Shown here: positions 1 through 60,072 of the stretch, piece by piece
How positions within the stretch are numbered: the first letter of the stretch is position 1
How the letters are laid out: the number at the start of each line of letters is the position of its first letter
Source: a virus
Lineage: Duplodnaviria > Caudoviricetes
Virus record (IMG/VR): IMGVR_UViG_3300045838_000006
Coordinates: 1-60,072 of that record
DNA: 60,072 nt
Reading direction: 5' to 3' (one strand)
Made by a program: the position numbers and the translations under genes
The notes under the pieces: generated by a model
Seen by the model: only the letters and a program-made list of their open reading frames with translations
Told to the model about the DNA's origin: nothing
Databases searched by the model: none

Positions 1-127
1 CGGATACAGACACCCCTAGACGCGCTCAATCTGCCTCCCCGCACCTTGGAACAGGTGGCAGAGGAAATGCGCGCCTCCATACAGTTCTTCTCAGGACAAC
101 CCACCATCGTTCACACGCTACGCGAAA
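1..127. repeat. Terminal direct repeat, copy 1 (circular assembly overlap)
   Basis: 1-127 is identical to 59946-60072; 127 bp matches a common assembler k-mer; an ORF reads through the junction. Confidence 0.95.
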
Positions 128-169
128 TGCTCGCAGACCTGGAAGATGAAATCGAGGCGAGGGCGCGTC

Positions 170-841
170 ATGCCTGAGTTCTTTGATTGCGAACAAGGCA
201 GCCCCGAATGGTTCGCTATTCGCGCCGGCATTCCCACAGCCTCCGAATTCGCCACGGTGCTCGCGCAAGGTAAGGGCAGTAATCCAAGCGCCACGCGCAA
301 AACCTACATGCTCAAGCTCGCGGGCGAGATCCTGACCGGCGCTCCGATGGAGAACTATTCCAATATCCATATGGAGCGGGGCAAAACCCTAGAGCCCGAA
401 GCCCGCGACCTGTACGCACTCTATCATGAAATAGAGCCGGACAGAATAGGTTTCATCAAGAACGGCAACGCAGGATGTAGTCCTGACTCGCTGCTCAGCC
501 CGAACGGGTTACTGGAAATAAAGACAGCTTTACCGCATCTGCATTTGGATATACTATTAAAAGGCGAGTTTCCTCCGCAGCACAAAGCGCAGTGCCAGGG
601 CAATTTGTGGATCGCGGAGCGGGAATGGATTGACCTCGCCGTTTACTGGCCGGGACTGCCCTTATTCGTGAAACGTGCTTATCGAGATGAGCAATACATC
701 CGCGACCTCTCAAGGGCCGTGGATACGTTCAATGCCGAACTCGCAGACATCGTTGAAAAGGTCCGCGCCTGCGGACAACCGCAACCGACATTCCGGCAAC
801 AGCTTCAAGCGTCACTCGCCGAATTGGAGGCGCATCCATGA
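170..841 (+). CDS. YqaJ/lambda-exonuclease family recombination nuclease
   Basis: QGSPEWFAIRAGIPTASEF, RGKTLEPEAR, GCSPDSL, LLEIKT and QCQ motifs. Confidence 0.92.
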   Translation: MPEFFDCEQGSPEWFAIRAGIPTASEFATVLAQGKGSNPSATRKTYMLKLAGEILTGAPMENYSNIHMERGKTLEPEARDLYALYHEIEPDRIGFIKNGNAGCSPDSLLSPNGLLEIKTALPHLHLDILLKGEFPPQHKAQCQGNLWIAEREWIDLAVYWPGLPLFVKRAYRDEQYIRDLSRAVDTFNAELADIVEKVRACGQPQPTFRQQLQASLAELEAHP

Positions 842-1635
842 CCTACCCCTCAGAGATCGCCCAAGCGATCATCAAGGTAAAGAAGCAGATCAAGCAGCTC
901 GGCGTGAATGAAAAGAACACGCACGGCGGATATGCTTATGTCAGCGTCGATAAATTCTATGATCATATCGGCAAGTTGATGGCAGAAGCCGGGCTTGCGC
1001 TCTTGATCGACGAGACTAGCAGTGAGGTCAAAGAGGGCGGCAAGAGCGGCGCGCCCTGGCTGTTCGCTCAGTACGGTCTCCAGTTTGTCCATGAGAGCGG
1101 GGCCATAGCTGAGCCGCTGCACCGAACGTTGGCGATGCCGATCAGTGGACCGCAAACCTACGGGGCCGCCCAAAGCTACATTGAGAAGCAGTTTCTCCGG
1201 CAGGTCTTCAAGATACCTACTGGCGAAAAGGACGCTGACGATACGGCGCAAGATGATGCGCCACCCCCTCGGCACGCCGGCATGGTCCGCGCTGCCGATG
1301 TCCCGCCACGCCCGCATGTACGGGAAGCGTGGAGCGAGCCCTCTACGAGCGAGCCGCCCGGCCCGCGCCCTACCTCCACGGCACCTTCCCATACCCATAC
1401 CCGAAACGGTACTGGTAACGGTGATGCGACAATGTCGGTTCAGCAGAAAGCCGAAGCCTATCGCGACGCAATGAAAGCCAACTTCGGTAAATGCAAGTTG
1501 CCATCTGACGTGGACACCCTCATCGCCAACAACACGAAGGCCATAGAGGGCGTAAAGAAACTCGCGCCCGAGATTTACGCAGAGATTATGACAATGGCGA
1601 CGAACGCCAAGAACGAAATGTACACCAATGCCTGA
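838..1635 (+). CDS. ERF-family single-strand annealing protein
   Basis: KNTHGGYAY and QTYGAAQSYIEKQFLRQVFKIPTGEKDAD motifs; adjacent to the exonuclease. Confidence 0.88.
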   Translation: MTYPSEIAQAIIKVKKQIKQLGVNEKNTHGGYAYVSVDKFYDHIGKLMAEAGLALLIDETSSEVKEGGKSGAPWLFAQYGLQFVHESGAIAEPLHRTLAMPISGPQTYGAAQSYIEKQFLRQVFKIPTGEKDADDTAQDDAPPPRHAGMVRAADVPPRPHVREAWSEPSTSEPPGPRPTSTAPSHTHTRNGTGNGDATMSVQQKAEAYRDAMKANFGKCKLPSDVDTLIANNTKAIEGVKKLAPEIYAEIMTMATNAKNEMYTNA

Positions 1636-2134
1636 CGCTCCCGCTGCCATAGCCGCGACCTTTTCCGAGTGGAAGATGGTCAAGTCTCGGAAGGTGTTGC
1701 AGCTCGTCTTTGAACTGCCGCTGGAAAAGCAGGCAGAGGTTATCAATGCGCTCGGCGTACCGCTGCCGGATGCAGAAGCCTGGTGCGCCATAGCGCGGAT
1801 GAACATAGCTTCGCAGCCCGGTGCTGCGGAGCGGCCCGGCGAGGAAATGCAACCCAACAGAGCCGGGCCGTCCCTTTCCCGCCCTTGGCATACACTGCCT
1901 TTGCCGCAGCAAGCGGGGATATTGTGCGCTGACGAGCGGTTCAGAGAATGGGTGCGCGAGACATATAACGATCAGGTGATAGGCGAGAAAGATGCGGCAG
2001 ATTGGCTGCGCCGTTATGTCGGCATCGCCAGCCGATCGGATTTGTTTTTGGATGGCGCGCCAGGACTCAAATTCCGAAGGCTCGTCAATCAATACCGTGA
2101 GTCAGTCGGATTGGCTGCGGAGCGCCGGGGGTGA
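1628..2134 (+). CDS. Hypothetical phage protein
   Basis: Translationally coupled ORF in the early operon. Confidence 0.75.
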   Translation: MPDAPAAIAATFSEWKMVKSRKVLQLVFELPLEKQAEVINALGVPLPDAEAWCAIARMNIASQPGAAERPGEEMQPNRAGPSLSRPWHTLPLPQQAGILCADERFREWVRETYNDQVIGEKDAADWLRRYVGIASRSDLFLDGAPGLKFRRLVNQYRESVGLAAERRG

Positions 2135-2135
2135 C

Positions 2136-2489
2136 ATGTTGCCGCCTAAGAGAACCCGCCCCCGCAGCGGAATCCTCCGCGCCCCGCCGCGCGAGTTTCC
2201 CCGGCATCGGAAATTCGTGCGCTCGTTTGTCTGCGCCGTGCCCGGTTGCGGAAAGCCTGCGGTATGCGCTCACCTTCGGACCGCGGCAAACTCAGGCAGA
2301 GCTCTTAGGCCTGCCGATTGGTTCACCGTCCCATTGTGCAACGATCATCATGCCGAGCAAGAAGGACGCACCGGATCGTTCTGCAAAAAATACGGCGTGG
2401 ATCTGTGGGCGCTTGCCGCCGAGCTGGCGCGCAAGTCTCCCGACCTAAAGATGCGGGAAGCGATGCGTGCCACAGCGCACGTCGAATGA
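2136..2489 (+). CDS. DUF968-like putative HNH/zinc-binding nuclease
   Basis: CAVPGC...AHLR...DWFTVPLCNDHHAEQ. Confidence 0.75.
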   Translation: MLPPKRTRPRSGILRAPPREFPRHRKFVRSFVCAVPGCGKPAVCAHLRTAANSGRALRPADWFTVPLCNDHHAEQEGRTGSFCKKYGVDLWALAAELARKSPDLKMREAMRATAHVE

Positions 2490-2515
2490 ATTCTAGGTGA
2501 AGGGATTGCGCACCG

Positions 2516-3034
2516 ATGAATCCAGATACCAGCGTATCACCCGGCGATCGGGAGCCGACCTCCTCCGAGGCCAGCGCGCGGGGGGATGCCCTCAGTTTGT
2601 GGCGCGACCTGTGCGAGAAGGACGATCGCACGTCGCCGGAAGATTATCCCGACATGGCGCTCATTACCGAAGACGAATTTGTCTACGTCTTCAATGCTGG
2701 CGGTAAGGCGTGGCAGGAGCGCGCCGCCACAGCCGAGCGGGAGAGGGACGCTGCGGTTGCGACGTACGAGGATGAAGAGGCCGCGCATCAAGATACGTTA
2801 CGGCTGTGGAAAGAAGCGGCAAACGAGCGCGACCAGCTCCGCGCCCAACTCACCGAGGCGAAGAAGGTGGTGGCGCAGGCGCGTCGAGCGCGCGCGGTTA
2901 TCGGCTTCGATTTGCGCGACAAGATTGAGTGGGGGCCAAACTATAACCAAGCCGTAAAAGATATATACGATCGGTTAACAGCGACCCTCGCCGCCTACGA
3001 CGCCGCACACCCGGAGAATAGCGATGACCGATAG
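2516..3034 (+). CDS. Hypothetical coiled-coil protein
   Basis: ORF whose ATG lies at the end of a boundary repeat. Confidence 0.7.
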   Translation: MNPDTSVSPGDREPTSSEASARGDALSLWRDLCEKDDRTSPEDYPDMALITEDEFVYVFNAGGKAWQERAATAERERDAAVATYEDEEAAHQDTLRLWKEAANERDQLRAQLTEAKKVVAQARRARAVIGFDLRDKIEWGPNYNQAVKDIYDRLTATLAAYDAAHPENSDDR

Positions 3035-3275
3035 CTCAAAGCCGATGAAGCTGCGCCTGATCATCGCCGAGATGGACGATCTCGTAGCCTGCTCCGTGGT
3101 GATATTGGATGGCGACCAACAGCTTTACCGCTCCCGCTGGTATCAAGGCGAAGCCCCGGCGCTGCTGGCCTGTAAGGCGGCTCAGCGTTGGTTCAAACGG
3201 CACGTGTCGGGCGACGCCGCACACCCGGAGCTCCCCTCTCCCCCATCAGAAACCGACAATACGATAGAGACGTGA
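3024..3275 (+). CDS. Hypothetical protein
   Basis: Coupled ORF; lies mostly between 19-bp direct repeats. Confidence 0.6.
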   Translation: MTDSSKPMKLRLIIAEMDDLVACSVVILDGDQQLYRSRWYQGEAPALLACKAAQRWFKRHVSGDAAHPELPSPPSETDNTIET

Positions 3276-3325
3276 CATGATTCTTTTGTCGAAATTCCTG
3301 TTCGGTGTTTGAGGGAGGAGCCAAG

Positions 3326-3994
3326 ATGACAGAGCAACCGTCGGTGGCGACGCTGTATCCGGCCGATGACGAGGACTTTGTGGAAACGCCAATCACGGGC
3401 GTTAAGCCCAGCGGCAAAAGCTGGGCGATCCAACAGCAACGCGGCTGGTATCTCTATTGCGGCGACGATTGCCCGATAGAGCCAAAGGTCGGAATGATCG
3501 CGCGCCTGTATCCGAGAGATAACATCGGGCGACGCATTCGCGGCCTATTCATCGACGGGCAATGTTGTTGGTATCGCAGCGAGGCTGACGACAAAGACTA
3601 TCGCGAAATCCAGATGTACGGCAAAGATGCTGCGGATTGGTTGCGGCGCTGGGATGCGGGCGAAGGCGTGTGGTCAATCGAGATGGGCGGGCCCGGGCCG
3701 GGCTATGAACAGTGCATTCACATAACCTGCGCCGAAATTCTGCGCTGGTTTATCGACAACAACGTAGACGCGACGCTTTGGGACGAGAAGGACACAGCGC
3801 GCTCGATCTTCGATCGGATGGAGAAAGCGGTCTCTGAGGTTCCGGCCGTCAAGAAGCTCGGTCTATCGGGAGCGCAATGGGGCGCGGCACACAATCTCGC
3901 CTGTCAATTCTATCGGAGAGGACCGCGCGCCGTGATGCTGGATGAGCGGGTGAAGGAACGGCATATCCAGGTCTGCCGCGTGTTCCCCGGCTAA
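3326..3994 (+). CDS. Hypothetical protein (repeat-flanked cassette)
   Basis: GGAGGAG RBS and ATG lie inside the reverse repeat 3279-3349; forward repeat at 4001-4064. Confidence 0.8.
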   Translation: MTEQPSVATLYPADDEDFVETPITGVKPSGKSWAIQQQRGWYLYCGDDCPIEPKVGMIARLYPRDNIGRRIRGLFIDGQCCWYRSEADDKDYREIQMYGKDAADWLRRWDAGEGVWSIEMGGPGPGYEQCIHITCAEILRWFIDNNVDATLWDEKDTARSIFDRMEKAVSEVPAVKKLGLSGAQWGAAHNLACQFYRRGPRAVMLDERVKERHIQVCRVFPG

Positions 3995-4134
3995 CAACGT
4001 CGCCACCGCGCACGTCCTATGAACCTACGCGATGCGTCGACCGAAATGTCCTTCGAGTAAATAACAATGTTGGATCGTGACCCTCATCGGTACGGCTATG
4101 GCTGAGCCCTCCTTCCCGCAGCGCGAGAGCCGCC

Positions 4135-4317
4135 GTGGCTGAGCGGCGGCCCGTCTTTCGCCAACGTGACATTGATCGCGCCATAGCGGCAGCGAAGGCG
4201 GCGGGCCTGGAGGTTATTGGCGTCCGCGTAGACAAAGACGGGTTCGAGATTAAGACTGCGCCCCCAGGCCAATCACGACAGGCGGGGGCGAACGAATGGG
4301 ACGAGGACTACTCGTGA
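4135..4317 (+). CDS. Small integrase-associated protein (putative excisionase)
   Basis: FRQRDIDRAIAAAKAAGLEV...NEWD; overlaps the integrase start. Confidence 0.6.
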   Translation: MAERRPVFRQRDIDRAIAAAKAAGLEVIGVRVDKDGFEIKTAPPGQSRQAGANEWDEDYS

Positions 4318-5315
4318 GGCTGCCCTACGTCCATACTTTCCGCGACCGGCACGGCAAGGTGCGCCACTATTTCCGGCGGCCTGGTTACAAGCGGATCGCG
4401 CTGCCGGGCGCGCCGAGCTCCACGGAGTTCAAGGCCGCCTACGCAGCCGCGCTCTCGGGCCACAAACTCGAAATAGGGGAGGGGAGATCCCTGAGCGGCA
4501 CCGTGACCGCAGCGATAGCCGCCTATTACCAGGACGCCTCATTCCGCGCCTTAGCGCCAGCTACGCAGAAGATGCGCCGGGCGATCCTTGAACGTTGGCG
4601 CGAGCGCGACGGCGACAAGCGGCTGGCGACCCTGGAGCCAAAGCATATCGCGTTGATGCTCGGCAGGATGAAACCCTTTGCCGCGCGCAACTGGCTCAAG
4701 ACGCTACGCGGGCTGATGGAGTTCGCCGTGCGCACCCGGCTGCGGCGAGACGATCCCACGCGCGCCTTCAAGCCGGTCAAGGTCAGGCCCGGCACTTTTC
4801 ACACATGGACCGAAGATGAGATCGCGCAATATGAACGCCATCATGCGGTGGGGACACGCGCAAGGCTGGCAATGGCGCTCCTTCTTTACACGGCGGCGCG
4901 GCGAGGCGATATGGTTAGGCTCGGCCCGCAGCATGTCCGTGCCGGGCGGATTAGTTATCGTCAGCAGAAAACGGGACGGGCGCTGGCGATCCCGTTACAT
5001 CCCTCGCTCGCCGATGAACTCTCGCATCATCCGGCTGAACATCTCACGTTCCTGACCACGGCACGAGGCGCACCGTTCTCGGCGGCCGGCTTTGGCAATA
5101 TGTTCCGTCGCTGGTGCAATGAGGCTGGTCTGCCGCATTGCTCAGCGCACGGCTTGCGGAAAGCTCAGGCGCGCCGTCTCGCGGAGGCGGGTTGCTCCGC
5201 GCATGAAATTGCGTCGATTACCGGGCATAGGACGCTTGCGGAGGTTCAGCGGTATGCTGATGCCGCCGATCAAGCGAGGCTCGCCGAGCGGGCCATAGAC
5301 AAGACGAGGAAATGA
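4314..5315 (+). CDS. int: Tyrosine recombinase/integrase
   Basis: Catalytic R (TAARRGD), K (QQKTG), HGLRK, TGH and Y (QRYAD); N-terminal DRHGKVRHYFRR domain. Confidence 0.95.
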   Translation: MRLPYVHTFRDRHGKVRHYFRRPGYKRIALPGAPSSTEFKAAYAAALSGHKLEIGEGRSLSGTVTAAIAAYYQDASFRALAPATQKMRRAILERWRERDGDKRLATLEPKHIALMLGRMKPFAARNWLKTLRGLMEFAVRTRLRRDDPTRAFKPVKVRPGTFHTWTEDEIAQYERHHAVGTRARLAMALLLYTAARRGDMVRLGPQHVRAGRISYRQQKTGRALAIPLHPSLADELSHHPAEHLTFLTTARGAPFSAAGFGNMFRRWCNEAGLPHCSAHGLRKAQARRLAEAGCSAHEIASITGHRTLAEVQRYADAADQARLAERAIDKTRK

Positions 5316-5833
5316 TGGGCTACAGGTTCGTCCATAGCTTTACCGATCGACACGGGAAAGTTCGGCACTATTTTCGCCGTGCGGGCGTCCCTCGAATAGC
5401 ATTGCCGGCACCGAATTCGCCGGAGTTTCGCGCTGCCTATGATGCGGCCCTCGGCAAGCAGCGGCGCGATACCGGTCTAGCGCTTCCGCCTTTCCAGATC
5501 CGAGATAATCGCAAGAGGACAAAGCTCAGCATAGAGCGCCAACGCGCACGCGGTTCGACGGCTGGCGTTTACCTACTTTTGCAGGGAGATCGCATCGTCT
5601 ACGTCGGCTCGAGCGAGGATATGCCCACGCGCGTCGTTGCGCACCGCTCCAATGGACGCCAATTCGATCGCGCCTACTACATCAGCGTGCCCGGCGCTAA
5701 GGACCGCGCGCGTCTGGAGGCGATCTTAATCGCGACCCTAAGACCGGAACAGAACCGGGCCGGGATGCGAAACCTCTTAGGGCAAACCATAGCGTCGAGT
5801 TTGCCAAATGGAGCGCAAGCCATTGAGTTATAA
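5312..5833 (+). CDS. Integrase N-terminal domain fused to a GIY-YIG nuclease
   Basis: First ~48 aa are paralogous to the integrase N-terminus; then GVYLL..IVYVGSS..TRVVAH..LEAILIATLRPEQN. Confidence 0.8.
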   Translation: MMGYRFVHSFTDRHGKVRHYFRRAGVPRIALPAPNSPEFRAAYDAALGKQRRDTGLALPPFQIRDNRKRTKLSIERQRARGSTAGVYLLLQGDRIVYVGSSEDMPTRVVAHRSNGRQFDRAYYISVPGAKDRARLEAILIATLRPEQNRAGMRNLLGQTIASSLPNGAQAIEL

Positions 5834-5850
5834 CGGGGCCAAAATGGGGA

Positions 5851-5863
5851 TGGCGACCCCGGC
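5851..5863 (-). other. Candidate attP core (tRNA 3'-end-like)
   Basis: Reverse strand GCCGGGGTCGCCA ends in CCA and resembles (from recall) an alphaproteobacterial tRNA-Arg 3' end; just downstream of the int operon. Confidence 0.5.
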
Positions 5864-6049
5864 CGTTCTGACATCAACCGGGAGAGTCAGCGCCCTACGA
5901 AAGCAACCCGGCATCTGCGCGCCAAAGGCTTGCGGTTCGGGCTGGCAAACCCCTTCCTCTTATCGCCTCCCGGCACCCAAAGTTTTTAGGGCAAAGGATC
6001 GGCGTTCGACGCGGTGCGTGCGCCCATGCGCCGGGGCTGTGGCGCGGTG

Positions 6050-7384
6050 ATGCGCGGCGGCACCTTGTTCAGCGGCATCGGCGCGCCGGAGTGCGCGGCC
6101 CCCTTCATTGATTGGCGCTGGGCTGCCGAGATCGATCCGTTCGCGAGCGCCGTCCACGCGCATCGCTTCCCCGACACCGTGAACCTTGGCGATGTGACAG
6201 AGATTGATCCCGATGCAATTGAGCCTGTGGACCTCATCGTGTTCGGATCGCCCTGCCAATCGTTCAGCGTCGCCGGAAAGCGGCTCGGACTGGATGACCC
6301 GCGCGGCAACCTGGCCCTCGTCGCCCTTGCGCTTATTGGACGCCTTCGGCCCCGTTGGGTGGTTTTCGAGAACGTGCCCGGCCTCCTGTCATCGGACGAA
6401 GGACGGGACTTTGGCATCTTCCTCGGGCTCCTGGGGCAATGCGGGTATGGGTTCGCCTACCGAATTCTTGACGCTCAGCATTTCGGAGTTCCCCAGCGGC
6501 GGCGCCGCGTCTTCGTTGTCGGATATCTTGGAGACTGGCGACCTGCCGCAGCGGTACTTTTTGAGCCCGAAAGCCTGCGCGGGGATCCTCCGCCGCGCCG
6601 AGAAGCGGGGGAGAGAGTTGCCGCCAGCCTTACGCACGGCGTTGATGGCGGCGGCAAGGGCGGATACGCAGGACGCAGGCGCGAGGACGATGTAAACCTA
6701 ATCGCCCCAACGCTGCCCGCTCGCAAGACGGCGGCGGGCGGCGGTATGGGAACCGACTTTGACTGCGACGGCGGGCTGATCGCCAAGAGCATTCGGGGTC
6801 GCGCACAACCCTCGCACCGCGAGGACAGCGACACATACATCGCCGTCTTCGGCGGCAACCGCCAGTCGGGCGAGATTGAAGTCGCCACGGCGGTCAACGC
6901 GCATGGCGGGCCGCATGGCCGGCTCGATTTCGAGAGCGAGACCTTTGTCGCACACGCGCTCGATGCGTACAGCGCGGGGCGGGCAACGGAAGACGGCACC
7001 GGGAGAGGGACGCCGCTCGTCGCACACGCGCACATGGGTTCGCGTCGCCAAAATGGCGTCGCTATTGGCCCCGTGTGCCCTGGTGGAGACACGTCGAAAA
7101 GCTACTGGAAAGAGATAGAAGTAGCGCGCACCCTCGCCGTTGAAAATCTGCCCTATCAAGGCACCCGCGTCGCATATCCCAATATGAGCGTCCGCAGGCT
7201 CACGCCCCGCGAATGCGAACGCTTGCAGGGCTTCCCCGATAATTGGACGGCCGTAACCTACCGGGGCAAGGCCGCCGCCGATGGACCGCGCTACCGCGCC
7301 CTGGGGAACAGCATGGCGGTCCCGGTCGTGCGATGGATACTGGAGCGCATCGTTGAATTTGCGCGACAGAGAGAAGCCGCATGA
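6050..7384 (+). CDS. C5-cytosine DNA methyltransferase
   Basis: LFSGIG (I), GSPCQSFS (IV), ENVPG (VI), QRRRRVF (VIII), RRLTPRECERLQGFP (IX), ALGNSM (X). Confidence 0.95.
   Translation: MRGGTLFSGIGAPECAAPFIDWRWAAEIDPFASAVHAHRFPDTVNLGDVTEIDPDAIEPVDLIVFGSPCQSFSVAGKRLGLDDPRGNLALVALALIGRLRPRWVVFENVPGLLSSDEGRDFGIFLGLLGQCGYGFAYRILDAQHFGVPQRRRRVFVVGYLGDWRPAAAVLFEPESLRGDPPPRREAGERVAASLTHGVDGGGKGGYAGRRREDDVNLIAPTLPARKTAAGGGMGTDFDCDGGLIAKSIRGRAQPSHREDSDTYIAVFGGNRQSGEIEVATAVNAHGGPHGRLDFESETFVAHALDAYSAGRATEDGTGRGTPLVAHAHMGSRRQNGVAIGPVCPGGDTSKSYWKEIEVARTLAVENLPYQGTRVAYPNMSVRRLTPRECERLQGFPDNWTAVTYRGKAAADGPRYRALGNSMAVPVVRWILERIVEFARQREAA
6213..6695 (+). CDS. Nested out-of-frame ORF resembling the M.EcoHK31I beta polypeptide
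   Basis: SSGSWGNAG..ISEFPS..SSLSDILET..RYFLSPKACAGILRRAEKRGRELPPAL in the +1 frame. Confidence 0.6.
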   Translation: MQLSLWTSSCSDRPANRSASPESGSDWMTRAATWPSSPLRLLDAFGPVGWFSRTCPASCHRTKDGTLASSSGSWGNAGMGSPTEFLTLSISEFPSGGAASSLSDILETGDLPQRYFLSPKACAGILRRAEKRGRELPPALRTALMAAARADTQDAGARTM

Positions 7385-7466
7385 CCCCGGCAGGACGGGC
7401 ATGCTGACCCCCAACCATGATTTTATTGTCGAAGCACCGCATCGGTGCGCAATCGGAGGAGTTCTA

Positions 7467-7766
7467 ATGGCCGACGACGTGCGCGGTGGCGAGGCCGCTC
7501 CCCTGAGACATTACGCGCGAGGTCGATTTGACGGCAGTATCGAAATCGTTGATCGCCAGTTCGATTTTGTCCGGGCGATACTTCCCTATGATTACAGGTT
7601 CACATGCAGCGCCGACCAACACGCCCATGCCGAACGTATTTGTCAGGCGTTAGAAGGGCCTATGGCCTCGCGTGGCGTCGTTCGAATCGCCACAGCTACG
7701 GGGCCTGACAATCTTGGCTCCTCAGAGGGCGCACCGATGCCGTCTTTCGAGAAAAAACCCGCATGA
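7467..7766 (+). CDS. Hypothetical protein (repeat-flanked cassette)
   Basis: GGAGGAG and ATG inside repeat 7419-7491; C-terminus encoded by repeat 7688-7757. Confidence 0.7.
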   Translation: MADDVRGGEAAPLRHYARGRFDGSIEIVDRQFDFVRAILPYDYRFTCSADQHAHAERICQALEGPMASRGVVRIATATGPDNLGSSEGAPMPSFEKKPA

Positions 7767-7794
7767 GCATCGGCTCAACCAACCCGGAGTTCAC

Positions 7795-8226
7795 ATGACG
7801 ATCGGTGGCGACGTTTGGAAGTGCTTTCACTGCGGAGAGACATTCACCGACACCGAGAGCGCGAGGTTGCATTTCGGCGACAACTGTCTGAGCGATCCCG
7901 CTTGCCAGATCGACATCAAGCAAGTGCGCGAAATGGAGCAGCTACACGCTCGCCATCTTGCGGAGGACAGCGACACAGACCGCGCTATGTATCGGATGCA
8001 GGCAGAGCACGCCGTTGCTCTGCGGTGCGAGGAAGAGATCGGCTATGCGCGTGGCCTACACGACGGCAAACGATACTGGATCGAGCAGTTCGTCACGCAA
8101 ATCCTTCACGGCGACGAGACGCATCGGCAATGGTTGCGGGACAAGGGCGAGGAATTCGTTGTCGCCACCGACGGGTCGGCTGACAATCCAGGGACAGAAG
8201 ACTTTGGGGATAAGGATCGGTGTTAG
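7795..8226 (+). CDS. Hypothetical zinc-finger protein (repeat-flanked cassette)
   Basis: WKCFHCGETF...ARLHFG. Confidence 0.75.
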   Translation: MTIGGDVWKCFHCGETFTDTESARLHFGDNCLSDPACQIDIKQVREMEQLHARHLAEDSDTDRAMYRMQAEHAVALRCEEEIGYARGLHDGKRYWIEQFVTQILHGDETHRQWLRDKGEEFVVATDGSADNPGTEDFGDKDRC

Positions 8227-9008
8227 ACAACGAACCAAGATCGTCTCGCAACCCGGCTGTGGCACGGCCGAACCGCTCGTCCGAAGAGATGCGGATGCGA
8301 GAGATTGTCGCCGCGCGGCTCCGCTCTTTCTGGCCCACGGCGCGGATCATCCATGAACTGCCGGTCAGATATTCGACCAACCGGCTCGATATGGCGGCGA
8401 TCACGGAAACTGAATTGATCGGGGTCGAGATCAAATCGTCACGCGACGTGCTGGGCCGTCTAGAGGCGCAGATACGCGCTTTTATGCCTGTCACGCATCG
8501 GCTCTGGGTCTGTCTCGCCCCGGAGCACAACGCGAAACTGCCTGATATTGTCGAGGAGCGCGAGCGCTCGATTCATTACCGCCGACAATTCACTCCGGCG
8601 CAAGAGATCATCGAGCGTGTCGCGGATCGCTGGGTCGAGGTTTGGACCGTCGATGCTGACGCGGGTGAATCGTTCGGCACGCGCGGCGGGTATCTGAGCC
8701 AATGGGATCATCGCATCCCCTGGGGCGCAGCGATGCTCGATATGCTCTGGAATAGCGAATTGGCCGCGATGGGAGGTTCAAATTCTCGACACGACCATCA
8801 AGTGCGCCGCCTCGCTGATGCGATGACCGGCTGCGAGATTGTGCGCGGTGTATGCGCGGCGCTTCGTGCCAGGGACGCATTCGCGGCGGAATCCGACCCG
8901 CCGATCCGAGGCGATGTTTTCGCCACCGCACAAGGCGTGTGTCGCCTAGGTACATCGCCGAACACCGAGTCGATCTTCGAGAATAAAACGACCTCTGACC
9001 CCGGTTGA
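8220..9008 (+). CDS. PD-(D/E)XK nuclease-fold protein, sce7726-like
   Basis: IIHELPV..RLDMAAI..GVEIKSSRDVLGRLEAQI. Confidence 0.7.
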   Translation: MLDNEPRSSRNPAVARPNRSSEEMRMREIVAARLRSFWPTARIIHELPVRYSTNRLDMAAITETELIGVEIKSSRDVLGRLEAQIRAFMPVTHRLWVCLAPEHNAKLPDIVEERERSIHYRRQFTPAQEIIERVADRWVEVWTVDADAGESFGTRGGYLSQWDHRIPWGAAMLDMLWNSELAAMGGSNSRHDHQVRRLADAMTGCEIVRGVCAALRARDAFAAESDPPIRGDVFATAQGVCRLGTSPNTESIFENKTTSDPG

Positions 9009-9012
9009 GCGC

Positions 9013-9192
9013 ATGACCCAGGATACCGACCAACCCGCTGTGGACGTAACGCACCCCGATTATTGCCGTCATTGGGAGCCGGCAGGCTGCAAACTCGGCT
9101 TAGCTTGTGCGTGCTCATGGTTCGGCACGAAGAAACCGTGGAGAGCGCGCATCACCCCCGCTACGGGGCGCGATAATCTGGACCGGAGATGA
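9013..9192 (+). CDS. Small Cys-rich hypothetical protein
   Basis: MTQDTDQPAVDVTHPDYCRHW..CKLGLACAC; ATG inside repeat 9001-9044. Confidence 0.5.
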   Translation: MTQDTDQPAVDVTHPDYCRHWEPAGCKLGLACACSWFGTKKPWRARITPATGRDNLDRR

Positions 9193-9195
9193 GGG

Positions 9196-9483
9196 ATGAG
9201 CGGCTGGATTGATCCTCTCGGAACGCGAGCATTGCACCGTTTCATTCAAGCCGAGCAACATCGGCTAGAGCCGCTAATTGCAGAAGGGTATCGGCGCTGG
9301 CCGAAAAGCCGGAAGCTGTCGAAGCTCCGCGCCCGATATGATGAGCTTGGGAAGCTCCACGCTTTAATCCAAGCCGTCGAGAGACCAGGCATCGAGCTGC
9401 TGCCGTACAAAGAACTGGTGAATGTGCGCGACCGGCATGATCTGATTGACGCGCTCGTGCCACGCGATTTGATGACGCAATGA
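9196..9483 (+). CDS. Hypothetical protein
   Basis: ORF with RBS; followed by a boundary repeat. Confidence 0.65.
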   Translation: MSGWIDPLGTRALHRFIQAEQHRLEPLIAEGYRRWPKSRKLSKLRARYDELGKLHALIQAVERPGIELLPYKELVNVRDRHDLIDALVPRDLMTQ

Positions 9484-9566
9484 CAGCCTCGCCACCGATT
9501 GTCGAGTGAGGATCTAAGCTGAAACGATTGGCACCGTCGAATGAACTCTAGGTGAAGGGATGAAGG

Positions 9567-9761
9567 ATGAGCGGCACTCCGCTGTATTTGCTCGGAGCGG
9601 CGATAATAGGCGGCATTATAGGCCATTATGGCGTGCCACTCACATACGACGATCCGTGGCAATTCTTCTTGGGAGGGCTTGGGCTCTGGATTTGGGGCGG
9701 CTTTCTCGATGCCCTGCTGCTACGACCTCGCCACCGATCGTCGCCTGACGGCCTAAGTTAA
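9567..9761 (+). CDS. Small two-TM membrane protein
   Basis: Two hydrophobic segments. Confidence 0.65.
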   Translation: MSGTPLYLLGAAIIGGIIGHYGVPLTYDDPWQFFLGGLGLWIWGGFLDALLLRPRHRSSPDGLS

Positions 9762-9821
9762 AATGATGGCGCACCGAAAATGATGGCGCACCGAAAAATC
9801 GCTTCGACAAAAGGAATCTCG

Positions 9822-10070
9822 ATGATCCGCACCTTGTATGCTGCTCTTGCGATCTTCCTCTCAGGGGGACAAGCCGGGGCCGGAGGTCTGCCATATCCTT
9901 GGCCGAACCGCGATGAGGCGGCGCCCGTTGGTCGTGAAGTCCCGACGCTAAATCAAAGTGTCGTCACAAATACATCGCAGCCGAGTTGCGAGCCCGGGTG
10001 GCATCTAGTGCTCGATGCGCCGTGGGGGCCAAAGTGCGCCCGCGAACTCAAGGAGCCGATCTACAAATGA
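9822..10070 (+). CDS. Small secreted protein
   Basis: Signal-like N-terminus; Cys pair (CEPGW..KCAR). Confidence 0.65.
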   Translation: MIRTLYAALAIFLSGGQAGAGGLPYPWPNRDEAAPVGREVPTLNQSVVTNTSQPSCEPGWHLVLDAPWGPKCARELKEPIYK

Positions 10071-10636
10071 CCCGCACCTTAGCTCTTATTCTCACTCTCC
10101 TATCGGCCCAGGCAATGGCGCAACCGGGGGATACTTGGTTGCCGGATTATCAGGTCTACATCGCGCCTGCTGATCCACAGACCGGAAAAGAAATTCCGAA
10201 GGGCGAGGTCGCCTCAACCGATGTCAACGAGGTCTGCGCCGGAAAGGGAGCTTATCGTAACACTCCATACTCAGGCGGAACATACAGCCAGAACCACCGG
10301 CTCTCTCAGAACGAAGAGACCAAGCGCCTCGTCATGCAGCAATCGGGCGTCCCGTGGGAAGATCGCGCCCACTACGAGGACGATCATTACTGCCCGCTCG
10401 GGCTCGGCTGCAGTGACTCAATCCGCAATCGTTGGGCTCAGCCTCGGTTCGGCACCTGGAATTCGGCGAAGAAGGACAAGCTCGAAACGCGCGCCATTGA
10501 GCTAGTATGCGACGGCAAGGTTGATCTACACGAAGCACAAAGCTGGTTCAACACGACCGTCACGCCAGATTGGCGCACCATTTATTGCGCACAGTTTCCC
10601 GATGACGTGGATTGCGCGGAGATCGTGAGGCACTGA
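10067..10636 (+). CDS. Secreted HNH-like protein
   Basis: Signal peptide (..SAQAMA); YEDDHYCPLGLGCSDSIRNRWAQP..KDKLE..LVCDGKV. Confidence 0.7.
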   Translation: MTRTLALILTLLSAQAMAQPGDTWLPDYQVYIAPADPQTGKEIPKGEVASTDVNEVCAGKGAYRNTPYSGGTYSQNHRLSQNEETKRLVMQQSGVPWEDRAHYEDDHYCPLGLGCSDSIRNRWAQPRFGTWNSAKKDKLETRAIELVCDGKVDLHEAQSWFNTTVTPDWRTIYCAQFPDDVDCAEIVRH

Positions 10637-10637
10637 G

Positions 10638-10793
10638 ATGGAAATGCAATACTACACCGAGGACGGCGTTTATACCAAGAAAGAGTGGGCTGAAAAGCTC
10701 CAACGGGATCGGATCGAATTGCTGCTGGAGCTGATCTGCGACCAACTCAGCATCGACTATCCCGAAAAAGAAAAAGGCCGCCAGCCCGGTTAA
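10638..10793 (+). CDS. Small hypothetical protein
   Basis: 51-aa ORF directly after the preceding stop. Confidence 0.5.
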   Translation: MEMQYYTEDGVYTKKEWAEKLQRDRIELLLELICDQLSIDYPEKEKGRQPG

Positions 10794-10805
10794 AGGCCAG
10801 CGGCG
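10765..10805 (-). terminator. Putative rho-independent terminator (minus strand)
   Basis: Minus strand GCCGCTGGCC..GGCTGGCGGC followed by CTTTTTCTTTTT. Confidence 0.5.
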
Positions 10806-11140
10806 CTCTCTCTGAGTCCGGTAGGGATTTGCTGTCGCAGTGATCGATTCTACCGGCGCACCACGATCTCGCCACGACATGATTCGTGGCAAACTATATC
10901 ACCGGATACAGTCATTTGTCACCCTCAGAATGCCTCGCTCATCATGGCAATGATACGAATCCCATCCGTTCGGGATAAACTCGACATGGCAGCATCGAGG
11001 ATCGGAGATCAGGGTATCGGGCGGTTTGGGGTTGGAACAGGAAGCGAGAGAGAGTAGGATAATCAGCGGCGCTACTGGCGTGCTCGCTTGGCGGAACGGC
11101 AGAGGGAATTATCCGGTTGACGTACCAGGATTCTCACAGT

Positions 11141-11443
11141 ATGCTCGCAACCCATTGCGAACGCGACGATTCCGCTGAGATTGAGGTTACGCCAGAGATG
11201 GTCGAGGCGGCCTGCCGCATCCTTGGCGGATACAACCCAAAGTTTGATCTGGAAGACGCTACCGTTGTAGCGATTTACCGCGCCATGGTTAAGGCAAGGT
11301 ATCGGGGTATTTCGGCCGCTCCCGAGTATGACTGGCGCGTGCCGCAGTTAGAAGCCGCCCTGAAATCCGTAGAGAACTCTGGATGTAATGATCCTTTGGG
11401 GGCGAGTGATCATCCAAGACCCGCGGCAACGGCAGTCCGCTAG
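11141..11443 (+). CDS. IS passenger hypothetical protein
   Basis: IEVTPEMVEAA..VAIYRAM; 3' half overlaps the antisense HEPN-like gene. Confidence 0.45.
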   Translation: MLATHCERDDSAEIEVTPEMVEAACRILGGYNPKFDLEDATVVAIYRAMVKARYRGISAAPEYDWRVPQLEAALKSVENSGCNDPLGASDHPRPAATAVR

Positions 11444-11834
11444 GGTTGGGCATCCTAGCGGTTTGCAATTTCATACAACGCGCCGCGATTTCTGGCTGTG
11501 TAAATAGGATCGGGTCAGCGCGATGCGCGAATTGATTACGGATCCATCGAATATGATCCATATCCGCGCGCGTCTTTGGCCCATAAAGACCGAGCGCATA
11601 GCCAATCACGATCTTGCCGTGCATCGTGGTTAGCGGCGCTGTTTGTGCATCAAAGACACGCTCTTTCCAATCGGTCCCGAGCGGAATGAACCGAGTTGCT
11701 ATAATGCCGCTTAACATGTCGTCTAGCCATGCGGCGCAGGCGATAGCGGCGACCCGATCGTTCTGATGCTGCATTTCTTCAAAGAGCACCGTTAGCTGAG
11801 TAACGACGTCTTCTATGTCATCCCGTAATGACAT
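11289..11834 (-). CDS. MltR-like/HEPN-domain passenger protein
   Basis: DRVAAIACAAWLDD..APL..KI..YALGL..IRWIRNQFAH (RxxxxH). Confidence 0.75.
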   Translation of the reverse strand: MSLRDDIEDVVTQLTVLFEEMQHQNDRVAAIACAAWLDDMLSGIIATRFIPLGTDWKERVFDAQTAPLTTMHGKIVIGYALGLYGPKTRADMDHIRWIRNQFAHRADPILFTQPEIAARCMKLQTARMPNPSGLPLPRVLDDHSPPKDHYIQSSLRISGRLLTAARASHTRERPKYPDTLP

Positions 11835-11847
11835 ATGCTTCTCCCCT

Positions 11848-12021
11848 ATGAGCGATCAGGGAAGTGACGACGAACAGGCCGCGCAGCGCCGTGACAAGTT
11901 GCTGCTGCGGTTATTAAAGACGCCTCCCCAGCCTCGCCCCAAACGGGAGCGCGGCAAAGGAAAGCCTACTAAGACTCGCGCTTCGCGCGCCAGCGCAAGA
12001 AAGCGCGGAGCTTCTGCTTAG
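11848..12021 (+). CDS. Small basic IS-associated protein
   Basis: RRDKLLLRLLKTPPQP; convergent with the transposase. Confidence 0.5.
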   Translation: MSDQGSDDEQAAQRRDKLLLRLLKTPPQPRPKRERGKGKPTKTRASRASARKRGASA

Positions 12022-12032
12022 TTGTTTTCGGC

Positions 12033-12956
12033 TTAGTCAGGCTGTCGATACAGAAGCCGCTTGCCTTGTGCGCTCGCCAGCAAGCGGGCAGCGCGATCCG
12101 CGTCCGTTAGATCGCGGGTATTGGCGCGGAAATCGAACTCGGCAAGGTAGCGATGCAAATGCGCCTCGCTGATGTTGTGAAACGTGCCGTAAACGCCGCG
12201 CTTGAGCAGCGCGAAATGGCTTTCGACCGTGTTGGTATGGATCGTATCGCGGGCATATTCGCCTAGGGTATGGGCGACGCGGCCGTGACTGGCGAACTCG
12301 CGGCCAAGCTCGACATAGCCGCGATGCTCGTCGGTCATTAGGTGCGATTTGCGGCTGGCGTGCTCGACGATGATCGCGCGGAGGGCTTTCGCCGTCACGT
12401 TGGCGACGTGAAAGCTGCGGGTCTTGCCGTCACGCTCGACAAGGGCCACGACCGGCATCTTGCCAGCGGAGCCGCCTTTAACCTTGCGCTTGGACTTGTG
12501 CTTATTGGCTTCCCTGCCGCCGATATACGTTTCGTCTGCCTCAATCGTGCGGCCTTCGCCCCCGATCGGTGTAGGGAACAGATCACGCGCCGCCTCACGG
12601 AGACGATGGAACAGGAACCAAGCGGTCTCGTAGTTGGTGCCGAGGAGACGGTGCAGCTCGTGCGCCGAAAAGCCTTTCTTACTGGACGCCATGAGTTGCG
12701 CGGCCAGAACCCATTTCGCCAAGGGAATGTGCGAGCGTTCCATGACGGTGCCGACCGTCACGGAGAACGGCTTGCGGCAGTCCTTGCACTTGTAGACGCC
12801 GGGGCGGGTGCTTTTGCCCGCCAACTTGGTAATCCGGTCTCCCATAACGCCGCAGCGGGGGCAGATCGGGCCGGAAGGCCACAACAGGCTTTCCAGATGC
12901 TCGCGTGCTGCGGCTTCGTCGTGGAAGATCGGGTTTCTTAAATCGAGTTTAGGCAT
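12033..12956 (-). CDS. IS1595-family DDE transposase
   Basis: Zn ribbon CPRC..CKDC; EADETY, MTDE, HTNTVES, HLHRYLAEFDFRAN. Confidence 0.95.
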   Translation of the reverse strand: MPKLDLRNPIFHDEAAAREHLESLLWPSGPICPRCGVMGDRITKLAGKSTRPGVYKCKDCRKPFSVTVGTVMERSHIPLAKWVLAAQLMASSKKGFSAHELHRLLGTNYETAWFLFHRLREAARDLFPTPIGGEGRTIEADETYIGGREANKHKSKRKVKGGSAGKMPVVALVERDGKTRSFHVANVTAKALRAIIVEHASRKSHLMTDEHRGYVELGREFASHGRVAHTLGEYARDTIHTNTVESHFALLKRGVYGTFHNISEAHLHRYLAEFDFRANTRDLTDADRAARLLASAQGKRLLYRQPD

Positions 12957-12969
12957 GGCTGATTTGCCC

Positions 12970-13191
12970 TTATTTGCTCTCTACGCGCGGAATAAGCCGA
13001 TCACGGATGAACTCCGCGCCGGGTTTGCTGAGACTGCGCGTTTCTTTGCTGAGTTCGTCGGCAAGTTCGCTGAGCATCTGGACCACGTCTGCCTTGGGGA
13101 GAATGTCCCGCTTGGCGAGCGTCTCGATCAACCGCGAGACAAGGACGTAAGCCAGAAAGCCAGCGTCGGGATTACCGGGTGCGTCGGGCAT
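12970..13191 (-). CDS. IS passenger hypothetical protein
   Basis: ORF upstream of the transposase, inside the TIRs. Confidence 0.6.
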   Translation of the reverse strand: MPDAPGNPDAGFLAYVLVSRLIETLAKRDILPKADVVQMLSELADELSKETRSLSKPGAEFIRDRLIPRVESK

Positions 13192-13351
13192 GACGGGGTC
13201 CGCCTCATCAACTGAGACGCGATCCTATCAAATGGCCCGTGGTACGTCAACCGGATAATTCCCACGGCAGACGCAACGGGCTTAAACCCCGCGGCCTTTT
13301 AGGGCGTCCCGGTTCAAATCCGGGAGCGAGCCCCAGTAGCGCAGTCGGCAT

Positions 13352-13687
13352 CTATTTCCCCGCCAGCGCTTTATCCCGACGCTGATAAAATTCGGTTATT
13401 GCAGAATGTTTCAGCGCGCAGAGAGCTAGAGCAGACCGATCCATCGCCCAATAACGCTCAACGGCCCCTGCGCTCATAGCGGTACCCCTAGGAAGAGCCG
13501 CAGGGCCGCTACAAGGAGCAGACAAGCTCCCAGGAGGAGCCGCAAGCGGGTCAGCCAATTCACTGACTTTTCCCGCCGTTACCAAGGGCGCGCAACCGCT
13601 CAACAGCGCCAGAGTCAAGGCAGCTACGGCTATCGTTGACAGCACTAAGGCGCGAAATCTGGGCGTTTGCTTCCACGAGTTGTCCAT
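13352..13687 (-). CDS. Rz1-like outer-membrane spanin lipoprotein
   Basis: Lipobox LSGC; Pro-rich; overlaps the i-spanin. Confidence 0.7.
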   Translation of the reverse strand: MDNSWKQTPRFRALVLSTIAVAALTLALLSGCAPLVTAGKVSELADPLAAPPGSLSAPCSGPAALPRGTAMSAGAVERYWAMDRSALALCALKHSAITEFYQRRDKALAGK

Positions 13688-13922
13688 TAAGAGCATCCAC
13701 GTTTTTAACGGAGCCGGCCGCCCAATCCTGCGCCCATTGCAAGACTTGTTCTCGGCGCACATGTTCCTGGGCTGTTGCTTGCTCTACAGCAGCCTTCACC
13801 TTCGCTTCGCCCTCTGAAATAAGATGGGCGCGGTAGATGAAGAAGCCAGCGACGAGTGCGACAAACCCGATCGCGTACCAGGTGTATTTGCTGCCGAGAA
13901 ACGAGAGAAGCAGAGTCGGCAT
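13560..13922 (-). CDS. Rz-like inner-membrane spanin
   Basis: N-terminal TM segment, coiled coil, C-terminal Cys. Confidence 0.7.
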   Translation of the reverse strand: MPTLLLSFLGSKYTWYAIGFVALVAGFFIYRAHLISEGEAKVKAAVEQATAQEHVRREQVLQWAQDWAAGSVKNVDALNGQLVEANAQISRLSAVNDSRSCLDSGAVERLRALGNGGKSQ

Positions 13923-14078
13923 CTACAGCTTCTTCTCGACCTTGCTGAACATCGCCTTCACCTTGGCCTTGAGCATCGCCCACAAGGTCGGGGCGTAGTG
14001 TCGAGCCACGAGGCCGCCGACAAAAGTGGCCGCAGAGCCAAGGTGAGACATCGCGAAATTGCCGATCGTGCTGAGCAT
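13923..14078 (-). CDS. Small membrane protein (lysis cassette)
   Basis: MLSTIGNFAMSHLGSAATFVGGLVARHYAPTLW..KVEKKL. Confidence 0.55.
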   Translation of the reverse strand: MLSTIGNFAMSHLGSAATFVGGLVARHYAPTLWAMLKAKVKAMFSKVEKKL

Positions 14079-14079
14079 A

Positions 14080-14295
14080 TCAGTTTCCTTTCGCCCAATG
14101 CTGGGCTGTTGCTCCCGCAGCGAAAGCCCCGATCATCAACAGAAACGCATTCAATCCGTCGCCCGCGGGGAGCTTACCGAGAGCGACGAAGATCCAGATG
14201 AACGCGGTTCCGTGAACGACGGACCACAGCCCATATAACCGCGTCGAGCTAAGCTGGCTGTTCGGGTCTTTCAGGAATTCGAGTAACGTGCTCAT
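14080..14295 (-). CDS. Putative holin
   Basis: LSSTRL followed by two TM segments; lysis context. Confidence 0.6.
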   Translation of the reverse strand: MSTLLEFLKDPNSQLSSTRLYGLWSVVHGTAFIWIFVALGKLPAGDGLNAFLLMIGAFAAGATAQHWAKGN

Positions 14296-15008
14296 GCGAT
14301 TTGCTTGCCGTTGCCGAGGAACAGACCATCGGCGTTGAGTCGGAGCAGGAGCGTCGCGGTGTTCTTCGTGAACACTCTCAACTCGGCGTCACCCTCTTGG
14401 TCACGCGAGAACACGCCAAGGGTGAAGTATTGCAGCTCAGCCTCTCCGGCGGCATCCCAACCCGCAAACTCGAATTGACCGAGGCAGGAACCCGGAGGCG
14501 GGGGAATACCCTTGCCCGTCTTAAGGTCAATAGGGAGTTTACCTTCGCCGAGCTGCGGACCCGCATCCCACGCCGCGTTGCCGGGCCGAATGGCAAAAAC
14601 AGGCTGAGCCAACCCGGATTGATCCGAGAGCGTGACAACACCGCCCGTCAAAGGATTGGTGACGGAGATTTCCGGCGTGCCTGGAGTATTCCCGGCAATG
14701 ACGCCCGCCTGAGCCAGAGCGGTCTTGTCGGAATCGAATCCCATGCCGTTGTTGAACATCGCTGTAACAGCAGCGGCAACATCAGAGGCTTTATCGCCTG
14801 CGCGGACCGCATAAGTCACATCGAACACAAAAAGGTTGGGAATCTCCGCTTGCAGGATAATCTTCGTGCCGACAGGCGGGACCGAAACGACGGTAGCGAT
14901 CGGAGCGGCTGTCAATACATCAGTCGAATAGAGAGTGAGCGCGTCGGGATTACCTTGCGCGCTCCCGCCCCATGATACCGTGACGGGTCCAATGTTCTGT
15001 GAGGGCAC
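14292..15008 (-). CDS. Hypothetical protein
   Basis: Coupled ORF inside the lysis cassette. Confidence 0.7.
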   Translation of the reverse strand: MPSQNIGPVTVSWGGSAQGNPDALTLYSTDVLTAAPIATVVSVPPVGTKIILQAEIPNLFVFDVTYAVRAGDKASDVAAAVTAMFNNGMGFDSDKTALAQAGVIAGNTPGTPEISVTNPLTGGVVTLSDQSGLAQPVFAIRPGNAAWDAGPQLGEGKLPIDLKTGKGIPPPPGSCLGQFEFAGWDAAGEAELQYFTLGVFSRDQEGDAELRVFTKNTATLLLRLNADGLFLGNGKQIA

Positions 15009-15009
15009 G

Positions 15010-15456
15010 TTAGTCGTCCACGCCTTGCGCTACCCAAAAGTCCCGCGCTCGCATCCAGACGCGGACATAGGCATCGTCAGTCCGACCCTTCATCACGTTA
15101 CCGACGCCCTCGTTGTACGCTGCGGCAAATTCCTCGTAGTACGGGTCACGGTGAAGATGGGCCTGTAGATAATCCCAATCGGCTTTGTGACATTTCATCC
15201 CGTACCGCAAACCGACTTCGGGATCATACATCTGTTCCGGTGAACCGACGAGCCCTAGGTGTGCCGCGGTGACATCGAGAACCTGCATGAGCCCAAACGA
15301 TGCGACACCGGAAGGTTCACGGCGATACGCATAGGGACGGAACGAACTCTCGACTTGGCACGTCGCCATAATCTCAGAGGGATTGAAAAAGCTGTTAAAC
15401 TCTTGCACATTCAGCTTGTTCACCAAGTCGAGAACCTGTTGCTGTAGCGGCGTCAT
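15010..15456 (-). CDS. Lytic transglycosylase (SLT) endolysin
   Basis: VESSF, GLMQV and AAYNEG motifs. Confidence 0.9.
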   Translation of the reverse strand: MTPLQQQVLDLVNKLNVQEFNSFFNPSEIMATCQVESSFRPYAYRREPSGVASFGLMQVLDVTAAHLGLVGSPEQMYDPEVGLRYGMKCHKADWDYLQAHLHRDPYYEEFAAAYNEGVGNVMKGRTDDAYVRVWMRARDFWVAQGVDD

Positions 15457-15737
15457 CCGCAGCAATCTCCGACTTCCTGCTCGCTCGCCGTCACGCCGGA
15501 GTCCTCGTCAACATGGTTCACCATTGCGGTTCTCTCGGCATAAAGCTCGGCGATCCGTTGGCTAATCACTTCCTGATCTTCGCACGCATGATCGTATTTG
15601 CGAGACTGCGGCTCGGGAGCAGGGGCTTCGTGTGGTATGCAACTCAGCTCAGGTCCGAATTGACCATTGATCGCCAGCGCCCCGCACCAGTCGCAGCGGT
15701 TTAGATAATTGGGAGAGCTGTGCTTGGCGACTTTCAA
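15453..15737 (-). CDS. Hypothetical protein
   Basis: Coupled ORF with CxxC. Confidence 0.55.
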   Translation of the reverse strand: MKVAKHSSPNYLNRCDWCGALAINGQFGPELSCIPHEAPAPEPQSRKYDHACEDQEVISQRIAELYAERTAMVNHVDEDSGVTASEQEVGDCCG

Positions 15738-15946
15738 TGGTGAACCGTTGGAACGCCACCATTAGCGACCAGATATCCGATAATGGTGAGCAGTAGAGCA
15801 ATAACCGCTGATCCGCCCTTGACGATAAGACCTTGCACTGCCAGAAAGCGATCCCTGCACTCCGCTAAATGCTGTTTCAACACGGCATCCGTTGCCACGG
15901 CAATCTCCAGCGCGCGCGTGTTGATATGTTCTTGTTCACTCGGCAT
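15734..15946 (-). CDS. Small membrane protein (holin-like)
   Basis: HLAECRDRF followed by a C-terminal TM segment. Confidence 0.6.
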   Translation of the reverse strand: MPSEQEHINTRALEIAVATDAVLKQHLAECRDRFLAVQGLIVKGGSAVIALLLTIIGYLVANGGVPTVHH

Positions 15947-16034
15947 CAGCGCAACGCGCGACTCCAGTTAACAAAACACGAGCCGCACGGGGATTGGCTT
16001 GGTGACAGACTATACCGTAAAGGTGACAGAAAGG

Positions 16035-17330
16035 CTAGGCTTCCAGATCCCTTGCGTAACCGTGTCGGTGAAGCGCAGGCAGCGCCTTTTTCACCTTGTC
16101 GCCAATGTCCGTTCGGAGGATACGATCGGGGAATCGAACAGCATCAACCGCCTTATACACCTTGTCCTGAGCGCGAGAGATCGTCTTGCCCAATCCCGTT
16201 GCTACAGCAACATAAGGCCCGGTCGTTTCGTATTTTCCTTTGTTCATCATCACGGAGCAAAGGTGGATCTGCTCCTTGGCCTCATCGACGCCCTGGATCG
16301 GGTTGCCCTCCACCATGTCGCGCGGAACGTCGTGCTGATACGGAAAAGGTGGCTGCGCCATGACAACCCCGATCGCGACGTCATACGAGACGCGGAGGCT
16401 ATCTTTGCCCTCCAGTAGATCCTTCATCCATTGCGCGGGATCTCCCTTGTGTGACGCCTGTTGAATGAACCACGCGGGATATCCCATGCGAGCGGTCCAC
16501 TCGAAAAACCAACACTTTCCCGAGGCGTCAACCGCGCCGCCAAAGCTGAAATCTCCACGATGACCAAGCGTCTTTAGAATCGGCTCCATCGGTAGAAGAT
16601 AGTCTTTCACCAAATCGTCAGCTTCCATATACTGACAGACGGAACCCATTTCACCTGTTGAGGGACCGTGCTCGCCAACGCAAAGCTTCTTGTGTTCAAA
16701 ACACAATTGGAAGCGATCCGGCAAAAATCCCTCGGGGCCAACCCAGCCGCTTACGCCGATCTCGCTCAGGATGTCGATCTTGCGCTGCAAGATGCACTGC
16801 TTAATCTGCTTCTTGCTTGCGATCTGCCGTTTGAGCCAGCCAACCAAATCCTCTGGATCAGAGGCAACGTAGGTAAGGGCTTTGTTCTCCTCGTCACCGC
16901 CGGGTTTGAAGCACCAGACCTCATCCGACTTGCCGGCGAATTTGGCGGTTTCCTCCAAGCTGTCGAAGACATGGTATTCGGGGATTGCGATACCGACAGC
17001 TTCGGCAGCCTTGATGCCGGCCAGACGGTCCACTTCGAGCTTTGCACTGGCCAAGGTGGGGGCAAACACCGGATAGCCGAAATCTCGGTAACGCTGCAAT
17101 TCATGGAGAAGAGTGAAGTTGCCGGTCAAAATCGTCAGGCCATCCTTGGCCCACTGCATTGACGCTCGCCAATCATCGACGAGCGTTATCCCCTTAAAGC
17201 CCTCCCCATACCGCTCCGGTCGTTTCGGCATGTGACGGTAGAGACGGACTGACCAACCGGCATCAGCGCAGCGCAAAGCAACCGGCAGCCCCATCTGCTC
17301 GATGTCGACGATGAGAAGATTGTGGGTCAC
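16035..17330 (-). CDS. PurD-like ATP-grasp ligase
   Basis: SAKLEVDR, FEHKKL..GPSTGEMGSV, FEWTARMGYP, RTDIG. Confidence 0.85.
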   Translation of the reverse strand: MTHNLLIVDIEQMGLPVALRCADAGWSVRLYRHMPKRPERYGEGFKGITLVDDWRASMQWAKDGLTILTGNFTLLHELQRYRDFGYPVFAPTLASAKLEVDRLAGIKAAEAVGIAIPEYHVFDSLEETAKFAGKSDEVWCFKPGGDEENKALTYVASDPEDLVGWLKRQIASKKQIKQCILQRKIDILSEIGVSGWVGPEGFLPDRFQLCFEHKKLCVGEHGPSTGEMGSVCQYMEADDLVKDYLLPMEPILKTLGHRGDFSFGGAVDASGKCWFFEWTARMGYPAWFIQQASHKGDPAQWMKDLLEGKDSLRVSYDVAIGVVMAQPPFPYQHDVPRDMVEGNPIQGVDEAKEQIHLCSVMMNKGKYETTGPYVAVATGLGKTISRAQDKVYKAVDAVRFPDRILRTDIGDKVKKALPALHRHGYARDLEA

Positions 17331-17695
17331 AGCGCGTTAATCGCCTTGTCGTATTCGTTCCAATCCACCCCGATCGCTTCGGCGAAAATCCGCTCGATCG
17401 TTGTGGCGATGAAATGCTGTTTCCGGTAAGGGGCTGACGGGTGATCCCCCGGTTCGCCATCCGGGTATTCCGAGCCGTACCAGATATCGAAGGCGTCAAC
17501 CGCTTCCTGCTTGATCCCCGCCGCCCGGCATAGAAGAGCTTCGACCAGCTCGTGAACCGCGAGGCAGGCGTTCATCCGCTCATCCCCAAGGTCTGAGACC
17601 TTGATGGCTAAGTGCTTGAGACCATAGACCCAATCCCCGCACGTCTCGTAACGCTGTTGACAGTGGGGAACGATGCGGATTTCAATGGCGTTCAT
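17327..17695 (-). CDS. Hypothetical protein with HExxE metal-binding motif
   Basis: AVHELVEALL..QHFIATTIER. Confidence 0.75.
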   Translation of the reverse strand: MNAIEIRIVPHCQQRYETCGDWVYGLKHLAIKVSDLGDERMNACLAVHELVEALLCRAAGIKQEAVDAFDIWYGSEYPDGEPGDHPSAPYRKQHFIATTIERIFAEAIGVDWNEYDKAINAL

Positions 17696-17823
17696 GGATG
17701 GTTATTAACCTTCGGGAAACGTAGAGTTGAGCGAGGACGAGTTTGCAAGGACGCTCATCTTAGGAGCGGCAGCGGGTTTATTGGTTGGCCTTAAACCCGC
17801 GATAAGATCGGCGTGGCGCTGGT

Positions 17824-20800
17824 TCACCGAGGCCCGCCAACAGACTGATAAGCCAACGGCGGAGCCAACCGTCTTGCCGCCTCTGCGGCAGCCCTTTGTA
17901 GGAAAGGACGTAACTGAGGCGGCAAATTCGGAACCAACTGGCCGGAATGGGACAAGGGGACACCGGGATCGGTCAGCAGCTTAGAGACCTCGTTTGCCAG
18001 CGCGGGGTTTCGCGACAGCCGGTTATCTTTTTGCAATTCCCGTAGCGCCCGCAAGCCGCTCAATAGCGCACCTGGGATGTTCCCGTGCGCCAGACGCGCA
18101 GCGGCATGTCCGCCGTGAACCGTCATTCCTAACGCGCGATCCAGTCCCGAATCTTCCGCAAGCCGTTCTGCCGTCTGCGAGCCGCCCGTAACGGTGCGGC
18201 CCGTGTTGAACATCGTGCGCTCGTTTTCGATCGCCTGAATGAACCGCTCAGCGGCTTCCGGTGAGCCGATGATGACGCGCAGCTTTTCTCGGGCGGCCTC
18301 GCTGTTGACGATCGCCTTCGATTTGTCGCTCGTCAGCGCGACATTCAACAGATCTTTGCGGGCATCGTCCGCCACGCCAAGGCGGTAAAAGTCCTTTGCC
18401 CCCTCCGGGAGTTTGGCAAGTTGATCGCGCACATCTTCAACGCTGACGGAACGGTTCAGTGCTCGTTGTCCGTCCGTCAGAGCACGGATGCTCTCAGCTC
18501 CACCCGACCAAATCTCGTTCGCCTCTTTGTATTTCGGATTGAGGCGGTAGAGTTCGTCTAGGAGCGTGCGGCGCAATTGATCGACGGCCCGACCTTCTTC
18601 CGTGAGCCTCCAAGGCGGGGTTGTGTGCCGCATGTCGGCAACCATCGCGTCCAGCCCCTTCTTGGCTGCCGCGAGGAGCTTCATGTTCGGAACCGCTCCG
18701 ACGACAGGATCACCGTGCTGATCCATGCCGACGACGGCGTATTCGCTGAGCCGCATCGGTCGGCCTTCGGCGTCGGCAAGATCGCGCTCGATCTGCATCC
18801 CCTTTCGGATGCCGACCTTGACGCGCGGGTTGTCGATGAGGCGCTGAATCGTCGGCGACCATATCGCCCCCGGCGCATTGGCGGAACCATCCTGTTGTGC
18901 CTGCCTGAGACGTTGAAGAGCCGATTGCTCAGCCTGCCGCGCCTCTGCCGCAATTCGCCTTTGTTCGGCGATCTTGGCGCGCGCCGCTTTGGTGGCCTGA
19001 TTGGATGACGATGCCGAGTAGACGTTCCCTGCCTGAGATTGTCGGGCTAGGCTGGCATTCAATTCGTTCTCTAAACGAGCCGCCGTTTGTTCAGCATTCT
19101 TCGCCACGCCCGCAGCCGTGTTCCATTCTTTCTGAAACTGCTTTTCAAGAGGCGCGATGCTCCCGCCGGCAAAGGCTTCCTCGTAGACAGGGGCAGCCGC
19201 CTCAGAACGCTCCTTTGCCAGACCCTCGATCGTGCGTTTGACCGATCCTGTCGGCAGATAACGGGCCAGGATGGCGTCTAAGCGCCGTAGAGCGTCGCCT
19301 TGCCTGCCGGAGAAGAAGGCCCGTATGCGCGCTCCAGCCTCCCCCGTAGCTCGCGAGACGGCACCAGCGAGCCCCTGTAGCTCAGGGATGTCCGCTAGCG
19401 TCATGGGCTGGCCTTCAGACCGCGCTCCGATGATCCGACCGAGGATATCCCCGGCGTTGGCACCTGAACCCGCCGCGCGCTCCGCAAAACGCTGAGACAA
19501 CAGTTGGCGAGCCTGATCCGCTAGGGATCGGATCGGCGGAGAAATCAGCCGAGATAATAATTCACCGCCCGCACCGCCTGCTGTGCCAGCGAGGCCGCCG
19601 AACCCAAGTTGCTTTAGCTTTTCTGCGGCGAAATTACCCTGCGTGACCGGCATCAGGGCATTGGTAGCAGCCCCGCCTATGGCCCCGCCTAACATGGCTG
19701 CGCCGTACCCGCCAGTCGCGGGGATCAGGGCGGCAGCTAGTGGTAACGTACCCAACGCATTCCCGCCAGCGCGCCACCAATCCGTTCCCGTCTCGCCTCT
19801 CGCCTGCCGTTCGGCTTCGATCTGCTGTTCCCGATCGGCTACGGTTTTATCGAAGGATTGCGCCTGTTGGCCCGCTGAAATCTGCGCCATCGCTTCGGGA
19901 GGAAGATACGGTGCGGCAGCAGGATCAACCGCTCCAGCATGAGCGGCGGCTTGTGCTGCTCCTACCCCTACGTCCGCAATACCCGTTCCGATACGCTGCG
20001 GGATAGACGGCGCGGGCGGGGGGATCGGCGGCAGAGGTTGGAAAGCGAACGGCTTGGCTTCTCCCCGAAGCCCCTGCCATTCTTTAATCTGCGTCCCTTG
20101 TGGGATGCCGTGGATCGCAATGGGTACAGTGTCATAACCCATCTCGTCCAACAGACGGAGACGATGCAAGCCGTCGTAATCAGTGACTTTCGCCTTGCCG
20201 TTTTTATCCACGGTCACATCGATGTGCGGCAAATCCATGATCGGTTCGCCTTTACCGATCACGCTCTCTCTTAGCGACTTACCTTTAGCGCGCCCGCCGT
20301 TCTCAGTTGTGTCCGTGTCATCCGGTAATGCCGCGAGCAAGTCAGCGATGTTGGCATTGTAAACGCGGCTGTTGGGAATTTTCTGTTCATGCAACAAAGC
20401 TGAGTCGGCGATCTTCTCACGCGCGCTTGAGGCAGGAGGAGCGTAGAAATCAGGCGCTCCCGCAACCTCGCCAATGATCTTGCTATCGACCGGCAGCTTT
20501 CCGCCTTGTTCATTGCGGATCGTCGCCTCGATCATCTTTGCAAGAGTTTTGGAATCCTTCAAATCAACCGGATCATCGGGGCCAACCCCGACAATCTTAG
20601 ATGCCCGATCAATCAATGCCGCAGTCGGGTTGTTGTCACTTGGGGGCGCCCATCGCGAGACAATCCCCCGAATCGTGTTAAGACCGTGACGGTTTTGATA
20701 GACTTGCAGAAGGCGCGCGATATCGCCGACGCCTTCCTCAGCGCTCCCGTACTCGCGGAACCCCCCGGCATTAGGTCCCGCAACAACACCGGGCTTACGG

Positions 20801-20994
20801 ATGCCGCCAAAATTGAAGTGCTTCGTCTCCCAATTATCTACTTTATCGGGCGCAACACGCGGTTCGCCAGAGACGACCCCAACGTAGGTTCCGCCGCCCG
20901 GCATTTGTTCGCCAACGCGCGGCTTTCCCGCGATGCCTTTGGGGACATCGGGATTAACCGGCTGTAGCGGATCGTTGCCCCAATCGTCGTTCAC
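17824..20994 (-). CDS. Large DNA-ejection (pilot) protein with lysozyme-like and ParB/Srx-like domains
   Basis: Last of three P22-like ejection genes; NFGGIR..GFREY..TIRGIVSRWAPPSDN; YDGLHRL. Confidence 0.75.
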   Translation of the reverse strand: MNDDWGNDPLQPVNPDVPKGIAGKPRVGEQMPGGGTYVGVVSGEPRVAPDKVDNWETKHFNFGGIRKPGVVAGPNAGGFREYGSAEEGVGDIARLLQVYQNRHGLNTIRGIVSRWAPPSDNNPTAALIDRASKIVGVGPDDPVDLKDSKTLAKMIEATIRNEQGGKLPVDSKIIGEVAGAPDFYAPPASSAREKIADSALLHEQKIPNSRVYNANIADLLAALPDDTDTTENGGRAKGKSLRESVIGKGEPIMDLPHIDVTVDKNGKAKVTDYDGLHRLRLLDEMGYDTVPIAIHGIPQGTQIKEWQGLRGEAKPFAFQPLPPIPPPAPSIPQRIGTGIADVGVGAAQAAAHAGAVDPAAAPYLPPEAMAQISAGQQAQSFDKTVADREQQIEAERQARGETGTDWWRAGGNALGTLPLAAALIPATGGYGAAMLGGAIGGAATNALMPVTQGNFAAEKLKQLGFGGLAGTAGGAGGELLSRLISPPIRSLADQARQLLSQRFAERAAGSGANAGDILGRIIGARSEGQPMTLADIPELQGLAGAVSRATGEAGARIRAFFSGRQGDALRRLDAILARYLPTGSVKRTIEGLAKERSEAAAPVYEEAFAGGSIAPLEKQFQKEWNTAAGVAKNAEQTAARLENELNASLARQSQAGNVYSASSSNQATKAARAKIAEQRRIAAEARQAEQSALQRLRQAQQDGSANAPGAIWSPTIQRLIDNPRVKVGIRKGMQIERDLADAEGRPMRLSEYAVVGMDQHGDPVVGAVPNMKLLAAAKKGLDAMVADMRHTTPPWRLTEEGRAVDQLRRTLLDELYRLNPKYKEANEIWSGGAESIRALTDGQRALNRSVSVEDVRDQLAKLPEGAKDFYRLGVADDARKDLLNVALTSDKSKAIVNSEAAREKLRVIIGSPEAAERFIQAIENERTMFNTGRTVTGGSQTAERLAEDSGLDRALGMTVHGGHAAARLAHGNIPGALLSGLRALRELQKDNRLSRNPALANEVSKLLTDPGVPLSHSGQLVPNLPPQLRPFLQRAAAEAARRLAPPLAYQSVGGPR

Positions 20995-22691
20995 GGTTTT
21001 GTCCGGTAATAGCCTTCGGGGTCATTAGGCTTGCGATACTTTGCCCCGCTCGGGAGCGCATCGTATTCTGATTTGGAACTGATAACGGATGCTCCTCCGC
21101 TGGATTGGGTAGGCGCTCCCGTCGTCGCCGGAGCCGCAACACTACTGCCGGGATCTTTACGTTCGCGGAACTCCTCGCGCACCATGCCGGGCGCCTTCGA
21201 GGCCGCTTCCATTTCCTTCATCAACTGGTCGATTGCGGTGCGGAACTGGCCCTTGCTCCACGCCGCATCAAGCAACTGTCGCGCGCGCTCTTGAGCGCCT
21301 TCGGTCGGCGTACCCGTTGGAGTCACAGCTCGGGCATAAGCGTTTAACAGCGAATTGGTTGCGACACTCAAACGAATGACATCTTCCCCGCCCGTGCCTT
21401 TTTCGGCCGCAAGCAGCAGACTATTCAGCGTCGGGAATGACGTGCGATCCACCTTCTCCGAGGCTTGGAGAGCCAGAGGCGCAAAGGTTTTCGCTTCGTT
21501 GAGCGCCATGCCCATCTGAGCGGTGCGGGTTCCCAAGGCTCGTTCACCAGCCTTCAGCCCCTCAAATTCAGCAATCTTCGTCGCAATCTCAGCCCCGGAT
21601 TTTCCCTGTTCGGCCATCATGCGGGCGACTTCGCCACGGAGCTTCACGACGTTTTCGGCTCCCTGAGCACCGCGCCCGAGGTTCTGGAAAACCGTTCGAT
21701 CGCCCGCGAGGTATTGTTCCGCCATCGTATGAAGCGTGCGATCGTCCAGAAGCGCGCCGGCACCCTGCGAAATCTTTGCGGCGCCACCTGGCGTATACGG
21801 CTCGCCCGTCATTGTAGTGGCCTTGGCGGTAGCCGGGTTATAGCGATATTGCTGATTGTTGCTCGGGTCGGTTAGGACTTGCCAAGTACCCTCATCAGTT
21901 TTTGTTCCAACTTTACGAACCGACTTCGGGTCGATCAACTCAACTGTGCCGCCGATCGTCTCATAACGTCCGGTATCTTTGTTAAGGCGAGCAATTTTGG
22001 TGACATCTTTGCCGTTCGCATCGGTAAAGGTAACATCAACCTCATCACCGTATTTCGTGCGATCATCCTGCCGTTCCGCGCGCTTCTCAGCCGTCTGTTC
22101 TTTAAGATACTCGCGGCCCGGCTTCCGGCCCCTTATGATGGCTAGATTGCGCTCTGGATCGAAATCATTCTGTACTTCGCGGTTCCCCATTGCCACCAGA
22201 TCTGACGGCATCCCGGGCCGCGCCGCGAACTTCTGCCAATTCTCGCGGCGCACATCGTTAGCCGCTTTACGAGCGTCTGCGTCGCTTCCGCCTTTGGCCT
22301 TTACATCATCGTAAGCGGCCTGAGCTGGAATGTTGATTTCCTCAAGCGATTCATCGGCTAGTTTGTTCCGCATCTCCATCGCCTGTTTTGCGATGTTTTG
22401 CTGATGGAGGTACTGGTTGCCAATGGCCTCCTGAAACGCGAGAAAGTCCTGCGGGCTCGCCTGCCCGATCTGTGACATCGCCTGTGGTGTCGGCAGCCCC
22501 GTCGTCTGGTTTAAGTTCTGCGGGTTGCCAAGGATCGAGCGGAGCTGCTGATCGGATTGAATGGCTTGCCGTGCGGCTTGCATCTTCAACGCCGCATTCT
22601 GATTTTGCAGCCATTGCCCGATAGAGCCGGGAACATCAATTGGCGCTGGAGCCTTAGGGAGAAGACTCGTCCAGTCCATCATCTGCGGCAT
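20991..22691 (-). CDS. DNA-ejection protein
   Basis: Position; Ala/Gln-rich helical composition. Confidence 0.7.
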   Translation of the reverse strand: MPQMMDWTSLLPKAPAPIDVPGSIGQWLQNQNAALKMQAARQAIQSDQQLRSILGNPQNLNQTTGLPTPQAMSQIGQASPQDFLAFQEAIGNQYLHQQNIAKQAMEMRNKLADESLEEINIPAQAAYDDVKAKGGSDADARKAANDVRRENWQKFAARPGMPSDLVAMGNREVQNDFDPERNLAIIRGRKPGREYLKEQTAEKRAERQDDRTKYGDEVDVTFTDANGKDVTKIARLNKDTGRYETIGGTVELIDPKSVRKVGTKTDEGTWQVLTDPSNNQQYRYNPATAKATTMTGEPYTPGGAAKISQGAGALLDDRTLHTMAEQYLAGDRTVFQNLGRGAQGAENVVKLRGEVARMMAEQGKSGAEIATKIAEFEGLKAGERALGTRTAQMGMALNEAKTFAPLALQASEKVDRTSFPTLNSLLLAAEKGTGGEDVIRLSVATNSLLNAYARAVTPTGTPTEGAQERARQLLDAAWSKGQFRTAIDQLMKEMEAASKAPGMVREEFRERKDPGSSVAAPATTGAPTQSSGGASVISSKSEYDALPSGAKYRKPNDPEGYYRTKP

Positions 22692-24112
22692 TAGTAGCTC
22701 CCGCCGCCAAAGTTGGCACCACCAACATCACCAGCGAACACCGGCCCGGTGCCAAGATAATTCGGGTTCAAAAAGCTGTCTCCGCCAGTAATCGACGCGA
22801 GAAGCCCACTCAAGGCCCCGTTGTTGCCGCCGAACAGGTTATTGATGCTGTTCCCGATACCGGAGAACGGATTGCTGGTTCCGCCACTCCCGCCCATTGG
22901 GATCGTCCCGCTGCCGAACAGATTGTTGATCGCGTTGTTCACGCCCCCGGTAAAAGCGTTTTGCGCGCCGATCTTTCCGGCTGCCAAAGCACTTCCCCCG
23001 AGAATGGCGTTGTTTCCGGCTTGAGTGGCGAAGTTCTGTCCGAACGTACCGAGGTTTCCAGCGGCGTTCTGTCCTGACTGACCGATGTTGCCAAGCACCT
23101 GAGAAATCGTGTTCCGCTGATTGGCAATGTCCTGGTAGCGCTGCGTGTAGTTACCTAGCAGTTGATTATAGATGTTGTTGTTGGCGTTCGCGCCGAGCGT
23201 GTATCGATTCACGTCCGCGTTGTAGAGGTTCCAATAGTTGTTCTTTGCCTGCCCCCAATTGTTGAGAAGGTTATTGTAAATGTTCCAATAGTTCTGCGTA
23301 CCCGTCGCCCAGCGGTTCGCATTCGCGTTGAACACGTTGAACAGGTTGTTTTTTGCTTGCGACCACGAATTGACATCCTGGTTGTAGAAGTTCCACCAGT
23401 CCTGGTTCGCCAGCCCCGCCGCGTTCTGCTGCAAGGCTTGCGCGAGATTGCCCGAGATGCCCTGCCGTCCAACCGCGCTGTTGGTCACAGCGTCTTTCAT
23501 TTGCTCGAGCTGGTATTGATACCCAGGCGATTGAGTGAACTGCGACCGAAGGTTTGGGTCACTCGGAGACGGCGGGGGACCGAGAGTTGTCCCCGTCAGC
23601 GCCAGGAGCGCCGGATCTTCTATCGTTGGAGGCCCAGCTAAACCAAATCCGCCGTTCGCTTGCGCAATCGACGGATCAAACGGCGACGGAGGCCCGCCCA
23701 ATGTCGTATTCGTCAGCGCCAGTCTGTTCGGATCGGCCGCAGCGGGAGGCGGCACACCAAACGGCATCCCCGTCACGTTGCCGATCGTGTTGGTGAGCGA
23801 CTGATCGAGCGGAGAGGGCGGCCCGCCGATCTGTTGAGAAATCGGCTCTAGAAATGGGGTGTCGTTTACACTCCCATCGGGATTCACGCCGTAATACGAG
23901 GCAAGCCGGTTGGCCGCGGTCGTTCCCAATTGCAGGAACGGCAGCATGTTCGCCGAAGTCTGGTTGAAGATGTCCCGCTGAAGCTGCGTCGCTTGCGCTG
24001 CGGCCTGGGCTTGCGTGTTGGCGGCACTCTTGATGGCATCAGCTTGGTTGCTGCCGCCGATGATCGAGCCTATGCCGCCGACCAAACCGCCAATGATACC
24101 GCCAATAGGCAC
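22691..24112 (-). CDS. DNA-transfer protein (P22 gp7-like)
   Basis: Gly-rich N-terminus, AA..Q..AA, PFLQLG, SPGYQYQL. Confidence 0.75.
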   Translation of the reverse strand: MPIGGIIGGLVGGIGSIIGGSNQADAIKSAANTQAQAAAQATQLQRDIFNQTSANMLPFLQLGTTAANRLASYYGVNPDGSVNDTPFLEPISQQIGGPPSPLDQSLTNTIGNVTGMPFGVPPPAAADPNRLALTNTTLGGPPSPFDPSIAQANGGFGLAGPPTIEDPALLALTGTTLGPPPSPSDPNLRSQFTQSPGYQYQLEQMKDAVTNSAVGRQGISGNLAQALQQNAAGLANQDWWNFYNQDVNSWSQAKNNLFNVFNANANRWATGTQNYWNIYNNLLNNWGQAKNNYWNLYNADVNRYTLGANANNNIYNQLLGNYTQRYQDIANQRNTISQVLGNIGQSGQNAAGNLGTFGQNFATQAGNNAILGGSALAAGKIGAQNAFTGGVNNAINNLFGSGTIPMGGSGGTSNPFSGIGNSINNLFGGNNGALSGLLASITGGDSFLNPNYLGTGPVFAGDVGGANFGGGSY

Positions 24113-24174
24113 GGAACTTCACTCCCGCGAAGGGAACAGCGGCGTCTCTCGACGGCGCTTATAAACGGGTGACA

Positions 24175-24543
24175 CTATACCACATTCACCAGCCCAAGTT
24201 CAGTCAGTTCCTCGGGCGTGATCTCGTGCTCCTCTAAGATCGCTACCTTGTCGGCGCTATGGAGCGCGTGGATGCAGTAGAGCACCGTGTTGAGTTCGGT
24301 CGTGAGGAACGAATGCTTCGCGCCCGCCTCGATGAATATCGCTGTCGGGGCCTTATAGACACCGAACGGAATACCGTCCTTCCACGCCTTCACTTCGCCC
24401 GACGCGACAAAGGTATGATGGTTCCACTGGTGACTATGCTGCGGAACCAATGTCCCTGCGTTCGGCAAGGCAATCTGCCGAACATATACCCCATCCGTTA
24501 GATAGAACTCGACCAACTCAGGATCAGGTAGTTTGTGCATCAC
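24175..24543 (-). CDS. Cupin-domain protein
   Basis: PQHSHQWNH..SG..IEAGAKHSF..YCIH. Confidence 0.75.
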   Translation of the reverse strand: MMHKLPDPELVEFYLTDGVYVRQIALPNAGTLVPQHSHQWNHHTFVASGEVKAWKDGIPFGVYKAPTAIFIEAGAKHSFLTTELNTVLYCIHALHSADKVAILEEHEITPEELTELGLVNVV

Positions 24544-26369
24544 TCTATCGCCGCACAGGAGACGTTCTGAATTGAAGCGGTGTGTCCAACGCCGCCCGTC
24601 TGAGCAGCCACGGCAGCATCAATCCAAATCGCCGTGCCCGGCGTTAATCCCGTCGCCACACCAGAAATCGAGAACGGCTGCGTAAATGTCGAACTCGGGG
24701 TATTCGTGAGAAGGGCATTGGCCCCAATGGATGTGCCCGTTGACGCCGCACCGTTCACAGGCGCGGTTCCGGCGCCAAATTTCAGAGCAACAGAAACACC
24801 ATCCCCTGCCGTCGCTTGAACCATATTGCCGTTGATGGCAATCCTTAGAGCGGTTTTCCACAGCGGAGTAATTGTGCAAGTGGAGCCAAGCCCCATCATT
24901 ACGGATGTCGCGGAAGTCGTGCCCGTAGGATTTGACGGAGTACCTTCCAGCGTAGAATCGGCAATCTGCTCAGCGCCAGACCCAGGGCACGTCCCCGTCA
25001 GAACGCCGCCGCGATGCACTAAAGCAGCGGTTCCGGTTGGCGTGCTTCCGGTCCAGCTCCCCGCATTGATGATAACGCCATTGGTGTCCGCGACGCAGGT
25101 GTTCGAGACTGTCCACGTCCCATCGACAGCGATGGGATTGTTGATCTGAATCCGTCCCGCGCCGCTGACACTCAGAAAAGCGGATGCCGTACTGCCCGAG
25201 TTGTTGTCGGTAAAGTGATTGCCGGCAAGAAGATTGGCGGTCGCGTTGTCCCCAACGCTTATGATCGTGCCTGACGGGGTATGGTTGAAGATCGTGTTGG
25301 AGATATCGACGTTGCTATGTTGACCAAGAGAAACAACGGTTACTGAGCTGACCGTAGGCCGCAGCGTGAACCCATTGATCGTGATAAACCCTTTGTCTTT
25401 ACCAATGAACCCGCCCGAGGTTGTCGTGATGTTGACGATCACATTGCCGGGAGTCGAAGTATCTCCGGTGAAGGTCAGGGAGTTTTGTGCAAGGCAATCG
25501 GTCGTCACCGTCGCGGCATTGGTGTATGTGCCGTCCGCGACCAAGACCCCCGTATTTGTGTTCCCCGCATCGACTGCAAAACACGCCAAATCTGCGGCGT
25601 GTTGTATCGTGGCGCACGCCCCAGAACCCGACCCGAGGCAATCGTTACTATCACTTCCTGTGGGGCTGACATTAAACACCGCCCCATTGGCACGCCACCG
25701 ACCCGGCTGGCGCTGAGTGACCCATGCTCCATTGATTAGCTTGAACTCGGTCGTCTGGGTAGGCCAAAGACACGCATTGTTTGCGCCACAAGTCTGCACA
25801 TTCGAGATGGCGAGATCGCTTGGTAGACCGGCCCCGGTGAGCTGCTGTGCGCGCCCGGTATTGGCGTTCTTGACAACGATATCACAGGCCGTGGGGAACC
25901 CTGTAACGGCCGGGACGGTCAGCGTGGTATACGCTCCGGTAAGCTCGACTGTGTTGCCGCAATCCGCCGCAGCCAAGGTGTAGTTGACATTCTGGATGTT
26001 CGGTACTGTTGCCCCAGCAAAGTTGTTGACGTTATCGACCGTCCAGAAGGCATTTGTCGGCGGGTCCGTGTCCGTTGAAGGGGAAAAGACAAGCTTGTAT
26101 GGAACACCGGGAGGCATCCAGATTTGCGCCTCGCCCCGAGAGTTCAATATGATCGGGTTCGCATTCGGCGTTGAGCCGGTGCTGTCGGTGTATGTCGCCA
26201 GCTTAGTGGTCGTCCCGGCCGTATAGCTGAAAACCTTGCAACCGGAGCAGGCGTTCCCGTTGTTGTCCACAAACCTTTGAACCGGCAGAGGCGACAGAAT
26301 GTCGGCAGCGTGGGCAGAGCCGGTTAGTGACAGAAGTGCGATGACGAGCGCAGCGATAACGTGCCGCAA
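24540..26369 (-). CDS. Tailspike/receptor-binding protein with head-binding domain and signal-like N-terminus
   Basis: FVDNNG..YTAGTTT..NPIILNSRGEAQIW..WTVDNV; VSPTGSDSNDC..CATIQHA beta-helix start. Confidence 0.75.
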   Translation of the reverse strand: MRHVIAALVIALLSLTGSAHAADILSPLPVQRFVDNNGNACSGCKVFSYTAGTTTKLATYTDSTGSTPNANPIILNSRGEAQIWMPPGVPYKLVFSPSTDTDPPTNAFWTVDNVNNFAGATVPNIQNVNYTLAAADCGNTVELTGAYTTLTVPAVTGFPTACDIVVKNANTGRAQQLTGAGLPSDLAISNVQTCGANNACLWPTQTTEFKLINGAWVTQRQPGRWRANGAVFNVSPTGSDSNDCLGSGSGACATIQHAADLACFAVDAGNTNTGVLVADGTYTNAATVTTDCLAQNSLTFTGDTSTPGNVIVNITTTSGGFIGKDKGFITINGFTLRPTVSSVTVVSLGQHSNVDISNTIFNHTPSGTIISVGDNATANLLAGNHFTDNNSGSTASAFLSVSGAGRIQINNPIAVDGTWTVSNTCVADTNGVIINAGSWTGSTPTGTAALVHRGGVLTGTCPGSGAEQIADSTLEGTPSNPTGTTSATSVMMGLGSTCTITPLWKTALRIAINGNMVQATAGDGVSVALKFGAGTAPVNGAASTGTSIGANALLTNTPSSTFTQPFSISGVATGLTPGTAIWIDAAVAAQTGGVGHTASIQNVSCAAIE

Positions 26370-26444
26370 CGTGCGACTCCACCAAGGGACAAGCGCGCCT
26401 CACGGCGGGCGGTGACAAAATATAACACCAAATGATTGGTGACG

Positions 26445-27083
26445 CTACGCGATCCGAAACGCGCTGATCGTCGAATCCTTGCCGGCACCACTACCGTTCG
26501 CCAGGATTTTGCCGTTGGTGCTGAGCCAATCTCCAGCGGAGATTCGCAGATTGCCTGCCGGGTTGGCGATGAACCCGGACAACGGTACGACACAAGCCCG
26601 GTTTACCGCGCAATTCACCTGGGCACTATCAATGACGGTCGTACCATCCCACAGCTTCACATTGTACGCATCGACCGAGGTGGAAAAGAGCGTCACCTTG
26701 CCGGAGACCCACCACGTCCCGCTTGTCCCTTGGGCTATTGAGGGACCATCAAAAAACTTGTTGGTGTCGGTTAAAAGAACATCGGCAGCGAGGGAATTGG
26801 TGATCGGCGATCCCAATCCTGAGATATCGGCAACACTGAGCTGCCCCACCGTAACCGCGGCCCCGTGTGCGTTTTGCCGGAGAACCTGATGCGGCCCCCC
26901 GGTCCCCGACAAATCCGATCCAGTTCCACCAGAGGAAAGCCCTAGAATGCCACTAACGGCGATGCCGGCCGTGCGAAGCGCTTGATAGAGCGATTCCCAA
27001 TAGCGATACCATGAAAAGGCAGCGACCTGACCGCCGGTCCATAGCGGTGTCCCGGAGGGCGGCGGCTGGATGGCAGAGGGCAT
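26445..27083 (-). CDS. Putative tail needle/fibre protein
   Basis: Follows the gp10-like gene; WYRYW N-terminus; SSGGTG motif. Confidence 0.6.
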   Translation of the reverse strand: MPSAIQPPPSGTPLWTGGQVAAFSWYRYWESLYQALRTAGIAVSGILGLSSGGTGSDLSGTGGPHQVLRQNAHGAAVTVGQLSVADISGLGSPITNSLAADVLLTDTNKFFDGPSIAQGTSGTWWVSGKVTLFSTSVDAYNVKLWDGTTVIDSAQVNCAVNRACVVPLSGFIANPAGNLRISAGDWLSTNGKILANGSGAGKDSTISAFRIA

Positions 27084-28555
27084 TAGTTCTCGTTGATGAC
27101 GGCGCCACTAATGGCAACCGGGAATTGATCGGTTCCCGATATCTCATAGATGCGATCGAGGCCCGTGTTTGTGCGCGTGCTGCCCATCCTGCGGAACATC
27201 ACCCGCATCGCCGTCTGTCCCGGCTGGCCTACGGCAGCGAGCTTTTCGTTCGACCAGTTATGTCCGCCATCATCTGAAAAACGCATCATCATCTGCGGAC
27301 TTGTTCCATCGGGAACCTGTATGCCCGTCATCATGTCAATTCGCAAGGAATCGAACCGCAGGGGTTTATCGACAGGCTTTGCCGTGGCCCGGAACGTCCT
27401 GAGCCACTTTCTCTGATCCCCGTTGTCCGTGAAGGTGTTCATGTCAAGAGTGTAGATGTTGCCGTTTCGGTAGTCTCCGACATGGGTTTGCCCGAGAAAA
27501 AACGCTGACTGGTTGCCGTAATGCCGATTGAATACCCCATTCGAGAACGCCATTCGCTTGTGCCAGAGGTGTACCCCAAGAATGGCGCTGTCCGTGGCGT
27601 CATACGCCCAAGTGACATTCGCAGAGGGAAAGGCGCAGATGTAGAACTTGTGGCCCTCCATCTCCTGCGTCCACGCTATCGCGTCCGAGACCACGGAATA
27701 GGTGTTGAGTTCCGCTTCGACCGAATGCGTCGAAATGCGGTGATCCTGCGTCCCCTGAAGCATGACGAACGAGCGTCCGCCCTCCCGGTTCTGCGACAAC
27801 CAGAACAGGGATTCCCCGAGTTGTGCAACGGACTTGGGCGAAACGGTCCCTACCTCAAGGTATACCCCATCGCTTCGCCCGAAGATAAAACCCGGCGTCG
27901 CAATGTTTGACCAAAGTTCCGTGTTGAACTGTTTTATGACCCAGACGTACCGTTTGAGCTGCTTCGGCGCGACAATGTTATCAGGATCTCCCCCCGCCTG
28001 GCCGAAGTTGAGAGCATTGAACGTCGTCACGTCGTTGACGTTGCTCTGATAGAAGTTGTTCGATAGCGGCTGGGTAATCAGCACAAAGCCGTCTTGCTGG
28101 GTTGGAACGGTTGAGCAGAACACCGCCAACTGAGCACCGTTGTCCTCGATCCAGTAATTCCCATCCCCCACCGCAGGACCGCCAAGGCCATCCGTTGAGA
28201 ACGGCAGCGTGATCGCGCTCAAAGAGCCCGTGTTCGGACTATAGCTGTAGCCGCGACATGTTTTGTCCGTTCCTCCTACAGAGCCGATCAAATCCACTTG
28301 GTAATCTTGCAGGATACGGTAAAGGCTCCCGCCCGAGACAACCCACAACTGCCCCGTGCGGGGCCAGTAGTGCATCGCCTGAATTGGGCCGTTCCCGGCC
28401 GTCGCCCGTAAGACAAGTCCCGGCGTGTGATAGAGGGTGCCGATCTCCTTGCCCTGCTTCCCGTCAATGAGCGCGGGAAACAGGTTTATGCATTGTGCAT
28501 CGCTGGCGTTCGGAGACCGGGAGACATCAAACCCGCCAAAGATCGGGGCGCGCAT
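27083..28555 (-). CDS. Packaged-DNA stabilization/tail hub protein (P22 gp10-like)
   Basis: INLFP, LYHTPGL, GHKFY..FPSANVTWAYD, FSDDGGHNWSNE. Confidence 0.85.
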   Translation of the reverse strand: MRAPIFGGFDVSRSPNASDAQCINLFPALIDGKQGKEIGTLYHTPGLVLRATAGNGPIQAMHYWPRTGQLWVVSGGSLYRILQDYQVDLIGSVGGTDKTCRGYSYSPNTGSLSAITLPFSTDGLGGPAVGDGNYWIEDNGAQLAVFCSTVPTQQDGFVLITQPLSNNFYQSNVNDVTTFNALNFGQAGGDPDNIVAPKQLKRYVWVIKQFNTELWSNIATPGFIFGRSDGVYLEVGTVSPKSVAQLGESLFWLSQNREGGRSFVMLQGTQDHRISTHSVEAELNTYSVVSDAIAWTQEMEGHKFYICAFPSANVTWAYDATDSAILGVHLWHKRMAFSNGVFNRHYGNQSAFFLGQTHVGDYRNGNIYTLDMNTFTDNGDQRKWLRTFRATAKPVDKPLRFDSLRIDMMTGIQVPDGTSPQMMMRFSDDGGHNWSNEKLAAVGQPGQTAMRVMFRRMGSTRTNTGLDRIYEISGTDQFPVAISGAVINEN

Positions 28556-29283
28556 CAGTACGAACCTTGGCGCCAGTCCCAGGTCTTTTTCGGGGAAGCC
28601 ACAATGGCGGGGTCAAAAAGCGCGACGTTTTGGCGGTAGTTGAGGCGCTTCACTGCCGCCTTCGCTTCGCCCGCACGCTTCACAAGCAGAGGGTCAATCG
28701 GCGCTTGTGTGAAAATCGACTTGATCTGCAACGCCAGATTCAGGGTAATCGCCAGATCGTAACCAGGAGGGAAGGTGACGTTCGTTGCCAGATTGGCGAA
28801 CTGCGTGAACGGTAGATCGCTGTCCCAAAACAAGTTTATGTTTGTGTTTGGAGTCGGGTAGACGTTGATTTTTCCCAATGGGAATTGAGGGTCATAGAAC
28901 ATCTGCAAGACGATATTGCTTGTCACGTCGAGCAGATTGCCGATCAGGTTCCATTGGTCCTGCGGGATGACATCGACCATAAACCGCTGGTTATTCCCCG
29001 GCATCATACAGTAGGCCGCGCCGGGGCCGTACTTCACCCGGTCTGGGCGAGTGAGGTTAAAATCACCTCCAGTTCCGATCGTGTAGCTGTTTTTGTTCGC
29101 AACCAAGGCCCCGGTCTGCTCGGTCAGGGCAAAGACTGTCAGCGATTCGGTGCTCCATGTGTCGAGCATCTGATTAAGACGACGCAGGCATTGCTCAGAA
29201 TCGGCATCGCTCATCGTCTCGCCCGGCGCATAAACGCCGAGTTCGATGATAGCGTCGTTGATATATTGCTGAGCAGAGGGCAC
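28555..29283 (-). CDS. Head-tail adaptor (P22 gp4-like)
   Basis: I..AIIELGVYAPGE..LNQMLDTW..PPGYDLAITLNLA. Confidence 0.75.
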   Translation of the reverse strand: MPSAQQYINDAIIELGVYAPGETMSDADSEQCLRRLNQMLDTWSTESLTVFALTEQTGALVANKNSYTIGTGGDFNLTRPDRVKYGPGAAYCMMPGNNQRFMVDVIPQDQWNLIGNLLDVTSNIVLQMFYDPQFPLGKINVYPTPNTNINLFWDSDLPFTQFANLATNVTFPPGYDLAITLNLALQIKSIFTQAPIDPLLVKRAGEAKAAVKRLNYRQNVALFDPAIVASPKKTWDWRQGSY

Positions 29284-30144
29284 TTATGCAGCCTTCGCGC
29301 TCTCAAGCGCGGCGCGAAGCCTCTTTTCACCCCAGCGTTTGTCGTAGGAGATGCCAGCCTCGGCGAGTTGAGAACGAAGGCGCTCGACCTCGCTAGGCGC
29401 CTCCGCAACAACGCGGTGCGGGGCACCATTAAGCGTCACTACCTCGCCCACATTCGGAAGCTGACCCGCCTTCCACGCGCGAAACGCCGCCAGCTCGTCC
29501 GCGTCAATCTGCGGTTCGGGCGCTTGCTCCGGTTCCTCCGGCGCATTGGGATCAACCCATTTCTCACCCATAACGCGCTCGAATTCTGCCGCGTCATTGA
29601 CGATCTGCGCCTTTGCGGCCCCCGGAGCTTTGACCCACATTGGAAAAGGCTGCGGGATCTTGTCCTCCAACAGAGAGCCGTTATCTAGGAGCGTTCCCCG
29701 TTCCGCCTTGTCGAAGGCGTCCGGATCGGTCTCGCCAATGCGGCGATACCCCTCAGTGCGCAGCGCTTCTTCTTCATGAGGACTGTTGGCAACCTTGGGG
29801 GGGTATTGTTCCGGTTCGGTCACAATGAGAATGTTTGTCCCAATCTTGACGCCACTCGGGGCAGTCATCTCCTGCCCATACACCGCATCCTTATGTTTCG
29901 GATGATACAGCATAACGGGATATTCGCGGTAATTGGTATCCGGGTTCGGCATTGCTTCGGTGGCTCCGATATAACCTTGTGATCTGTAATACTCTTCCTG
30001 AGATTCGTTGTTTACCATTACCGGGGGACGAAGAGGCGGTTGCCCTTGTGTAGGATCAAACGCCATACCGGGAAGGGCTTGCCCAATGGACACCGTAGCA
30101 GCGCGGTGCTGTGGGTGACGCATTGCGAACGGATAAGTCGTCAT
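29284..30144 (-). CDS. Hypothetical late protein with internal repeats
   Basis: Repeated YP..HP.H..PP..N...EE...GY units; C-terminal helical GISYDKRWGEKRL module. Confidence 0.7.
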   Translation of the reverse strand: MTTYPFAMRHPQHRAATVSIGQALPGMAFDPTQGQPPLRPPVMVNNESQEEYYRSQGYIGATEAMPNPDTNYREYPVMLYHPKHKDAVYGQEMTAPSGVKIGTNILIVTEPEQYPPKVANSPHEEEALRTEGYRRIGETDPDAFDKAERGTLLDNGSLLEDKIPQPFPMWVKAPGAAKAQIVNDAAEFERVMGEKWVDPNAPEEPEQAPEPQIDADELAAFRAWKAGQLPNVGEVVTLNGAPHRVVAEAPSEVERLRSQLAEAGISYDKRWGEKRLRAALESAKAA

Positions 30145-30986
30145 GCCGCCGCTCCCAGCAGTCGATCAACCGCCATGCGAGACTTGGGCATCTTCGCCGC
30201 GATCTCTTCCGCGCAACTCACCCCGTAGACTCCCTTCCATGTCTTGCCGCCCTGATGGGTCAACGGAATGGATGGGTCAACCCAAATCTCGGCACCCAAT
30301 TCCATTCTCACCCGATCGCAGAAATGAATATCCTCGCCGCGCCAGTCCCGCATTTCGTGCTGACGGCCAAACGGATCGGTCCAGATCGGGGGAGGGTTGA
30401 TCTTGGCCTTGAAGGAGCCCGCCGCGAAAATGTCGTACTGCCACTCGATACCCCCAAACAAATCCACCTGTTCAGGGAACACATCGGATCTGGCGCTCAG
30501 CTCCATCATCACCCAGCGCTTGATCCGCATAAATCCGGTCGGCCCCCAATTCGCCTGCAAATACCCACGTTGCTCGATATAGTGACCGTCTTTTTCGGTG
30601 AGGTTCACCGGCCATTTCAAATGCCCTGCATCATCTGTTTTCAACGGGTAGAGCCCACACACAACGGGCTCGGGGCGCTGGAGAAATTCAAGGATTTTCT
30701 GAGACGGCCAGTTTCCTACATCGTCATCAAGAAAGAACAGGTTATTAGCTCGGGTATTGTTGATAAACTGCGTCGCCCCCCGGTTCCGCGCCTTATCGAC
30801 AAACGCATCCCCCCTCAACGTGTTGAACATGAAGGGGATGCCGCTGTCCTTTAAGAGACCATAGGTTTCCGTGTAGGCGATGTGAAACGCCATGTCGGGC
30901 GTTCCGCTTTTCGATGGCACGCAGAACATGACCGACAGCGGGTGCGCCGCCATTTGCGCAAACGCTATGTCGTTCTGGTCCGTCAT
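30141..30986 (-). CDS. GT-A fold glycosyltransferase-like protein
   Basis: ARNR, LFFLDDD, GLYPLK, PTGFMRIKR, GEDIHFC..IWVDP..LTHQG. Confidence 0.8.
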   Translation of the reverse strand: MTDQNDIAFAQMAAHPLSVMFCVPSKSGTPDMAFHIAYTETYGLLKDSGIPFMFNTLRGDAFVDKARNRGATQFINNTRANNLFFLDDDVGNWPSQKILEFLQRPEPVVCGLYPLKTDDAGHLKWPVNLTEKDGHYIEQRGYLQANWGPTGFMRIKRWVMMELSARSDVFPEQVDLFGGIEWQYDIFAAGSFKAKINPPPIWTDPFGRQHEMRDWRGEDIHFCDRVRMELGAEIWVDPSIPLTHQGGKTWKGVYGVSCAEEIAAKMPKSRMAVDRLLGAAA

Positions 30987-31255
30987 ATCTTCTTATACTT
31001 AGGCTTTGGCGGAAACGCGATTTTCGACATTTCGTTCGCAACATACTCCGCGTAAGTCATAATAGCATAGGCCGCGATCTCTCTGGCTAATCGGCCGCGC
31101 TCTTCTGATACCGGCGTTGAATCAAACCCGTGATCTGACAGAAACTGGATCAGCATTCCCTCTGCCGCCATTGCGGCATGGTCGATTGCTACCATTGGTG
31201 TCCATTCAAGCCTTTCGGCCTTGCCTTCGCTGAACTTCCAAATGTGAGTTACCAT
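30983..31255 (-). CDS. Hypothetical protein
   Basis: Coupled ORF. Confidence 0.6.
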   Translation of the reverse strand: MVTHIWKFSEGKAERLEWTPMVAIDHAAMAAEGMLIQFLSDHGFDSTPVSEERGRLAREIAAYAIMTYAEYVANEMSKIAFPPKPKYKKI

Positions 31256-32163
31256 GTCGAAGGCGTCACCAAGACAGGCATGTGCTCTGTTTCCCCAGCC
31301 TTCTCCACCGCCGGGAAAATCGCCTGAGCGTGCTTGATGGCCCTGTCCTTGGCCCTCTGATACCGCTCAGGGACATCTCCCACCGTCCCCATGCCGGCAA
31401 ACCCTAGGCGGACATTATCGTTGATGCAGACCGAATGATGCTCGACGAGCTTGGCGTTGCGCTTCAACAGATCCTTGCGCCACTGCGGTTCGTCCATCGC
31501 GTCGATGATCTTGAACGCCAATTCTCTCCGCTCGAGAACACACACATCAAAGAATGTCGCCCAGACCTCGGGCTCTCTCATGCCCTGTGTCCAGGGCTGG
31601 CCGTTTACCGATTGTCGTTTGGACGTGTCGATTCTCACATCCGCGAACGAAATCCGGTCAATGAGTCTCGCGATGTCATCAAGCCAATGGTCAACAAACC
31701 AATAGGGAAAATACGGAGGATAGAGATACCCCATCAGATCGGTAAGTTTCCGGGTGACGGCGTTGATCCCCGGAAATGACAGATTGGCCCACCAATTGTA
31801 AACCACCCCGATCCCATCGGGGAAAACTTTCGCAGCCTCCAAAATCTTCTGATCAAACCCGTGCGTGATCTGAGGAGCGTAATCGACCATGACGAGATAC
31901 ACGTCCGCATCCGGGTACAGCTTCAGGACGCGGTTGTACTTCTCGCCTAGCGTATCTTCGCGAGGCTCAATCGACACCTCCACCCCGACATCCCGCACGA
32001 TATAGTGCGATCTCAGCGCCTCAATCGTCGCCTCATCGTCATCATCGACCGAGACAACGAATTTGGTGTCGAGACTGGTGATATTGCCCAAGGTGCGTTC
32101 GATGGTCTCTCGAACGATCTCGGGACGGCCACGCGTGGCGAGGTTTATCGCGAGGGTTCGCAT
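31249..32163 (-). CDS. Glycosyltransferase family 2-like protein
   Basis: ATRGRP, VSVDDDD, KYN, GYLYPPYFPYWFVD. Confidence 0.8.
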   Translation of the reverse strand: MRTLAINLATRGRPEIVRETIERTLGNITSLDTKFVVSVDDDDEATIEALRSHYIVRDVGVEVSIEPREDTLGEKYNRVLKLYPDADVYLVMVDYAPQITHGFDQKILEAAKVFPDGIGVVYNWWANLSFPGINAVTRKLTDLMGYLYPPYFPYWFVDHWLDDIARLIDRISFADVRIDTSKRQSVNGQPWTQGMREPEVWATFFDVCVLERRELAFKIIDAMDEPQWRKDLLKRNAKLVEHHSVCINDNVRLGFAGMGTVGDVPERYQRAKDRAIKHAQAIFPAVEKAGETEHMPVLVTPSTW

Positions 32164-32393
32164 CAAGCGATTTCCGTCCTGCCGCGTTCCCAAAATGCTT
32201 GTCGGACCTGATCGCGTTCCTTGCGGGCTTCCGCTAGTTTACCGAATAAAAACAGGAAATCATCTTGGATATCCCGCTGCCACGCCACCTGACAGTTCAT
32301 ATAGGCCACAGCGGTCCATAACGCCGCCTCTCGCTCATCGGCGGCCTTGAAACCATCGTACATGAAAGAGGTCTCCGTCACGAGGGATGTCAT
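32163..32393 (-). CDS. Hypothetical protein
   Basis: Coupled ORF. Confidence 0.5.
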   Translation of the reverse strand: MTSLVTETSFMYDGFKAADEREAALWTAVAYMNCQVAWQRDIQDDFLFLFGKLAEARKERDQVRQAFWERGRTEIA

Positions 32394-32542
32394 ACTGCCA
32401 ACTTATAGTGAAGTTAGATGACAAAAACAACGCCCGGCACGAGGCCGGGCGCTGTACCACGCAGATGGGCGAGTCCGCATGGGAAGGTGAAGGCTCCCCC
32501 GAGACCTTCACCAATCGGGGCGTCTCACGACGGCCCGAACTG

Positions 32543-33931
32543 TTATGCGCCAGCGATCAGACCGAGGCTGACCAGTGCCGCGCGCTTCGCCGCAACGAGG
32601 GTTGCCATCTGCTGCAAGGCAACCATGCCCGGCTGCACCCACGACGTGCTGCGATCCGGGATCGGAAGCTGGAAGCAACCGACCGTGTAAACCTCCGAGG
32701 GAGGCGTAATCGAAGACGTCGTGATGTTGGCGAAGTTGATCGCAATCTGGTTCGATGCCGAGGCACGGACGCCCGCAATACCCAAACCGTTCGTCCAAGA
32801 GGGCTTGTTGACCCACACCGGAGTTCCCGACAGAACACCCGTCACGGTGAAGGACTGCTCTGCCGTCGTCTGCGAAGCTACGGCAGACGGGGTCAGCGTG
32901 GCTTGGTACAGAACCAGCGGAGCCACCGGAGCGGGGCGGTAGATCGTCACACCATAGACCTCGTTTGCCGTGGGCGTCGCCGATTGGCCCGCCGCGACAA
33001 AGGTAATCGCCAGCGAGTTCAGGCCCGAGACGCGATAGCCGACAATGCCGAGATTGGCTTGCTGCGTCGGCTTGGTGATGCCCTCGACGATATCGCTCGT
33101 CGTAATGCCCGTCAGCGTGAAGCTCTGCTCGCCCGTTGCCGAGGATGACGAGAACCCCACTGCTGCTGGAGATGCGCCGTTCGCCATCTGAGCAACCATC
33201 TTGTTGCTCACCGCGTCAACGCCCGACAGGCTGATGACGGTGTAGCCCTCAGAAGCGGTCGGAGTAACCGACACGCCCGAGATGTTCGCGAAAGTGATGC
33301 CGAGCGTGTTGTTCGCCACGGCGCGACAGCCGACGATATCCAGTCCCGCCTGAACCGTGGGCTTTTGCACCTGGACCAGTTCGCCCGCGCGAATGCCCGT
33401 CACGGTGAACTGCTGTTCCACAACAGACTGAGACAACATGACGGAGGGGGACAGCGTGGCGACGAACTGGCCCATGTTGCGCATTGCAACCACCGCGTAG
33501 GACTGCGCGGCAGTCGGGGTGATCGTCGCACCCGAGCCTTGCGTCCAGTTGGCAAACGCCACGCCGATGCTGTTCTGGCCCGTGACGCGCACGTTGCCCA
33601 TACCCAAGCCGGCCTGAGCCGTGGGCTTGTTGACAAAGAGCGCATCGCCCGGCGCGGGAACAAAGATCGCCGTGGACGGCGTAACCGTCATCGTCGATTC
33701 CGTCACCGTCGCGGTGTTCATCGCGGTCGGAGACTGCGTGGAAGCCGCGGTGAAGATAGACCCGCCGATGTTTCCCCTGGTCAACGCCGCCTGAGCGTTA
33801 CCCGAAGGCTGCACGATCGGCGGGTTCCCGTAGAAGCCGATCGGATCGGACGAGCTGTTGCTGTAGCTCTGACCGGCCGGATCACCGTTCGAGTGCTTCG
33901 TCGGACCCGGCGTCAGTGTCGAGAGAGGCAT
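32543..33931 (-). CDS. Putative capsid decoration protein with four tandem domains
   Basis: Four repeats of EQxFTxTG..KPT.QAGLGI.G.R...N..AI.FAN..TPT. Confidence 0.65.
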   Translation of the reverse strand: MPLSTLTPGPTKHSNGDPAGQSYSNSSSDPIGFYGNPPIVQPSGNAQAALTRGNIGGSIFTAASTQSPTAMNTATVTESTMTVTPSTAIFVPAPGDALFVNKPTAQAGLGMGNVRVTGQNSIGVAFANWTQGSGATITPTAAQSYAVVAMRNMGQFVATLSPSVMLSQSVVEQQFTVTGIRAGELVQVQKPTVQAGLDIVGCRAVANNTLGITFANISGVSVTPTASEGYTVISLSGVDAVSNKMVAQMANGASPAAVGFSSSSATGEQSFTLTGITTSDIVEGITKPTQQANLGIVGYRVSGLNSLAITFVAAGQSATPTANEVYGVTIYRPAPVAPLVLYQATLTPSAVASQTTAEQSFTVTGVLSGTPVWVNKPSWTNGLGIAGVRASASNQIAINFANITTSSITPPSEVYTVGCFQLPIPDRSTSWVQPGMVALQQMATLVAAKRAALVSLGLIAGA

Positions 33932-33944
33932 TCCTTACACTCCT

Positions 33945-34280
33945 TTACGCGGCCTGATAGATCCCGCGCGTATTGCCGGGCTTGACCTGTTGGATCTCTG
34001 GGTCGGTCCAACCGTTCCCCTTGCCTTCCAAATTCGCCTTGTTGATCGTGTAGACAAAGAATTCACACAACTCTTTCGGCCCCTTCGGGAAAACCGGTAT
34101 GAGCCGCTTGCGCTCGTCCTTCACATACACTTGATATAACCGCTCACTGACCGGCGTAGATTCGATCGGGCGAGGCGCTTTCGGCATCCGCTGGCCCCAC
34201 GGATTGAGGGGCCGAAAGTCGGGCATCCCCGCAGGGTTGCCGCCTTCAACTCGAATGCTGGGCTTGAGACGTTCTGTCAT
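33945..34280 (-). CDS. Hypothetical protein
   Basis: ORF directly after the coat gene. Confidence 0.65.
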   Translation of the reverse strand: MTERLKPSIRVEGGNPAGMPDFRPLNPWGQRMPKAPRPIESTPVSERLYQVYVKDERKRLIPVFPKGPKELCEFFVYTINKANLEGKGNGWTDPEIQQVKPGNTRGIYQAA

Positions 34281-34283
34281 CGG

Positions 34284-35468
34284 TTAGCCCGTCAGACGAA
34301 CGCTCAGCTCGGGGTAATAGCAGGCGGTGCCCCAGAGCACATCCAACCGGCACGGGATTGTGTAGTTCGTGACATCAAAGGCGCGCACGATCGCCATACT
34401 GATGTTGCGGTATGTCTCGCGGGCCGCGAAATCGACACCCTGCGGCAATTCGAGAGGCACGGTGACCAGACCGAAGGCATCGCGGACAAAGCCGAGGTTC
34501 TGCGGTAGGACAGCGTTCGCCGCGCCACGAACCGAAATCGACGCGAGGTTGGCCGGCGAGCCGGTGACGGTCTGGTAAGCGCCAGAAGTCGTGATTGCCG
34601 GATAGATCGGGATCGTAGCGTTGCCCGAGGCGTCCGAATTGACCTGAGCCGTCACGACGAAATTCGCCAGCACGTTGGTTGACTGGCGGGACATCGGATT
34701 CACGTTGTTCACGCCGGCCACGGTGAACACATCGCCGACGTTCAACAGGCCCGTGACACTCGGCGTCCAGCCGTTCGTGACGAGGTTGGAGCCGGTCTGG
34801 TTCGCGCCGTTGACCACCGGAGTCCCCGAATAGTTGCCCACCGTCTTGTTGGGCACGTTCGGGTCCATGTAGATTTCCATGTTCGCGATGGCCGCGAGGA
34901 AACCCTTCAAGGCGGGTTCCGCAACCGAGCGGACATAGAGCTGGGAGAGCGCGGTCGCCATCGACCAGTTCGCGGCGGGACCGAGAACAAGAACGCGACC
35001 ATCCTGAGGGACGGCCATCTCGTCCATCCTCTGCCCCACGGAGGCGAGGAACGAGAAGTTGTTCGGGGTGGTGCCCGGCGTGCCAACTTCGTTGAACACG
35101 GACGACCAGTTGGCGGCAACGCCACGGTCGATATCGTCCGCGAGAACGGCGGCGGCGGGCTTCAGATACCGATCCGAGAACTCCTCGATAACCAGCGTGA
35201 GTTCCTGTTGCGAGAACAGGAAATCGACGTGACGCTGATTCGAGATCGTGATCGAGGTCGTCGGCTCGGTGATGTTCTGAATCGACAAGCCCGGCCCGTT
35301 GGTGACGGTGAACTTGTTCGGCTTGCGGATCGTCAGCGTGTTGCCGATCTTGGCAAACTGATTCTCAAACTGACGGTTGACCTTCGCCGCGAAAACCAGG
35401 TTGTTTTCGAGGATAACCAACGTCTCCTTGGTCAGGATCGTCGGTGTCAGAAGCGAGTTGCTTGGCAC
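34284..35468 (-). CDS. Major capsid protein (P22 coat family)
   Basis: GTG start; NSLLTPTILTKE..KIGNTLTIRKP..GDVFTVAGV..RDAFGLVTVPLELP..RLDVLWG. Confidence 0.92.
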   Translation of the reverse strand: MPSNSLLTPTILTKETLVILENNLVFAAKVNRQFENQFAKIGNTLTIRKPNKFTVTNGPGLSIQNITEPTTSITISNQRHVDFLFSQQELTLVIEEFSDRYLKPAAAVLADDIDRGVAANWSSVFNEVGTPGTTPNNFSFLASVGQRMDEMAVPQDGRVLVLGPAANWSMATALSQLYVRSVAEPALKGFLAAIANMEIYMDPNVPNKTVGNYSGTPVVNGANQTGSNLVTNGWTPSVTGLLNVGDVFTVAGVNNVNPMSRQSTNVLANFVVTAQVNSDASGNATIPIYPAITTSGAYQTVTGSPANLASISVRGAANAVLPQNLGFVRDAFGLVTVPLELPQGVDFAARETYRNISMAIVRAFDVTNYTIPCRLDVLWGTACYYPELSVRLTG

Positions 35469-35734
35469 TTGTCGGCTCCGCACGCAGAGGCATTGAGAGC
35501 GCGCGATAAGCTCGCGCCTGCCTGCGTACGTCGCCACGACGCTCGATCCGTTACCCGATCGAGCCCTCGGCTATAATCCGGCCGATGCGGCGCCTGTTTA
35601 ACGTCAGAGGCTCGACGTGCGTACGTCGCCACGATACCCGATTTTCACCGGGCTACCTGCTTTGCCCCGCAGTAAGGGTTAAGACATGCGGCTACACTAA
35701 GTGAAGTTTGGCGTCAAGTGCTTTTGTCACCAAT

Positions 35735-36814
35735 TTAGTTGGCCCGTGTCCCGACAGGACCGAGCGTGCTGACTCGGCTGCGCTGCGCCTTAATCTCCGC
35801 CTCTCGGATCGCGTAATAATCATTCTCGCCCGACTCGTTGCCGAGGCTGTATTTGTCTGGTGTCGTTGCAGCGGCTCTTGTGCCGACCGGCTTGATCGGT
35901 TCCGGCAGTTTGGGAGGAGTGACGCGGGGCGTTGTTGCTTGCGCTTCGATCTTCGCCTCGAATTTTCCAAATTCGCGCGCCAGCAAAAGACCCTGAGTTT
36001 CGGGATTAAACGTCGAGAGACGCTTCGCGTCCTCGGGGTGCTTGTGCAGCTGGTACAATAATTCGGGACCGTTTTCGTGATCGAGCACTAGAAGCCCCAC
36101 AGCGGGACTAATCAGCCCTGACCGCTCCGGCGCGGAAACAACCTCATTCCAGTCGGAATGAGCCTCGGTCGCCTTCTGTGCGCCCGCATTCCAGCGCTCT
36201 ATGATGGCCTGCTGCTGCTGTTCAACGCTCTGAGGTTGGTTCTGAGGCTGTGGCGTCTCTGTCGGCTTTGCGGCGCGCTCGTGCTCTGCCCTAGTCGCGA
36301 GTTTGGCGTCCATGCGGCGATCCAAAGCCCTGTCCTGCCATGCGTCGATCGCCGCATCGTAAAGGTCAGGATTATCAAATTGAGAGCGTAGCGGCTTAGG
36401 GTCGGCGGCTTCTTGTTCTGCCAGGACTTGCTCAGGGGTCTTTGGCGGCGGGGGCTCGGCGAGCTTTTTCAGAGTAGGCAGCAATTCATCAAGTTGCGCC
36501 GCGAGTTTGTCCGCTCTCTGTGTCGCGAGCTGCGCCGCCTGTACCGCTTCGTTGCGTTCTCTTGTTAGATCGGCGAACCGCTTTTTGATTGGCGGTTCTG
36601 TGCTAGTAGCCGGCTTCGCCTCACCTTCCGCGCCAGCCTCGCTCTCAGCACCTTCGGTGACAGGCGTTTCGGCTGCTGCCTCGCCCCCGTCTTGTGTTTG
36701 TGTCGCGGCATTATCAGGGCTCGGTGACGGTTGCTCGATGACCGGCATATCGGACGTTGCCGACAAAGCCGGACGGGTTTGCGTTAGAATATCAGGCTGG
36801 TTCAAATCGCTCAT
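35735..36814 (-). CDS. Scaffolding protein
   Basis: Between portal and coat; KRFADLT, ENGPELLYQL, PEPIKPV. Confidence 0.8.
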   Translation of the reverse strand: MSDLNQPDILTQTRPALSATSDMPVIEQPSPSPDNAATQTQDGGEAAAETPVTEGAESEAGAEGEAKPATSTEPPIKKRFADLTRERNEAVQAAQLATQRADKLAAQLDELLPTLKKLAEPPPPKTPEQVLAEQEAADPKPLRSQFDNPDLYDAAIDAWQDRALDRRMDAKLATRAEHERAAKPTETPQPQNQPQSVEQQQQAIIERWNAGAQKATEAHSDWNEVVSAPERSGLISPAVGLLVLDHENGPELLYQLHKHPEDAKRLSTFNPETQGLLLAREFGKFEAKIEAQATTPRVTPPKLPEPIKPVGTRAAATTPDKYSLGNESGENDYYAIREAEIKAQRSRVSTLGPVGTRAN

Positions 36815-36820
36815 GTGCTA

Positions 36821-39064
36821 TCAATTCGGTGGTGAACTCGGAGGATTTGCAAGCGCTTCCCGCAATTCAATAACACCTTGCGCCAGTTCCTGCAACGGGC
36901 GCCCGATGTCACTTACGAGTGACGCTTCGCGCTTCTGGTCAACAGCCGCCATCTTCGCCTCGAATTGCGCCACCACATTGAGCAGCTTTGCCTCAAAGTC
37001 CTTGGCGATCTTGTCAGCCTGTATCGCACGGTCGGCGTTTTCATCCGTTAGCTGTTTGGTTAGTGCCGCCTTTTCCATCGTCAGCGATTGTACTTGCTGC
37101 TGCATCGAGGATAGCAAAGCCTGGATCTGCGGCGGCACGTCTTTCATGTCCGGCTGAATGAGGGACGGATCAATCTTGCCGACCATGATAGCCAAGCGTT
37201 TAGTAATTTCATCGCCTCCCGGCCAATCCTGGTTCTTCGCCACCAAATCGGCAATAGCAGCAGCAAGCTGCGGATACGCCTGACCAAACGCTCGCAGGAA
37301 ATCCATCATCGACTCCGCGGCCTCGATCCGCTTCGTCGCGTAGGATGGCCCCACAGTGACAGCAACGCCATACTGTCCGAACGAGGGGTTGAAGATTTGC
37401 ATGGTCTTGCCGGTTCTCTCATCCGGCCGTTGGCCTACGGCTTTCCCAAGGTTCGGGTCTATCTCGACCCGCTCCTCCTTGTCGCCCTCCCGTAGAATGG
37501 TGACGATGCGCTTTCTCTCGTACACCTTGGGGATCAGCTCAAGAAACAACTCTCCCGTCCTGCGGAGCGACCGGGCGAGGTTATCGACGAGGTGGAACGT
37601 TCCAATGTCACCAGAGCGGCGAAGCTCTCTCAGAGCCCGTCCGCTTTCATCATAGACATGTTCTTTGGGTGACGGGTCGAAGCGAACACCCGTCGTGCTC
37701 ATCAAATCTTCGTTCGCGCCCGCGGCAGCGGTTACGAAAGCGGCCGGAACCCCGGCGGGTTGTTGACGCTGCGGAGGCGGGAGCGGTGGCCCGTTATACC
37801 CATCCGGCAGCGGTCGGTAGTGAAGCGTCGGAACCGGCTTGTTGTTCGCGACCTTCCACTCGTTCTCGTACCCCTCATCCTGCCCTTCCGCCATGATGAA
37901 CGGCGCATTGGGGACGAGAGCGATAGCCTCCGCCTCCTTGGTTTTCCAGAAATTCAGCGCCCGTTGTGCATCCTTGGCATGACGCACCAGCCCCCACACA
38001 ACCGATTTGCCTTCGATGTTGATCTCGTCGCCTATGATTTTAACAATGGGAACGGATTCACCGGGCCACGGCTTTTCGTCCAGAACCTCAATCGCCGTCA
38101 CCTTGTACCAAGTGACGGTCGGGCAATCGACTTCTCTACGCGAAATGATCTGCTCGTGCATCTCCGGTAGTTCATCCTCCCAGCCGACAAACCCGTTGTC
38201 GAGCATGACGGCTTCGCGCTTTTCGTACTCAATCTCGTAGTATTCCGCGACCCGAATCGAGTCTTGCGTCACCCAATTTTTGAACGTATCACCGGCGCCC
38301 GCGTTCATATTCCAAGAGATCGGCTGCGCATCGGGGTACTCATCGTCAAAATCCGAGCGCGTCATGTTTTCGGTGATAAATCCAAACCTCGCATCAGCTC
38401 CGGTGGGGTCTTTATGGTCAGGGTCCAGGTACACGCTAAAAGCATTGGGGATGCGCTCAAGCCTCAATTCTTGGTCAAAGGTCGGCTTTCCGGGTTCAGG
38501 TTTCGCATATTGCAGGATGATCCGCCAATATCCCCAGCCCTTCCGGGCGGCGCTCTCATAGGCTGTGTCGTAGGCAATATCCGCCGCAGAATCGCGTTCG
38601 ATGGCCTTGACCAGCGCGGCCATCATCTTCGCGCCCTCCGGGTCGCCGCGCTCTCCTACGGGGCTGTAATTGATCGCTGGGCGGTTCTGCCGCTGGTCAT
38701 TGGTGACCTGGTGAACGAGCGTCGGAAACTTATTGAACGTCAGGCACGGTCGCTTGTCGTTATTCCTGTCTGCCACGACATCCGAGGGCCACTGATCCCC
38801 GGCATAGAATTTGTCATCCTCCAACCCAGACTTTCTCTGATCGCTTTCGGCCCTCACGCAGCGGTCAAACCGCTTCCTGATCTTAGCCAAAAGCTTGGCG
38901 GTTTCGTCACCTGACCTCTTCTTGTCGCCGGTCTGGAGTCGACTGTCTTTGCTGCGTTCATCCGATGGCTTGGTCAAATTCGGCCCAACGCGATTCATCG
39001 ACGAATCGACACGCGGCATCGAAATTTCGCCCGAATCAGGGGCTTTATCAACCGCGTCAGCCAT
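36821..39064 (-). CDS. Portal protein (P22-like)
   Basis: FYAGDQW..RPCLTFN..QRQNRP..GWGYWRI..KDAQRALNF..VTVGPSYATKR. Confidence 0.92.
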   Translation of the reverse strand: MADAVDKAPDSGEISMPRVDSSMNRVGPNLTKPSDERSKDSRLQTGDKKRSGDETAKLLAKIRKRFDRCVRAESDQRKSGLEDDKFYAGDQWPSDVVADRNNDKRPCLTFNKFPTLVHQVTNDQRQNRPAINYSPVGERGDPEGAKMMAALVKAIERDSAADIAYDTAYESAARKGWGYWRIILQYAKPEPGKPTFDQELRLERIPNAFSVYLDPDHKDPTGADARFGFITENMTRSDFDDEYPDAQPISWNMNAGAGDTFKNWVTQDSIRVAEYYEIEYEKREAVMLDNGFVGWEDELPEMHEQIISRREVDCPTVTWYKVTAIEVLDEKPWPGESVPIVKIIGDEINIEGKSVVWGLVRHAKDAQRALNFWKTKEAEAIALVPNAPFIMAEGQDEGYENEWKVANNKPVPTLHYRPLPDGYNGPPLPPPQRQQPAGVPAAFVTAAAGANEDLMSTTGVRFDPSPKEHVYDESGRALRELRRSGDIGTFHLVDNLARSLRRTGELFLELIPKVYERKRIVTILREGDKEERVEIDPNLGKAVGQRPDERTGKTMQIFNPSFGQYGVAVTVGPSYATKRIEAAESMMDFLRAFGQAYPQLAAAIADLVAKNQDWPGGDEITKRLAIMVGKIDPSLIQPDMKDVPPQIQALLSSMQQQVQSLTMEKAALTKQLTDENADRAIQADKIAKDFEAKLLNVVAQFEAKMAAVDQKREASLVSDIGRPLQELAQGVIELREALANPPSSPPN

Positions 39065-39241
39065 CTAGTTCCGGCGCGGCGTGTATTTATCGCACCAGTC
39101 ATTCCGGTTTATCGTGCCTTGCACGATTTCACAGGTGCGAGAGTAAGGCTGAAAATGGCGACACTTCCCGCATTTCTCGCCGGAGCTCGGCTTTGCGGGG
39201 CCGTAATGAACTTCTGCCTTGGTGAACTTCTGCTCAGGCAT
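39065..39241 (-). CDS. HiPIP-like (4Fe-4S) small protein
   Basis: KAEVHY..CGKCRHF..CEIVQGTINRNDWCDKY. Confidence 0.7.
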   Translation of the reverse strand: MPEQKFTKAEVHYGPAKPSSGEKCGKCRHFQPYSRTCEIVQGTINRNDWCDKYTPRRN

Positions 39242-39581
39242 TGGTCGCGGCAGGAACCATCGAATCGGTGAAAGCAATGGTGTCGAGAATATCCTGAGCT
39301 GCCGAGAAGTCTCCCGCAGGAACGGGGATTAGAACGGCAGGCAGATCACCGGGCGCTACCGTTGGACTCGCGACCGCCGCCTGCACGATCGGCGCAATGT
39401 TTGCCACTTCGGTCAATACCGTGGGCTGAGCTGCCGAGGGGGTTCCCGCCGACGAGACGAAAGTTCCGACGTACTGGTTGCTGTTCTGACCGAAGCCTGT
39501 CACCTTTACGATCGTCTGCTTTGTGATGGGATCGGTTATCTGCTCGATTTGATACGGGGCGGGATCAGCCATGTCAGGCAC
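39234..39581 (-). CDS. Hypothetical protein
   Basis: Coupled ORF. Confidence 0.6.
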   Translation of the reverse strand: MPDMADPAPYQIEQITDPITKQTIVKVTGFGQNSNQYVGTFVSSAGTPSAAQPTVLTEVANIAPIVQAAVASPTVAPGDLPAVLIPVPAGDFSAAQDILDTIAFTDSMVPAATNA

Positions 39582-39765
39582 CGTCCTCTTCGATTACAGA
39601 ACTCTTACACCGGATCGCATCGGCTCGCGTGATGTGGCGATGGCCACACGAATAAACCGGCATCAGCTCTTCTGCCGTTTTTTGTGCGATCACAACCGCA
39701 GCAATCTGGTCAAGCCGCCCGCGCATTTTCGATAGCTCAGCGAGCAGAACATCCCAATCGGTCAT
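39574..39765 (-). CDS. Hypothetical protein
   Basis: Coupled ORF with CGHRH..C. Confidence 0.55.
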   Translation of the reverse strand: MTDWDVLLAELSKMRGRLDQIAAVVIAQKTAEELMPVYSCGHRHITRADAIRCKSSVIEEDGA

Positions 39766-39893
39766 CAATAGCCCTTGGTCTTTTTACCCGATGCCGGCTT
39801 TTTGATGCCCTTCGACACCGCCCCGACCTTCACCTGCTTGGGGAAGTTGCCGGGCTTCTTGCCCAATCCCGTCGTGATTCGCTTCATCTTCAT
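39765..39893 (-). CDS. Small Lys-rich protein
   Basis: MKMKRITTGLGKKPGNFPKQVK..; has an RBS. Confidence 0.55.
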   Translation of the reverse strand: MKMKRITTGLGKKPGNFPKQVKVGAVSKGIKKPASGKKTKGY

Positions 39894-40357
39894 GTGTCAC
39901 CCCTTTGTGTTGGTGTATTTAGCATACTGTCACTCGATATTCTAGCGCTAGCCTATTCACCGACCAGCCCTTAACGGGATAGGAACGCTGCCGAACGCGG
40001 CTCATTCGTTATAGATTGAGGCTGTCGATATAGTCGAAATAGACCTTCATCTCCGCCCGCATGTCAGGCATTTGCTCTGCCGCGCGAGTCGCTCGCTGGC
40101 GCAAAATTCGGCGATCTTCGTCGGTCCAGATCAGCGTTCCCGGTGGAGGGTGCCGCAGAACCACAGCAGATCCCACGGGATCGGCCACAGCGGACGAATG
40201 GGAGCATAGCTCCACTCCCCGGAACCATCGGATGAGACCCAGGAGAAATGCGGGCCAGGATAATTTCGCGACCATCGCGGGCAGATCTTTCCTCCAAACA
40301 GGTGCTTCATGCACAAGGCCCAGATGAGGCAATTCGAGCGGGGCGGAGAGGGCGGGG

Positions 40358-42214
40358 TCACTGCGCGACAACCTCGATGCACCCGACAGTCGGAACGCCA
40401 ACTGGCGTTGCCAAGGGCTCAAAATCGAAGCTGATGTAGCCGTGATCGGCAGTGATGGTGCCTTGGACAACCACAGCTTTATTAGCGCCCCCCGCATTAG
40501 CGAAGATGTCGTAGCCGCTCAATAAAGCCACGCTCTGCGCTCCGGTGTTGAGCGTCAGATTAAAGAGGCGCTGCCCTGTCGTGTTGCCTTCAATCTCGGC
40601 GAAGTCGATGTAGTATTTGTAGGACCGTCCTGCCTGTAGATTGTCGGCAAGATACTCGATGCCAGCCTCGTTAAAATCGTCGGACGCAATAACGCCCTTG
40701 CGCTGTTTCTGGTAGCATCCTTGCTGCGGCGACGGAGCCGGATCAGCGGTTGTGTTAATGGCGGTGGCAGTCGAAACCGTTGTGCCGTCCGCAGGAAACC
40801 CGCCCGCTGGGTTGCCGTTGTTGTCCGAGGTAGCCGCACACCCGCCCGTCAATCCGGAGTCTGTTTGTCCAGTCCCGCCGGGGTTCGTCGCCCAGCATGT
40901 CGCATTACTCGCAGTGAATGCCGAGATCAGAAAAATCCCCGTCGCGTGGGAGGCTAGCGATGAGGTGTTAAAAGTGCTTGTCTGTCCCGTTGTCGTGGCG
41001 CCAGACAGCACATCTTTGAATGTATAGGTGTTCGCCGTATTGACGCCGCACTTCGATGGATCGACCGCTATCGTTTGCGCTCCGGTTGCTGCGGTCTGTT
41101 CATTGACGGCCGCGATTGCGAGATTGCCGGTACTGAGACGCTTACAGTAAATCTCGAAAGTCCCAGCGTTGCCGTATCCGTTGGGCGTCTGCCCAAAGAC
41201 GCGACGGCCGCCATAGACCCAGGAATCTTTCAAAATACCGATCAGGTCGGCATTCTTCAGCGTCGCGAGTTCGGTTGCGCCCAAATTCCGCGGGTCGCAG
41301 CCCAAGACCCACGGGCTGCTGAGAACAGCCGCAAGGATCATTTGCGATACAGCTTCATTAGTGTTGAGCGACCCGCCTGTGCCGTTGTTGTTCGCCATCA
41401 GGTAGTCGATATCGGCAAAATGATAGGGGCCAATCACGCCGGGATGATGCACGGCGGCCCACACGTTGTTCATTACCTGACCGGATAATCCTCCTAAAAA
41501 ATCGAAGCTTGTGCCGGAGCAAGTCGTGGTACCAACATCCTTCGACAGCCGCCACGCCGTCCCGGCGCGGTTTCCGTAAGCAAAGGTCTGGGTATAGCCG
41601 TTGAAGGTTCCAGCCGAATAGCCGAACATATCAATATAGGGGATACCAAATCCATCCAGCGTCGTTTTTGCCGCCGTGAAAACCGAGCGGCCGCTGGCTA
41701 TCGCCGTCGCGCCTGAGAACAGGCCGCACCCATCGATCTTTATTACATCGAACCCTTGTGTCTGAAAAAAGAAAGAGAGATCGCTGTTGATGGTTCCTGC
41801 GCCCCAATCCTCACTTTGGCAGCCGATCTGTCCACCATCGCGATAAATTGCCGGATGTTGGCCGTTCGCCTTGATGTGTGACACCATCGTCGCGATACTG
41901 GTGAAATTGGCGCTCGCGACGGGGTTGCCCCCACTGCGGGTTACGGTGTTTCCAGTCTGAGCAGCCCAACCTTCATCAACTCCGGCGATAACCGGACCGC
42001 CCCATGCTGCTTGTAAACCTGAGCTAACGAGAAAGTCTGACACCGCTTGCATATAAGTCTGCGTCGGCGTCAGTCCTTGCGCATAGAAGCTGTTGAACCC
42101 GGTATACGGAACTGCGGCAAGCTGATTAAAGTCCGGCGGCGGCACTACGATCCCGGATATGGCCCCCATAAGGAAGCAGGCGATAACGGCCCCCAGGAAC
42201 AATCGCCGCATCAT
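40358..42214 (-). CDS. GH27 alpha-galactosidase-like enzyme with C-terminal malectin domain
   Basis: GFNSF, VDEGW, IKIDGC, WRLSKDV, ADIDYL, SPWVLGCD; malectin-like FAEI..GQRLFNL..YDIFANAGG. Confidence 0.85.
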   Translation of the reverse strand: MMRRLFLGAVIACFLMGAISGIVVPPPDFNQLAAVPYTGFNSFYAQGLTPTQTYMQAVSDFLVSSGLQAAWGGPVIAGVDEGWAAQTGNTVTRSGGNPVASANFTSIATMVSHIKANGQHPAIYRDGGQIGCQSEDWGAGTINSDLSFFFQTQGFDVIKIDGCGLFSGATAIASGRSVFTAAKTTLDGFGIPYIDMFGYSAGTFNGYTQTFAYGNRAGTAWRLSKDVGTTTCSGTSFDFLGGLSGQVMNNVWAAVHHPGVIGPYHFADIDYLMANNNGTGGSLNTNEAVSQMILAAVLSSPWVLGCDPRNLGATELATLKNADLIGILKDSWVYGGRRVFGQTPNGYGNAGTFEIYCKRLSTGNLAIAAVNEQTAATGAQTIAVDPSKCGVNTANTYTFKDVLSGATTTGQTSTFNTSSLASHATGIFLISAFTASNATCWATNPGGTGQTDSGLTGGCAATSDNNGNPAGGFPADGTTVSTATAINTTADPAPSPQQGCYQKQRKGVIASDDFNEAGIEYLADNLQAGRSYKYYIDFAEIEGNTTGQRLFNLTLNTGAQSVALLSGYDIFANAGGANKAVVVQGTITADHGYISFDFEPLATPVGVPTVGCIEVVAQ

Positions 42215-44382
42215 TTCTCTACAGTCAAAGTGCAACTGGAACCGCTCGCCATGTTCTCGCCGTTGTCTAGCTGGAACCGTAATCCGACCACCTGCGCGGA
42301 GGCGGTATAGACCGCATTATTTGCCTCGCCAGCAAGAACGGTTGCTCCGCTGTTGGCGTGGAAATCCATTGCTTCGACATGAACCCTGTTGCTTGATTTC
42401 AAATCGGCGATGCTGCCTCTCGTGCTGGTTCCACCTGTATCCGCGTCGGTAAACCCTACGCGCGCGCCGTAAGTGGCGACCTTATCTTCAGCGCCAGCAG
42501 GGCTGCCCGCAGACGAATAGACCACTTCCCATAAATAATGACCGGAAGTCGCGTCCCATGTTGGAGTTGCGGGCGTGCCTGTCCCCATTTGAACGGCGAA
42601 GGTTCTGCTATTGGTAGCACTGCCTTTGATATTGGTGCAGGTGAACGAATAAATACTGTTGTTCAGGTTGACAAAATCGAACGTGGCTGTCGCTCCGGCG
42701 GAGCTTATCGTCTGCGTACAGAGACCGCCGACAGAGGCGGTAAATCCGGTTGGACACGTCACGCCGCCGCCGCCGCAAGCGCCGCCGCTATCAACAATCT
42801 GCCCGTCAGTTCCGGAAAACTGCGCGCAATGAGTGCTTGTGATCGCACCAGTCGCGATTGCAACGTTTCCGGTATGAGCCGGAATCGAGGCCGTGATAGA
42901 ACCGAGCGCTCCCGTGACCGGCTGTAGTGTGATCGTGCCGCTGGTTGCGTTGCCCATCGTAACGCTGCCCGCCGTCCCACTGGCGCCAAGGGTCAAGGCG
43001 CCTGCGTTCGCGGTGGCGTTGGCATCGAAAGACGGTGCAGCGTTCGCCCCCGAAACGAGGAGCTGATTAGCGGTCGATGTCGTGACCTGCGTCCAAGCCC
43101 CTCCTGCGGCAAGCCCCGACAAGACGCCGTTGGCCGCTATGGCCGGAACCGTCGCGCCTGCCGAGATATTCCACTTCCCCGAAATCGTGCAGAACCACGC
43201 CGAGAAGTTTGCGGTCGAGAAGGCTGGAGAATTGCCGCCGGCCGAGCCGTTGTTGATAACGTCTGTGCCGTTTGCTGAGAACGTGACCGTGTTCGTCCCG
43301 CTGACGGAACCCGAGTAATCGTGCGCACGGAAGCATTTATTCGCACCGAACGATGCAATCGACGGCATCGGAATGGTCATCGCGCCACTGATTGACGTGA
43401 TGTCTACTTCACGGGAGCCTGCCGGGATGGCAGATTGCGTGCCTGATCCGGTGTATGTCGTGGGCGTTGTGCCGCCATCGACGCCGAAGCCGGTTGAGGA
43501 TCCAGCGCTTCCGTTTGAGGCGGCCGTGATCCGACCGTCTGCCGCAACCGTGAGATTAGTATTTGTGTAAGAGCCGGGCGTAACAGCGGTATTAGGGACC
43601 GATGTCGCAGCGATCGTGCCCGATCCAGACGCTGCTAGACTTGCGCCGGTGCCGACTACCATCGCTGCGGTAGTGTTCGTGCCAGCCGTCAGCGACGAAA
43701 AGGCTGAACTTCCTCCAGGGAAATTTAGACAGGTGTTGAGGTTGCAGTCAAAACTTAAGCCAGACAGACTTGATGCCGTGCTGCCAAGCGAGACGCCCGT
43801 GGTGCCGAGCGTGATGCTGCTGTTCGCCAGCATCGCGTTTGAAATGCCACCCGCCGCGACATTAAGCGTATTTGCCGCAGTGGTCAGCGCGCCGCCAAGG
43901 GCAAGCCCACCAAAAGTGCCGCTATTGTTGTACTGGATTTGACCGTTGGAGCCGCCCGGCGCTCCCCCGGTCGATCCCGGTACGGCACCCGCTACGAGCC
44001 ACCAGTTTAAATCTTGCTGTGCTTTAATCGTTGCACTCTGTCCAGCCGCCAACGCCAGCGAGGTTTGCGAGTTGCCATTAATGTAATGGGGTCTCCCCGC
44101 ATCATCGCCTAACACTTGAAACGTAATCGTACCCTTGTTGATTGGAACAAAACTCACGGTAAAGCCGGGGAAAAAGAATGGTCCCGGCGCCGGCAGTTTC
44201 ACCGTGATGTTGCCGGGATTCGTGAGAATGACATCCCAGCAATAGTCGTTGGTCGAGAGCGTGTAGACAGAGGCTCCGGTATTAGTCGATTGCGTTTGAG
44301 AGGGGCAGGTCGGTAAAGATTGCGCAAAACCGGGGGAACTAAGCGCCAGAACTCCGATCAGCCAGAGACAGAAGCGAAGCAT
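42211..44382 (-). CDS. Fibre-like Gly/Ser/Thr-rich protein with signal-like N-terminus
   Basis: PGGSNGQIQYNNSGTFGG, VTPGSYTNTNLTVAADGRITAASNG. Confidence 0.75.
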   Translation of the reverse strand: MLRFCLWLIGVLALSSPGFAQSLPTCPSQTQSTNTGASVYTLSTNDYCWDVILTNPGNITVKLPAPGPFFFPGFTVSFVPINKGTITFQVLGDDAGRPHYINGNSQTSLALAAGQSATIKAQQDLNWWLVAGAVPGSTGGAPGGSNGQIQYNNSGTFGGLALGGALTTAANTLNVAAGGISNAMLANSSITLGTTGVSLGSTASSLSGLSFDCNLNTCLNFPGGSSAFSSLTAGTNTTAAMVVGTGASLAASGSGTIAATSVPNTAVTPGSYTNTNLTVAADGRITAASNGSAGSSTGFGVDGGTTPTTYTGSGTQSAIPAGSREVDITSISGAMTIPMPSIASFGANKCFRAHDYSGSVSGTNTVTFSANGTDVINNGSAGGNSPAFSTANFSAWFCTISGKWNISAGATVPAIAANGVLSGLAAGGAWTQVTTSTANQLLVSGANAAPSFDANATANAGALTLGASGTAGSVTMGNATSGTITLQPVTGALGSITASIPAHTGNVAIATGAITSTHCAQFSGTDGQIVDSGGACGGGGVTCPTGFTASVGGLCTQTISSAGATATFDFVNLNNSIYSFTCTNIKGSATNSRTFAVQMGTGTPATPTWDATSGHYLWEVVYSSAGSPAGAEDKVATYGARVGFTDADTGGTSTRGSIADLKSSNRVHVEAMDFHANSGATVLAGEANNAVYTASAQVVGLRFQLDNGENMASGSSCTLTVEK

Positions 44383-44903
44383 TTGGTTCCTGTGCCGCTG
44401 ATCGCCGTCACAATCGCGGCGAAATACTGAAAAGGAGCTTGCGCTGTCGTATTGGCCGATACCGCGTTGGAGCCGCCTTGCTGGCTACTTGCGGCCACCG
44501 TCGAACCGATGTTCGTGAAGGTTAGACCGTCATTCGACCCGAGAAACTGCACGGTGCATGACGGGCCGCCTGACGCATTCTGCGCAACCACCTGAAAGGC
44601 TTGGTTGGTTGAGGGGCCGCCGGTAGCGGATTGAACTGAGGCGATCGTGTTCGTGCTAGACGCGGCTTGCGGGCTTGTCTGTGTCGCCGTCGCGCCGTTG
44701 AGATACGCTCCGTTCTGAAACCCGCCAATCAGCCAATAGACACCAGCATGAGTCGGCAGTGACACGGAGAGAGCAACAAGAAAGGCAAAGGCTGCCGCGA
44801 GCCGCTTGGCGAGAGACGCTACGCCTGCCGGCCGCACGTCAGCAGCTCTTGGTTCACTCGGTCGGACAGCGCGACCGTTGAGAAGCGGGCAGGCTAACCG
44901 CAT
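44358..44903 (-). CDS. Putative exported/virion accessory protein
   Basis: Hydrophobic segment ending in THA; VQFLGSNDGLTF; start codon uncertain. Confidence 0.6.
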   Translation of the reverse strand: MRLACPLLNGRAVRPSEPRAADVRPAGVASLAKRLAAAFAFLVALSVSLPTHAGVYWLIGGFQNGAYLNGATATQTSPQAASSTNTIASVQSATGGPSTNQAFQVVAQNASGGPSCTVQFLGSNDGLTFTNIGSTVAASSQQGGSNAVSANTTAQAPFQYFAAIVTAISGTGTKCFASVSG

Positions 44904-44964
44904 TAGGTGACACTCAGTCGTTTGTCACCTTGTAACACAAACACTTCACCAGTTCAATGTCACT

Positions 44965-45207
44965 TCACCCATCTTTACCGTTGTCGAAACGCGCGTAACC
45001 TGATTGGGGAAATCCGGGGGCCATCAACGTTTCAGTGGGAACCGATTCCAACACGAGCCCTGATTGGCGGCTCATGTGACCCCAAATCACGGTACCGCTA
45101 TTGGCATCTTCAAAATCTGTCTTGAAGGCGTCCTTATAGGCGCGCTTGAACGTCTCTATGACGGCTTCGCGGGTGAAAGCGTGCGCCTCAAGTTTCATAA
45201 CCCACAT
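44965..45207 (-). CDS. Hypothetical protein
   Basis: Coupled ORF. Confidence 0.55.
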   Translation of the reverse strand: MWVMKLEAHAFTREAVIETFKRAYKDAFKTDFEDANSGTVIWGHMSRQSGLVLESVPTETLMAPGFPQSGYARFDNGKDG

Positions 45208-45413
45208 TGTATCTCTCCCGGTTCTTCACCGCGCTCGATCGCTTGTGTCAGTTGGTGAAGCGCGTCATTCTTTCGATCCCGCCATCCCTTTCCGCCAGGG
45301 TTCGGGATGATGGTGAAGTGCGGTTGCTTGCCGGGTTCGGATACACCGATCCAAGCGACCTCGCAGCCGTGCTTGACCGAATACGAACGGAACTCGCGAT
45401 AGGAGAGGGTCAC
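45195..45413 (-). CDS. Hypothetical protein
   Basis: GTG start coupled to the upstream stop. Confidence 0.55.
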   Translation of the reverse strand: MTLSYREFRSYSVKHGCEVAWIGVSEPGKQPHFTIIPNPGGKGWRDRKNDALHQLTQAIERGEEPGEIQCGL

Positions 45414-45547
45414 TTTTTCTTTTTCGCCGAGCGCCGCTTCTGATTGAGGGCAGCAGCGACCGCCTGCTTCTGCGGATATCCCGACGCCTTCATCTCGCGG
45501 ATGTTCGCCGATACCGTGGCCTTGCTGGTTCCCTTCTTTAAGGGCAT
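45410..45547 (-). CDS. Small basic phage protein
   Basis: MPLKKGTSKATVSANIREMKASGYPQKQAVAAAL, a type often seen near packaging genes. Confidence 0.7.
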   Translation of the reverse strand: MPLKKGTSKATVSANIREMKASGYPQKQAVAAALNQKRRSAKKKK

Positions 45548-45717
45548 CGGCTCGCCCCTCCCTCAATGACCCGCACCGCCGCCCTCGGGGGGGCGAGTGT
45601 TTCAATATATTTCATCTCGCCGATGATCCGATCCGCACTCGGCAAATCGGGCGCTTGGATCAATCGAGCCGCCAGCCTCTTCAATTCAGCCAGCCGCCAA
45701 AGGTTCTGCGGTGTCAT
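45538..45717 (-). CDS. Hypothetical protein
   Basis: Coupled 59-aa ORF. Confidence 0.5.
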   Translation of the reverse strand: MTPQNLWRLAELKRLAARLIQAPDLPSADRIIGEMKYIETLAPPRAAVRVIEGGASRCP

Positions 45718-45911
45718 ACCTTCTTCCCCCTCCGCTTGTTACGCTTGTTCAAGATCCCCCGCACCATCCGGTTATGCTGCGCTTTCACCTTGGCCGCGCT
45801 TGGCTGGCCCGCCATCGCGTTGTAGAGACAGACATCCTCGAGGGTGATCCTCACCACGCCATGCTCGGCGATGAACCGATCAATCAAGGCAAGCTCGTCA
45901 GCGCGGGTCAT
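45714..45911 (-). CDS. Hypothetical protein
   Basis: Coupled ORF. Confidence 0.55.
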   Translation of the reverse strand: MTRADELALIDRFIAEHGVVRITLEDVCLYNAMAGQPSAAKVKAQHNRMVRGILNKRNKRRGKKV

Positions 45912-46113
45912 TCTCGACTTTCGCCACCACTTCGGCGATCATGCGGGACTGTGGCATATCCTCTTCGCGCTTAACCCCCGTTTCAGCCGCCTCTATCGCT
46001 CTGACAGCCTGATCCCAGCCGACCCACATATGCCCCTTCGTGAAGCCGTGCGTCAGCTTGTCGTAACGCCAACCAGCTTGCTTCATTGCCGACTTGATGT
46101 CCGTCGCTTGCAT
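45898..46113 (-). CDS. Hypothetical protein
   Basis: ATG coupled to the TerL stop. Confidence 0.55.
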   Translation of the reverse strand: MQATDIKSAMKQAGWRYDKLTHGFTKGHMWVGWDQAVRAIEAAETGVKREEDMPQSRMIAEVVAKVENDPR

Positions 46114-47561
46114 TAGGTCCCCAGCCACGCAGTCCCCGGCTGATCCCCCGCCCGAATGACGGGACGAGCCGCTTCGACTCTCGGTTTGAGCCTCGGAGCC
46201 TTCACCACCTCGAGCCCACGCCCTAACAGCGAGCAAACATCAACCCCATCATCGTACCGCCCCGCCGGAAAGCGGGTGAGCTGACCGATCAAATCAGCCC
46301 GGTGCGGCATGTTCTTTTGGATAAACACCTTCCCCATGCTCGCCAGTGCCTGAAACGGCCTGCACCGCGTTGGCTTATCCGATACGCTCGGCAACCACTC
46401 GATGCGGCAGTGAACATTTCGCTCGTTCATGCGTCTCAGCATGTAGGGCTCGACTGACCGCCTGATCGGTCCCGACTCCCCGAACCAACACTGCGGTTTA
46501 TAAGTCCGAACCATATCGCACTGCCGCTCAATCCACCTATCGGCCGCAGTCTGGTCACGCCACCAATCATGGATATAGACATTCGACCATAGATCCACCG
46601 CGAAAATGCCGTGCTCGGTGTAATCTCCCGCGCCCTCCGTCACCGCAAAGTCCGACGCCCCGTAAAAGTGGACATCCTGCGGGAGCTGGTCATACTCGCC
46701 GAACCAATCGAGCTTGAAATAGTCCCCTTCCTCCGCGGCCGGCTGCTGCTGGTAGAGCGCGTTCCACGCTCTTGTATCTCGCTTAGCGTCCTCAACCATT
46801 TCCTCGGTGAACCATTCAGGCCACAATCTCTGCCCAACCTTCCGGCCCAAGGGATCGTTCGGCATCGCCTCCATCGGCAATTCCAGCAGATGCCACCTTC
46901 CCGGCTCCTTTGTGAGCAACCGTCCGGTCAAATCGTCCTCATGCCAGCGTGTCGCGATAACGATCTGGGCGGCTTCCGGCTTTAATCTGGGCCGAAAATC
47001 GTTGACGTACCAATCCCACTTGCGCTGTCTCGACAACTCGCTATCCGCGTCCTGCCGGTTCTTCACCGGATCGTCGATGATCCCCAAATCAGCCCGCCGA
47101 CCCGTGATCGACCCCCCCACACCCGCCGCGTAATACTGCCCGCCTAACTCGGTTTCCCACCGCCCAGCCGCTTGATTATCGGGCGACACTCCTACGCCAA
47201 ACACGTTTCGATGATCGGGCGAACCAAACAGGTTCCTTACCCGTCGCCCAAAACTCTCCGCGAGTTCGTCCGTGTGCGAGGTGGCGATGACCGACCGCCT
47301 TGGATCACGACCCATGTACCACGCCGGGAAGATGCCGCTGGCGTACGTAGACTTCGCACTACCAGGCGGCATGGCCACAAGAAGGCGAGCAATGTCGCCG
47401 CGCTCAACAGCTGCAAGATGGCCCAGCAACAGCCGATGATGCGCCGCAGGACGAATGCCGAGCTCGAGGTAGTCAATGTACCGTTCCAGGCTTGCCTTTG
47501 CCTGTCGCCTCGCCAACAACTCCGTCGCGGCCTGTGCTGGCGATACTGACGAGTTCATCAT
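46113..47561 (-). CDS. terL: Terminase large subunit
   Basis: MPPGSAKS Walker A, GIIDDPVK, ATRWHEDD, ASDFA, YDDGVD. Confidence 0.93.
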   Translation of the reverse strand: MMNSSVSPAQAATELLARRQAKASLERYIDYLELGIRPAAHHRLLLGHLAAVERGDIARLLVAMPPGSAKSTYASGIFPAWYMGRDPRRSVIATSHTDELAESFGRRVRNLFGSPDHRNVFGVGVSPDNQAAGRWETELGGQYYAAGVGGSITGRRADLGIIDDPVKNRQDADSELSRQRKWDWYVNDFRPRLKPEAAQIVIATRWHEDDLTGRLLTKEPGRWHLLELPMEAMPNDPLGRKVGQRLWPEWFTEEMVEDAKRDTRAWNALYQQQPAAEEGDYFKLDWFGEYDQLPQDVHFYGASDFAVTEGAGDYTEHGIFAVDLWSNVYIHDWWRDQTAADRWIERQCDMVRTYKPQCWFGESGPIRRSVEPYMLRRMNERNVHCRIEWLPSVSDKPTRCRPFQALASMGKVFIQKNMPHRADLIGQLTRFPAGRYDDGVDVCSLLGRGLEVVKAPRLKPRVEAARPVIRAGDQPGTAWLGT

Positions 47562-47979
47562 CCGTTAACTCGCGCGCGTCCCGCCTTACCGTGTGATCGT
47601 GCTCCTGCTTCTCCCGCCACTTACCAGATTGCCGATTGCGCAGCCACAGTGACGCCGCAGGCGTATCCGGCGGATAGTGCTCGGTATAGGGCGCATACAC
47701 CGGCTCTAAGGCACCGGCCGGCATGAAGATCTTCACCGCCGGGTGGCTGTAGCCCATCGCCCTCTGGTACAGCCGCTCGGCAACGTTGGCGTCCGCGATC
47801 TCTTTGCCGCGCGTGATGGACTCAAGAAATTCGGGATGTGCTTTCTTCCACGTATTGAGCGTCTGTTCGCTCACCCCGAAGAAATCGGCGAGCTCTTTAT
47901 CCGTCGCGCTTAGCAGACAGAGCTTGTACGACTGCTCTGCATACTCTTTGCGGTATGACGAGGGACGCCCCGCAGGCAC
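47473..47979 (-). CDS. terS: Terminase small subunit
   Basis: GRPSSY..ATDKELADFFGVSEQTLNTWKKAHPEF..LYQRAMGY..PPDT..WLRNR. Confidence 0.9.
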   Translation of the reverse strand: MPAGRPSSYRKEYAEQSYKLCLLSATDKELADFFGVSEQTLNTWKKAHPEFLESITRGKEIADANVAERLYQRAMGYSHPAVKIFMPAGALEPVYAPYTEHYPPDTPAASLWLRNRQSGKWREKQEHDHTVRRDARELTDDELVSIASTGRDGVVGEATGKGKPGTVH

Positions 47980-47991
47980 ATTACCCTACCG

Positions 47992-48192
47992 TCACATCCC
48001 CTTCGGGGCGGGCGCACGCTTATGCAGCGAATCCGGTGTATCGCGACCCAACGTCAGCGGCTCACTCGGGGCCGTCGTCTTGATCGGATAGCGACTCGCC
48101 TGGCCCGGTCGCGAAGAGGTGCCGGCGCGGGTGTTCTGAGAGGCCGAGCCGCCCTTGCTGGGCTTCATCGACGGTGAACCGGAAATCGACAT
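47992..48192 (-). CDS. Small hypothetical protein
   Basis: First ORF of the late operon; has an RBS. Confidence 0.55.
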   Translation of the reverse strand: MSISGSPSMKPSKGGSASQNTRAGTSSRPGQASRYPIKTTAPSEPLTLGRDTPDSLHKRAPAPKGM

Positions 48193-48402
48193 GTCGTAGT
48201 TCCTTGCACGTAAGCAACGCTATAGCTTGTGAGAATGTACCGCTTTTGTGGGCGATTGTCACCTTGTTTTGTCACCAAACAGGTTTGCTGAAAAATCGTA
48301 CTTTGTTACAATTTTCTTCTGGACATAGCGCCGTAGATATGCGACACTCTCATTGTTGGTTCGGTATGGGATCGAACCTCAGAAGTCGGTAAGGAGATCG
48401 AC

Positions 48403-48678
48403 ATGACAACATACTATCCGGAGATGGGCGAGAAAGCTCCGGCCTCGGCTATCGTTCACACCTTCCACGTCATCAACAGCACATGGGCCGCGCGCTGGCT
48501 GCCCGAGAACGATGCCAAGGTCCGCGAGTTGTTCGCCAGCCTGCGCATTCGCCCGCGCCGTTTCGAGCGGTACGAGACGATCCACGGCACGATCAAGTGC
48601 TCCGCCCTCATCACCACGGCCGCCCGCTCCAAGCTCACCCGCTGCGCGTTGGCCGCTAACGAAACGCTGCTCGATTAA
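48403..48678 (+). CDS. Hypothetical protein
   Basis: TAAGGAG RBS; first gene of a counter-oriented island. Confidence 0.7.
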   Translation: MTTYYPEMGEKAPASAIVHTFHVINSTWAARWLPENDAKVRELFASLRIRPRRFERYETIHGTIKCSALITTAARSKLTRCALAANETLLD

Positions 48679-48705
48679 CCGCAGCATAAGGGGAGGATCG
48701 GACCT

Positions 48706-49149
48706 ATGACACGCGACGAGCAAATATTCCGGGGCCTTGTCTCCTACGTGTGGCCGCTGGCGGACGCAGAGGACCGCCAAATTCTTGACCGATGCGGTGA
48801 TGGCGACAGCATGTCGAGTTGGCTGCTCATCGAATTGGCGGGCTACGCGCATCGCGGCGACCTGGCGTCTACCGTCGTGAAATTTGGAACTAGTTTTCCC
48901 GAGGCCATCGCTGAGATCGCTGGCATCGTTGCCGCCAGCTCTCGCCTGTCTGCGGGGTACGACGACAACGCCGCGATAGCAGCCCATGATGCGACTGTGC
49001 GGCGATGCAAATCTATGCCTCCCGCCGATGTGCTACGAGAGCTGAACTGGTCTGAGGGCCGCATTCGCGGTGAACTGCCGATCGCTATGGCCGCGCACGC
49101 TGCTTGGTGGGATGCCAAGACCGCTGCAGAAAGCGAAGAAATCCCGTGA
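48706..49149 (+). CDS. Hypothetical protein
   Basis: GGAGG RBS. Confidence 0.7.
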   Translation: MTRDEQIFRGLVSYVWPLADAEDRQILDRCGDGDSMSSWLLIELAGYAHRGDLASTVVKFGTSFPEAIAEIAGIVAASSRLSAGYDDNAAIAAHDATVRRCKSMPPADVLRELNWSEGRIRGELPIAMAAHAAWWDAKTAAESEEIP

Positions 49150-49406
49150 CCCACCCTACCCCTCGCAGCACCTCCGTCTTGCTCTCCCGTATCGGTGAAT
49201 TCATCATCGGCTATGGCTGGCAATCGGAATTAGCCCGCCGCCTCAATGTCAATACCCGTACCGTTCAGCGATGGTGTTCCGGTGAATATCAGCCCCATTC
49301 GGGACACTGGAACGATATCGCCCAAATGGTCAGAGATCACCGCAATTCACTCGACCAAAAAGCCGCTAACCTATTGAGAGATATTACCAAACTCTCGGCG
49401 GAATAG
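49146..49406 (+). CDS. HTH DNA-binding protein
   Basis: GWQSELARRLNVNTRTVQRWCSG. Confidence 0.8.
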   Translation: MTHPTPRSTSVLLSRIGEFIIGYGWQSELARRLNVNTRTVQRWCSGEYQPHSGHWNDIAQMVRDHRNSLDQKAANLLRDITKLSAE

Positions 49407-49443
49407 CTATTGGATTTGCGAGCGCTTCCGCCTTCGTGTTCCA

Positions 49444-49659
49444 TCACGCGACCCGGCTCAAGGCCCGTTCCGTATCCCCGATGATCAGCAAAGCCCGGAC
49501 GAGCCTGGCATTGGCATCGACCTCAAATCTCGCGATCGGCAATCGTTTCCCATTGGGTGCCGTTTTCGTCGTCACATAGGCGAAGTGCTGGCCCTCGGGA
49601 GTTCGCGTGATCCGAATATCAATCCCCTTCAGATTGATCAGCTCTTCCTCGTCCATCAT
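49444..49659 (-). CDS. Hypothetical protein
   Basis: Coupled ORF. Confidence 0.55.
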   Translation of the reverse strand: MMDEEELINLKGIDIRITRTPEGQHFAYVTTKTAPNGKRLPIARFEVDANARLVRALLIIGDTERALSRVA

Positions 49660-49874
49660 TCTTCCATCCCGAGCTGAGCCCGTGCTGCCAATCGGGCTGC
49701 CTTGCGAATGCGCCGCCAGAATTTGCGCTTCACCCACGACCATTGCCCGGCACGCGAGCCCAATATGCGCCGAGCGCGGCGGCTCGACATATCGCATTCA
49801 TCCCCGCCAACGGGCCGATCCCTTCCAACCGTGCCACCGACGGGGCTTATGAGGCTATGCGAGTTGTCTAACAC
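49656..49874 (-). CDS. Small Arg-rich protein
   Basis: GTG start inside a boundary repeat (MLDN..); GGDECD..SRRARR..KRKFWRRIRK. Confidence 0.55.
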   Translation of the reverse strand: MLDNSHSLISPVGGTVGRDRPVGGDECDMSSRRARRILGSRAGQWSWVKRKFWRRIRKAARLAARAQLGMEE

Positions 49875-49887
49875 CGATTCTTCCCCA

Positions 49888-50370
49888 TCAACTTCCGTCA
49901 AAGCCGAGCTGAGCCCGTGCTTGTGACATCTCTTCGGGCGTCCATTCTCTCGCTTTGACACCAAGGGCTTGCGCTGGTGTCTGAAAACCCTTCAGAGCTT
50001 GTTGCCCAGCTTGGCTATTGCGCCATTCTTCAGCCGCTGCATAGCGAGCCATGTTCCGCGCGATCGCATCGTGCCGGTCGCTCCATGAGGTAAACCCAAC
50101 CGAGCGCGCGTAATGATCCCGCGCCATTGAGGCAACATGCTGATCTCGGGTACGCTCGGCGATCTCTCTCCGCTTCCGTGCAATCGCGGCATCAATGAGC
50201 CCCTGATTGTACCACGCACCATCCGGATCGCACGGCGAGGTCATCTGGACAATGCCGAGATAGACGCACCGAAACGCGTAGACATCAGCGTGCCATTCCC
50301 ATTTTTCGGCCTGCGACAACTGCGAGTACGGGCGGCGGTCCTGTGGGCCTGTCGGGTGTGAATCCGGCAT
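49888..50370 (-). CDS. Hypothetical protein
   Basis: ORF after the replication gene; start uncertain. Confidence 0.5.
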   Translation of the reverse strand: MPDSHPTGPQDRRPYSQLSQAEKWEWHADVYAFRCVYLGIVQMTSPCDPDGAWYNQGLIDAAIARKRREIAERTRDQHVASMARDHYARSVGFTSWSDRHDAIARNMARYAAAEEWRNSQAGQQALKGFQTPAQALGVKAREWTPEEMSQARAQLGFDGS

Positions 50371-51031
50371 CCGATTTTCCTTCTTCGTCAAGCCAGCGCT
50401 GTTGATTGAGCCACGTCGCCGGGTGAGCGATGAATTGCGGTTCAGTATCCGCTTTGGCCGCGGAAAACCGCCTCATACCTTCAACAAGCTCAGCGGCCGA
50501 AGCTAGTTTTCGGGCAACGCGATACGCTTTCCGAGCTGCGCCCTTGCCTATCTTCCGAATGCAAACCGGCCAAAACAGACTTTCAAACTCATGCGCAATC
50601 GCGGCGTCAGCCACAGGTCTACTTCTAGGTTCAATGGACGGTTCTAACTGGTAGGTTCTTGGTGTCGCTTTGGCGGACAGGGGGGTATGCTTCTCCGGTG
50701 ACAGGGCGTATCCCTCCTGAACCACAGGCGTGTCTATCCGGGATACAGGCGGTGTCTTTCCGGTTGACACCATAGACAAACGGTAAACGCAGGATGTTTC
50801 TGAGCCGTCCTCCCGATACCGCCTTTCGCGCGCAATCAACCCAGCCTTTTCAAGTTCGCCTAGGTGTTTGTTGACGCAGGATCGCGTCAGGCCACAAACG
50901 TCCGCCACCTTGGCCTGTGACGGCCAACACACCCCGTCAGCGTTCGCTATGTCTGCTAACACGATTAACACGAGCTTCTTGGTGCTAGGCAAAGATTGCG
51001 CCAACGCCCAGGCCACAGCCTGAATGCTCAC
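50285..51031 (-). CDS. Replication initiator with N-terminal winged HTH
   Basis: KLVLIVLAD..CWPSQAKVA..LEKAGLI; C-terminal FW..RKIGK..HPATWLNQQRW. Confidence 0.85.
   Translation of the reverse strand: MSIQAVAWALAQSLPSTKKLVLIVLADIANADGVCWPSQAKVADVCGLTRSCVNKHLGELEKAGLIARERRYREDGSETSCVYRLSMVSTGKTPPVSRIDTPVVQEGYALSPEKHTPLSAKATPRTYQLEPSIEPRSRPVADAAIAHEFESLFWPVCIRKIGKGAARKAYRVARKLASAAELVEGMRRFSAAKADTEPQFIAHPATWLNQQRWLDEEGKSDAGFTPDRPTGPPPVLAVVAGRKMGMAR
50661..50772. repeat. Iteron-like tandem repeats inside the replication gene (candidate ori)
   Basis: About five degenerate ~22-bp units of the form GGTGTC..GACAGG. Confidence 0.55.
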
Positions 51032-51100
51032 AATGTTCCCCCGAATGTGCAAAAGGTGCAGTCTCAACCTTGTGAAATGTTCCCCCCGAGATACGCTAGG

Positions 51101-51301
51101 TCATGCCGCTATCCTTTCCTCAACGTCCCATTCGTGAGCCAAAAGCCAGCGGACCATCCAGTTCACAACCGGCGTCCAAGCCATTCTTTTCACTAGCCGA
51201 CCGGTCAACGCAAAATAGGCTTCTGTTGGACTCACATCCCTCGCGCGCCAATACCGACGCTGCTCGTCCGCTATTGTCACCGCTTCTGCATACCGCAACA
51301 T
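51101..51301 (-). CDS. Hypothetical protein
   Basis: AGGAG RBS. Confidence 0.55.
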   Translation of the reverse strand: MLRYAEAVTIADEQRRYWRARDVSPTEAYFALTGRLVKRMAWTPVVNWMVRWLLAHEWDVEERIAA

Positions 51302-51379
51302 GAATATACTCCTGAATGTTCTTCACCCTCGCGGGCTATTTAATCCACAAGTGAAGAAACCCGTGGAGATTAACGAACT

Positions 51380-51580
51380 CTATGCCGCCTCCGGCTTCTC
51401 AGAGGGAGGGTGATATTTCCGCTCCCGTAATTCGTACACGCTGGCGAGGGCGCGGGAATCGATGAAGATCCCCCGCGCAATTCTCGATTCCATTTCCGCC
51501 AACCAATCTACCTGTCTCAGGGTGAGACACCGTTCCGGGTGAAGCCAAGGGAGAGATTTACAGGCATATTGCGATGTCAT
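51380..51580 (-). CDS. Hypothetical protein
   Basis: Coupled ORF. Confidence 0.55.
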   Translation of the reverse strand: MTSQYACKSLPWLHPERCLTLRQVDWLAEMESRIARGIFIDSRALASVYELRERKYHPPSEKPEAA

Positions 51581-52785
51581 GCGTTGCTCTTTTCGTCGAA
51601 GGACATTTCGGTGTTCGACCGCTCGCCTCGTTCCATAGGAAGATTCGCTGTGGCGAAAAGCGGCCCAGCATCGCTCTTGCGGTTCCGGTTCTTCACGGTG
51701 ACGGAATGCCGCCCCTCGCCCTCATAGAATGCCAACCGCTCTTTGATGTCGGCGATGTATTGTGCTTCTCGTTCGATCAGAATGCAGTCACGCCCGGTCG
51801 CTAAAGCTGCAACCCCCGTTGTCCCGGAACCTGCAAACGGATCCAACACCAATCCGCCAGGAGGCGTAACCAATGGGACGAGCCACTTCATCAATTCAAC
51901 GGGCTTCACGGTAGGATGACGCGAGCCCCAGCGATCTTCTTTGTCGGCTTTGGCGCTGTAGAAGAAACGAGCCGCAGAGCCGCTGTCACCGTGCGGCGTG
52001 GCGACCTCTTGCTCGCCGAAATTGCCATAAATGCCATTGCTCTTCTTGGGTAGCTTTGGACGCTCGTATAACTGCCCCGGTGCATCCGGAAACCCCTCTA
52101 GCACTTCCTCGCTGCCGTCGTGGCAGATGTTGGCGGGCCAGCGGCCTATATTAGGATCGAGGTCGTGTATTGTTCCGTCGCGAATACCGCCATTATAAAT
52201 GTGCGGCATCTTATTCTTTGAGAGCGATGCGGGGACACCACGATTGGTGCCAATCCGACACTCATCCACCTGTAGCGTTCTCTTGCCTCCTGGCTTATAG
52301 GCCAAGACAATCGGCTCGTAGGCTGGCTTGAGCATGTCCCGGCGTTTCGGGAATCCACTGCCAAATAGCCACATGATGCAGTCTTGAATGATGAACCCGG
52401 CATCCTCGATTGCCGTTGTCAGACGGTGATAGGTCCGCGTTCCCCCAAAGGCGACAAGGAACGCACCGGGCCGCATGACGTTGGCGATCGTGGCCCATGT
52501 CTTAGGCTGAAATGCGATGTCGCCGCCGTCCCACTGTTGCCCCATAAAGCCAGAAGCGAGCCGCTGGTAATGATTGGTCCCGTCGCTATTGCGTGGCCCC
52601 GGAGCGCCGAACGCGCCGCCAAAGCGCTTCGTCATGTCCGTTAAGTGATAGGGCGGATCGGTCACAACCGCATCGACAGTCGGGAGATGCGGGGCGATCG
52701 CTCGACAGTCACCGTGATAAAGCTCGGCGCCGCCAAACCGTGCCACAGCGCAACCCGTGTGAGATCTTGGCTCGTTGTCTAACAC
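51577..52785 (-). CDS. N6-adenine/N4-cytosine DNA methyltransferase (beta class)
   Basis: VTDPPY..HPTVKP..VLDPFAGSGTTG. Confidence 0.93.
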   Translation of the reverse strand: MLDNEPRSHTGCAVARFGGAELYHGDCRAIAPHLPTVDAVVTDPPYHLTDMTKRFGGAFGAPGPRNSDGTNHYQRLASGFMGQQWDGGDIAFQPKTWATIANVMRPGAFLVAFGGTRTYHRLTTAIEDAGFIIQDCIMWLFGSGFPKRRDMLKPAYEPIVLAYKPGGKRTLQVDECRIGTNRGVPASLSKNKMPHIYNGGIRDGTIHDLDPNIGRWPANICHDGSEEVLEGFPDAPGQLYERPKLPKKSNGIYGNFGEQEVATPHGDSGSAARFFYSAKADKEDRWGSRHPTVKPVELMKWLVPLVTPPGGLVLDPFAGSGTTGVAALATGRDCILIEREAQYIADIKERLAFYEGEGRHSVTVKNRNRKSDAGPLFATANLPMERGERSNTEMSFDEKSNA

Positions 52786-52791
52786 CGATTC

Positions 52792-52989
52792 TTATCCCCC
52801 AAATGCCCGATGAAGGGCCGCACACGCGAACATGAAAGCAAATGGCGCAATGGCTAAGAACGCACCCCACACCGTTGCGCGCCAATCACTCTGCATCCAC
52901 CACGGTGAGGGTTCGTTCTTCACAAACGGCGTTGATCCTGTTAGCCGACAATCGGCCTGCATATCCCCTGTCCCTGACTCACTTGCCAT
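52792..52989 (-). CDS. Small membrane protein
   Basis: C-terminal TM segment. Confidence 0.5.
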   Translation of the reverse strand: MASESGTGDMQADCRLTGSTPFVKNEPSPWWMQSDWRATVWGAFLAIAPFAFMFACAALHRAFGG

Positions 52990-53305
52990 GCTCGGCTTGA
53001 TGCAGAAGGTTCAGAAAGTCGTCGGCATAGAGGATGGTCAGCCAGCGGCGTTTCCCGTTCCTCCGGTGAAACACAGCCGGCATAGATCCAACCCGCGCCT
53101 CCCCTGCGGCCTGTTCGATCCAGTCGAAGGGATTGCCCTTTTCAGTGCGCTTGACCTCTATGTGAACATCCGGGAGCCCGACGCAATCAGGACTGTCGCC
53201 GCCGCCTTGGTATTGAACGCCCCGGCGTGCTTCGGTGAACCCGTGCTCGCGACAGAGGGCGGCCACCTCAAGCTCGCCGACCTTCCCTTTGCGCTTACTG
53301 TTCAC
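52979..53305 (-). CDS. PD-(D/E)XK Holliday-junction-resolvase-like protein
   Basis: SKRKGKVGELE..ARRG.QY.GG.DSPD..HIEVKR. Confidence 0.8.
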   Translation of the reverse strand: MNSKRKGKVGELEVAALCREHGFTEARRGVQYQGGGDSPDCVGLPDVHIEVKRTEKGNPFDWIEQAAGEARVGSMPAVFHRRNGKRRWLTILYADDFLNLLHQAEHGK

Positions 53306-53311
53306 CGCTTC

Positions 53312-53923
53312 CTAATCCTCTGCATGATCCACGCTAGACCTAAGGCTATCCACTGAAGGAGATTCTTCACCCTTTCCCCCAAGGTGAATGTTTTTGTCGA
53401 AAGACGGTATCGGTGTTCCAACTGAGGAGCCCGGATTGTCAGGCAACCCGGCTGTGGCGAGGTAGCGGGCGCGTGCCGCAACTTTCGTGCCGCCATCTGA
53501 GCTTGGTCTAACGCCAGTAACCCGCACTAAGAAGTTCCATGCCGGCGGCCGTCCGCGCCCGGTGTAATGCCACAGGTCTTTAACGCGCCTTTCCGTCAAT
53601 TGGCGCTGTTTGAATAAGCGCATCCAAATGGCGTTCTGCACTGCTTGATAAGTTACTGGTAGGGATTTCGCTATTCGCGTCCATGTCCAATTCGCCATTC
53701 GGCGTTGCATCGCCCAATCAATTTCAGCCTCACTCAGTTCAGGAAGCGGCACTCCGCACGACATGCTGAGCAGGCCAATCTGGCCGAGCGAGCCAAGAAC
53801 CCGCTCTATAGCGTCATATGCAAGTCTAGCCTCCGCATCGTTTTCGAAGGTGATCGTCACTACCGGCGGCCCTTTCGGCCGCCGGACCACAGCCCCGGCG
53901 TCAGACAATCTAGGCTGGCTCAT
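53312..53923 (-). CDS. Hypothetical HTH-containing protein (repeat-flanked cassette)
   Basis: WTWTRIAKSLPVTYQAVQN; repeats at both ends. Confidence 0.65.
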   Translation of the reverse strand: MSQPRLSDAGAVVRRPKGPPVVTITFENDAEARLAYDAIERVLGSLGQIGLLSMSCGVPLPELSEAEIDWAMQRRMANWTWTRIAKSLPVTYQAVQNAIWMRLFKQRQLTERRVKDLWHYTGRGRPPAWNFLVRVTGVRPSSDGGTKVAARARYLATAGLPDNPGSSVGTPIPSFDKNIHLGGKGEESPSVDSLRSSVDHAED

Positions 53924-54189
53924 TCGCTTGCCCACTGTGCAAGTATCCGTCTCAGCGCTTTTCTCTCGACGTCTTGGGCATCCATTTCAGCCAAGAGAGC
54001 CCTCGCTAAATCTCGGCGATGTGCCGCCGAGAATCGGCGGTAATAACTCTCGACGGCCCAGCCAATTGGACGGTTCATCACGCGTGCCAAATGCTTCCGG
54101 GTATGCTTCGGGAACACGACCCGTATAGCTGCGGCTTCGTTAATCACGGTTGCCAACACTTTGGGGGGATGCACTCGCGTACCTCGCAA
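53920..54189 (-). CDS. Hypothetical protein, possible DNA-binding
   Basis: Coupled ORF. Confidence 0.5.
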   Translation of the reverse strand: MRGTRVHPPKVLATVINEAAAIRVVFPKHTRKHLARVMNRPIGWAVESYYRRFSAAHRRDLARALLAEMDAQDVERKALRRILAQWASE

Positions 54190-54252
54190 GCCACACTAGG
54201 GGCGTTGCAACTGTTACGGAGTACGTTGGTGAGGGTCAGCGGCAGCACGGTC

Positions 54253-54501
54253 TTACTCCTCCCCCGATAGGGCTGTGCTGTCGCCCTCGCTGATATTTGC
54301 CGCAGGCGCATCGGTGTTCGACGTGTCACCTGGAATACGCACGACGATCGGTGGCGAGAATTTCATGCGGCGGTGCCGATCAATGCCAAGAGCTGGCCGA
54401 AATTCCCATTCGCTCCATTCGGCAACAGTCAGGACGTAAGGCTTGCCGCCGCGCCATCTGATAGACGCAGCGCATTGCTCCTTACTGCGCGGCATGTTCA
54501 C
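54253..54501 (-). CDS. Hypothetical protein
   Basis: C-terminus encoded by a boundary repeat. Confidence 0.5.
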   Translation of the reverse strand: MNMPRSKEQCAASIRWRGGKPYVLTVAEWSEWEFRPALGIDRHRRMKFSPPIVVRIPGDTSNTDAPAANISEGDSTALSGEE

Positions 54502-55387
54502 TCACTCCTGTAGAGATACCGGATTCGATCTCCAGTTCACCGGGGACGAGCCACGCGCTCCAATCTTCTTCCTCACCGTCAAACTCGGCGAGCGCATGAG
54601 CCAAGTTCAATTCCGAGCCGACAAGCGTACCTGGCTCATAGCTGCGGATATGTCGGCGCGCGGCTTCGATGACCTTGATCGCGCGCTCCCAAAGCGCGTC
54701 GCGAGCGGCTTCTCTATCCACAGCCCCCTTCTCGTGAACTCCGGGCTCGGGGTCGAACACCGATGCGCCTGCGGCAAAAGCAACGTTAGCGGCGCGAACA
54801 TCCTCTGCGAATGGGGTTTCACTAAAAAGGACGGTTCCTATTCCACGCTCGGAACCGTCAACGGCGCACGCAGTTTCATCCTCGACAGAGAGAGAATGTT
54901 CTGTGGAAGCCTCGACCGCCCCTCCCCCAAGGGGCGGATCACCCGCAGAGGCAGGAGTAGCCTGCGGGGGTTCTGTGAGATCTTCGTATTCCACATCGGT
55001 GACGGTGGGCTTGGCTTTCGGCGCTTTTGGAGGAGCAAGACGAGCTACATCGGCACGCTCCATGCCTGGGTTGATTTCACCAGCTTTGATCCCCTGCTCG
55101 AATTGCGCATCTTCAAGCCGTGTCAGCTCCCAAAGTGTGTACCAGGACGCCGGCAAAAGCGTCGCATGCGACGCAATTCGTTTGTCTTTGGAAATCGCCA
55201 TAAGACGTTGCGCGGTGCGTTTCTTGAACGGCAACTCGTTCTCGATCATCCGCTCGAAATCGCCATGCGGGATGAGTTTCTTCGCCTCCATCAAGAGACG
55301 GCCGGTTTCCAGAATGCCGTCGATGGACGACTGCCACGCGGCGGCGATCCGGTTCGCCCAAACTTTTGTCCCGAGAGACAGAGCCAT
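54482..55387 (-). CDS. DUF3102-domain protein
   Basis: ILETGRLLMEAK..PHGDF..LPFKKRTAQRLM. Confidence 0.75.
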   Translation of the reverse strand: MALSLGTKVWANRIAAAWQSSIDGILETGRLLMEAKKLIPHGDFERMIENELPFKKRTAQRLMAISKDKRIASHATLLPASWYTLWELTRLEDAQFEQGIKAGEINPGMERADVARLAPPKAPKAKPTVTDVEYEDLTEPPQATPASAGDPPLGGGAVEASTEHSLSVEDETACAVDGSERGIGTVLFSETPFAEDVRAANVAFAAGASVFDPEPGVHEKGAVDREAARDALWERAIKVIEAARRHIRSYEPGTLVGSELNLAHALAEFDGEEEDWSAWLVPGELEIESGISTGVSEHAAQ

Positions 55388-56386
55388 TTATTTTTCTCCC
55401 GTCTTTTTGGGCGCCTTCTCGAACGGTGTCCCAAACACGACAACCGGGCCATCGGTGATGACGATCTTTTCCAGTTTGGCGCCCTTGTAGGCCGCGTTCC
55501 ACGCGGCAGCGGCGGCCTTCGCGGCGTCCGTCTCGCTGTTGCTCTTTTTCGTGTAGATATGACGGAGGTAGGCTTTGCGCGGATCGCCCATCTGCAGCCC
55601 GTCATCTTCCGCGAGACCGCGCCAGAAGATGTCGGCAATGTCCGGCTGGTATTTGACCGTCAGCAGCGCCACGGCCATCGCGCCGCCCGATTTCAGGTGA
55701 CGCTTCACCGGATTGGCCGGAGCCTTGTCGATCATCTCCTGAAAACTCGCGGCAATCGGCCACCATTGTTCGGCGCTGCGCAGCCGATCCTCGTCCGACC
55801 GGGCGAGGTACGGATCGGCGTGGATTGCCACACGGCGGAAACGCGAGTTCAGCACCAAGACGGCTTTGTAAACGCCTCCTGCAATCTCGTTCCGCAGACC
55901 ATGCACCTCCATGACACCCTCAGCCATGAGGGTATCGGTGACAGTGCGGGCGGCAATCAAACGATCGTGCCGGCGGTAAAGCCGGATGAGCTCTTTCTCG
56001 GTCGGAACATTCGTGACGAGAACCTGAAACCGGATCGCCGCATCGGCTTTAACGACCGCGTGCATCCGGTGTTGACCGTTGACAAGGTGGAGTTCGCCGT
56101 CCGGGGTGCGTCCGAAATGGATCTGCGTCCCTTCGGTCCATTCGTGACGGCGCATCTGTTCGGCGAGCGCCAGAATGTGTTTAGCCCGCAACGGACGCTG
56201 CCGATCGAACCGCCCTGTGGCAATGATGCGCTGCGCCAGCTCCGGCGTGACGGTCAACAAGCCGTCAACGATCAGCTCGGCAAGCGGTTTCGCTTGTTTG
56301 GTCGTCAACAGCTTCGGGCGCGCGCCAACATTGGGCGCCGCCCGTACACCGCCAACGTCGCTATTGGCTCCCTTCGCACTCAACAT
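55388..56386 (-). CDS. ParB-like N-terminal domain protein
   Basis: VTPELA..QRPL..LVNGQHRMHAV. Confidence 0.75.
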   Translation of the reverse strand: MLSAKGANSDVGGVRAAPNVGARPKLLTTKQAKPLAELIVDGLLTVTPELAQRIIATGRFDRQRPLRAKHILALAEQMRRHEWTEGTQIHFGRTPDGELHLVNGQHRMHAVVKADAAIRFQVLVTNVPTEKELIRLYRRHDRLIAARTVTDTLMAEGVMEVHGLRNEIAGGVYKAVLVLNSRFRRVAIHADPYLARSDEDRLRSAEQWWPIAASFQEMIDKAPANPVKRHLKSGGAMAVALLTVKYQPDIADIFWRGLAEDDGLQMGDPRKAYLRHIYTKKSNSETDAAKAAAAAWNAAYKGAKLEKIVITDGPVVVFGTPFEKAPKKTGEK

Positions 56387-56630
56387 GATGTGTCCCTCTG
56401 CATTAAAGATGAGAAAGCGCGATGATGATGCCGGCCATGACAGCCCAGCTCGCCACGCTCAGCGCGAAGATGACCGGAATGCACACGGCTAGAGGTAGAG
56501 GCTGAGAGCGAGGCATCGAGACGCGAGGCATGGCTAAGGTGCTCCCGGTTAACGTTAGCTGTTACAATTCGCGCCTAACCTGGAATTGTTGTTCTTGCTT
56601 AACCAAACAGGGGGTTTGTAGGCTCAAAAG

Positions 56631-56849
56631 ATGAGAAAGACCGTCATCCGTCCCGCTCGAAACACTAAGGCGCTGAAACGCGTCTTTGATCGGCCACCCG
56701 AGACGCCAGATGGCGGCGCGATGGCTCTGTTTCGGCTGCTCTATCCGATGGGGCCGCGCGAGCGGGAAGAGGCCCTCGATTTTTTCTGCGAGTGCCTCAT
56801 GGCCGCCCGAGGCCAGCGGGACCGCAAGAAGGCACCGAAAATCCATTAG
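56631..56849 (+). CDS. Hypothetical protein
   Basis: Convergent with cro; follows an AT-rich promoter-like region. Confidence 0.45.
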   Translation: MRKTVIRPARNTKALKRVFDRPPETPDGGAMALFRLLYPMGPREREEALDFFCECLMAARGQRDRKKAPKIH

Positions 56850-57028
56850 GAGCATGCCGTCTGCTTTTCAAAAGCATCATCGGTCAACGAAATGCCGCGC
56901 TCGGCGGCCTTGCGCAGCAAGGGCAGGCGCCATTTGTGCGGCACGCCACGCTGGCGCCATTTCTTTCGCGCAACAGCGGAAACGCCCAGCTCCTCCGCCA
57001 ACCTATCGATGAGGGCATCCTTGTCCAT
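56846..57028 (-). CDS. cro: Cro-like repressor
   Basis: LAEELGVSAVARKKWRQRGVPHKWR; divergent from cI. Confidence 0.75.
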   Translation of the reverse strand: MDKDALIDRLAEELGVSAVARKKWRQRGVPHKWRLPLLRKAAERGISLTDDAFEKQTACS

Positions 57029-57036
57029 CGCCGCTA

Positions 57037-57065
57037 TTTATAGGGACAGATCGTCCCCTCGTCAA
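57037..57065 (-). promoter_or_regulatory. Leftward sigma70 promoter with embedded operator
   Basis: TTGACG-17 bp-TATAAA on the minus strand; imperfect palindrome GGGACAGATCGTCCC (57043-57057) between the boxes. Confidence 0.8.
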
Positions 57066-57116
57066 GCGCCATATCGGGACGTGCCGCCCAAACCTGGATT
57101 TGTCATGCTTCTTCGT

Positions 57117-57356
57117 ATGGACGAAGCCGAGACGAACCTTGCGCGCGGGTATATCAACCGCATCGCCGAACTCAGAAAGGCGAGGGGGCTAACCCAAGCC
57201 GAAATGGCGCAGCATCTCGGAATCTCGCTCGACCGATATAAAAAATATGAACGTCGGTCCCTGCTGCCGCCCTATCTTCTGCCGCGATTTGCCGCCATCG
57301 TCGATCGCCCGATCGACTACATCATCACCGGCCGCAAACCTCGCTCCCGCTCCTAA
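57117..57356 (+). CDS. CI-like XRE-family repressor (HTH only)
   Basis: RIAELRKARGLTQAEMAQHLGIS..YKKYE..IDYIITG. Confidence 0.85.
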   Translation: MDEAETNLARGYINRIAELRKARGLTQAEMAQHLGISLDRYKKYERRSLLPPYLLPRFAAIVDRPIDYIITGRKPRSRS

Positions 57357-57405
57357 CCTGTTATAAACCAAGAATAATCAAAGGCGACGAATTTTCCCCC
57401 TGAGA

Positions 57406-57449
57406 GGGGACATTTTGTCCTTGACGGGGACAAATCGGCCCTTTAGTAT
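57406..57449 (+). promoter_or_regulatory. Rightward sigma70 promoter with two operators
   Basis: TTGACG(57421)-17 bp-TAGTAT; operators GGGGACATTTTGTCC and GGGGACAAATCGGCCC. Confidence 0.8.
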
Positions 57450-57481
57450 GTGTCCCGGAACAAGGTTCAGGGGTGCCGACC

Positions 57482-57694
57482 ATGGCTCTCAAATACGCAG
57501 CCGAATACGACAAAGAGGCTCGGGCCTGGAACGTCGTTGACACGCTGACCGGCGACATCGTGCGGATGTGCGGCGGCGGGAAGCGCGGCGAGGAACAGGC
57601 CAAGCGCTCCGCCGACAATCACAATCAGGCGTGGCTCGTCGGCGGGATCGCCGAATACGACGAGCGCAAGCGGCTGGAGCGGGAGAACTCCTAA
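57482..57694 (+). CDS. Hypothetical protein
   Basis: First ORF after the rightward promoter. Confidence 0.7.
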   Translation: MALKYAAEYDKEARAWNVVDTLTGDIVRMCGGGKRGEEQAKRSADNHNQAWLVGGIAEYDERKRLERENS

Positions 57695-57797
57695 TGCCCG
57701 TCCGTCTTGATCCGCCCCACCGCTTTATTTCTTGCGCGGCATCGGTGTTCGACGCGTCACCAAGATTGTCACACAACCCGGCTGTGGAGAGGTAGTC

Positions 57798-58106
57798 GTG
57801 GCAACCGACAACGACCTCTTGAACATCGCCGAGAAACTGCGGCGCGAGGCGGCCGTGACAGAAGAGCTGCATCCCGACGATAGCGAAATCGAGGTCATGC
57901 GTGAAGCCGCCGACGTGATCGAAACGCTATGGGACGAACGGGCCACGCTGCGCCGCCGCATCGACGATCTGAAACAGGCGATTGCTCAATTCCACAATCA
58001 CGATGTCCCGATGGCCTTCGATGCTGTCGCGGAAATCATTGATCGTGAGCGCAAGAAGGTTCGCCGACTGACACGCGAATTGCTCAGCGCAGGAGACCGC
58101 CCATGA
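57798..58106 (+). CDS. Hypothetical protein
   Basis: GAGG RBS and GTG just after a boundary repeat. Confidence 0.7.
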   Translation: MATDNDLLNIAEKLRREAAVTEELHPDDSEIEVMREAADVIETLWDERATLRRRIDDLKQAIAQFHNHDVPMAFDAVAEIIDRERKKVRRLTRELLSAGDRP

Positions 58107-58155
58107 CCGACGACGGAGCCCAGAGTTCACAAGCCCCGTCAGTGGCGACGTTGTA

Positions 58156-58359
58156 ATGGCCGCCGCTCGTAAAATTCAGATTTGGTTTCGGCCAGATCAA
58201 ATTGACTTGCTTCGGTCGGTTCTAACAGCGACGGAGAGCGAGCTACGCGATGGTCGGCTGAATAGCAGGCTCGAACGGAAGATGCTGAACTTCTGTCGGC
58301 GACGGATTGATGAGCTGCTTGCGCTACTGCCGCCAGCGCAAGACGGAGAGGCGCCATGA
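58156..58359 (+). CDS. Hypothetical protein
   Basis: Coupled ORF. Confidence 0.6.
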   Translation: MAAARKIQIWFRPDQIDLLRSVLTATESELRDGRLNSRLERKMLNFCRRRIDELLALLPPAQDGEAP

Positions 58360-58559
58360 CGCTCGCCGACGCCTTCCGCGTTCACCTGTCCGAATTGCTC
58401 ACCAAAGCCAAACAGATCGGCGTCTCTGATGAGGATTGCGAACAGGCCCGGCTCGAATGCGAGGACATGCTGAGCAACCTGTTCTATCGGGTCGAGCGCG
58501 AACAGGAACGCCCCGTCCGTATCGAGCGGACAATCGGCACAGCGCCAAGTGCTTACTAG
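58356..58559 (+). CDS. Hypothetical protein
   Basis: Coupled ORF. Confidence 0.6.
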   Translation: MTLADAFRVHLSELLTKAKQIGVSDEDCEQARLECEDMLSNLFYRVEREQERPVRIERTIGTAPSAY

Positions 58560-58570
58560 GAGACAGAGAA

Positions 58571-59134
58571 ATGGCCGAACTGACACTAGAGGCGCTCGGC
58601 ATTCCTATCGAGGAAATTATCGAGCGCGTTGTCGAGCGGATCGCCGAGAAGGCGATGCAAGATTGGTCTGCAGCAGGCGCTACAGGTCGCCCGCACGTCA
58701 GTTTCGCTCAACTCATTGAGGAGCGCGTGATCGACCGCGCCAACGACGCGATCGACCATATCGCCGCTGAGAACGTGCTGCCGAACATCACCTCCTATGT
58801 CGAGAACCTCTGCTTACAGGAAACAAACAAATGGGGCGAGGCGACTGGCCGCAAGATGACCTTCACCGAATACCTCGTCGAGCGCGCCGAGAAATGGATC
58901 ACTGAGCCCGTTAACTACCAGGGCAAGAGCAAAGGCGAAGATAGCTTTAGCTGGCGCCCCTACGGCACGCGCATCTCGTACCTGATCCATGAACATCTCG
59001 ACAGCCAGATTGGCACCGCGATTAAGGAAGCTCTGAAAGACCTCAATAGCTCAGTCGCCAAGGGCCTTCGCGACGCGGTGATGATCCAAATTCGTGAAGT
59101 GCTCGACCGCCTCAAAGTAGAGGTCAAAGCGTAA
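58571..59134 (+). CDS. Hypothetical phage protein
   Basis: AGGAG RBS; flanked by 20-bp direct repeats. Confidence 0.8.
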   Translation: MAELTLEALGIPIEEIIERVVERIAEKAMQDWSAAGATGRPHVSFAQLIEERVIDRANDAIDHIAAENVLPNITSYVENLCLQETNKWGEATGRKMTFTEYLVERAEKWITEPVNYQGKSKGEDSFSWRPYGTRISYLIHEHLDSQIGTAIKEALKDLNSSVAKGLRDAVMIQIREVLDRLKVEVKA

Positions 59135-59170
59135 TCGGCACAGCGCCGAGTGAGTGGTGAGGGAGAACCG

Positions 59171-59386
59171 ATGAGCTTCAGATTTATCGCCATCATGTTC
59201 GCCAGCGTAGCGCTGTTCGGAGCATCCGTTCTCGCATACTTAGCGCTTGATCTGGCTGGCTTCGGTGCGACGACGTGGAGCCTGTCGCTGTCACAACGCG
59301 TTCCCGGCATTGTGCTTGAGGCGTTTGGGAGCGCCCTGATTTTAGTGATCGGCACATTTTTCACTCTCGAAATTTGGAAATGGTGA
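59171..59386 (+). CDS. Small two-TM membrane protein
   Basis: Two hydrophobic segments. Confidence 0.6.
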   Translation: MSFRFIAIMFASVALFGASVLAYLALDLAGFGATTWSLSLSQRVPGIVLEAFGSALILVIGTFFTLEIWKW

Positions 59387-59389
59387 GCC

Positions 59390-59587
59390 ATGACCCCTGA
59401 CACCGCCGCGCCGGTCAGTCGCGCCGATGCGTTGAAGCGGTTCCGTGACCTGCTGCGGATCGCCTGCCCCGATGCAACCGAGGAACGGTTCGCTGCCGAA
59501 TGCGCCGCTATTGACTACGCGCACGCTGCTACGACCGAAGCGATCGACGGCGTGATGAAGATTGTCACTGAGGCGCGCGGCGAATGA
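59390..59587 (+). CDS. Hypothetical protein
   Basis: ORF within the operon. Confidence 0.6.
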   Translation: MTPDTAAPVSRADALKRFRDLLRIACPDATEERFAAECAAIDYAHAATTEAIDGVMKIVTEARGE

Positions 59588-59709
59588 GAACCCTCGGCGT
59601 CATTCTCGCCGACATGCTCGGCTTGGTGCTGGCGATCACGCTGGCGGTGTTGGTGTGCTTCAACCTTTGGGCCGTGATCGGGTGATGTTGCGACAGCGAA
59701 GGTGATGGG

Positions 59710-59937
59710 ATGAGCCAAACCACGATGACAGTGCGGAAGCTCGGCGATTGGAACGACAAGGAAGCGATGCCGCTGGATAGCTGGCAGTTCGTCGAGATCA
59801 AGCACGGGCACCGCCGCATTGCCGTCGAGATCAGGCGCGGCGACAAACCGGATGACCCTCCCGCGCTCGCTATTCACGGCGATGGGCGCCTCACGATCCG
59901 CCCAACTGCCGCCAACTGGATAGAGATCGAACTATGA
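59710..59937 (+). CDS. Hypothetical protein
   Basis: Coupled to the junction-spanning ORF. Confidence 0.65.
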   Translation: MSQTTMTVRKLGDWNDKEAMPLDSWQFVEIKHGHRRIAVEIRRGDKPDDPPALAIHGDGRLTIRPTAANWIEIEL

Positions 59938-60072
59938 CCCGCCCTCGGATACAGACACCCCTAGACGCGCTCAATCTGCCTCCCCGCACCTTGGAACAGG
60001 TGGCAGAGGAAATGCGCGCCTCCATACAGTTCTTCTCAGGACAACCCACCATCGTTCACACGCTACGCGAAA
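59934..60072 (+). CDS. Hypothetical protein spanning the circular junction (ends at TGA 175-177)
   Basis: ATG 59934 overlaps the previous stop; MTRPRIQTPLDALNL...EARARHA*; its end overlaps the next ATG at 170. Confidence 0.7.
   Translation, partial: MTRPRIQTPLDALNLPPRTLEQVAEEMRASIQFFSGQPTIVHTLRE
59946..60072. repeat. Terminal direct repeat, copy 2
   Basis: Identical to 1-127. Confidence 0.95.

Follow-up and report, generated by a model that had tools for sequence, protein, structure and literature searches.

In integron cassettes, a single gene without a promoter lies between short conserved boxes that surround a variable interior. Within an integron array, inverted core and inverse-core boxes flank each gene, and the attC site is defined by a folded imperfect palindrome (R''-L''...L'-R'), a uniform orientation and the IntI integrase. 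Mobile insertion cassettes and MITEs, such as MIC231 and the Correia elements, have inverted ends that surround either a short internal stretch or one passenger gene, and they lack a transposase of their own. Shufflons contain several short sites in both orientations, which leaves every segment between inverted sites, together with a tyrosine recombinase, and their segments are alternative 3' ends of one gene, found in both orientations.

In T4-type phages, promoter-early stem-loops (PeSLs) are repeated motifs of ~75-100 nt at gene junctions in plastic, ORFan-rich early regions (PMC2839356; another paper on PeSLs is PMC4122927). PeSLs are described as sigma-70 promoters with stem-loop terminators that take in the upstream stop codon and the downstream Shine-Dalgarno sequence and start codon; they have been proposed as linkers for single-gene shuffling, and mini-circles and indels between close relatives have been shown experimentally (PMC2839356). 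In Cluster K mycobacteriophages, SAS is described as a 13-bp motif immediately upstream of start codons, nearly always in one orientation; ESAS adds inverted repeats that are imperfect and separated by a spacer of variable length, and the function is given as unknown (PMC3203893).

Membership of the repeat family described here in the integron, MITE, PeSL or SAS class fails in each case on at least one defining feature. Like PeSLs, it is a repeat of ~75 nt with all 21 copies at gene junctions of an early arc, but the copies, which we term caps, carry no detected sigma-70 promoter or stem-loop terminator and occur in both orientations with the same end facing the gene, whereas the promoter-to-start layout of PeSLs suggests a single orientation. 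As with SAS/ESAS, the family is limited to the non-structural half of a ~60 kb temperate phage and is linked to translation starts; unlike SAS, caps are ~75 nt long, vary in start offset and in 10 of 21 cases are antisense at gene 3' ends. The integron-like feature is the bounding of single genes by short conserved boxes with a variable interior, but caps have no conserved fold, are mixed in orientation and are often solo, and the phage integrase is not IntI-like. In contrast to mobile insertion cassettes and MITEs, caps lack target-site duplications and a cognate transposase and are not dispersed in the other genomes searched. Inverted short sites flanking segments, and the presence of a tyrosine recombinase, recall a shufflon, but the cap-flanked segments are whole unrelated genes, all co-oriented in the one consensus assembly.

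The window (the whole stretch of 60,072 nucleotides, numbered from its first letter) comes from a circular, 59.9-kb record of a temperate phage. Its accessory early genes carry a repeat, in either orientation, exactly at their ends, a pattern that is real and unusual. The motif GCCACMG-N28-40-CACCGA has 12 exact matches (six on each strand) against 0.08 expected, a count reached in none of 100 shuffles, and its backwards-pattern control has no match in the window. A repeat finder run without this pattern recovers the family (D3, D5, D12, D15, D20, I1-I3, I5 and I7), including an inverted pair at 7687-7756 and 53391-53460 (70 nt, 81%) that the initial annotation had given as its example (7688 with 53391-53459). 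The copy model is the third iteration of an iterated nhmmer search, which returned 22 matches at E<=1 and 20 at E<=0.01 in the window. We count 21 copies, these 20 and 53887-53916 at E 0.039, close to the earlier estimate of about 20. The same search of 20 block shuffles gave no match at E<=0.01 and 0-4 at E<=1, so the sole match beyond the arc, 42054-42098 (E 0.13), is taken as noise and was not counted; the earlier statement that 13-48 kb is free of copies holds. All copies lie in a 20-kb arc containing the two early operons, and only in these operons, which diverge from the immunity region; the chance of all 21 landing in the 20.1-kb arc is 1e-10. Between the two stretches that bear repeats lie recombination genes, at which the HMM supports no caps.

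In the common orientation each ~75-nt unit reads, 5' to 3', T-run..TCGGTG..CKGTGGCG. The outer half is T-rich and contains box 1 (ATCGGTGT), the inner half contains box 2 (CKGTGGCGA), and the invariant positions are TCGG(TG) and C-GTGG. Conserved boxes with a variable interior had been proposed, as had a fixed spacing; the former were found, but the boxes are 38-42 nt apart, which is loose for a rigid protein and counts against their being recognition sites. GTCGAA/GTCTAA is present, placed inside the spacer directly 5' of CACCGA and not before the motif as annotated, while the TTCGAnAAAA said to follow the motif occurs in 7 of 16 aligned full-length copies.

The only invariant columns in the alignment of these 16 copies are the two linear boxes. 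RNAalifold finds no consensus pairs on the 16 copies, and single copies fold with z -1.24 to +1.07 relative to shuffles, so neither orientation has a conserved fold. Abutting antisense-sense pairs have z -1.0 to +2.0 and thus no advantage over shuffled sequence. Because only linear boxes are invariant and no fold is conserved, what is conserved looks like a recognised sequence and not like a structure. Conceptual translation reads box 2 in at least two frames, and start codons lie at differing places in the model, with offsets near 17, 45 and 73 (in box 1, at the centre and after box 2), so the conserved feature is neither a peptide nor a Shine-Dalgarno sequence and start codon. No sigma-70 promoter-like site coincides with any copy, and promoter and terminator scans are at chance (counts of 5 and 3 against shuffle means of 4.0 and 4.5). 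Terminator-like sites are absent from the box-1-to-box-2 core of every copy; a weak one with 7 pairs, at 51571-51587, lies directly beside the copy at 51589-51659, on its T-rich side. Rfam gives no match at gathering score in the whole window. As read from the sequence, the boxes are unlike the operator-like GGGACA/TGTCCC repeats of the immunity promoter.

The polarity reported earlier was confirmed on a gene list that we curated ourselves: each of the 11 sense copies overlaps or adjoins a start codon on the same strand, each of the 10 antisense copies lies at a gene 3' end, and the box-2 end of every copy faces the gene core. In what follows the sign is that of the strand on which the common orientation reads 5' to 3'. 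Sense copies preceding plus-strand genes are found at 3282-3359 (+, E 4.3e-11; GGAGG and ATG 3326, start offset 44), 5983-6050 (+, E 1.4e-6; start of the C5 methylase gene), 7422-7498 (+, E 5.6e-9; GGAGG and ATG 7467), 7779-7816 (+, box-2 half only, E 0.0092; ATG 7795), 8203-8272 (+, E 8.8e-13; GTG 8220 within box 1), 57725-57798 (+, E 1.5e-13; box 2 followed by GTG 57798) and 58108-58157 (+, box-2 half, E 6.6e-5; ATG 58156 at its end). Those sense to minus-strand genes are at 49824-49891 (-, E 1.2e-10; GTG 49874 within box 1), 52735-52804 (-, E 1.7e-12; start of the N6/N4 methylase gene, GTG 52785 within box 1), 53887-53916 (-, partial and the weakest counted; start of 53312-53923) and 54718-54782 (-, E 6.8e-9). 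The last lies inside a long ORF (54482-55387), which we assume to be split there into two genes.

Six antisense copies have a stop codon within 12 nt, and four of the ten are read through to a stop 20-79 nt beyond. They are located at 2463-2524 (-, E 2.9e-8; spanning the stop codon that ends 1992-2489 and the ATG that opens 2516-3034), 3991-4063 (-, E 1.1e-8; beginning 6 nt past stop codon 3994), 7687-7757 (-, E 2.3e-11; 3' end of 7467-7766, in repeats I1 and I3), 8153-8192 (-, box-2 half only, E 0.00041; I7, within the 3' end of 7795-8226), 8913-8988 (-, E 1.8e-11; within the 3' end of 8220-9008), 9481-9536 (-, E 1.9e-6; beginning at stop codon 9483), 9720-9812 (-, E 2.4e-8), 51589-51659 (+, E 1.6e-9; 3' end of the N6/N4 methylase gene), 53391-53465 (+, E 2.5e-13; within the 3' part of 53312-53923) and 54293-54366 (+, E 7.5e-12). 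The copy at 9720-9812 contains a 17-nt tandem duplication of the portion with box 1, in which an 18-nt probe matches at 9763 and 9780 and the second left half occupies 9784-9812. Two further stretches may be degenerate copies: a weak sense candidate at 9015-9043 (+; start of the small ORF 9013-9192, half-model E 2.6, within the shuffle range) and an antisense one at 59128-59180 (-), missed by the HMMs, which resembles the copy at 2463-2524 (local alignment score 36 to 2460-2520). The latter corresponds to the end of the range given in the initial annotation.

Eleven single genes have copies at both junctions, in the order sense-antisense in six, sense-sense in two, antisense-antisense in one and antisense-sense in two; the inward-facing arrangement thus occurs in 6 of 11 (binomial P 0.034 against 25%). 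The six genes that the initial annotation had named as enclosed (3326-3994, 7467-7766, 7795-8226, 8220-9008, 51577-52785 and 53312-53923) do each lie within an inward-facing inverted pair, but with this proportion enclosure is not a general rule. Copies stand head to head at three junctions (7687-7816, 8153-8272 and 8913-9043). Many are solo, and a search for hidden partners found none.

The copies look mosaic, although the signal comes from very short sequences. Similarities of the left and right halves are weakly correlated (r 0.17, reached by 75 of 2000 Mantel permutations), and the closest relative differs between the two halves in 11 of 16 copies. The copies at 54293-54366 and 54718-54782 share a perfect 27-nt inverted repeat in the outer half (I5) and have unrelated inner halves; those at 52735-52804 and 8203-8272 are 93% identical over 40 nt (I2). 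Two copies that are otherwise 93% alike differ by a 9-nt inverted block. Cognate flanking pairs are 53% identical against 47% for non-cognate pairs, a slight excess (2 of 120 permutations). The longest exact match between copies has a median of 9 nt and reaches at least 20 nt in 2 of 210 pairs. This divergence is too great for one copy to recombine with another by ordinary homologous recombination.

The cargo is of accessory type, comprising two DNA methylases, a sce7726-like gene and ORFans, and every cargo gene points the same way as its own operon in this single assembly. In the four cargo genes with homologues, all four show conservation beginning 0-5 codons past the box-2, or inner, edge of the repeat. 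The gene at 3326-3994 (+), from a large uncharacterised family with 498 matches, has a conserved core from Tyr11 to its last residue and a cap edge at about residue 10. The C5 cytosine DNA methylase at 6014-7384 (+; Pfam PF00145, E 1e-56), which has a cap only at its 5' end, shows homology over residues 16-452 with a cap edge at about 11. For the PF26915/sce7726-like gene at 8220-9008 (+) the core runs from Asn18 to Ile229 and the cap edges are at about 17 and 232, and for the N6/N4 DNA methylase at 51577-52785 (-; PF01555, E 3.7e-31) homology covers residues 18-377 with cap edges at about 17 and 376. The ORFan at 53312-53923 (-) has itself as its sole homologue match and has no match in Pfam, PHROG, NCBIfam or PADLOC. 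Members of these gene families in other phages have an ordinary Shine-Dalgarno-ATG start, with the repeat in 0 of 23 and 0 of 27 contexts. Since the repeats stop where the conserved gene cores start, 'one-gene cassettes in a common socket' is a fair structural description, and to this extent the cassette interpretation of the initial annotation is supported together with its polarised family at accessory gene ends. The core-edge match is weaker evidence than a DNA breakpoint between close relatives, because unconserved N- and C-terminal extensions of proteins are common anyway.

In our view, the most probable interpretation, to which we give a probability of roughly 0.4, is that the repeats are lineage-specific, ~75-nt gene-end caps acting at the DNA level and forming sockets for accessory genes. 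The box-2 end runs straight into a single gene's conserved core, at its 5' end if the cap is sense and at its 3' end if antisense, and the two invariant boxes would be recognition sites for a sequence-specific protein. Caps would then mark module junctions in both early operons, where recombination inside a cap or from one cap to another may have inserted, exchanged or removed accessory genes. From a sense cap the incoming core would gain its start codon, a Shine-Dalgarno sequence and a short leader, and an antisense cap would be read through as a non-conserved tail. Counting against this interpretation, no gene gain, loss, inversion or excision was observed; the collections searched hold no close relatives of the phage, the best identities being 64% for the terminase, 72% for ERF and 62% for the integrase.

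A somewhat less probable alternative is that the copies are instead cis-regulatory elements of early gene expression with no role in gene exchange, acting either as operator-like sites for a phage or host DNA-binding protein or through RNA, in which case an antisense copy at a cistron 3' end would pair with the ribosome-binding sense copy of the same or next cistron and limit or couple translation. Confinement to two operons diverging from the immunity region, the overlap of all sense copies with start codons, several with GGAGG and ATG, and two short invariant boxes that would fit a binding site are consistent with this. Predicted duplexes between any sense and any antisense copy are stable, with a mean of -49 kcal/mol where shuffled partners give -36, those of cognate pairs reaching -57, which is matched by 123 of 5040 permutations, and most antisense copies are read through by upstream ORFs, as ribosome-dependent melting would need. 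However, the start codon moves within the element, the abutting junctions fold no better than shuffles, promoter and terminator signals are absent at the copies, the operator-like repeats of the immunity promoter are unlike the boxes, and the antisense copies at 3991-4063 and 9481-9536 lie wholly past the stop codon. Regulation alone also does not account for caps ending at the edges of gene cores.

Rather improbable is an origin as the ends of a non-autonomous transposable element, either a mobile insertion cassette with one passenger gene or a palindromic MITE at gene junctions, with transposase supplied in trans. Inverted copies that face inward do enclose six to seven genes, the two direct-repeat boxes of each end are reminiscent of multi-site transposon ends, and the similarity of cognate ends slightly exceeds that of non-cognate ones. 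Nevertheless, target-site duplications were found in none of six units examined, the sole transposase in the window is of the IS1595 family with 29-nt ends unrelated to the caps, and in-frame insertion exactly at gene-core edges is unlike transposition. Furthermore, no copies occur in 345 other loci (4.07 Mb, including 80 bacterial genome loci), and the three-box pattern has no match in viral or genome collections. These results speak against the MITE-like mechanism suggested initially.

The arc also contains a tyrosine recombinase gene, followed by an unusual chimera in which the integrase N-terminal domain is joined to a GIY-YIG-like endonuclease. Against NCBIfam the best matches of the integrase are Xer-type models at 16-33 bits, where cut-offs are 178-371 bits, and it reaches no curated cut-off, the integron-related one included; in Pfam it matches Phage_integrase only. 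Judged by these profiles it is a generic tyrosine recombinase. We regard as least probable that the copies are sites of site-specific inversion or of an integron-like cassette system run by this recombinase, with abutting antisense and sense copies as attC-like palindromes or inverted caps flipping single genes: inverted sites do flank single genes, head-to-head copies do occur and the recombinase does lie beside its chimera, but the conserved hairpin is absent, orientation is mixed (11 sense and 10 antisense), many copies are solo, the integrase is generic with relatives that adjoin tRNA genes as ordinary phage integrases do, and all cargo genes are co-oriented, so that the integron-like mechanism first proposed is not upheld.

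The interpretation as gene-end caps forming sockets has a more specific form, which we consider improbable, in which the boxes are recognised by a phage enzyme, either the tyrosine integrase or the chimera of its N-terminal domain with the GIY-YIG-like endonuclease. By cutting the caps or exchanging strands there, this enzyme would move single accessory genes, the DNA methylases included, which might be taken up, flipped or traded when two genomes infect the same cell, and any core placed in the socket would receive its translation signals from the cap. If true, such a protein-guided system would do for a phage what the integron does, with different parts.

The repeat family described in the initial annotation is well founded. 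The motif given there has 12 exact matches in the window compared with 0.08 expected and none for a backwards control, and a repeat finder recovered the family independently, including the example pair originally singled out (81% identity over 70 nt). Iterated nhmmer searches returned 20 copies at E ≤ 0.01 and one more at 0.039, in keeping with the first estimate of about 20; block shuffles, of which 20 were run, gave none at E ≤ 0.01. The window, 60,072 bases long, is a complete IMG/VR virus record, and since its first 127 bases recur at the end, the genome is circular, with 59,945 bp. All 21 copies lie at 2463-9812 or 49824-58157, within the early/accessory arms as first noted, and on the circle they occupy one 20-kb arc (chance 1e-10). 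The lone match beyond this arc, at 42054-42098 (E 0.13), does not rise above the noise of the shuffles.

We describe each copy, or cap, in a common orientation that is the reverse complement of that used originally. The outer end has a T-rich tract, often with GTCGAA, followed after ~9 nt by ATCGGTGT and then by TCGAC or TAGAC; the rest consists of a centre such as AGCCAAGAT, ~15 nt and CKGTGGCGA. Invariance is confined to the columns of TCGG, next to which TG is nearly invariant, and of C-GTGG. The two boxes, box 1 on the outer T-rich side and box 2 on the inner side facing the gene, are near-direct repeats of each other spaced 38-42 nt apart. Mean identity is 50% among sense copies, 50% among antisense copies and 47% between the two classes; judged by their sequences, sense and antisense copies are one family. 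RNAalifold found no consensus base pair among the copies, and neither single copies in either orientation nor abutting pairs folded better than shuffles. Scans for sigma-70-type promoters and intrinsic terminators gave chance counts with no coincidence at the copies, and Rfam gave no match. We note a 17-nt tandem duplication of the box-1 part of antisense copy a9796 (9763-9797), in which an 18-nt probe matches at 9763 and again at 9780.

The polarity reported initially was borne out: on a curated gene list, in which the split of ORF 54482-55387 at sense copy s54782 is an assumption, each of the 11 sense copies overlaps or adjoins a start codon on the same strand, and the 10 antisense copies are all at 3' ends. 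Single genes had also been described as enclosed by inverted pairs. This holds for all six genes named, but the arrangement is not general: six of 11 doubly flanked single genes are flanked (sense, antisense), the remainder being two (s,s), one (a,a) and two (a,s) (P 0.034). The copy order is s a s a s a s in the leftward operon and s s a s a s s a s a s a a a in the rightward operon, and half-element models revealed no hidden partners beside solo copies. A simpler rule describes the data: copies are always located at gene junctions, where the box-2 end abuts a gene core.

In each of the four cargo genes with homologues, the caps stop within a few codons of the conserved core. The PF26915 gene (8220-9008) is conserved from Asn18 to Ile229, with cap edges at about residues 17 and 232, and the N6 methylase (51577-52785) aligns to a relative over residues 18-377, the cap edges lying near residues 17 and 376. 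The alignment of the C5 methylase (6014-7384) begins at residue 16 and the cap edge is at about 11. The family of gene 3326-3994 is conserved from Tyr11 to the final residue; the repeat encodes the ten residues ahead of Tyr11, and the stop is followed 6 nt later by the antisense copy. The comparison is inapplicable to the ORFan 53312-53923, for which no homologue was found. In other phages the same gene families have ordinary starts, and the repeat is present in 0 of 23 and 0 of 27 contexts. The start codon varies in its site within the element: it may be an ATG at the centre, preceded by GGAGG, a GTG inside box 1, or a codon past box 2. Box 2 is translated in at least two frames. The conservation is thus neither that of a peptide nor simply that of a Shine-Dalgarno sequence and start.

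Several features of the copies point to exchange between them, but as the sequences are short these signals are suggestive only. Similarity in the left half correlates weakly with that in the right half (r 0.17; 75 of 2000 permutations), the nearest relatives differ between halves in 11 of 16 copies, and cognate pairs (copies flanking the same gene) are slightly more similar than non-cognate pairs. Sense copies s8203 and s52804, which head different genes on opposite arms, are 93% identical over 40 nt and share a 9-nt block (8247-8255 and 52749-52757) in opposite orientations at corresponding sites (offset 47 in one extracted copy and 50 in the other), which suggests a small inversion or template-switch event. 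Copies a54293 and s54782 share the outer half perfectly over 27 nt, while their inner halves are unrelated. The shared halves form a perfect inverted repeat (54296-54322 and 54752-54778) round ~430 nt with two small ORFs, probably a recent event since this is by far the most similar cognate pair. Exact identity between copies has a median of 9 nt and reaches at least 20 nt in two of 210 pairs, which is too low for general homologous recombination.

The window codes for a YqaJ-like exonuclease, an ERF annealing protein, a tyrosine integrase, an HTH_36 protein (50285-51067), C5 and N6/N4 DNA methylases and an IS1595-family transposase (12033-12956, minus strand; NCBIfam, 198.8 bits). The last lies in an apparent insertion at 11099-13268, at the edge of the early arc, the ends of which (11099-11127 and 13240-13268) are 29-nt inverted repeats that are 93% complementary and unrelated to the caps. 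Two operons diverge from an immunity-type region (~56.5-57.4 kb) containing an HTH regulator and a promoter-like site, TTGACG-17-TAGTAT. Adjoining the regulator gene, GGGGACA / TGTCCC words are repeated round this site (57390-57450); they are probably the repressor operators, and they bear no relation to the cap boxes. Integrase relatives come overwhelmingly from alphaproteobacteria and lie beside tRNA genes. On these genomic grounds the source of the window is a temperate phage, probably of an alphaproteobacterium. A search for attP using the tRNA genes by related integrases gave only 8-14-nt chance matches and did not locate it. Two repeats in the structural region are also noted. Four tandem copies with a 54-nt period (23220-23419; 68-74% identity to the reference) inside minus-strand ORF 22691-24112 probably encode an 18-residue protein repeat. 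A 27-nt motif from the repeat-finder list (17362-17388, 31800-31826 and 36110-36136) may be a terminator of minus-strand structural operons, as by eye it has a short GC-rich palindrome next to an A-run.

In the collections searched, the element is known from this genome only. Relatives were sought via the terminase, the 55388-56386 protein (for which none was found), PF26915, ERF (viral and metagenome collections), the integrase (genome and viral collections) and the 3326 family. A TCGGTGTTMGAC..GTGGC pattern scan of viral contigs gave 116 single-match loci, which were rejected as chance because none fits the full model; including these, the element is absent from all 345 non-own loci (4.07 Mb). 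Neither the viral nor the genome contig collection contained a stricter three-box pattern, and with one mismatch allowed, matches in the full records of five terminase relatives did not exceed control level. In GenBank phages, the set covered by blastn, neither a single copy nor 7400-9100 was matched, and 2000-12000 had one 394-nt match, which is unrelated. Two Logan contigs (36,111 and 18,406 bp) considered as a variant phage are the same phage, as their encoded proteins are identical to those of the window. A self-blast screen of relatives for analogous non-homologous repeats was insensitive even on the window, and an 8-mer screen was swamped by GC-rich words. At two Xanthobacter loci, single 8-mers occur 44-47 times within ~20 kb round integrase relatives; these may be a host-genome repeat family, and they are unrelated to the caps.

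In our view, with a probability of roughly 0.4, the copies are DNA-level junction caps. The two boxes would be what is recognised, at the DNA level, and caps at junctions would serve as sockets that receive accessory genes and provide them with signals for translation. A purely regulatory role, including RNA pairing of sense with antisense copies, is a serious alternative that we consider only somewhat less probable; sense-antisense RNA duplexes average -49 kcal/mol, compared with -36 kcal/mol for shuffled partners. Less likely than either are transposon ends and an integron-like or invertible system. The former, which would include the MITE-like system first proposed, is improbable, there being no target-site duplications, no matching transposase and no other locus with the element among those surveyed. 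The integron-like proposal fares very poorly, as the integrase is not of integron type and the copies, single or abutting, lack folds above shuffles. Neutral relics, or a reading not considered here, make up the remainder. A hypothetical candidate for an actor is the chimeric ORF 5312-5833, which immediately follows the integrase gene. In a 51-residue alignment, its residues 6-55 share 65% identity with the integrase N-terminus, and its C-terminal half (residues ~68-154) resembles an endonuclease (PHROG endonuclease and PADLOC nuclease-like models). Nothing corresponding to the nuclease half occurs next to 125 related integrases.

Among known systems, the nearest are the promoter-early stem-loops (PeSLs) of T4-type phages (PMC2839356) and the SAS/ESAS repeats of Cluster K mycobacteriophages (PMC3203893). 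All three share their location and an association with gene starts. The promoter and stem-loop that define PeSLs are not found in the caps, nor is the start-adjacent, single-orientation feature of SAS/ESAS, whereas the caps occur in two orientations with the same end always towards the gene. This two-orientation arrangement is what the caps add relative to those systems; the family is carried by one genome only, and movement or activity of its copies would be a candidate property. A literature search for comparable junction repeats found nothing alike, which does not prove absence from print.

It has long been asked how phages acquire and shed small accessory genes precisely at the boundaries between genes, and linker sequences, morons and PeSLs are among the answers proposed. 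The present family is an unusually clear case, in that one repeat caps both ends of unrelated genes, with the same end towards the gene, and supplies the start codon. Should the caps prove to be sites of recombination, they would be a second, mechanistically different example of phage cassette shuffling and the first in a temperate phage of alphaproteobacterial type; if they are regulatory, they would be an unusual control element with two orientations.

What the first reader, a model, noticed from the sequence alone, without database searches (positions are those of the whole stretch)
2469..54501. The repeat is translated, giving unrelated proteins shared N- and C-terminal peptides and supplying RBS/starts
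Seen at C-termini, all in one register: IATATGPDNLGSSEGAPMPSFEKK (ends 7766), LATAGLPDNPGSSVGTPIPSFDKN (53312 gene), FATANLPMERGERSNTEMSFDEK (MTase 51577), FATAQGVCRLGTSPNTESIFENK (ends 9008), VATDGSADNPGTEDF (ends 8226) and RATAHVE (ends 2489). Seen at N-termini: MLDNEPRS (8220 and 52785), MLDNSHS (49874) and PSVATL (3326 and a mini-ORF at 58103). The reverse copies at 3279, 7419 and 7767 contain GGAG(G) plus ATG. Inference: the element acts as an expression adaptor for captured ORFs, or adds a functional tag. This is reminiscent of Rickettsia palindromic elements, which lie in frame within genes.
Basis: partly seen in the sequence, partly recalled or inferred. Interest (0 to 1): 0.7.

Follow-up and report, generated by a model that had tools for sequence, protein, structure and literature searches.

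The report
Translated gene-junction repeats bracketing phage accessory genes
A soil phage carries about twenty copies of a short DNA module at the edges of its accessory genes; the module supplies their start signals on one side and extra, translated tail codons and stop signals on the other, and most likely marks where genes are swapped in and out rather than adding a useful protein tag.

Summary
The window is a complete 59.9-kb phage genome. It holds 19 clear and 2 marginal copies of a 50-90-nt module, defined by a head TCGCCACMG and a core ACACCGAT. All copies lie in the two early/accessory arms.

- **Polarity:** the head always abuts a gene body. Antisense copies sit at 5' ends and carry the SD and start codon. 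Sense copies sit at 3' ends and are read through.
- **Cassettes:** eight inverted pairs bracket one or two ORFs each.
- **Homologues:** for the four cargo families with good homologue sets (N6/N4 methylase, Sce7726-like, gene F, Zn-ribbon gene K), homology ends within 0-7 codons of the head at every tested end but one (gene K's 3' end). No homologue carries the repeat peptides.

- Only 6 of 8 translated sense copies use one register.
- The 53312-gene peptide is internal, not terminal.
- Two sense copies are not translated.

The module has no hairpin, promoter, terminator, transposase or IntI. I found it in no other phage, metagenome contig or alphaproteobacterial genome searched.

Best reading: a portable translation adaptor and recombination boundary, with the peptides as by-products. 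"Expression adaptor" is partly supported; "functional tag" is not. Earlier notes of this scan describe similar boundary repeats in other soil phages.

The parts
2467..2518 (+). Sense copy S2467. It ends ORF 1992-2489 (last 7 codons, RATAHVE*) and holds the SD and ATG 2516 of the next gene.
   Evidence: nhmmer E 8e-7; frames; sequence
3284..3350 (-). Antisense copy A3350. It carries GGGAGGAG plus ATG 3326 and the first 9 codons (MTEQPSVAT) of ORF 3326-3994.
4000..4061 (+). Sense copy S4000, the partner of A3350. It is not translated by the cargo, whose stop is at 3992-3994.
7424..7492 (-). Antisense copy A7492. It carries GGAGGAG plus ATG 7467 of ORF 7467-7766.
7687..7766 (+). Sense copy S7687. 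It is read through as the last 26 codons of ORF 7467-7766. The stop overlaps the ATG of an 11-codon mini-ORF (7763-7798).
7767..7811 (-). Antisense copy A7811. It carries GGAG plus ATG 7795 and encodes MTIGGDV of gene K (7795-8226).
   Evidence: (E 0.0016)
8162..8210 (+). Sense copy S8162 (truncated). It is read as VATDGSADNPG... at the end of gene K.
   Evidence: (E 0.0087)
8214..8265 (-). Antisense copy A8265. It carries GGGGATAAGGA plus GTG 8220 and codes the 17-residue leader of the Sce7726-like gene 8220-9008.
8920..9008 (+). Sense copy S8920. It is read as the last 28 codons of 8220-9008.
9006..9044 (-). Marginal antisense copy A9044. It holds ATG 9013 and encodes MTQDTDQPAVD of ORF 9013-9192.
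   Evidence: E 1.9; sequence
9489..9562 (+). Sense copy S9489 (composite). It lies after the stop of 9196-9483, and its tail holds the SD and ATG 9560/9567.
   Evidence: E 6e-4
9728..9812 (+). Sense copy S9728 with a duplicated core. It is read in a different frame by ORF 9567-9761 and holds start candidates 9780/9822 of the next gene.
49831..49880 (+). Antisense copy A49831 (relative to leftward genes). It carries GGGGAAGA plus GTG 49874.
51577..51656 (-). Sense copy S51656. It is read as the last 25 codons of the methylase 51577-52785. The stop overlaps ATG 51580 of the next gene.
52740..52791 (+). Antisense copy A52740. It carries GGGGGATAAGA plus GTG 52785 (or GTG at codon 14) of the methylase.
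53392..53460 (-). Sense copy S53460. It is read in frame inside gene F (53312-53935), with 25 more codons after it.
53884..53935 (+). Marginal antisense copy at the start of gene F.
   Evidence: E 0.33; E 0.78
54296..54357 (-). Sense copy S54357 inside ORF 54253-54501. Its outer 27 nt are the exact inverted repeat of 54752-54778.
54715..54778 (+). Antisense copy A54715. It is read in frame as residues about 207-225 of ORF 54482-55387, between a DUF3102 part and an unrelated part.
57739..57790 (-). Antisense copy A57790. Its head variant forms GGAGAGG five nt before GTG 57801.
58104..58148 (-). Antisense copy A58146. It is spanned by a 17-codon mini-ORF (58103-58156) that overlaps the upstream stop and the downstream ATG 58156.
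   Evidence: (E 0.0032)

Best explanation
The repeat is a gene-junction module private to this phage lineage. It acts as a two-sided translation adaptor and most likely also as the recombination boundary of accessory-gene cassettes.

**Shown from the sequence**
- The module is polar. Its head (TCGCCACMG) always abuts the body of the neighbouring gene.
- Upstream of a gene it lies antisense. There it provides a Shine-Dalgarno sequence, the start codon and the first 7-17 codons.
- Downstream of a gene it lies sense. There it is read through, mostly in one frame, and adds 6-50 codons.
- A sense copy ends at a stop that overlaps or closely precedes the next start (ATGA, TAATG, or a 4-nt gap), so ribosomes are passed to the next cistron.
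- The gene bodies in between are unrelated to each other. Their relatives elsewhere lack the repeat-coded ends.

**Inferred**
- The shared peptides are junction by-products, not a tag.
- The modules are portable homology. Start-less and stop-less gene bodies are gained, lost and exchanged at them by relaxed homologous recombination. The phage encodes an ERF-family annealing protein and a YqaJ-type exonuclease.
- The inverted geometry keeps a cassette from being deleted by recombination between its own flanks. It also lets cassettes work in either of the two divergently transcribed arms.
For: **Copies and placement**
- 19 clear and 2 marginal copies lie only in 49.8-58.1 kb and 2.4-9.8 kb. None lies in the roughly 38-kb structural region.
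- Orientation alternates at 17 of 19 transitions (binomial p 3.6e-4).
- In a crude automatic set of 43 ORFs, 8 have an antisense copy at the 5' end, 8 have a sense copy at the 3' end, and 5 have both (Fisher p 0.0026). By hand I count 8 bracketed cassettes.

**Homology ends at the heads**
- Methylase, 20 of 20 relatives.
- Sce7726-like gene, 15 of 15.
- Gene F, 33 of 33.
- Gene K N-terminus, 9 of 10.
- DNA similarity to two plasmids starts at 8269, four nt after the head of A8265.
- ORF 54482-55387 is chimeric. Residues 2-116 match DUF3102 relatives. Residues 239-284 are 65% identical to a separate 167-aa protein. An antisense copy is read in frame between the two parts.

**Start and stop signals**
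- SD plus start lies inside antisense copies.
- Stop/start overlaps and two coupled mini-ORFs span copies.

**Recombination**
- One contig in another soil run (X3; the equal-sized X4 shows the same and is probably the same data) joins 8197 to 8975 in register within the module. It skips 777 nt and has 20 other letters that contain the family core.
- ERF and YqaJ domains are present.
- An Erf/Exo pair recombines 78%-identical sequences as well as lambda Red does (passages read in PMC3945230).
- Head types and core types occur in mixed combinations among the copies (alignments).
Against: - Only one genome carries the family, so no comparison shows an actual swap at a module.
- The one variant contig is thin: depth 2.7, shorter side 36 letters, laid at 80% likeness. 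It could instead be a differently composed module behind the same gene in a related strain.
- The copies are diverged. Mean column identity is 34%. Only the 54296/54752 pair shares 23 or more identical bases, the minimal pairing length quoted for Red-beta in PMC3945230. Present-day recombination between most copies would therefore be inefficient.
- Cognate flanking pairs are only modestly more alike than non-cognate pairs (mean score 8.0 against 2.1, permutation p 0.026). Two of the eight pairs drive this.
- Start codons are inferred, not measured.
- Cargo genes 3326-3994 and 7467-7766 have no homologues, so their reality rests on ORF length alone.
- No RNA or protein data exist.
Confidence: 0.5

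Rival explanations
1. MITE-like selfish element. The mobile unit would be the tail-to-tail palindrome (a sense copy plus an antisense copy, about 105-135 nt, with the heads as terminal inverted repeats). It would insert at gene junctions and survive because its two ends carry outward translation signals. The 'cassettes' would then be ordinary genes lying between two insertions.
For: - Three junctions hold both halves: 7687-7811, 8162-8265 and 8920-9044.
- The family is multicopy, short, restricted to one lineage and has no coding capacity of its own.
- In-frame fusions of MITE ORFs with host genes are known, with RPEs the extreme case (passages read in PMC10969869).
Against: - 15 of 21 copies would then be solo halves. 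The gene-bracketing view leaves only 5 solos.
- An antisense copy at the 5' end and a sense copy at the 3' end of the same gene co-occur more often than chance.
- There are no target-site duplications at the best-preserved pair.
- No cognate transposase is present. The only IS, of the IS1595 type, has unrelated ends.
- The palindromes fold no better than shuffles (z -0.5, -1.2, -0.7).
- No copies appear in 401 alphaproteobacterial genomes or in the other collections searched.
Confidence: 0.18
2. Protein-binding boundary or control sites. Each module carries two direct CACCGA-type boxes about 42-44 nt apart. A phage DNA-binding protein would bind them, for example a regulator, a partition-like protein, or the nuclease-like ORF 5312-5833 that shares the integrase N-domain. 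Translation of the module would be incidental.
For: - Conservation lies in linear words (head CCACNG invariant in 19 of 19 copies; core ACCGA in most), not in structure.
- Some heads read CCACCGAT, the same word as the core.
- Integrase residues 11-61 are 65% identical to residues 6-55 of the next ORF.
Against: - This does not explain why heads coincide to the codon with the ends of homology.
- It does not explain why starts and stops lie in the module.
- No binding protein has been identified and nothing was tested directly.
Confidence: 0.12
3. Site-specific recombination sites, either integron attC-like or shufflon-like inversion sites. The phage tyrosine recombinase would use them to insert or flip cassettes.
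For: - Orientation alternates so that every segment lies between inverted sites.
- A tyrosine recombinase gene sits at 4296-5315, next to copy S4000.
- GTTAGAC in 3 copies fits GTTRRRY (the core rule is recalled).
- One pair has perfect 27-nt inverted ends.
Against: - None of the three tail-to-tail junctions has both attC core words.
- The other copies read GTTCGAC, which does not fit.
- There is no hairpin stability.
- The integrase gives only sub-threshold Xer-type NCBIfam hits and no IntI model.
- The variable head base (A or C) differs within 3 of 7 pairs.
- No strand-changing joints appeared in the contigs laid, although contigs drop rare variants.
Confidence: 0.07
4. RNA-level switch. 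The 3' sense copy contains CUCCUC and CACC. It would pair with the SD-bearing antisense copy of the same or the next cistron, so that translation of one region unmasks a ribosome-binding site.
For: - Inverted copies are complementary by construction. Arms 7422-7461 and 7718-7757 are 80% complementary, with GGAGGAG facing CTCCTC.
- Stop/start overlaps suggest coupling.
Against: - RNAalifold finds 0 conserved pairs on either strand.
- Ten folds give z between -1.2 and +0.9.
- 19 copies give a mean z of +0.1 on both strands.
- Most cognate pairs are poorly complementary.
Confidence: 0.06
5. Functional peptide tag, for example for localisation, degradation or assembly, added to unrelated proteins.
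For: - Four fully translated sense copies differ more at third codon positions (0.36, 0.44, 0.58 per position). The pairs are not independent, and all copies together show 0.50, 0.54, 0.58.
- The one variable base inside the invariant head block is a synonymous Thr position in that frame (my reading).
Against: - The peptides share little beyond A-T-A/D and S-F-[DE]-x-K.
- Three frames are used and 2 of 10 sense copies are untranslated.
- A second frame is open in 12 of 15 copies, so openness is not special to the frame used.
- tblastn against the phage collection gave one hit, at E = 9.
- Among the 290 proteins fetched, the tail motifs appear at termini only in the window's own proteins.
Confidence: 0.03

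Closest known systems
PeSLs (promoter-early stem-loops) of T4-type phages (Arbiol et al. 2010, PMC2839356, abstract read; Comeau et al. 2014, PMC4122927, search listing only)
   Same: - Short repeated cassettes at the borders of non-essential genes in plastic regions of a phage genome.
- Recombination between copies is thought to shuffle, delete and insert genes.
   Different: - PeSLs are a sigma-70 promoter plus a terminator stem-loop, lie in direct orientation and are not translated.
- No promoter or terminator match coincides with a copy here and there is no stem-loop.
- The signals here are translational, the copies are inverted pairs, and they are read as protein.
Start-associated sequences (SAS/ESAS) of Cluster K mycobacteriophages (Pope et al. 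2011, PMC3203893, passages read)
   Same: - A repeat restricted to the non-structural half of the genome.
- It lies at translation starts of genes from different families and contains the SD core.
- Its function is unproven.
   Different: - SAS is 13 bp, lies 3-7 bp upstream of the start, occurs in one orientation only and is not part of the coding sequence.
- The module here is 50-90 nt and contains the start and the first codons.
- It recurs inverted at 3' ends, where it is read through.
Rickettsia palindromic elements and other intragenic MITEs (review PMC10969869, passages read)
   Same: Repeat DNA read in frame as part of unrelated proteins, giving them shared peptides.
   Different: - RPEs are about 150-bp palindromic elements inserted inside bacterial genes.
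- The copies here lie at gene ends, are polar, pair across a gene, carry start and stop signals, show no fold, and sit in a phage.
Integron attC sites and gene cassettes (features recalled, not read)
   Same: Promoterless single-gene cassettes separated by imperfect inverted-repeat junctions.
   Different: There is no IntI, no paired RYYYAAC/GTTRRRY cores, and no hairpin propensity. The repeats flank both ends of a gene and are translated.
Mobile insertion cassettes (MICs): passenger genes between IS-type inverted repeats without a transposase (search listing only)
   Same: A single passenger gene between inverted repeats, with no transposase inside.
   Different: There are no target duplications, no matching IS ends, the outer ends are the least conserved part, and the repeats overlap the coding sequence.

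Membership tests
MITE / RPE | Short non-coding element with terminal inverted repeats that can fold as a palindrome | tested here: not met
   Three tail-to-tail units exist, but they fold no better than shuffles (z -0.53, -1.20, -0.73). Single copies give a mean z of +0.1 (n=19).
MITE / RPE | Target-site duplication at the ends | tested here: not met
   None flanks the 54296-54778 unit, whose 27-nt ends are perfect. The ends of the other copies are too fuzzy to judge.
MITE / RPE | Related autonomous IS or transposase with matching ends | tested here: not met
   The ends of the only IS (about 11105 and 13263) are unrelated to the module.
MITE / RPE | Read in frame within unrelated genes | tested here: met
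   8 of 10 sense copies and at least 7 of 11 antisense copies overlap ORFs in frame. Two are internal: 53392-53460 and 54715-54778.
PeSL | Sigma-70 promoter plus terminator stem-loop | tested here: not met
   None of the 6 promoter-like or 24 terminator-like matches coincides with a copy.
PeSL | Located at borders of variable genes, with indels between relatives ending in the repeats | tested here: inconclusive
   The borders are confirmed. Only one thin variant contig was found, joining 8197 to 8975 in register. No close relative was available.
Integron attC | Integron integrase IntI nearby | tested here: not met
   The integrase 4296-5315 gives only sub-threshold Xer-type NCBIfam hits (best 32.6 bits against a cut-off of 329.6).
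Integron attC | Paired inverse core and core sites with a folded bottom strand | tested here: not met
   GTTAGAC occurs in 3 copies only, and none of the three tail-to-tail junctions has both cores. There is no fold signal. The core rule is recalled.
REP / RAYT | Conserved hairpin with a tetranucleotide head, and a RAYT transposase | tested here: not met
   RNAalifold finds 0 pairs. There is no hairpin propensity. No Y1 transposase was seen among the ORFs scanned.
SAS/ESAS | 13-bp asymmetric motif 3-7 bp upstream of starts, in one orientation | tested here: not met
   The module is 50-90 nt, includes the start codon, and occurs in both orientations. The SAS definition comes from PMC3203893.
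Shufflon / invertible segments | Identical crossover core in inverted sites, and observed inversion | tested here: inconclusive
   The head base 8 differs within 3 of 7 pairs. No strand-changing joint was found, but only contigs were laid.

The most novel reading that the evidence does not exclude
Soil phages may carry a natural 'expression-vector' cassette system. A bipartite module, symmetric in orientation, would supply the ribosome-binding site and start on one side, and an open frame, a stop and coupling to the next cistron on the other. Bare gene bodies without their own start or stop would be recombined in, out and between the two divergent early arms at these modules. The phage's own Erf/YqaJ pair, perhaps with a module-directed nuclease, would drive this. 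It would be a translational, inverted-repeat counterpart of integron cassettes and PeSLs. If the earlier unchecked notes of this scan on other soil phages hold, it is a recurrent solution.
Probability: 0.3. Interest if true: 0.8.

Novelty: new variant of a known kind. Interest (0 to 1): 0.6.

Why it matters
How phages acquire and express new accessory genes so readily is an open question. Here the junctions themselves carry the translation signals, and they coincide to the codon with the ends of homology of four unrelated gene families. This gives a concrete, testable model for modular gene capture without promoters, terminators, transposases or integron integrases.

It also matters for annotation. 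The record's own gene calls cut 13 residues from the methylase, 23 from the Sce7726-like gene (removing a conserved motif) and 4 from gene F. Repeat-coded tails could likewise be mistaken for shared domains.

If the modules really work as portable translation adaptors, they could be useful parts for polycistronic expression in alphaproteobacteria. The host group is only hinted at, by the best matches of the cargo genes.

Tried and rejected
**Searches for the family elsewhere**
- IMG/VR, three-block pattern: 65 single matches, none matching the HMM.
- IMG/VR, two further patterns: 0 and 3 single matches.
- JGI metagenome contigs: 105 single matches, with no convincing multi-copy locus (one locus gave two weak hits, not examined further).
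- 41 portal-related and 45 integrase-related viral loci (697 kb): no hit better than E 1.5.
- 5 whole related records: chance matches only.
- 401 alphaproteobacterial genomes: at most 5 matches in 6.5 Mb, similar to the reversed control. The 60-kb window has 8.
- Portal protein against GTDB genomes: one 27% match, in a Sphingomonas.
- Phage DNA collection: no close relative.

**Structure and known RNA**
- Rfam and tRNA scans: nothing.
- RNAalifold, single folds and hairpin z-scores: no signal.

**Other ideas rejected**
- Promoters and terminators.
- IS1595 as the mobiliser.
- IntI.
- The peptide as a tag.

**Blanks and limits**
- Cargo 3326-3994 has no phage match and no family.
- No RNA holder was listed for this DNA, so expression is untested.
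- A joint from 2844 to 7792 in run X5 has a side of only 21 letters, and I ignored it.
- A methylase relative (P0008, 63% identical) begins MVARF. These are the residues coded across the head/body junction here, so a second carrier of the module may exist. Its contig could not be fetched.
- Supplementary files of papers were not opened. They might hold lists of PeSL or SAS sites, but no claim here depends on them.
- I found no paper describing inverted, translated junction modules in phages in searches. This is not proof of absence.

Full report
**What the window is.** The first 127 bases repeat at the end. The record is an IMG/VR virus with direct terminal repeats, rated 100% complete. It is therefore a whole phage genome of 59,945 bp, at 58.4% G+C.
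- Terminase, portal, scaffold and major head genes lie on the minus strand in the middle.
- One early arm runs rightward from about 57 kb, across the ends, to about 10 kb. It holds YqaJ-type exonuclease, ERF, DUF968, a tyrosine integrase and a C5 methylase.
- A second early arm runs leftward from about 56.4 to 48.4 kb. It holds DUF3102, a PDDEXK protein, an N6/N4 methylase and an HTH_36 protein.
- No close relative exists in the phage DNA collection.

**The repeat.**
- The exact word TCGCCAC[AC]G occurs 12 times, all in the two arms. About 0.9 is expected by my arithmetic.
- Iterated nhmmer found 15 strong copies. A head+core model found 19 with E <= 0.015. It also found two marginal copies (9006-9044 and 53884-53917) that lie exactly where the pattern predicts. 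These E-values are partly circular, because the models were built from the copies.
- Two-block patterns give 8-10 matches in the window and 0 in the reversed control.
- The module has a head (TCGCCACMG), about 20 variable bases, a CYWGG-like word, a core (GTCGAACACCGAT or variants), and in many copies a tail ending TTCGASAAAA.
- Only CCACNG is invariant in all 19 copies, and mean column identity is 34%.

**Geometry.**
- Relative to the local direction of genes, 11 copies are antisense and lie at 5' ends. 10 are sense and lie at 3' ends. The head always faces the gene body.
- Orientation alternates at 17 of 19 transitions (p 3.6e-4).
- By hand I count eight inverted pairs, each bracketing one or two ORFs: 3284-4061, 7424-7766, 7767-8210, 8214-9008, 9006-9562, 51577-52791, 53392-53935 and 54296-54778.
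- In a crude automatic set of 43 ORFs, 8 have a 5' antisense copy, 8 have a 3' sense copy and 5 have both (Fisher p 0.0026). That set dropped gene 7467-7766 and picked some wrong frames.
- The bracketing view leaves 5 solo copies. The view that the unit is a tail-to-tail palindrome leaves 15.

**Is it translated?**

*C-terminal side.* ORFs are fixed by their stops, so this part is firm.
- Six sense copies are read in the register that gives A-T-A/D: 2467, 7687, 8162, 8920, 51656 and 53460.
- One is read in another frame (9728).
- One begins in a third frame and shifts by a 2-nt deletion (54357).
- Two lie just after the stop (4000, 9489).
- The 53460 copy is followed by 25 more codons.

*N-terminal side.* Starts are inferred, not measured.
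- Methylase: there is no start codon between the head and the catalytic DPPY motif, so the start must be GTG 52785 or the GTG at codon 14. Both lie in the repeat. The record's own call uses codon 14.
- Sce7726-like gene: the nearly invariant NRSSEE motif begins one codon after the head. The record's own call (239 aa) starts at codon 24 and cuts that motif, so a start inside the repeat is more likely.
- Copies 3350, 7492 and 7811 hold GGAGG-type SDs 5-7 nt before an ATG.
- Copy 57790 forms GGAGAGG five nt before a GTG that lies just outside it.
- Copies 7811 and 58146 are each spanned by a mini-ORF (7763-7798 and 58103-58156). Each mini-ORF overlaps the upstream stop (ATGA) and the downstream start.

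**Do homologues carry the ends?** They do not.
- Methylase: 20 of 20 aligned relatives share the sequence up to PLF, then stop or continue with an unrelated domain. The head begins in the F codon.
- Sce7726 family: 15 of 15 relatives align from NRSSEE to DPPI and have unrelated tails.
- Gene F: the best stretch of all 33 relatives ends at or before residue 158, and the head starts at about residue 160.
- Gene K: 9 of 10 phage matches start at residue 7-8 and one at residue 4. In two annotated phages the matched domain lies 11 and 78 codons inside longer proteins. On the C-terminal side the matches end at residues 90-95, about 28 codons before the S8162 head at about residue 123, so that end does not coincide with a head.
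- DNA matches to a Methylocapsa plasmid and a Bradyrhizobium plasmid cover only 8269-8488, beginning four nt after the head.
- ORF 54482-55387 is a chimera. Residues 2-116 match DUF3102 relatives, and 14 of 15 relatives cover only 35-39% of the ORF. Residues 239-284 match a separate protein. An antisense copy is read in frame between them.
- tblastn of a tail peptide against the phage collection gave one hit, at E = 9.
- Among the 290 proteins fetched, tail motifs at termini occur only in the window's own proteins. The one exception is relative P0008, which begins MVARF. Its contig could not be fetched.

**What it is not.**
- No sigma-70 promoter match or terminator match coincides with a copy.
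- There is no Rfam family and no tRNA.
- RNAalifold predicts 0 pairs on either strand.
- Ten folds of copies and junctions give z from -1.2 to +0.9.
- The variable part of the 19 copies has a mean z of +0.1 on both strands. This family is therefore not a hairpin element.
- The only IS has unrelated ends.
- The integrase is not an integron integrase by NCBIfam.
- The perfect 27-nt inverted ends of 54296-54778 have no target duplication.

**Distribution.** No other carrier was found. I searched IMG/VR, JGI metagenome contigs, related viral records and 401 alphaproteobacterial genomes. Exact-pattern scans can miss diverged relatives, so the correct wording is 'not found in those searched'.

**Variation.**
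- The likely source run holds the region unchanged.
- A second soil run holds low-depth pieces of a 97-99% identical strain. It also holds one contig (depth 2.7) that joins 8197 to 8975, skipping 777 nt, with 20 other letters that contain the family core. An equal-sized third run shows the same and is probably the same data.
- The two breakpoints lie at the same register of two sense copies. The contig therefore shows either a genome that lacks the 8214-8974 cassette or a mosaic module. Either way it is a recombinant within the module.
- This evidence is thin: the shorter side is 36 letters and only contigs were laid.

**Mechanism.** I commit to the following reading.

*Shown.* The modules are two-sided translation adaptors at the borders of accessory gene bodies, and the shared peptides follow from this.

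*Inferred.* The modules are also the homology at which gene bodies are exchanged. The grounds are:
- the coincidence of heads with the ends of homology;
- the bracketing of genes by inverted pairs;
- the mixed head and core types among copies;
- the variant contig;
- the phage's ERF/YqaJ pair;
- the published ability of an Erf/Exo pair to recombine short, 78%-identical sequences (PMC3945230, passages read).

*Weak points.* There is a single genome. The copies are diverged, and only one pair has 23 or more identical bases. Cognate pairs are only modestly more alike than non-cognate pairs. No expression data exist.

*Frame bias.* The bias (6 of 8) is real but modest. Openness does not explain it, because another frame is open in 12 of 15 copies. 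A third-position excess of differences among four translated copies is too weak and too non-independent to argue for a selected peptide.

**Comparison with what is known.**
- The closest published systems are PeSLs (same role proposed, but a different signal type and geometry) and SAS/ESAS (the same link with starts, but short, one-way and untranslated).
- RPE-type intragenic MITEs share only the in-frame reading.
- Membership tests fail for MITE/RPE, PeSL, attC, REP and SAS on at least one defining feature each.
- Earlier unchecked notes of this scan describe inverted boundary repeats around accessory genes in several other soil phages. None shares sequence with this one. I did not test those notes.

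**Verdict.** 'Expression adaptor' is partly supported and 'tag' is not. The finding is a new variant of the known kind 'gene-boundary repeats of phages', and its interest is moderate to high.

Noticed in passing
window 4296-5833: Integrase residues 11-61 are 65% identical to residues 6-55 of the next ORF (5312-5833). That ORF has no Pfam or NCBIfam hit. This is a duplicated N-terminal, possibly DNA-binding, domain on a second protein.
   Followed up: partly
window 11100-13265: An IS with inverted ends (about 11105 and 13263) and a 307-aa ORF (12033-12956) lies next to tRNA-like sequence at 13290-13340. ARAGORN calls no tRNA in the window.
   Followed up: partly
window 54296-54322 and 54752-54778: These are perfect 27-nt inverted repeats with no extension in either direction. 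The inner halves of the same two copies are only about half identical, which is unexplained under simple duplication and divergence.
   Followed up: partly
protein P0008 (relative of the methylase 51577-52785): A 63%-identical methylase from a 44.8-kb metagenome contig starts MVARF. These are the residues coded across the head/body junction in this phage. It is a possible second carrier of the module, but its contig could not be fetched.
   Followed up: partly
window 8220-9008, 51577-52785, 53312-53935: The record's own gene calls start 23, 13 and 4 codons downstream of the longest ORF starts. For 8220-9008 this removes the conserved NRSSEE motif.
   Followed up: yes
window 23220-23419: There are four tandem 54-nt-spaced repeats (68-74% identical) inside ORF 22691-24112 on the minus strand. 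They probably form a repeated protein motif in a structural gene.
   Followed up: no
window 9728-9812: Copy S9728 carries an internal tandem duplication of its core (GGCGCACCGAAAA twice).
   Followed up: no

What the first reader, a model, noticed from the sequence alone, without database searches (positions are those of the whole stretch)
7419..9816. Tandem cassette array whose junctions fold into ~105-125-nt hairpins with GTT-type cores
Seen: between consecutive genes a forward copy abuts a reverse copy (7688-7810, 8163-8267, 8921-9044). This gives imperfect palindromes such as gccaccgacgggtcggctgacaatccagg ... ccaagatcgtctcgcaacccggctgtggc. Many arms contain TCGGT-GTTAGAC or TCGGT-GTTCGAC. 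Established: GTTAGAC fits the GTTRRRY core of integron attC sites, which recombine as single-strand hairpins. Unlike attC, the ACCGA/TCGGT spacers here pair, long outer arms exist, and there is no IntI-type integrase. Inference: a convergent, attC-like hairpin recombination site.
Basis: partly seen in the sequence, partly recalled or inferred. Interest (0 to 1): 0.8.

Follow-up and report, generated by a model that had tools for sequence, protein, structure and literature searches.

The report
Inverted boundary repeats around phage genes
A soil phage carries about twenty copies of a roughly 70-base repeat that sit in facing pairs around its optional genes; they probably mark spots where genes are swapped, but they do not fold into integron-like hairpins.

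Summary
The window is a complete circular ~60-kb temperate phage genome. The three abutting forward/reverse repeat pairs are real, and are part of a family of about 21 half-elements of ~65-75 nt. Each has a CGCCACMG box, a ~30-nt variable spacer and a TCKAACACCGAT box, often followed by TTCGAsAAAA. All copies lie in the two early/accessory arms.

- Junction folds are no better than shuffles, as RNA or as ssDNA on either strand.
- Arms of one junction are no more complementary than any two family members.
- There is no RYYYAAC...GTTRRRY core pair.
- There is no IntI.

What holds is a strict polarity. The CGCCAC box faces the gene body at both gene ends in 21 of 21 copies, so single accessory genes are bracketed by inverted copies. 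Two other metagenome contigs carry the same bracket around different genes. One low-depth contig joins two half-elements across the sce7726-family gene.

Best reading (0.42): double-stranded boundary elements where accessory genes are exchanged, closest in role to PeSLs. Earlier notes of this scan describe similar inverted arms in other soil phages (unchecked).

The parts
2466..2526 (+). Half-element at the 3' end of ORF 1992-2489. Its CACCGATG box holds the ATG of the next ORF (2516).
   Evidence: nhmmer E 1e-8
3279..3351 (-). Half-element at the 5' end of ORF 3305-3994. It carries the Shine-Dalgarno sequence and the ATG.
   Evidence: E 1.6e-10
3999..4066 (+). Half-element lying directly after the stop (3994) of ORF 3305-3994.
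   Evidence: E 3.4e-7
5979..6046 (-). Half-element at the 5' end of the C5 DNA methyltransferase gene (6014-7384).
   Evidence: E 5.7e-6
7418..7493 (-). Half-element at the 5' end of X1 (7467-7766).
   Evidence: E 5.3e-9; inverted repeat I1 with 7718-7757
7687..7759 (+). Half-element at the 3' end of X1; left arm of junction A.
   Evidence: E 1.8e-10; also found by the profile built from the other arm
7770..7811 (-). Truncated half-element at the 5' end of X2 (7795-8226); right arm of junction A.
   Evidence: E 0.29 alone; CGCCAC-box half 81% identical to 54358-
8162..8192 (+). CGCCAC-box half of a half-element at the 3' end of X2; left arm of junction B.
   Evidence: E 0.23 alone; 84% identical to 53461- over 31 nt
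8201..8266 (-). Half-element at the 5' end of X3 (sce7726-family gene, 8220 or 8259 to 9008); right arm of junction B. It contains the X2 stop codon.
   Evidence: E 1.9e-10
8920..8991 (+). Half-element at the 3' end of X3; left arm of junction C. It encodes a 33-aa tail that is absent from 7 homologues.
   Evidence: E 7.8e-11
8995..9046 (-). Degenerate half-element at the 5' end of X4 (9013-9192); right arm of junction C.
   Evidence: Direct repeat D5; alignments
9152..9190 (+). Degenerate half-element at the 3' end of X4.
   Evidence: Direct repeats D1 and D3; not aligned by the profile
9487..9550 (+). Half-element directly after the stop (9483) of X5 (9196-9483); not translated.
   Evidence: E 8.8e-6
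9727..9793 (+). Half-element at the 3' end of X6 (9567-9761). Its CACCGA box is duplicated by a 17-nt tandem repeat (9760-9793).
   Evidence: E 2.8e-6; direct repeat D6
49830..49892 (+). Half-element at the 5' end of the minus-strand ORF 49874-49657.
   Evidence: E 3.2e-8
51585..51657 (-). Half-element at the 3' end of the N6/N4 DNA methyltransferase gene (52785-51577).
   Evidence: E 9.5e-10
52739..52805 (+). Half-element at the 5' end of the N6/N4 methyltransferase gene. It matches 8206-8242 with 2 differences.
   Evidence: E 1e-11; (record 5)
53389..53461 (-). Half-element in the 3' part of minus-strand ORF 53935-53312.
   Evidence: E 4.6e-11; 79% identical to 7687+ over 70 nt
54289..54358 (-). 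Half-element at the 3' end of minus-strand ORF 54495-54253.
   Evidence: E 3.3e-10; perfect 27-nt inverted repeat with 54752-54778
54714..54785 (+). Half-element embedded in minus-strand ORF 55387-54482, in the 5'-end orientation. It looks like the start module of a gene that became fused to the ORF upstream.
   Evidence: E 1.5e-5, not in the seed
57724..57792 (-). Half-element just upstream of plus-strand ORF 57798-58106.
   Evidence: E 5.5e-8, not in the seed
4296..5315 (+). Tyrosine integrase, the only site-specific recombinase found in the genome; ordinary phage type, not IntI.
   Evidence: PF00589 2.4e-19; phrog_1; no TIGR02249 match
146..1635 (+). YqaJ-like exonuclease (146-841) and ERF single-strand annealing protein (838-1635): the phage's own recombination pair.
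   Evidence: PF09588 7.8e-17 and PF04404 5.1e-16

Best explanation
The junction 'palindromes' are not functional hairpins. They arise because two units of one dispersed family lie back to back. The unit is a bipartite, double-stranded ~65-75-bp boundary element: a CGCCACMG box, a ~30-bp variable spacer, and a TCKAACACCGAT box with a variable tail. The element always points its CGCCAC box into a gene. An accessory gene therefore sits between two inward-facing copies. The upstream copy carries or precedes the ribosome-binding site and start codon. The downstream copy carries or follows the stop codon.

I propose that these elements mark single-gene slots in the phage's two early/accessory arms, and that accessory genes are gained, lost and replaced by recombination between copies of like orientation, with crossovers in the spacer between the two boxes.

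Shown: the family, its restriction to the accessory arms, the polarity rule, the lack of hairpin stability, and the same bracket around different cargo in two other contigs.

Inferred: that exchange happens at the elements, and that the two conserved boxes are recognised by a protein. The enzyme is unknown. Candidates are the phage's ERF/YqaJ annealing recombination, which would act only between near-identical copies of co-infecting relatives, or an unidentified sequence-specific nuclease or recombinase.
For: (1) The family is real and confined to 2.4-9.8 kb and 49.8-57.8 kb.
(2) Polarity. With my ORF models, 11 of 11 copies at gene 3' ends run CGCCAC box to CACCGA box along transcription. 9 of 9 at gene 5' ends run the other way, as does the one copy embedded in a gene. 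Both copies in each of L137 and L187 obey the rule.
(3) The boxes stay nearly invariant while the rest averages about 50% identity, and they are read in different frames or not translated at all. This points to a DNA-level constraint.
(4) Bracketed cargo is accessory: two DNA methyltransferases, an sce7726-family gene and ORFans. The exonuclease, ERF, integrase, replication initiator and terminase genes are not bracketed.
(5) L137 shares only the integrase with the window (70% over 808 nt), yet has one bracket near it, around an unrelated ORF. L187 has a different integrase and a bracket lying wholly outside a 95-aa ORF.
(6) One contig of a second run of the same sample joins 8197 to 8975 with 20 other letters that read as a CACCGA box. 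That is one chimeric half-element without X3.
(7) Distant copies share long identical patches: a perfect 27 nt at 54296/54752, and 8206-8242 against the 52.7-kb copy with 2 differences.
(8) The element-encoded 33-aa tail of X3 is absent from 7 homologues.
Against: - No exchange event was seen directly.
- The joint rests on one contig of depth 2.7 with only 36 letters on its shorter side, in Logan contigs. It could come from another gene that carries a similar element.
- L137 and the window share so little that a common slot cannot be shown, and homology does not start or stop exactly at the elements.
- Copies within the genome are only about 50% identical. That is too diverged for homologous recombination, so a site-specific enzyme must be assumed, and none is identified.
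- The two halves of the element are weakly co-inherited (Mantel r 0.195, 114 of 5000 permutations as high), so mosaicism inside the element is not proven.
- No further members turned up in 81 loci around relatives of the integrase and terminase, in IMG/VR pattern scans, or beyond chance in 401 alphaproteobacterial genomes. The comparative base is therefore three contigs.
- Conserved boxes fit a purely regulatory binding site equally well.
Confidence: 0.42

Rival explanations
1. The elements are regulatory binding sites on DNA or mRNA for a phage or host factor. Examples would be operators or roadblocks that silence accessory genes in the lysogen, or start-associated translation signals. They flank genes because each gene is controlled separately, and gene exchange at them is incidental.
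For: There are two short, nearly invariant boxes in an otherwise variable element. Copies at gene 5' ends carry the Shine-Dalgarno sequence and the start codon. The elements are restricted to the early arms on both sides of the divergent control region near 56.5 kb. Precedents of unknown function exist: the SAS/ESAS repeats of Cluster K mycobacteriophages, which are start-associated and have imperfect inverted repeats (PMC3203893, passages).
Against: Half of the copies lie at gene 3' ends in the opposite orientation, where a translation-start signal has no use. No sigma-70-like promoter or terminator-like site overlaps an element. The same element occurs in phages with unrelated early genes and a different integrase, so a shared dedicated regulator is not evident.
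Confidence: 0.25
2. Each bracketed gene is a non-autonomous transposable cassette (MIC- or MITE-like). The inverted copies are its terminal inverted repeats, and it is moved in trans by a transposase.
For: Inverted copies bracket single genes: 7 brackets in the window plus one each in L137 and L187. In L187 the inverted repeat extends about 20 nt beyond the CACCGA box. Mobile insertion cassettes with passenger genes are a known kind (PMC3913671, search listing only).
Against: The only transposase in the genome is IS1595-type, and its terminal repeats at about 11104 and 13265 are unrelated to the element. There is no Y1 or serine recombinase. The outer ends are the least conserved part and fall into at least three unrelated tail types, whereas the most conserved box is the inner one. 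I saw no target-site duplication around the L137 and L187 brackets by eye.
Confidence: 0.12
3. The abutting copies work as folded single strands. They could be attC-like recombination sites, REPIN-like mobile hairpins, or intercistronic RNA hairpins for RNase III processing or translational coupling.
For: Minimum-free-energy folds of junctions B and C are long imperfect hairpins closed by the CGCCAC/GTGGCG boxes. The upstream stop and the downstream start lie inside the junctions. Phages can carry attC sites (PMC9892861, abstract).
Against: z-scores run from -1.23 to +1.86 in 13 folds, none below -2. Arms of a junction are no more complementary than random family pairs. The 17-sequence alignment has no consensus structure. 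Only 6 of 21 copies lie in abutting pairs, and the brackets in L137 and L187 have no abutting partner. There is no inverse core pair, no IntI, no Y1 transposase and no Rfam match.
Confidence: 0.05
4. The repeats are decaying relics of serial duplications of one ancestral gene boundary and have no present function.
For: Mean identity between copies is only about 50%. Several copies are truncated or degenerate: 7770-7811, 8162-8192, 8995-9046 and 9152-9190.
Against: Two boxes stay nearly invariant across about 21 copies and in two foreign contigs. The polarity rule has no exception. Identical patches between distant copies point to recent events.
Confidence: 0.08

Closest known systems
PeSL (promoter-early stem-loop) cassettes of T4-type phages (Arbiol et al. 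2010, PMC2839356: abstract and section 13 read; Comeau et al. 2014, PMC4122927: search listing only)
   Same: Both are short, repeated composite motifs at the borders of non-essential genes and ORFans, concentrated in the plastic parts of a phage genome. Both span the upstream stop and the downstream Shine-Dalgarno sequence and start codon. Both are proposed as sites of modular shuffling.
   Different: PeSLs are sigma-70 promoters plus a stable terminator stem-loop, all co-oriented with transcription. Here no promoter- or terminator-like site overlaps an element and no stable fold exists. Each gene carries two copies in inverted orientation. Mini-circles and promoter activity were shown for PeSLs; nothing was shown experimentally here.
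dif modules of Acinetobacter plasmids (pdif sites, XerC/XerD; PMC13141974: passages read; PMC6449649: search listing only)
   Same: Accessory genes form discrete modules bounded by asymmetric sites in inverse orientation. Arrays of such modules occur, and modules are shuffled between replicons.
   Different: pdif sites are single 28-bp XerC-spacer-XerD sites shared by neighbouring modules, which therefore alternate in configuration. Here each gene has its own two ~70-bp elements with the same box inward. No dif-like core is in the window (the dif motif was recalled from memory). No Xer-type enzyme beyond the phage integrase was found.
Integron attC sites (features from established knowledge; phage-borne examples in PMC9892861: abstract read)
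   Same: Conserved sites lie at the ends of single-gene cassettes arranged in tandem. One copy contains a GTTAGAC that fits GTTRRRY.
   Different: There is no inverse core pair, no fold better than shuffles and no IntI. There are two inverted sites per gene instead of one co-oriented site. The conserved boxes lie apically and at the stem base, in the wrong order for R and L boxes.
SAS/ESAS repeats of Cluster K mycobacteriophages (Pope et al. 2011, PMC3203893: passages read)
   Same: Both are repeats of unknown function confined to the non-structural half of a temperate phage genome. Both are tied to translation starts of a subset of genes belonging to different families. Both include imperfect inverted repeats.
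   Different: SAS is a 13-bp motif in one orientation just upstream of starts, and ESAS is a pair of 17-bp inverted repeats 4-13 bp apart. Here the unit is ~70 bp and also stands, inverted, at gene 3' ends. The sequences are unrelated.
REP/REPIN elements with RAYT transposases, and mobile insertion cassettes (recalled from general knowledge; PMC3913671: search listing only)
   Same: Both kinds are intergenic repeats found as inverted doublets or as inverted ends around passenger genes.
   Different: There is no Y1 transposase and no stable hairpin. The elements were not found above chance in 401 alphaproteobacterial genomes. The IS1595 ends are unrelated to them.

Membership tests
Integron attC site | Inverse core RYYYAAC and core GTTRRRY at the two ends of one 57-141-nt site | tested here: not met
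   In 7300-9900 there are 0 such pairs at 55-145 nt on either strand; 500 shuffles give a mean of 0.26. The single GTTAGAC at 8222 has no partner.
Integron attC site | Single strand folds into a stable hairpin with conserved extrahelical bases | tested here: not met
   As ssDNA, z-scores run from -1.23 to +0.30 for 3 junctions on 2 strands. As RNA, z-scores run from -0.91 to +1.86 for 7 boundaries. Extrahelical bases could not be assessed because no stable stem exists.
Integron attC site | One site per cassette, all in the same orientation, at the 3' end | tested here: not met
   There are two inverted copies per gene: 11 at 3' ends, 9 at 5' ends and 1 embedded in a gene.
Integron attC site | An IntI-type integrase in the element | tested here: not met
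   TIGR02249 has no match in the genome and is not among the integrase's NCBIfam hits. The one tyrosine recombinase matches phage integrase families.
Integron attC site | Score with the IntegronFinder attC covariance model | not testable with these tools
   The model is not available here. Rfam at gathering thresholds gives 0 matches in the window.
PeSL-type regulatory cassette | Sigma-70-like early promoter inside the motif | tested here: not met
   There are 5 promoter-like sites in 2000-11500 (shuffles give a mean of 3.2), and none overlaps an element. This is a consensus scan only.
PeSL-type regulatory cassette | Stable stem-loop acting as a terminator | tested here: not met
   There are 12 terminator-like sites (shuffles give a mean of 7.9), and none lies in an element. 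RNAalifold finds no consensus structure.
PeSL-type regulatory cassette | Sits at borders of non-essential genes in plastic regions and spans the upstream stop and the downstream Shine-Dalgarno sequence and start | tested here: met
PeSL-type regulatory cassette | Recombination between copies causes gene gain, loss or replacement | tested here: inconclusive
   There is one low-depth contig joint, 8197 to 8975. The same bracket surrounds different cargo in L137 and L187. No close relative was available.
dif module (pdif/XerCD) | 28-bp XerC arm, 6-bp spacer, XerD arm | tested here: not met
   No match to a recalled dif core at up to 3 mismatches, and no ATAA-N6-TTAT in the window. The motif is recalled, so this is a weak test.
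dif module (pdif/XerCD) | Modules bounded by inversely oriented asymmetric sites | tested here: met
   The polarity rule holds for 21 of 21 copies. This is a resemblance of architecture only.
REP/REPIN with RAYT | Y1 (RAYT) transposase and hairpin-forming inverted doublets | tested here: not met
   PF01797 is absent from the phage and folds are not better than shuffles. The host genome is unknown.
MITE / mobile insertion cassette | Terminal inverted repeats matching those of an autonomous IS, plus target-site duplication | tested here: not met
   The ends of the IS1595-type element at about 11104 and 13265 are unrelated to the repeat. By eye I saw no duplication flanking the L137 and L187 brackets.
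SAS/ESAS of Cluster K phages | 13-bp asymmetric motif 1-8 bp upstream of starts, in one orientation | tested here: not met
   The unit here is ~70 bp, stands at both gene ends in opposite orientations and has an unrelated sequence.

The most novel reading that the evidence does not exclude
These elements are the recombination sites of an undescribed, non-integron gene-cassette system of temperate soil phages. A sequence-specific enzyme recognises the two conserved boxes on double-stranded DNA and exchanges single accessory genes, among them anti-restriction methyltransferases, between phages. The inverted bracket supplies each gene with portable start and stop signals. The neighbouring nuclease-like protein, whose N-terminus copies the integrase's DNA-binding end, could be that enzyme. 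Notes of this scan on other soil phages (unchecked AI notes) would then describe sister families of one widespread mechanism.
Probability: 0.22. Interest if true: 0.8.

Novelty: new variant of a known kind. Interest (0 to 1): 0.5.

Why it matters
How phages acquire and swap their many small accessory genes, including anti-defence genes such as DNA methyltransferases, is largely unexplained outside the T4-like phages, where PeSLs were proposed. This phage offers a conserved, polarity-constrained boundary element that brackets single genes and recurs around different cargo in other phages. That would give a concrete and testable handle on the process: defined sites, defined slots and candidate enzymes.

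It also serves as a caution. Back-to-back copies of a dispersed repeat look like long hairpins to the eye, and a GTTRRRY match can be a start-codon context. Neither survives shuffled controls.

Tried and rejected
- RNA families: Rfam at gathering thresholds gave 0 matches. ARAGORN found 0 tRNAs.
- Hairpins: rejected from the fold z-scores, from RNAalifold giving no pairs and from arm identity.
- Conserved C-terminal peptide tag: considered because several 3' copies read [ILFV]ATA...SNT[DE]..SF[ED]K in frame. Rejected. The CACCGA box is read in different frames, X6 and ORF 54495-54253 use other frames, and the copies at 3999, 9487 and L187 1652 lie after the stop.
- IS1595-derived MITE: rejected because the ends are unrelated.
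- Integrase arm-type sites: the stretch downstream of int that the window and L137 share holds no CACCGA box.
- dif-like sites: none found.
- Sigma-54 promoter in TGGCAC copies: considered by eye and rejected, because the -12 element is not conserved.
- Relatives: 0 element hits in 45 integrase loci, 77 loci in all and 4 genome loci. Cultured phages share only the methyltransferase. The protein search with ORF 20991-22691 against the cultured-phage collection found nothing.
- Pattern scans of IMG/VR: 0, 0, 1, 11 and 16 loci, with none convincing. The best was L221, a single copy at E 5.9e-4.
- 401 alphaproteobacterial genomes: 10 matches against about 16 in the reversed-pattern control, by my count.
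- PADLOC on 10 cargo proteins: one weak hit, for X3.
- Sequencing runs: no RNA holder listed. The joints with side 21 were ignored as unreliable.
- Mosaic test of the element halves: weak and inconclusive.
- Supplementary files of the papers were closed. PeSL supplementary figures and ESAS supplementary alignments were not seen.

Full report
CONTEXT. The 60,072-nt window starts and ends with the same 127 nt. The collection classes the record as having direct terminal repeats and as 100% complete. It is therefore a whole, circularly assembled phage genome of about 59.9 kb.

The plus-strand operon runs from about 56.6 kb across the ends to about 11.4 kb. It holds:
- a YqaJ-like exonuclease (146-841);
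- an ERF annealing protein (838-1635);
- a phage integrase (4296-5315);
- a small ORF (5312-5833) whose first 51 residues are 65% identical to the integrase N-terminus;
- a C5 DNA methyltransferase (6014-7384);
- the small genes of the finding.

The minus-strand operon runs from about 56.4 kb down to 12 kb. It holds early genes, an N6/N4 methyltransferase (51577-52785), a replication initiator, then the terminase, portal, capsid and tail genes. An IS1595-type element lies at about 11.1-13.3 kb. The only sequencing runs that hold the sequence are labelled soil metagenome.

THE OBSERVATION. The three forward-abuts-reverse pairs are in the sequence at the stated places. They belong to a dispersed family. 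Aligned in one orientation, the copies share:
- a CGCCACMG box;
- a variable spacer of about 30 nt;
- a TCKAACACCGAT box;
- a tail that comes in at least three types (TTCGAsAAAA, TYCTTATCCCC, TGAATCCAGATAC).

A profile of 15 copies finds 17 places at E <= 1.5e-5, two of them not in the seed. All lie in 2.4-9.8 kb or 49.8-57.8 kb. The 40 kb between has only 5 hits, with E 0.36-7.8. A profile made only from the seven copies of one arm finds three copies in the other arm and nothing in 20 dinucleotide shuffles. Four more copies are truncated or degenerate (7770-7811, 8162-8192, 8995-9046, 9152-9190). That gives about 21 copies in all.

THE HAIRPINS. The junctions were folded as RNA. The three junctions give z = -0.18, -0.91 and -0.54 against 200 dinucleotide-preserving shuffles. 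Four other boundaries give +0.87 to +1.86. As single-stranded DNA, on both strands, the three junctions give -1.23 to +0.30. RNAalifold on 17 half-elements predicts no pair.

On profile-aligned columns, the two arms of one junction are 0.48, 0.65 and 0.47 identical when one is reverse-complemented. All 190 pairs of family members average 0.496 (sd 0.097). The closest relative of each arm lies elsewhere in the genome. For example, 7687+ and 53461- are 79% identical over 70 nt. So there is no compensatory co-evolution of arms and no excess stability.

THE attC RESEMBLANCE.
- In 7300-9900 there are three GTTRRRY and one RYYYAAC on the plus strand, and no pair at attC spacing on either strand.
- The GTTAGAC at 8222 is part of GTG TTA GAC AAC, a string that recurs at two other gene starts, 52785 and 49874 on the minus strand.
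- GTTCGAC does not fit the core formula.
- The genome has one tyrosine recombinase. It matches phage integrase families and has 45 relatives in viral contigs, 30 of them ending within 300 nt of the end of the fetched stretch.
- It does not match the integron-integrase model.
- No Y1 or serine recombinase is present.

WHAT HOLDS: POLARITY. I used my own ORF-based gene models, which are supported by family hits only for some genes. Every copy at a gene 3' end runs from the CGCCAC box to the CACCGA box along transcription (11 of 11; two of these lie just after the stop). Every copy at a gene 5' end runs the other way (9 of 9; one lies just upstream of the start). The one copy embedded in a gene (54714-54785) has the 5'-end orientation and looks like the start module of a gene that became fused to its upstream neighbour.

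Seven genes have both copies: ORF 3305-3994, X1, X2, X3, X4, the N6/N4 methyltransferase, and the 54.3-54.8 kb unit. The abutting 'palindromes' are simply the 3' copy of one gene next to the 5' copy of the next. Only 6 of the 21 copies are arranged that way.

CODING OR DNA-LEVEL? ORFs run into the elements. The copies at 7687+, 8920+, 51657- and 53461- read [ILFV]ATA...SF[ED]-type tails in one frame. However:
- the CACCGA box is read in different frames in different copies;
- X6 and ORF 54495-54253 use other frames;
- the copies at 3999 and 9487 follow the stop;
- in L187 both copies lie outside the ORF.

The X3 protein is of the sce7726 family. Its 33-residue element-encoded tail has no counterpart in 7 aligned homologues. 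The homologues' N-termini suggest that the true start is the GTG inside the CGCCAC box. The constraint is therefore on the DNA or RNA sequence, not on a peptide.

ELSEWHERE. The following searches found no members:
- No family member lies in 81 loci around relatives of the integrase and large terminase.
- None was found in cultured phages at BLASTN sensitivity.
- Five IMG/VR pattern scans gave no convincing hit.
- A two-box pattern in 401 alphaproteobacterial genomes gave 10 matches against about 16 in the reversed control.

It gave mostly chance matches and two real loci.
- L137 is 10,964 nt. Its integrase is 70% identical at the DNA level to the window's, and nothing else is alike. It has one bracket, 3381-3317(-) and 3743-3807(+), around an unrelated 166-aa ORF about 700 nt upstream of the integrase.
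- L187 is 1,803 nt. It has a different integrase, then a tRNA-3'-like fragment, then a bracket, 1362-1301(-) and 1652-1707(+), around a 95-aa ORF. The stop abuts the CCACAG box, and the Shine-Dalgarno sequence and ATG follow the upstream copy.

In both loci the second copy was not selected by the pattern, and it stands in the orientation the rule predicts.

SIGNS OF EXCHANGE. All runs were laid as Logan contigs. One contig from a second run of the same sample joins 8197 to 8975. It skips the 5' copy of X3, the X3 gene and the first half of its 3' copy. Between the two sides it has 20 other letters that begin like a CACCGA box. This is what a single chimeric half-element without the X3 cassette would look like. 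The support is depth 2.7 and 36 letters on the shorter side, so it is a hint, not a demonstration.

Distant copies also share identical patches: a perfect 27 nt at 54296-54322 and 54752-54778, and 8206-8242 against the copy at 52.7 kb with 2 differences. The nearest relative is the same for both halves of the element in only 3 of 17 copies. The halves are still weakly correlated (Mantel r 0.195, 114 of 5000 permutations as high). Mosaicism within the element is therefore suggested, not shown.

MECHANISM. I commit to the reading that these are double-stranded boundary elements marking single-gene slots, and that accessory genes are exchanged at them (confidence 0.42). The conserved boxes imply recognition by a protein. 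Within-genome copies are too diverged (about 50%) for homologous recombination, which would also protect the array from self-deletion. Equivalent copies in co-infecting relatives, however, would be good substrates for the phage's ERF/YqaJ pair. Both the enzyme and the act of exchange are inferred.

The main rival (0.25) is a purely regulatory binding site. Transposable cassettes (0.12), folded single strands (0.05) and functionless relics (0.08) follow.

COMPARISON.
- PeSLs of T4-type phages are closest in role (PMC2839356, abstract and section 13). The elements here have neither promoter nor terminator and come as inverted brackets.
- dif modules of Acinetobacter plasmids are closest in architecture (PMC13141974, passages). 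The window has no dif-like core.
- The SAS/ESAS repeats of Cluster K mycobacteriophages are a precedent for start-associated repeats of unknown function (PMC3203893, passages).
- I found no description of this family in my searches. These were few and keyword-bound, so the claim of novelty is limited to them.
- Notes of this scan report similar inverted 'arms' around accessory genes in other soil phages. They are unchecked AI notes, and look-ups by place and by sequence found no look-alike of this element.

VERDICT. The hairpin and attC-like mechanism is refuted. The cassette-boundary idea remains the best but unproven explanation. I rate it a new variant of a known kind, with interest 0.5.

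Noticed in passing
window 5312-5833: A 173-aa ORF overlaps the integrase stop. Its residues 6-55 are 65% identical to integrase residues 11-61 (E 2e-18). The rest has only a weak PHROG 'endonuclease' hit (E 2.6e-4) and no Pfam or NCBIfam hit. L137, which has a 70%-identical integrase, lacks this ORF.
   Followed up: partly
window 5826-5950 and L137 5570-5750: The two loci share short non-coding strings downstream of the integrase region (such as AAGCCATTGA, AGAGTCA, GCGGTTCGGGC). This is a candidate attP region. It holds no CACCGA box.
   Followed up: partly
window 11104-13265: An IS1595-type element with terminal inverted repeats of about 23 nt. It spans more than the transposase gene (12033-12956).
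   Followed up: partly
window 54443-56425 (+): A 660-aa ORF with no family hit lies antisense to two minus-strand genes that do have PHROG hits (55388-56386 and 54482-55387). It is probably a spurious antisense ORF of a GC-rich genome.
   Followed up: partly
window 8240-8262 versus 52742-52765: The copies at 8266- and 52739+ are nearly identical over about 37 nt. They then differ by an 8-nt string that is the exact reverse complement in one copy of the string in the other (GCAACCCG versus CGGGTTGC), as if a tiny segment had flipped.
   Followed up: no
window 9760-9793: A perfect 17-nt tandem duplication doubles the CACCGA box of the copy at 9727.
   Followed up: no
window 9188-9204 and 9559-9575; 2482-2507 and 9536-9561: The start regions of X5 and X6 share 16 of 17 nt. 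The stretches before ORF 2516 and before X6 share a ~26-nt string containing a Shine-Dalgarno-like AGGTGAAGGGA. This is a second small repeat tied to gene starts.
   Followed up: no
window, several half-elements; L137 and L187 copies: A GANTC site (the target of CcrM-type methyltransferases, recalled) directly follows or overlaps the CACCGA box in about 8 of 17 window copies and in all 4 foreign copies, by eye. The phage encodes an N6/N4 methyltransferase. No statistics were done.
   Followed up: no
L187 1090-1160: A fragment like the 3' end of a tRNA lies directly after the integrase gene of this 1.8-kb contig. It is probably the attachment core, about 150 nt from the bracketed gene.
   Followed up: no
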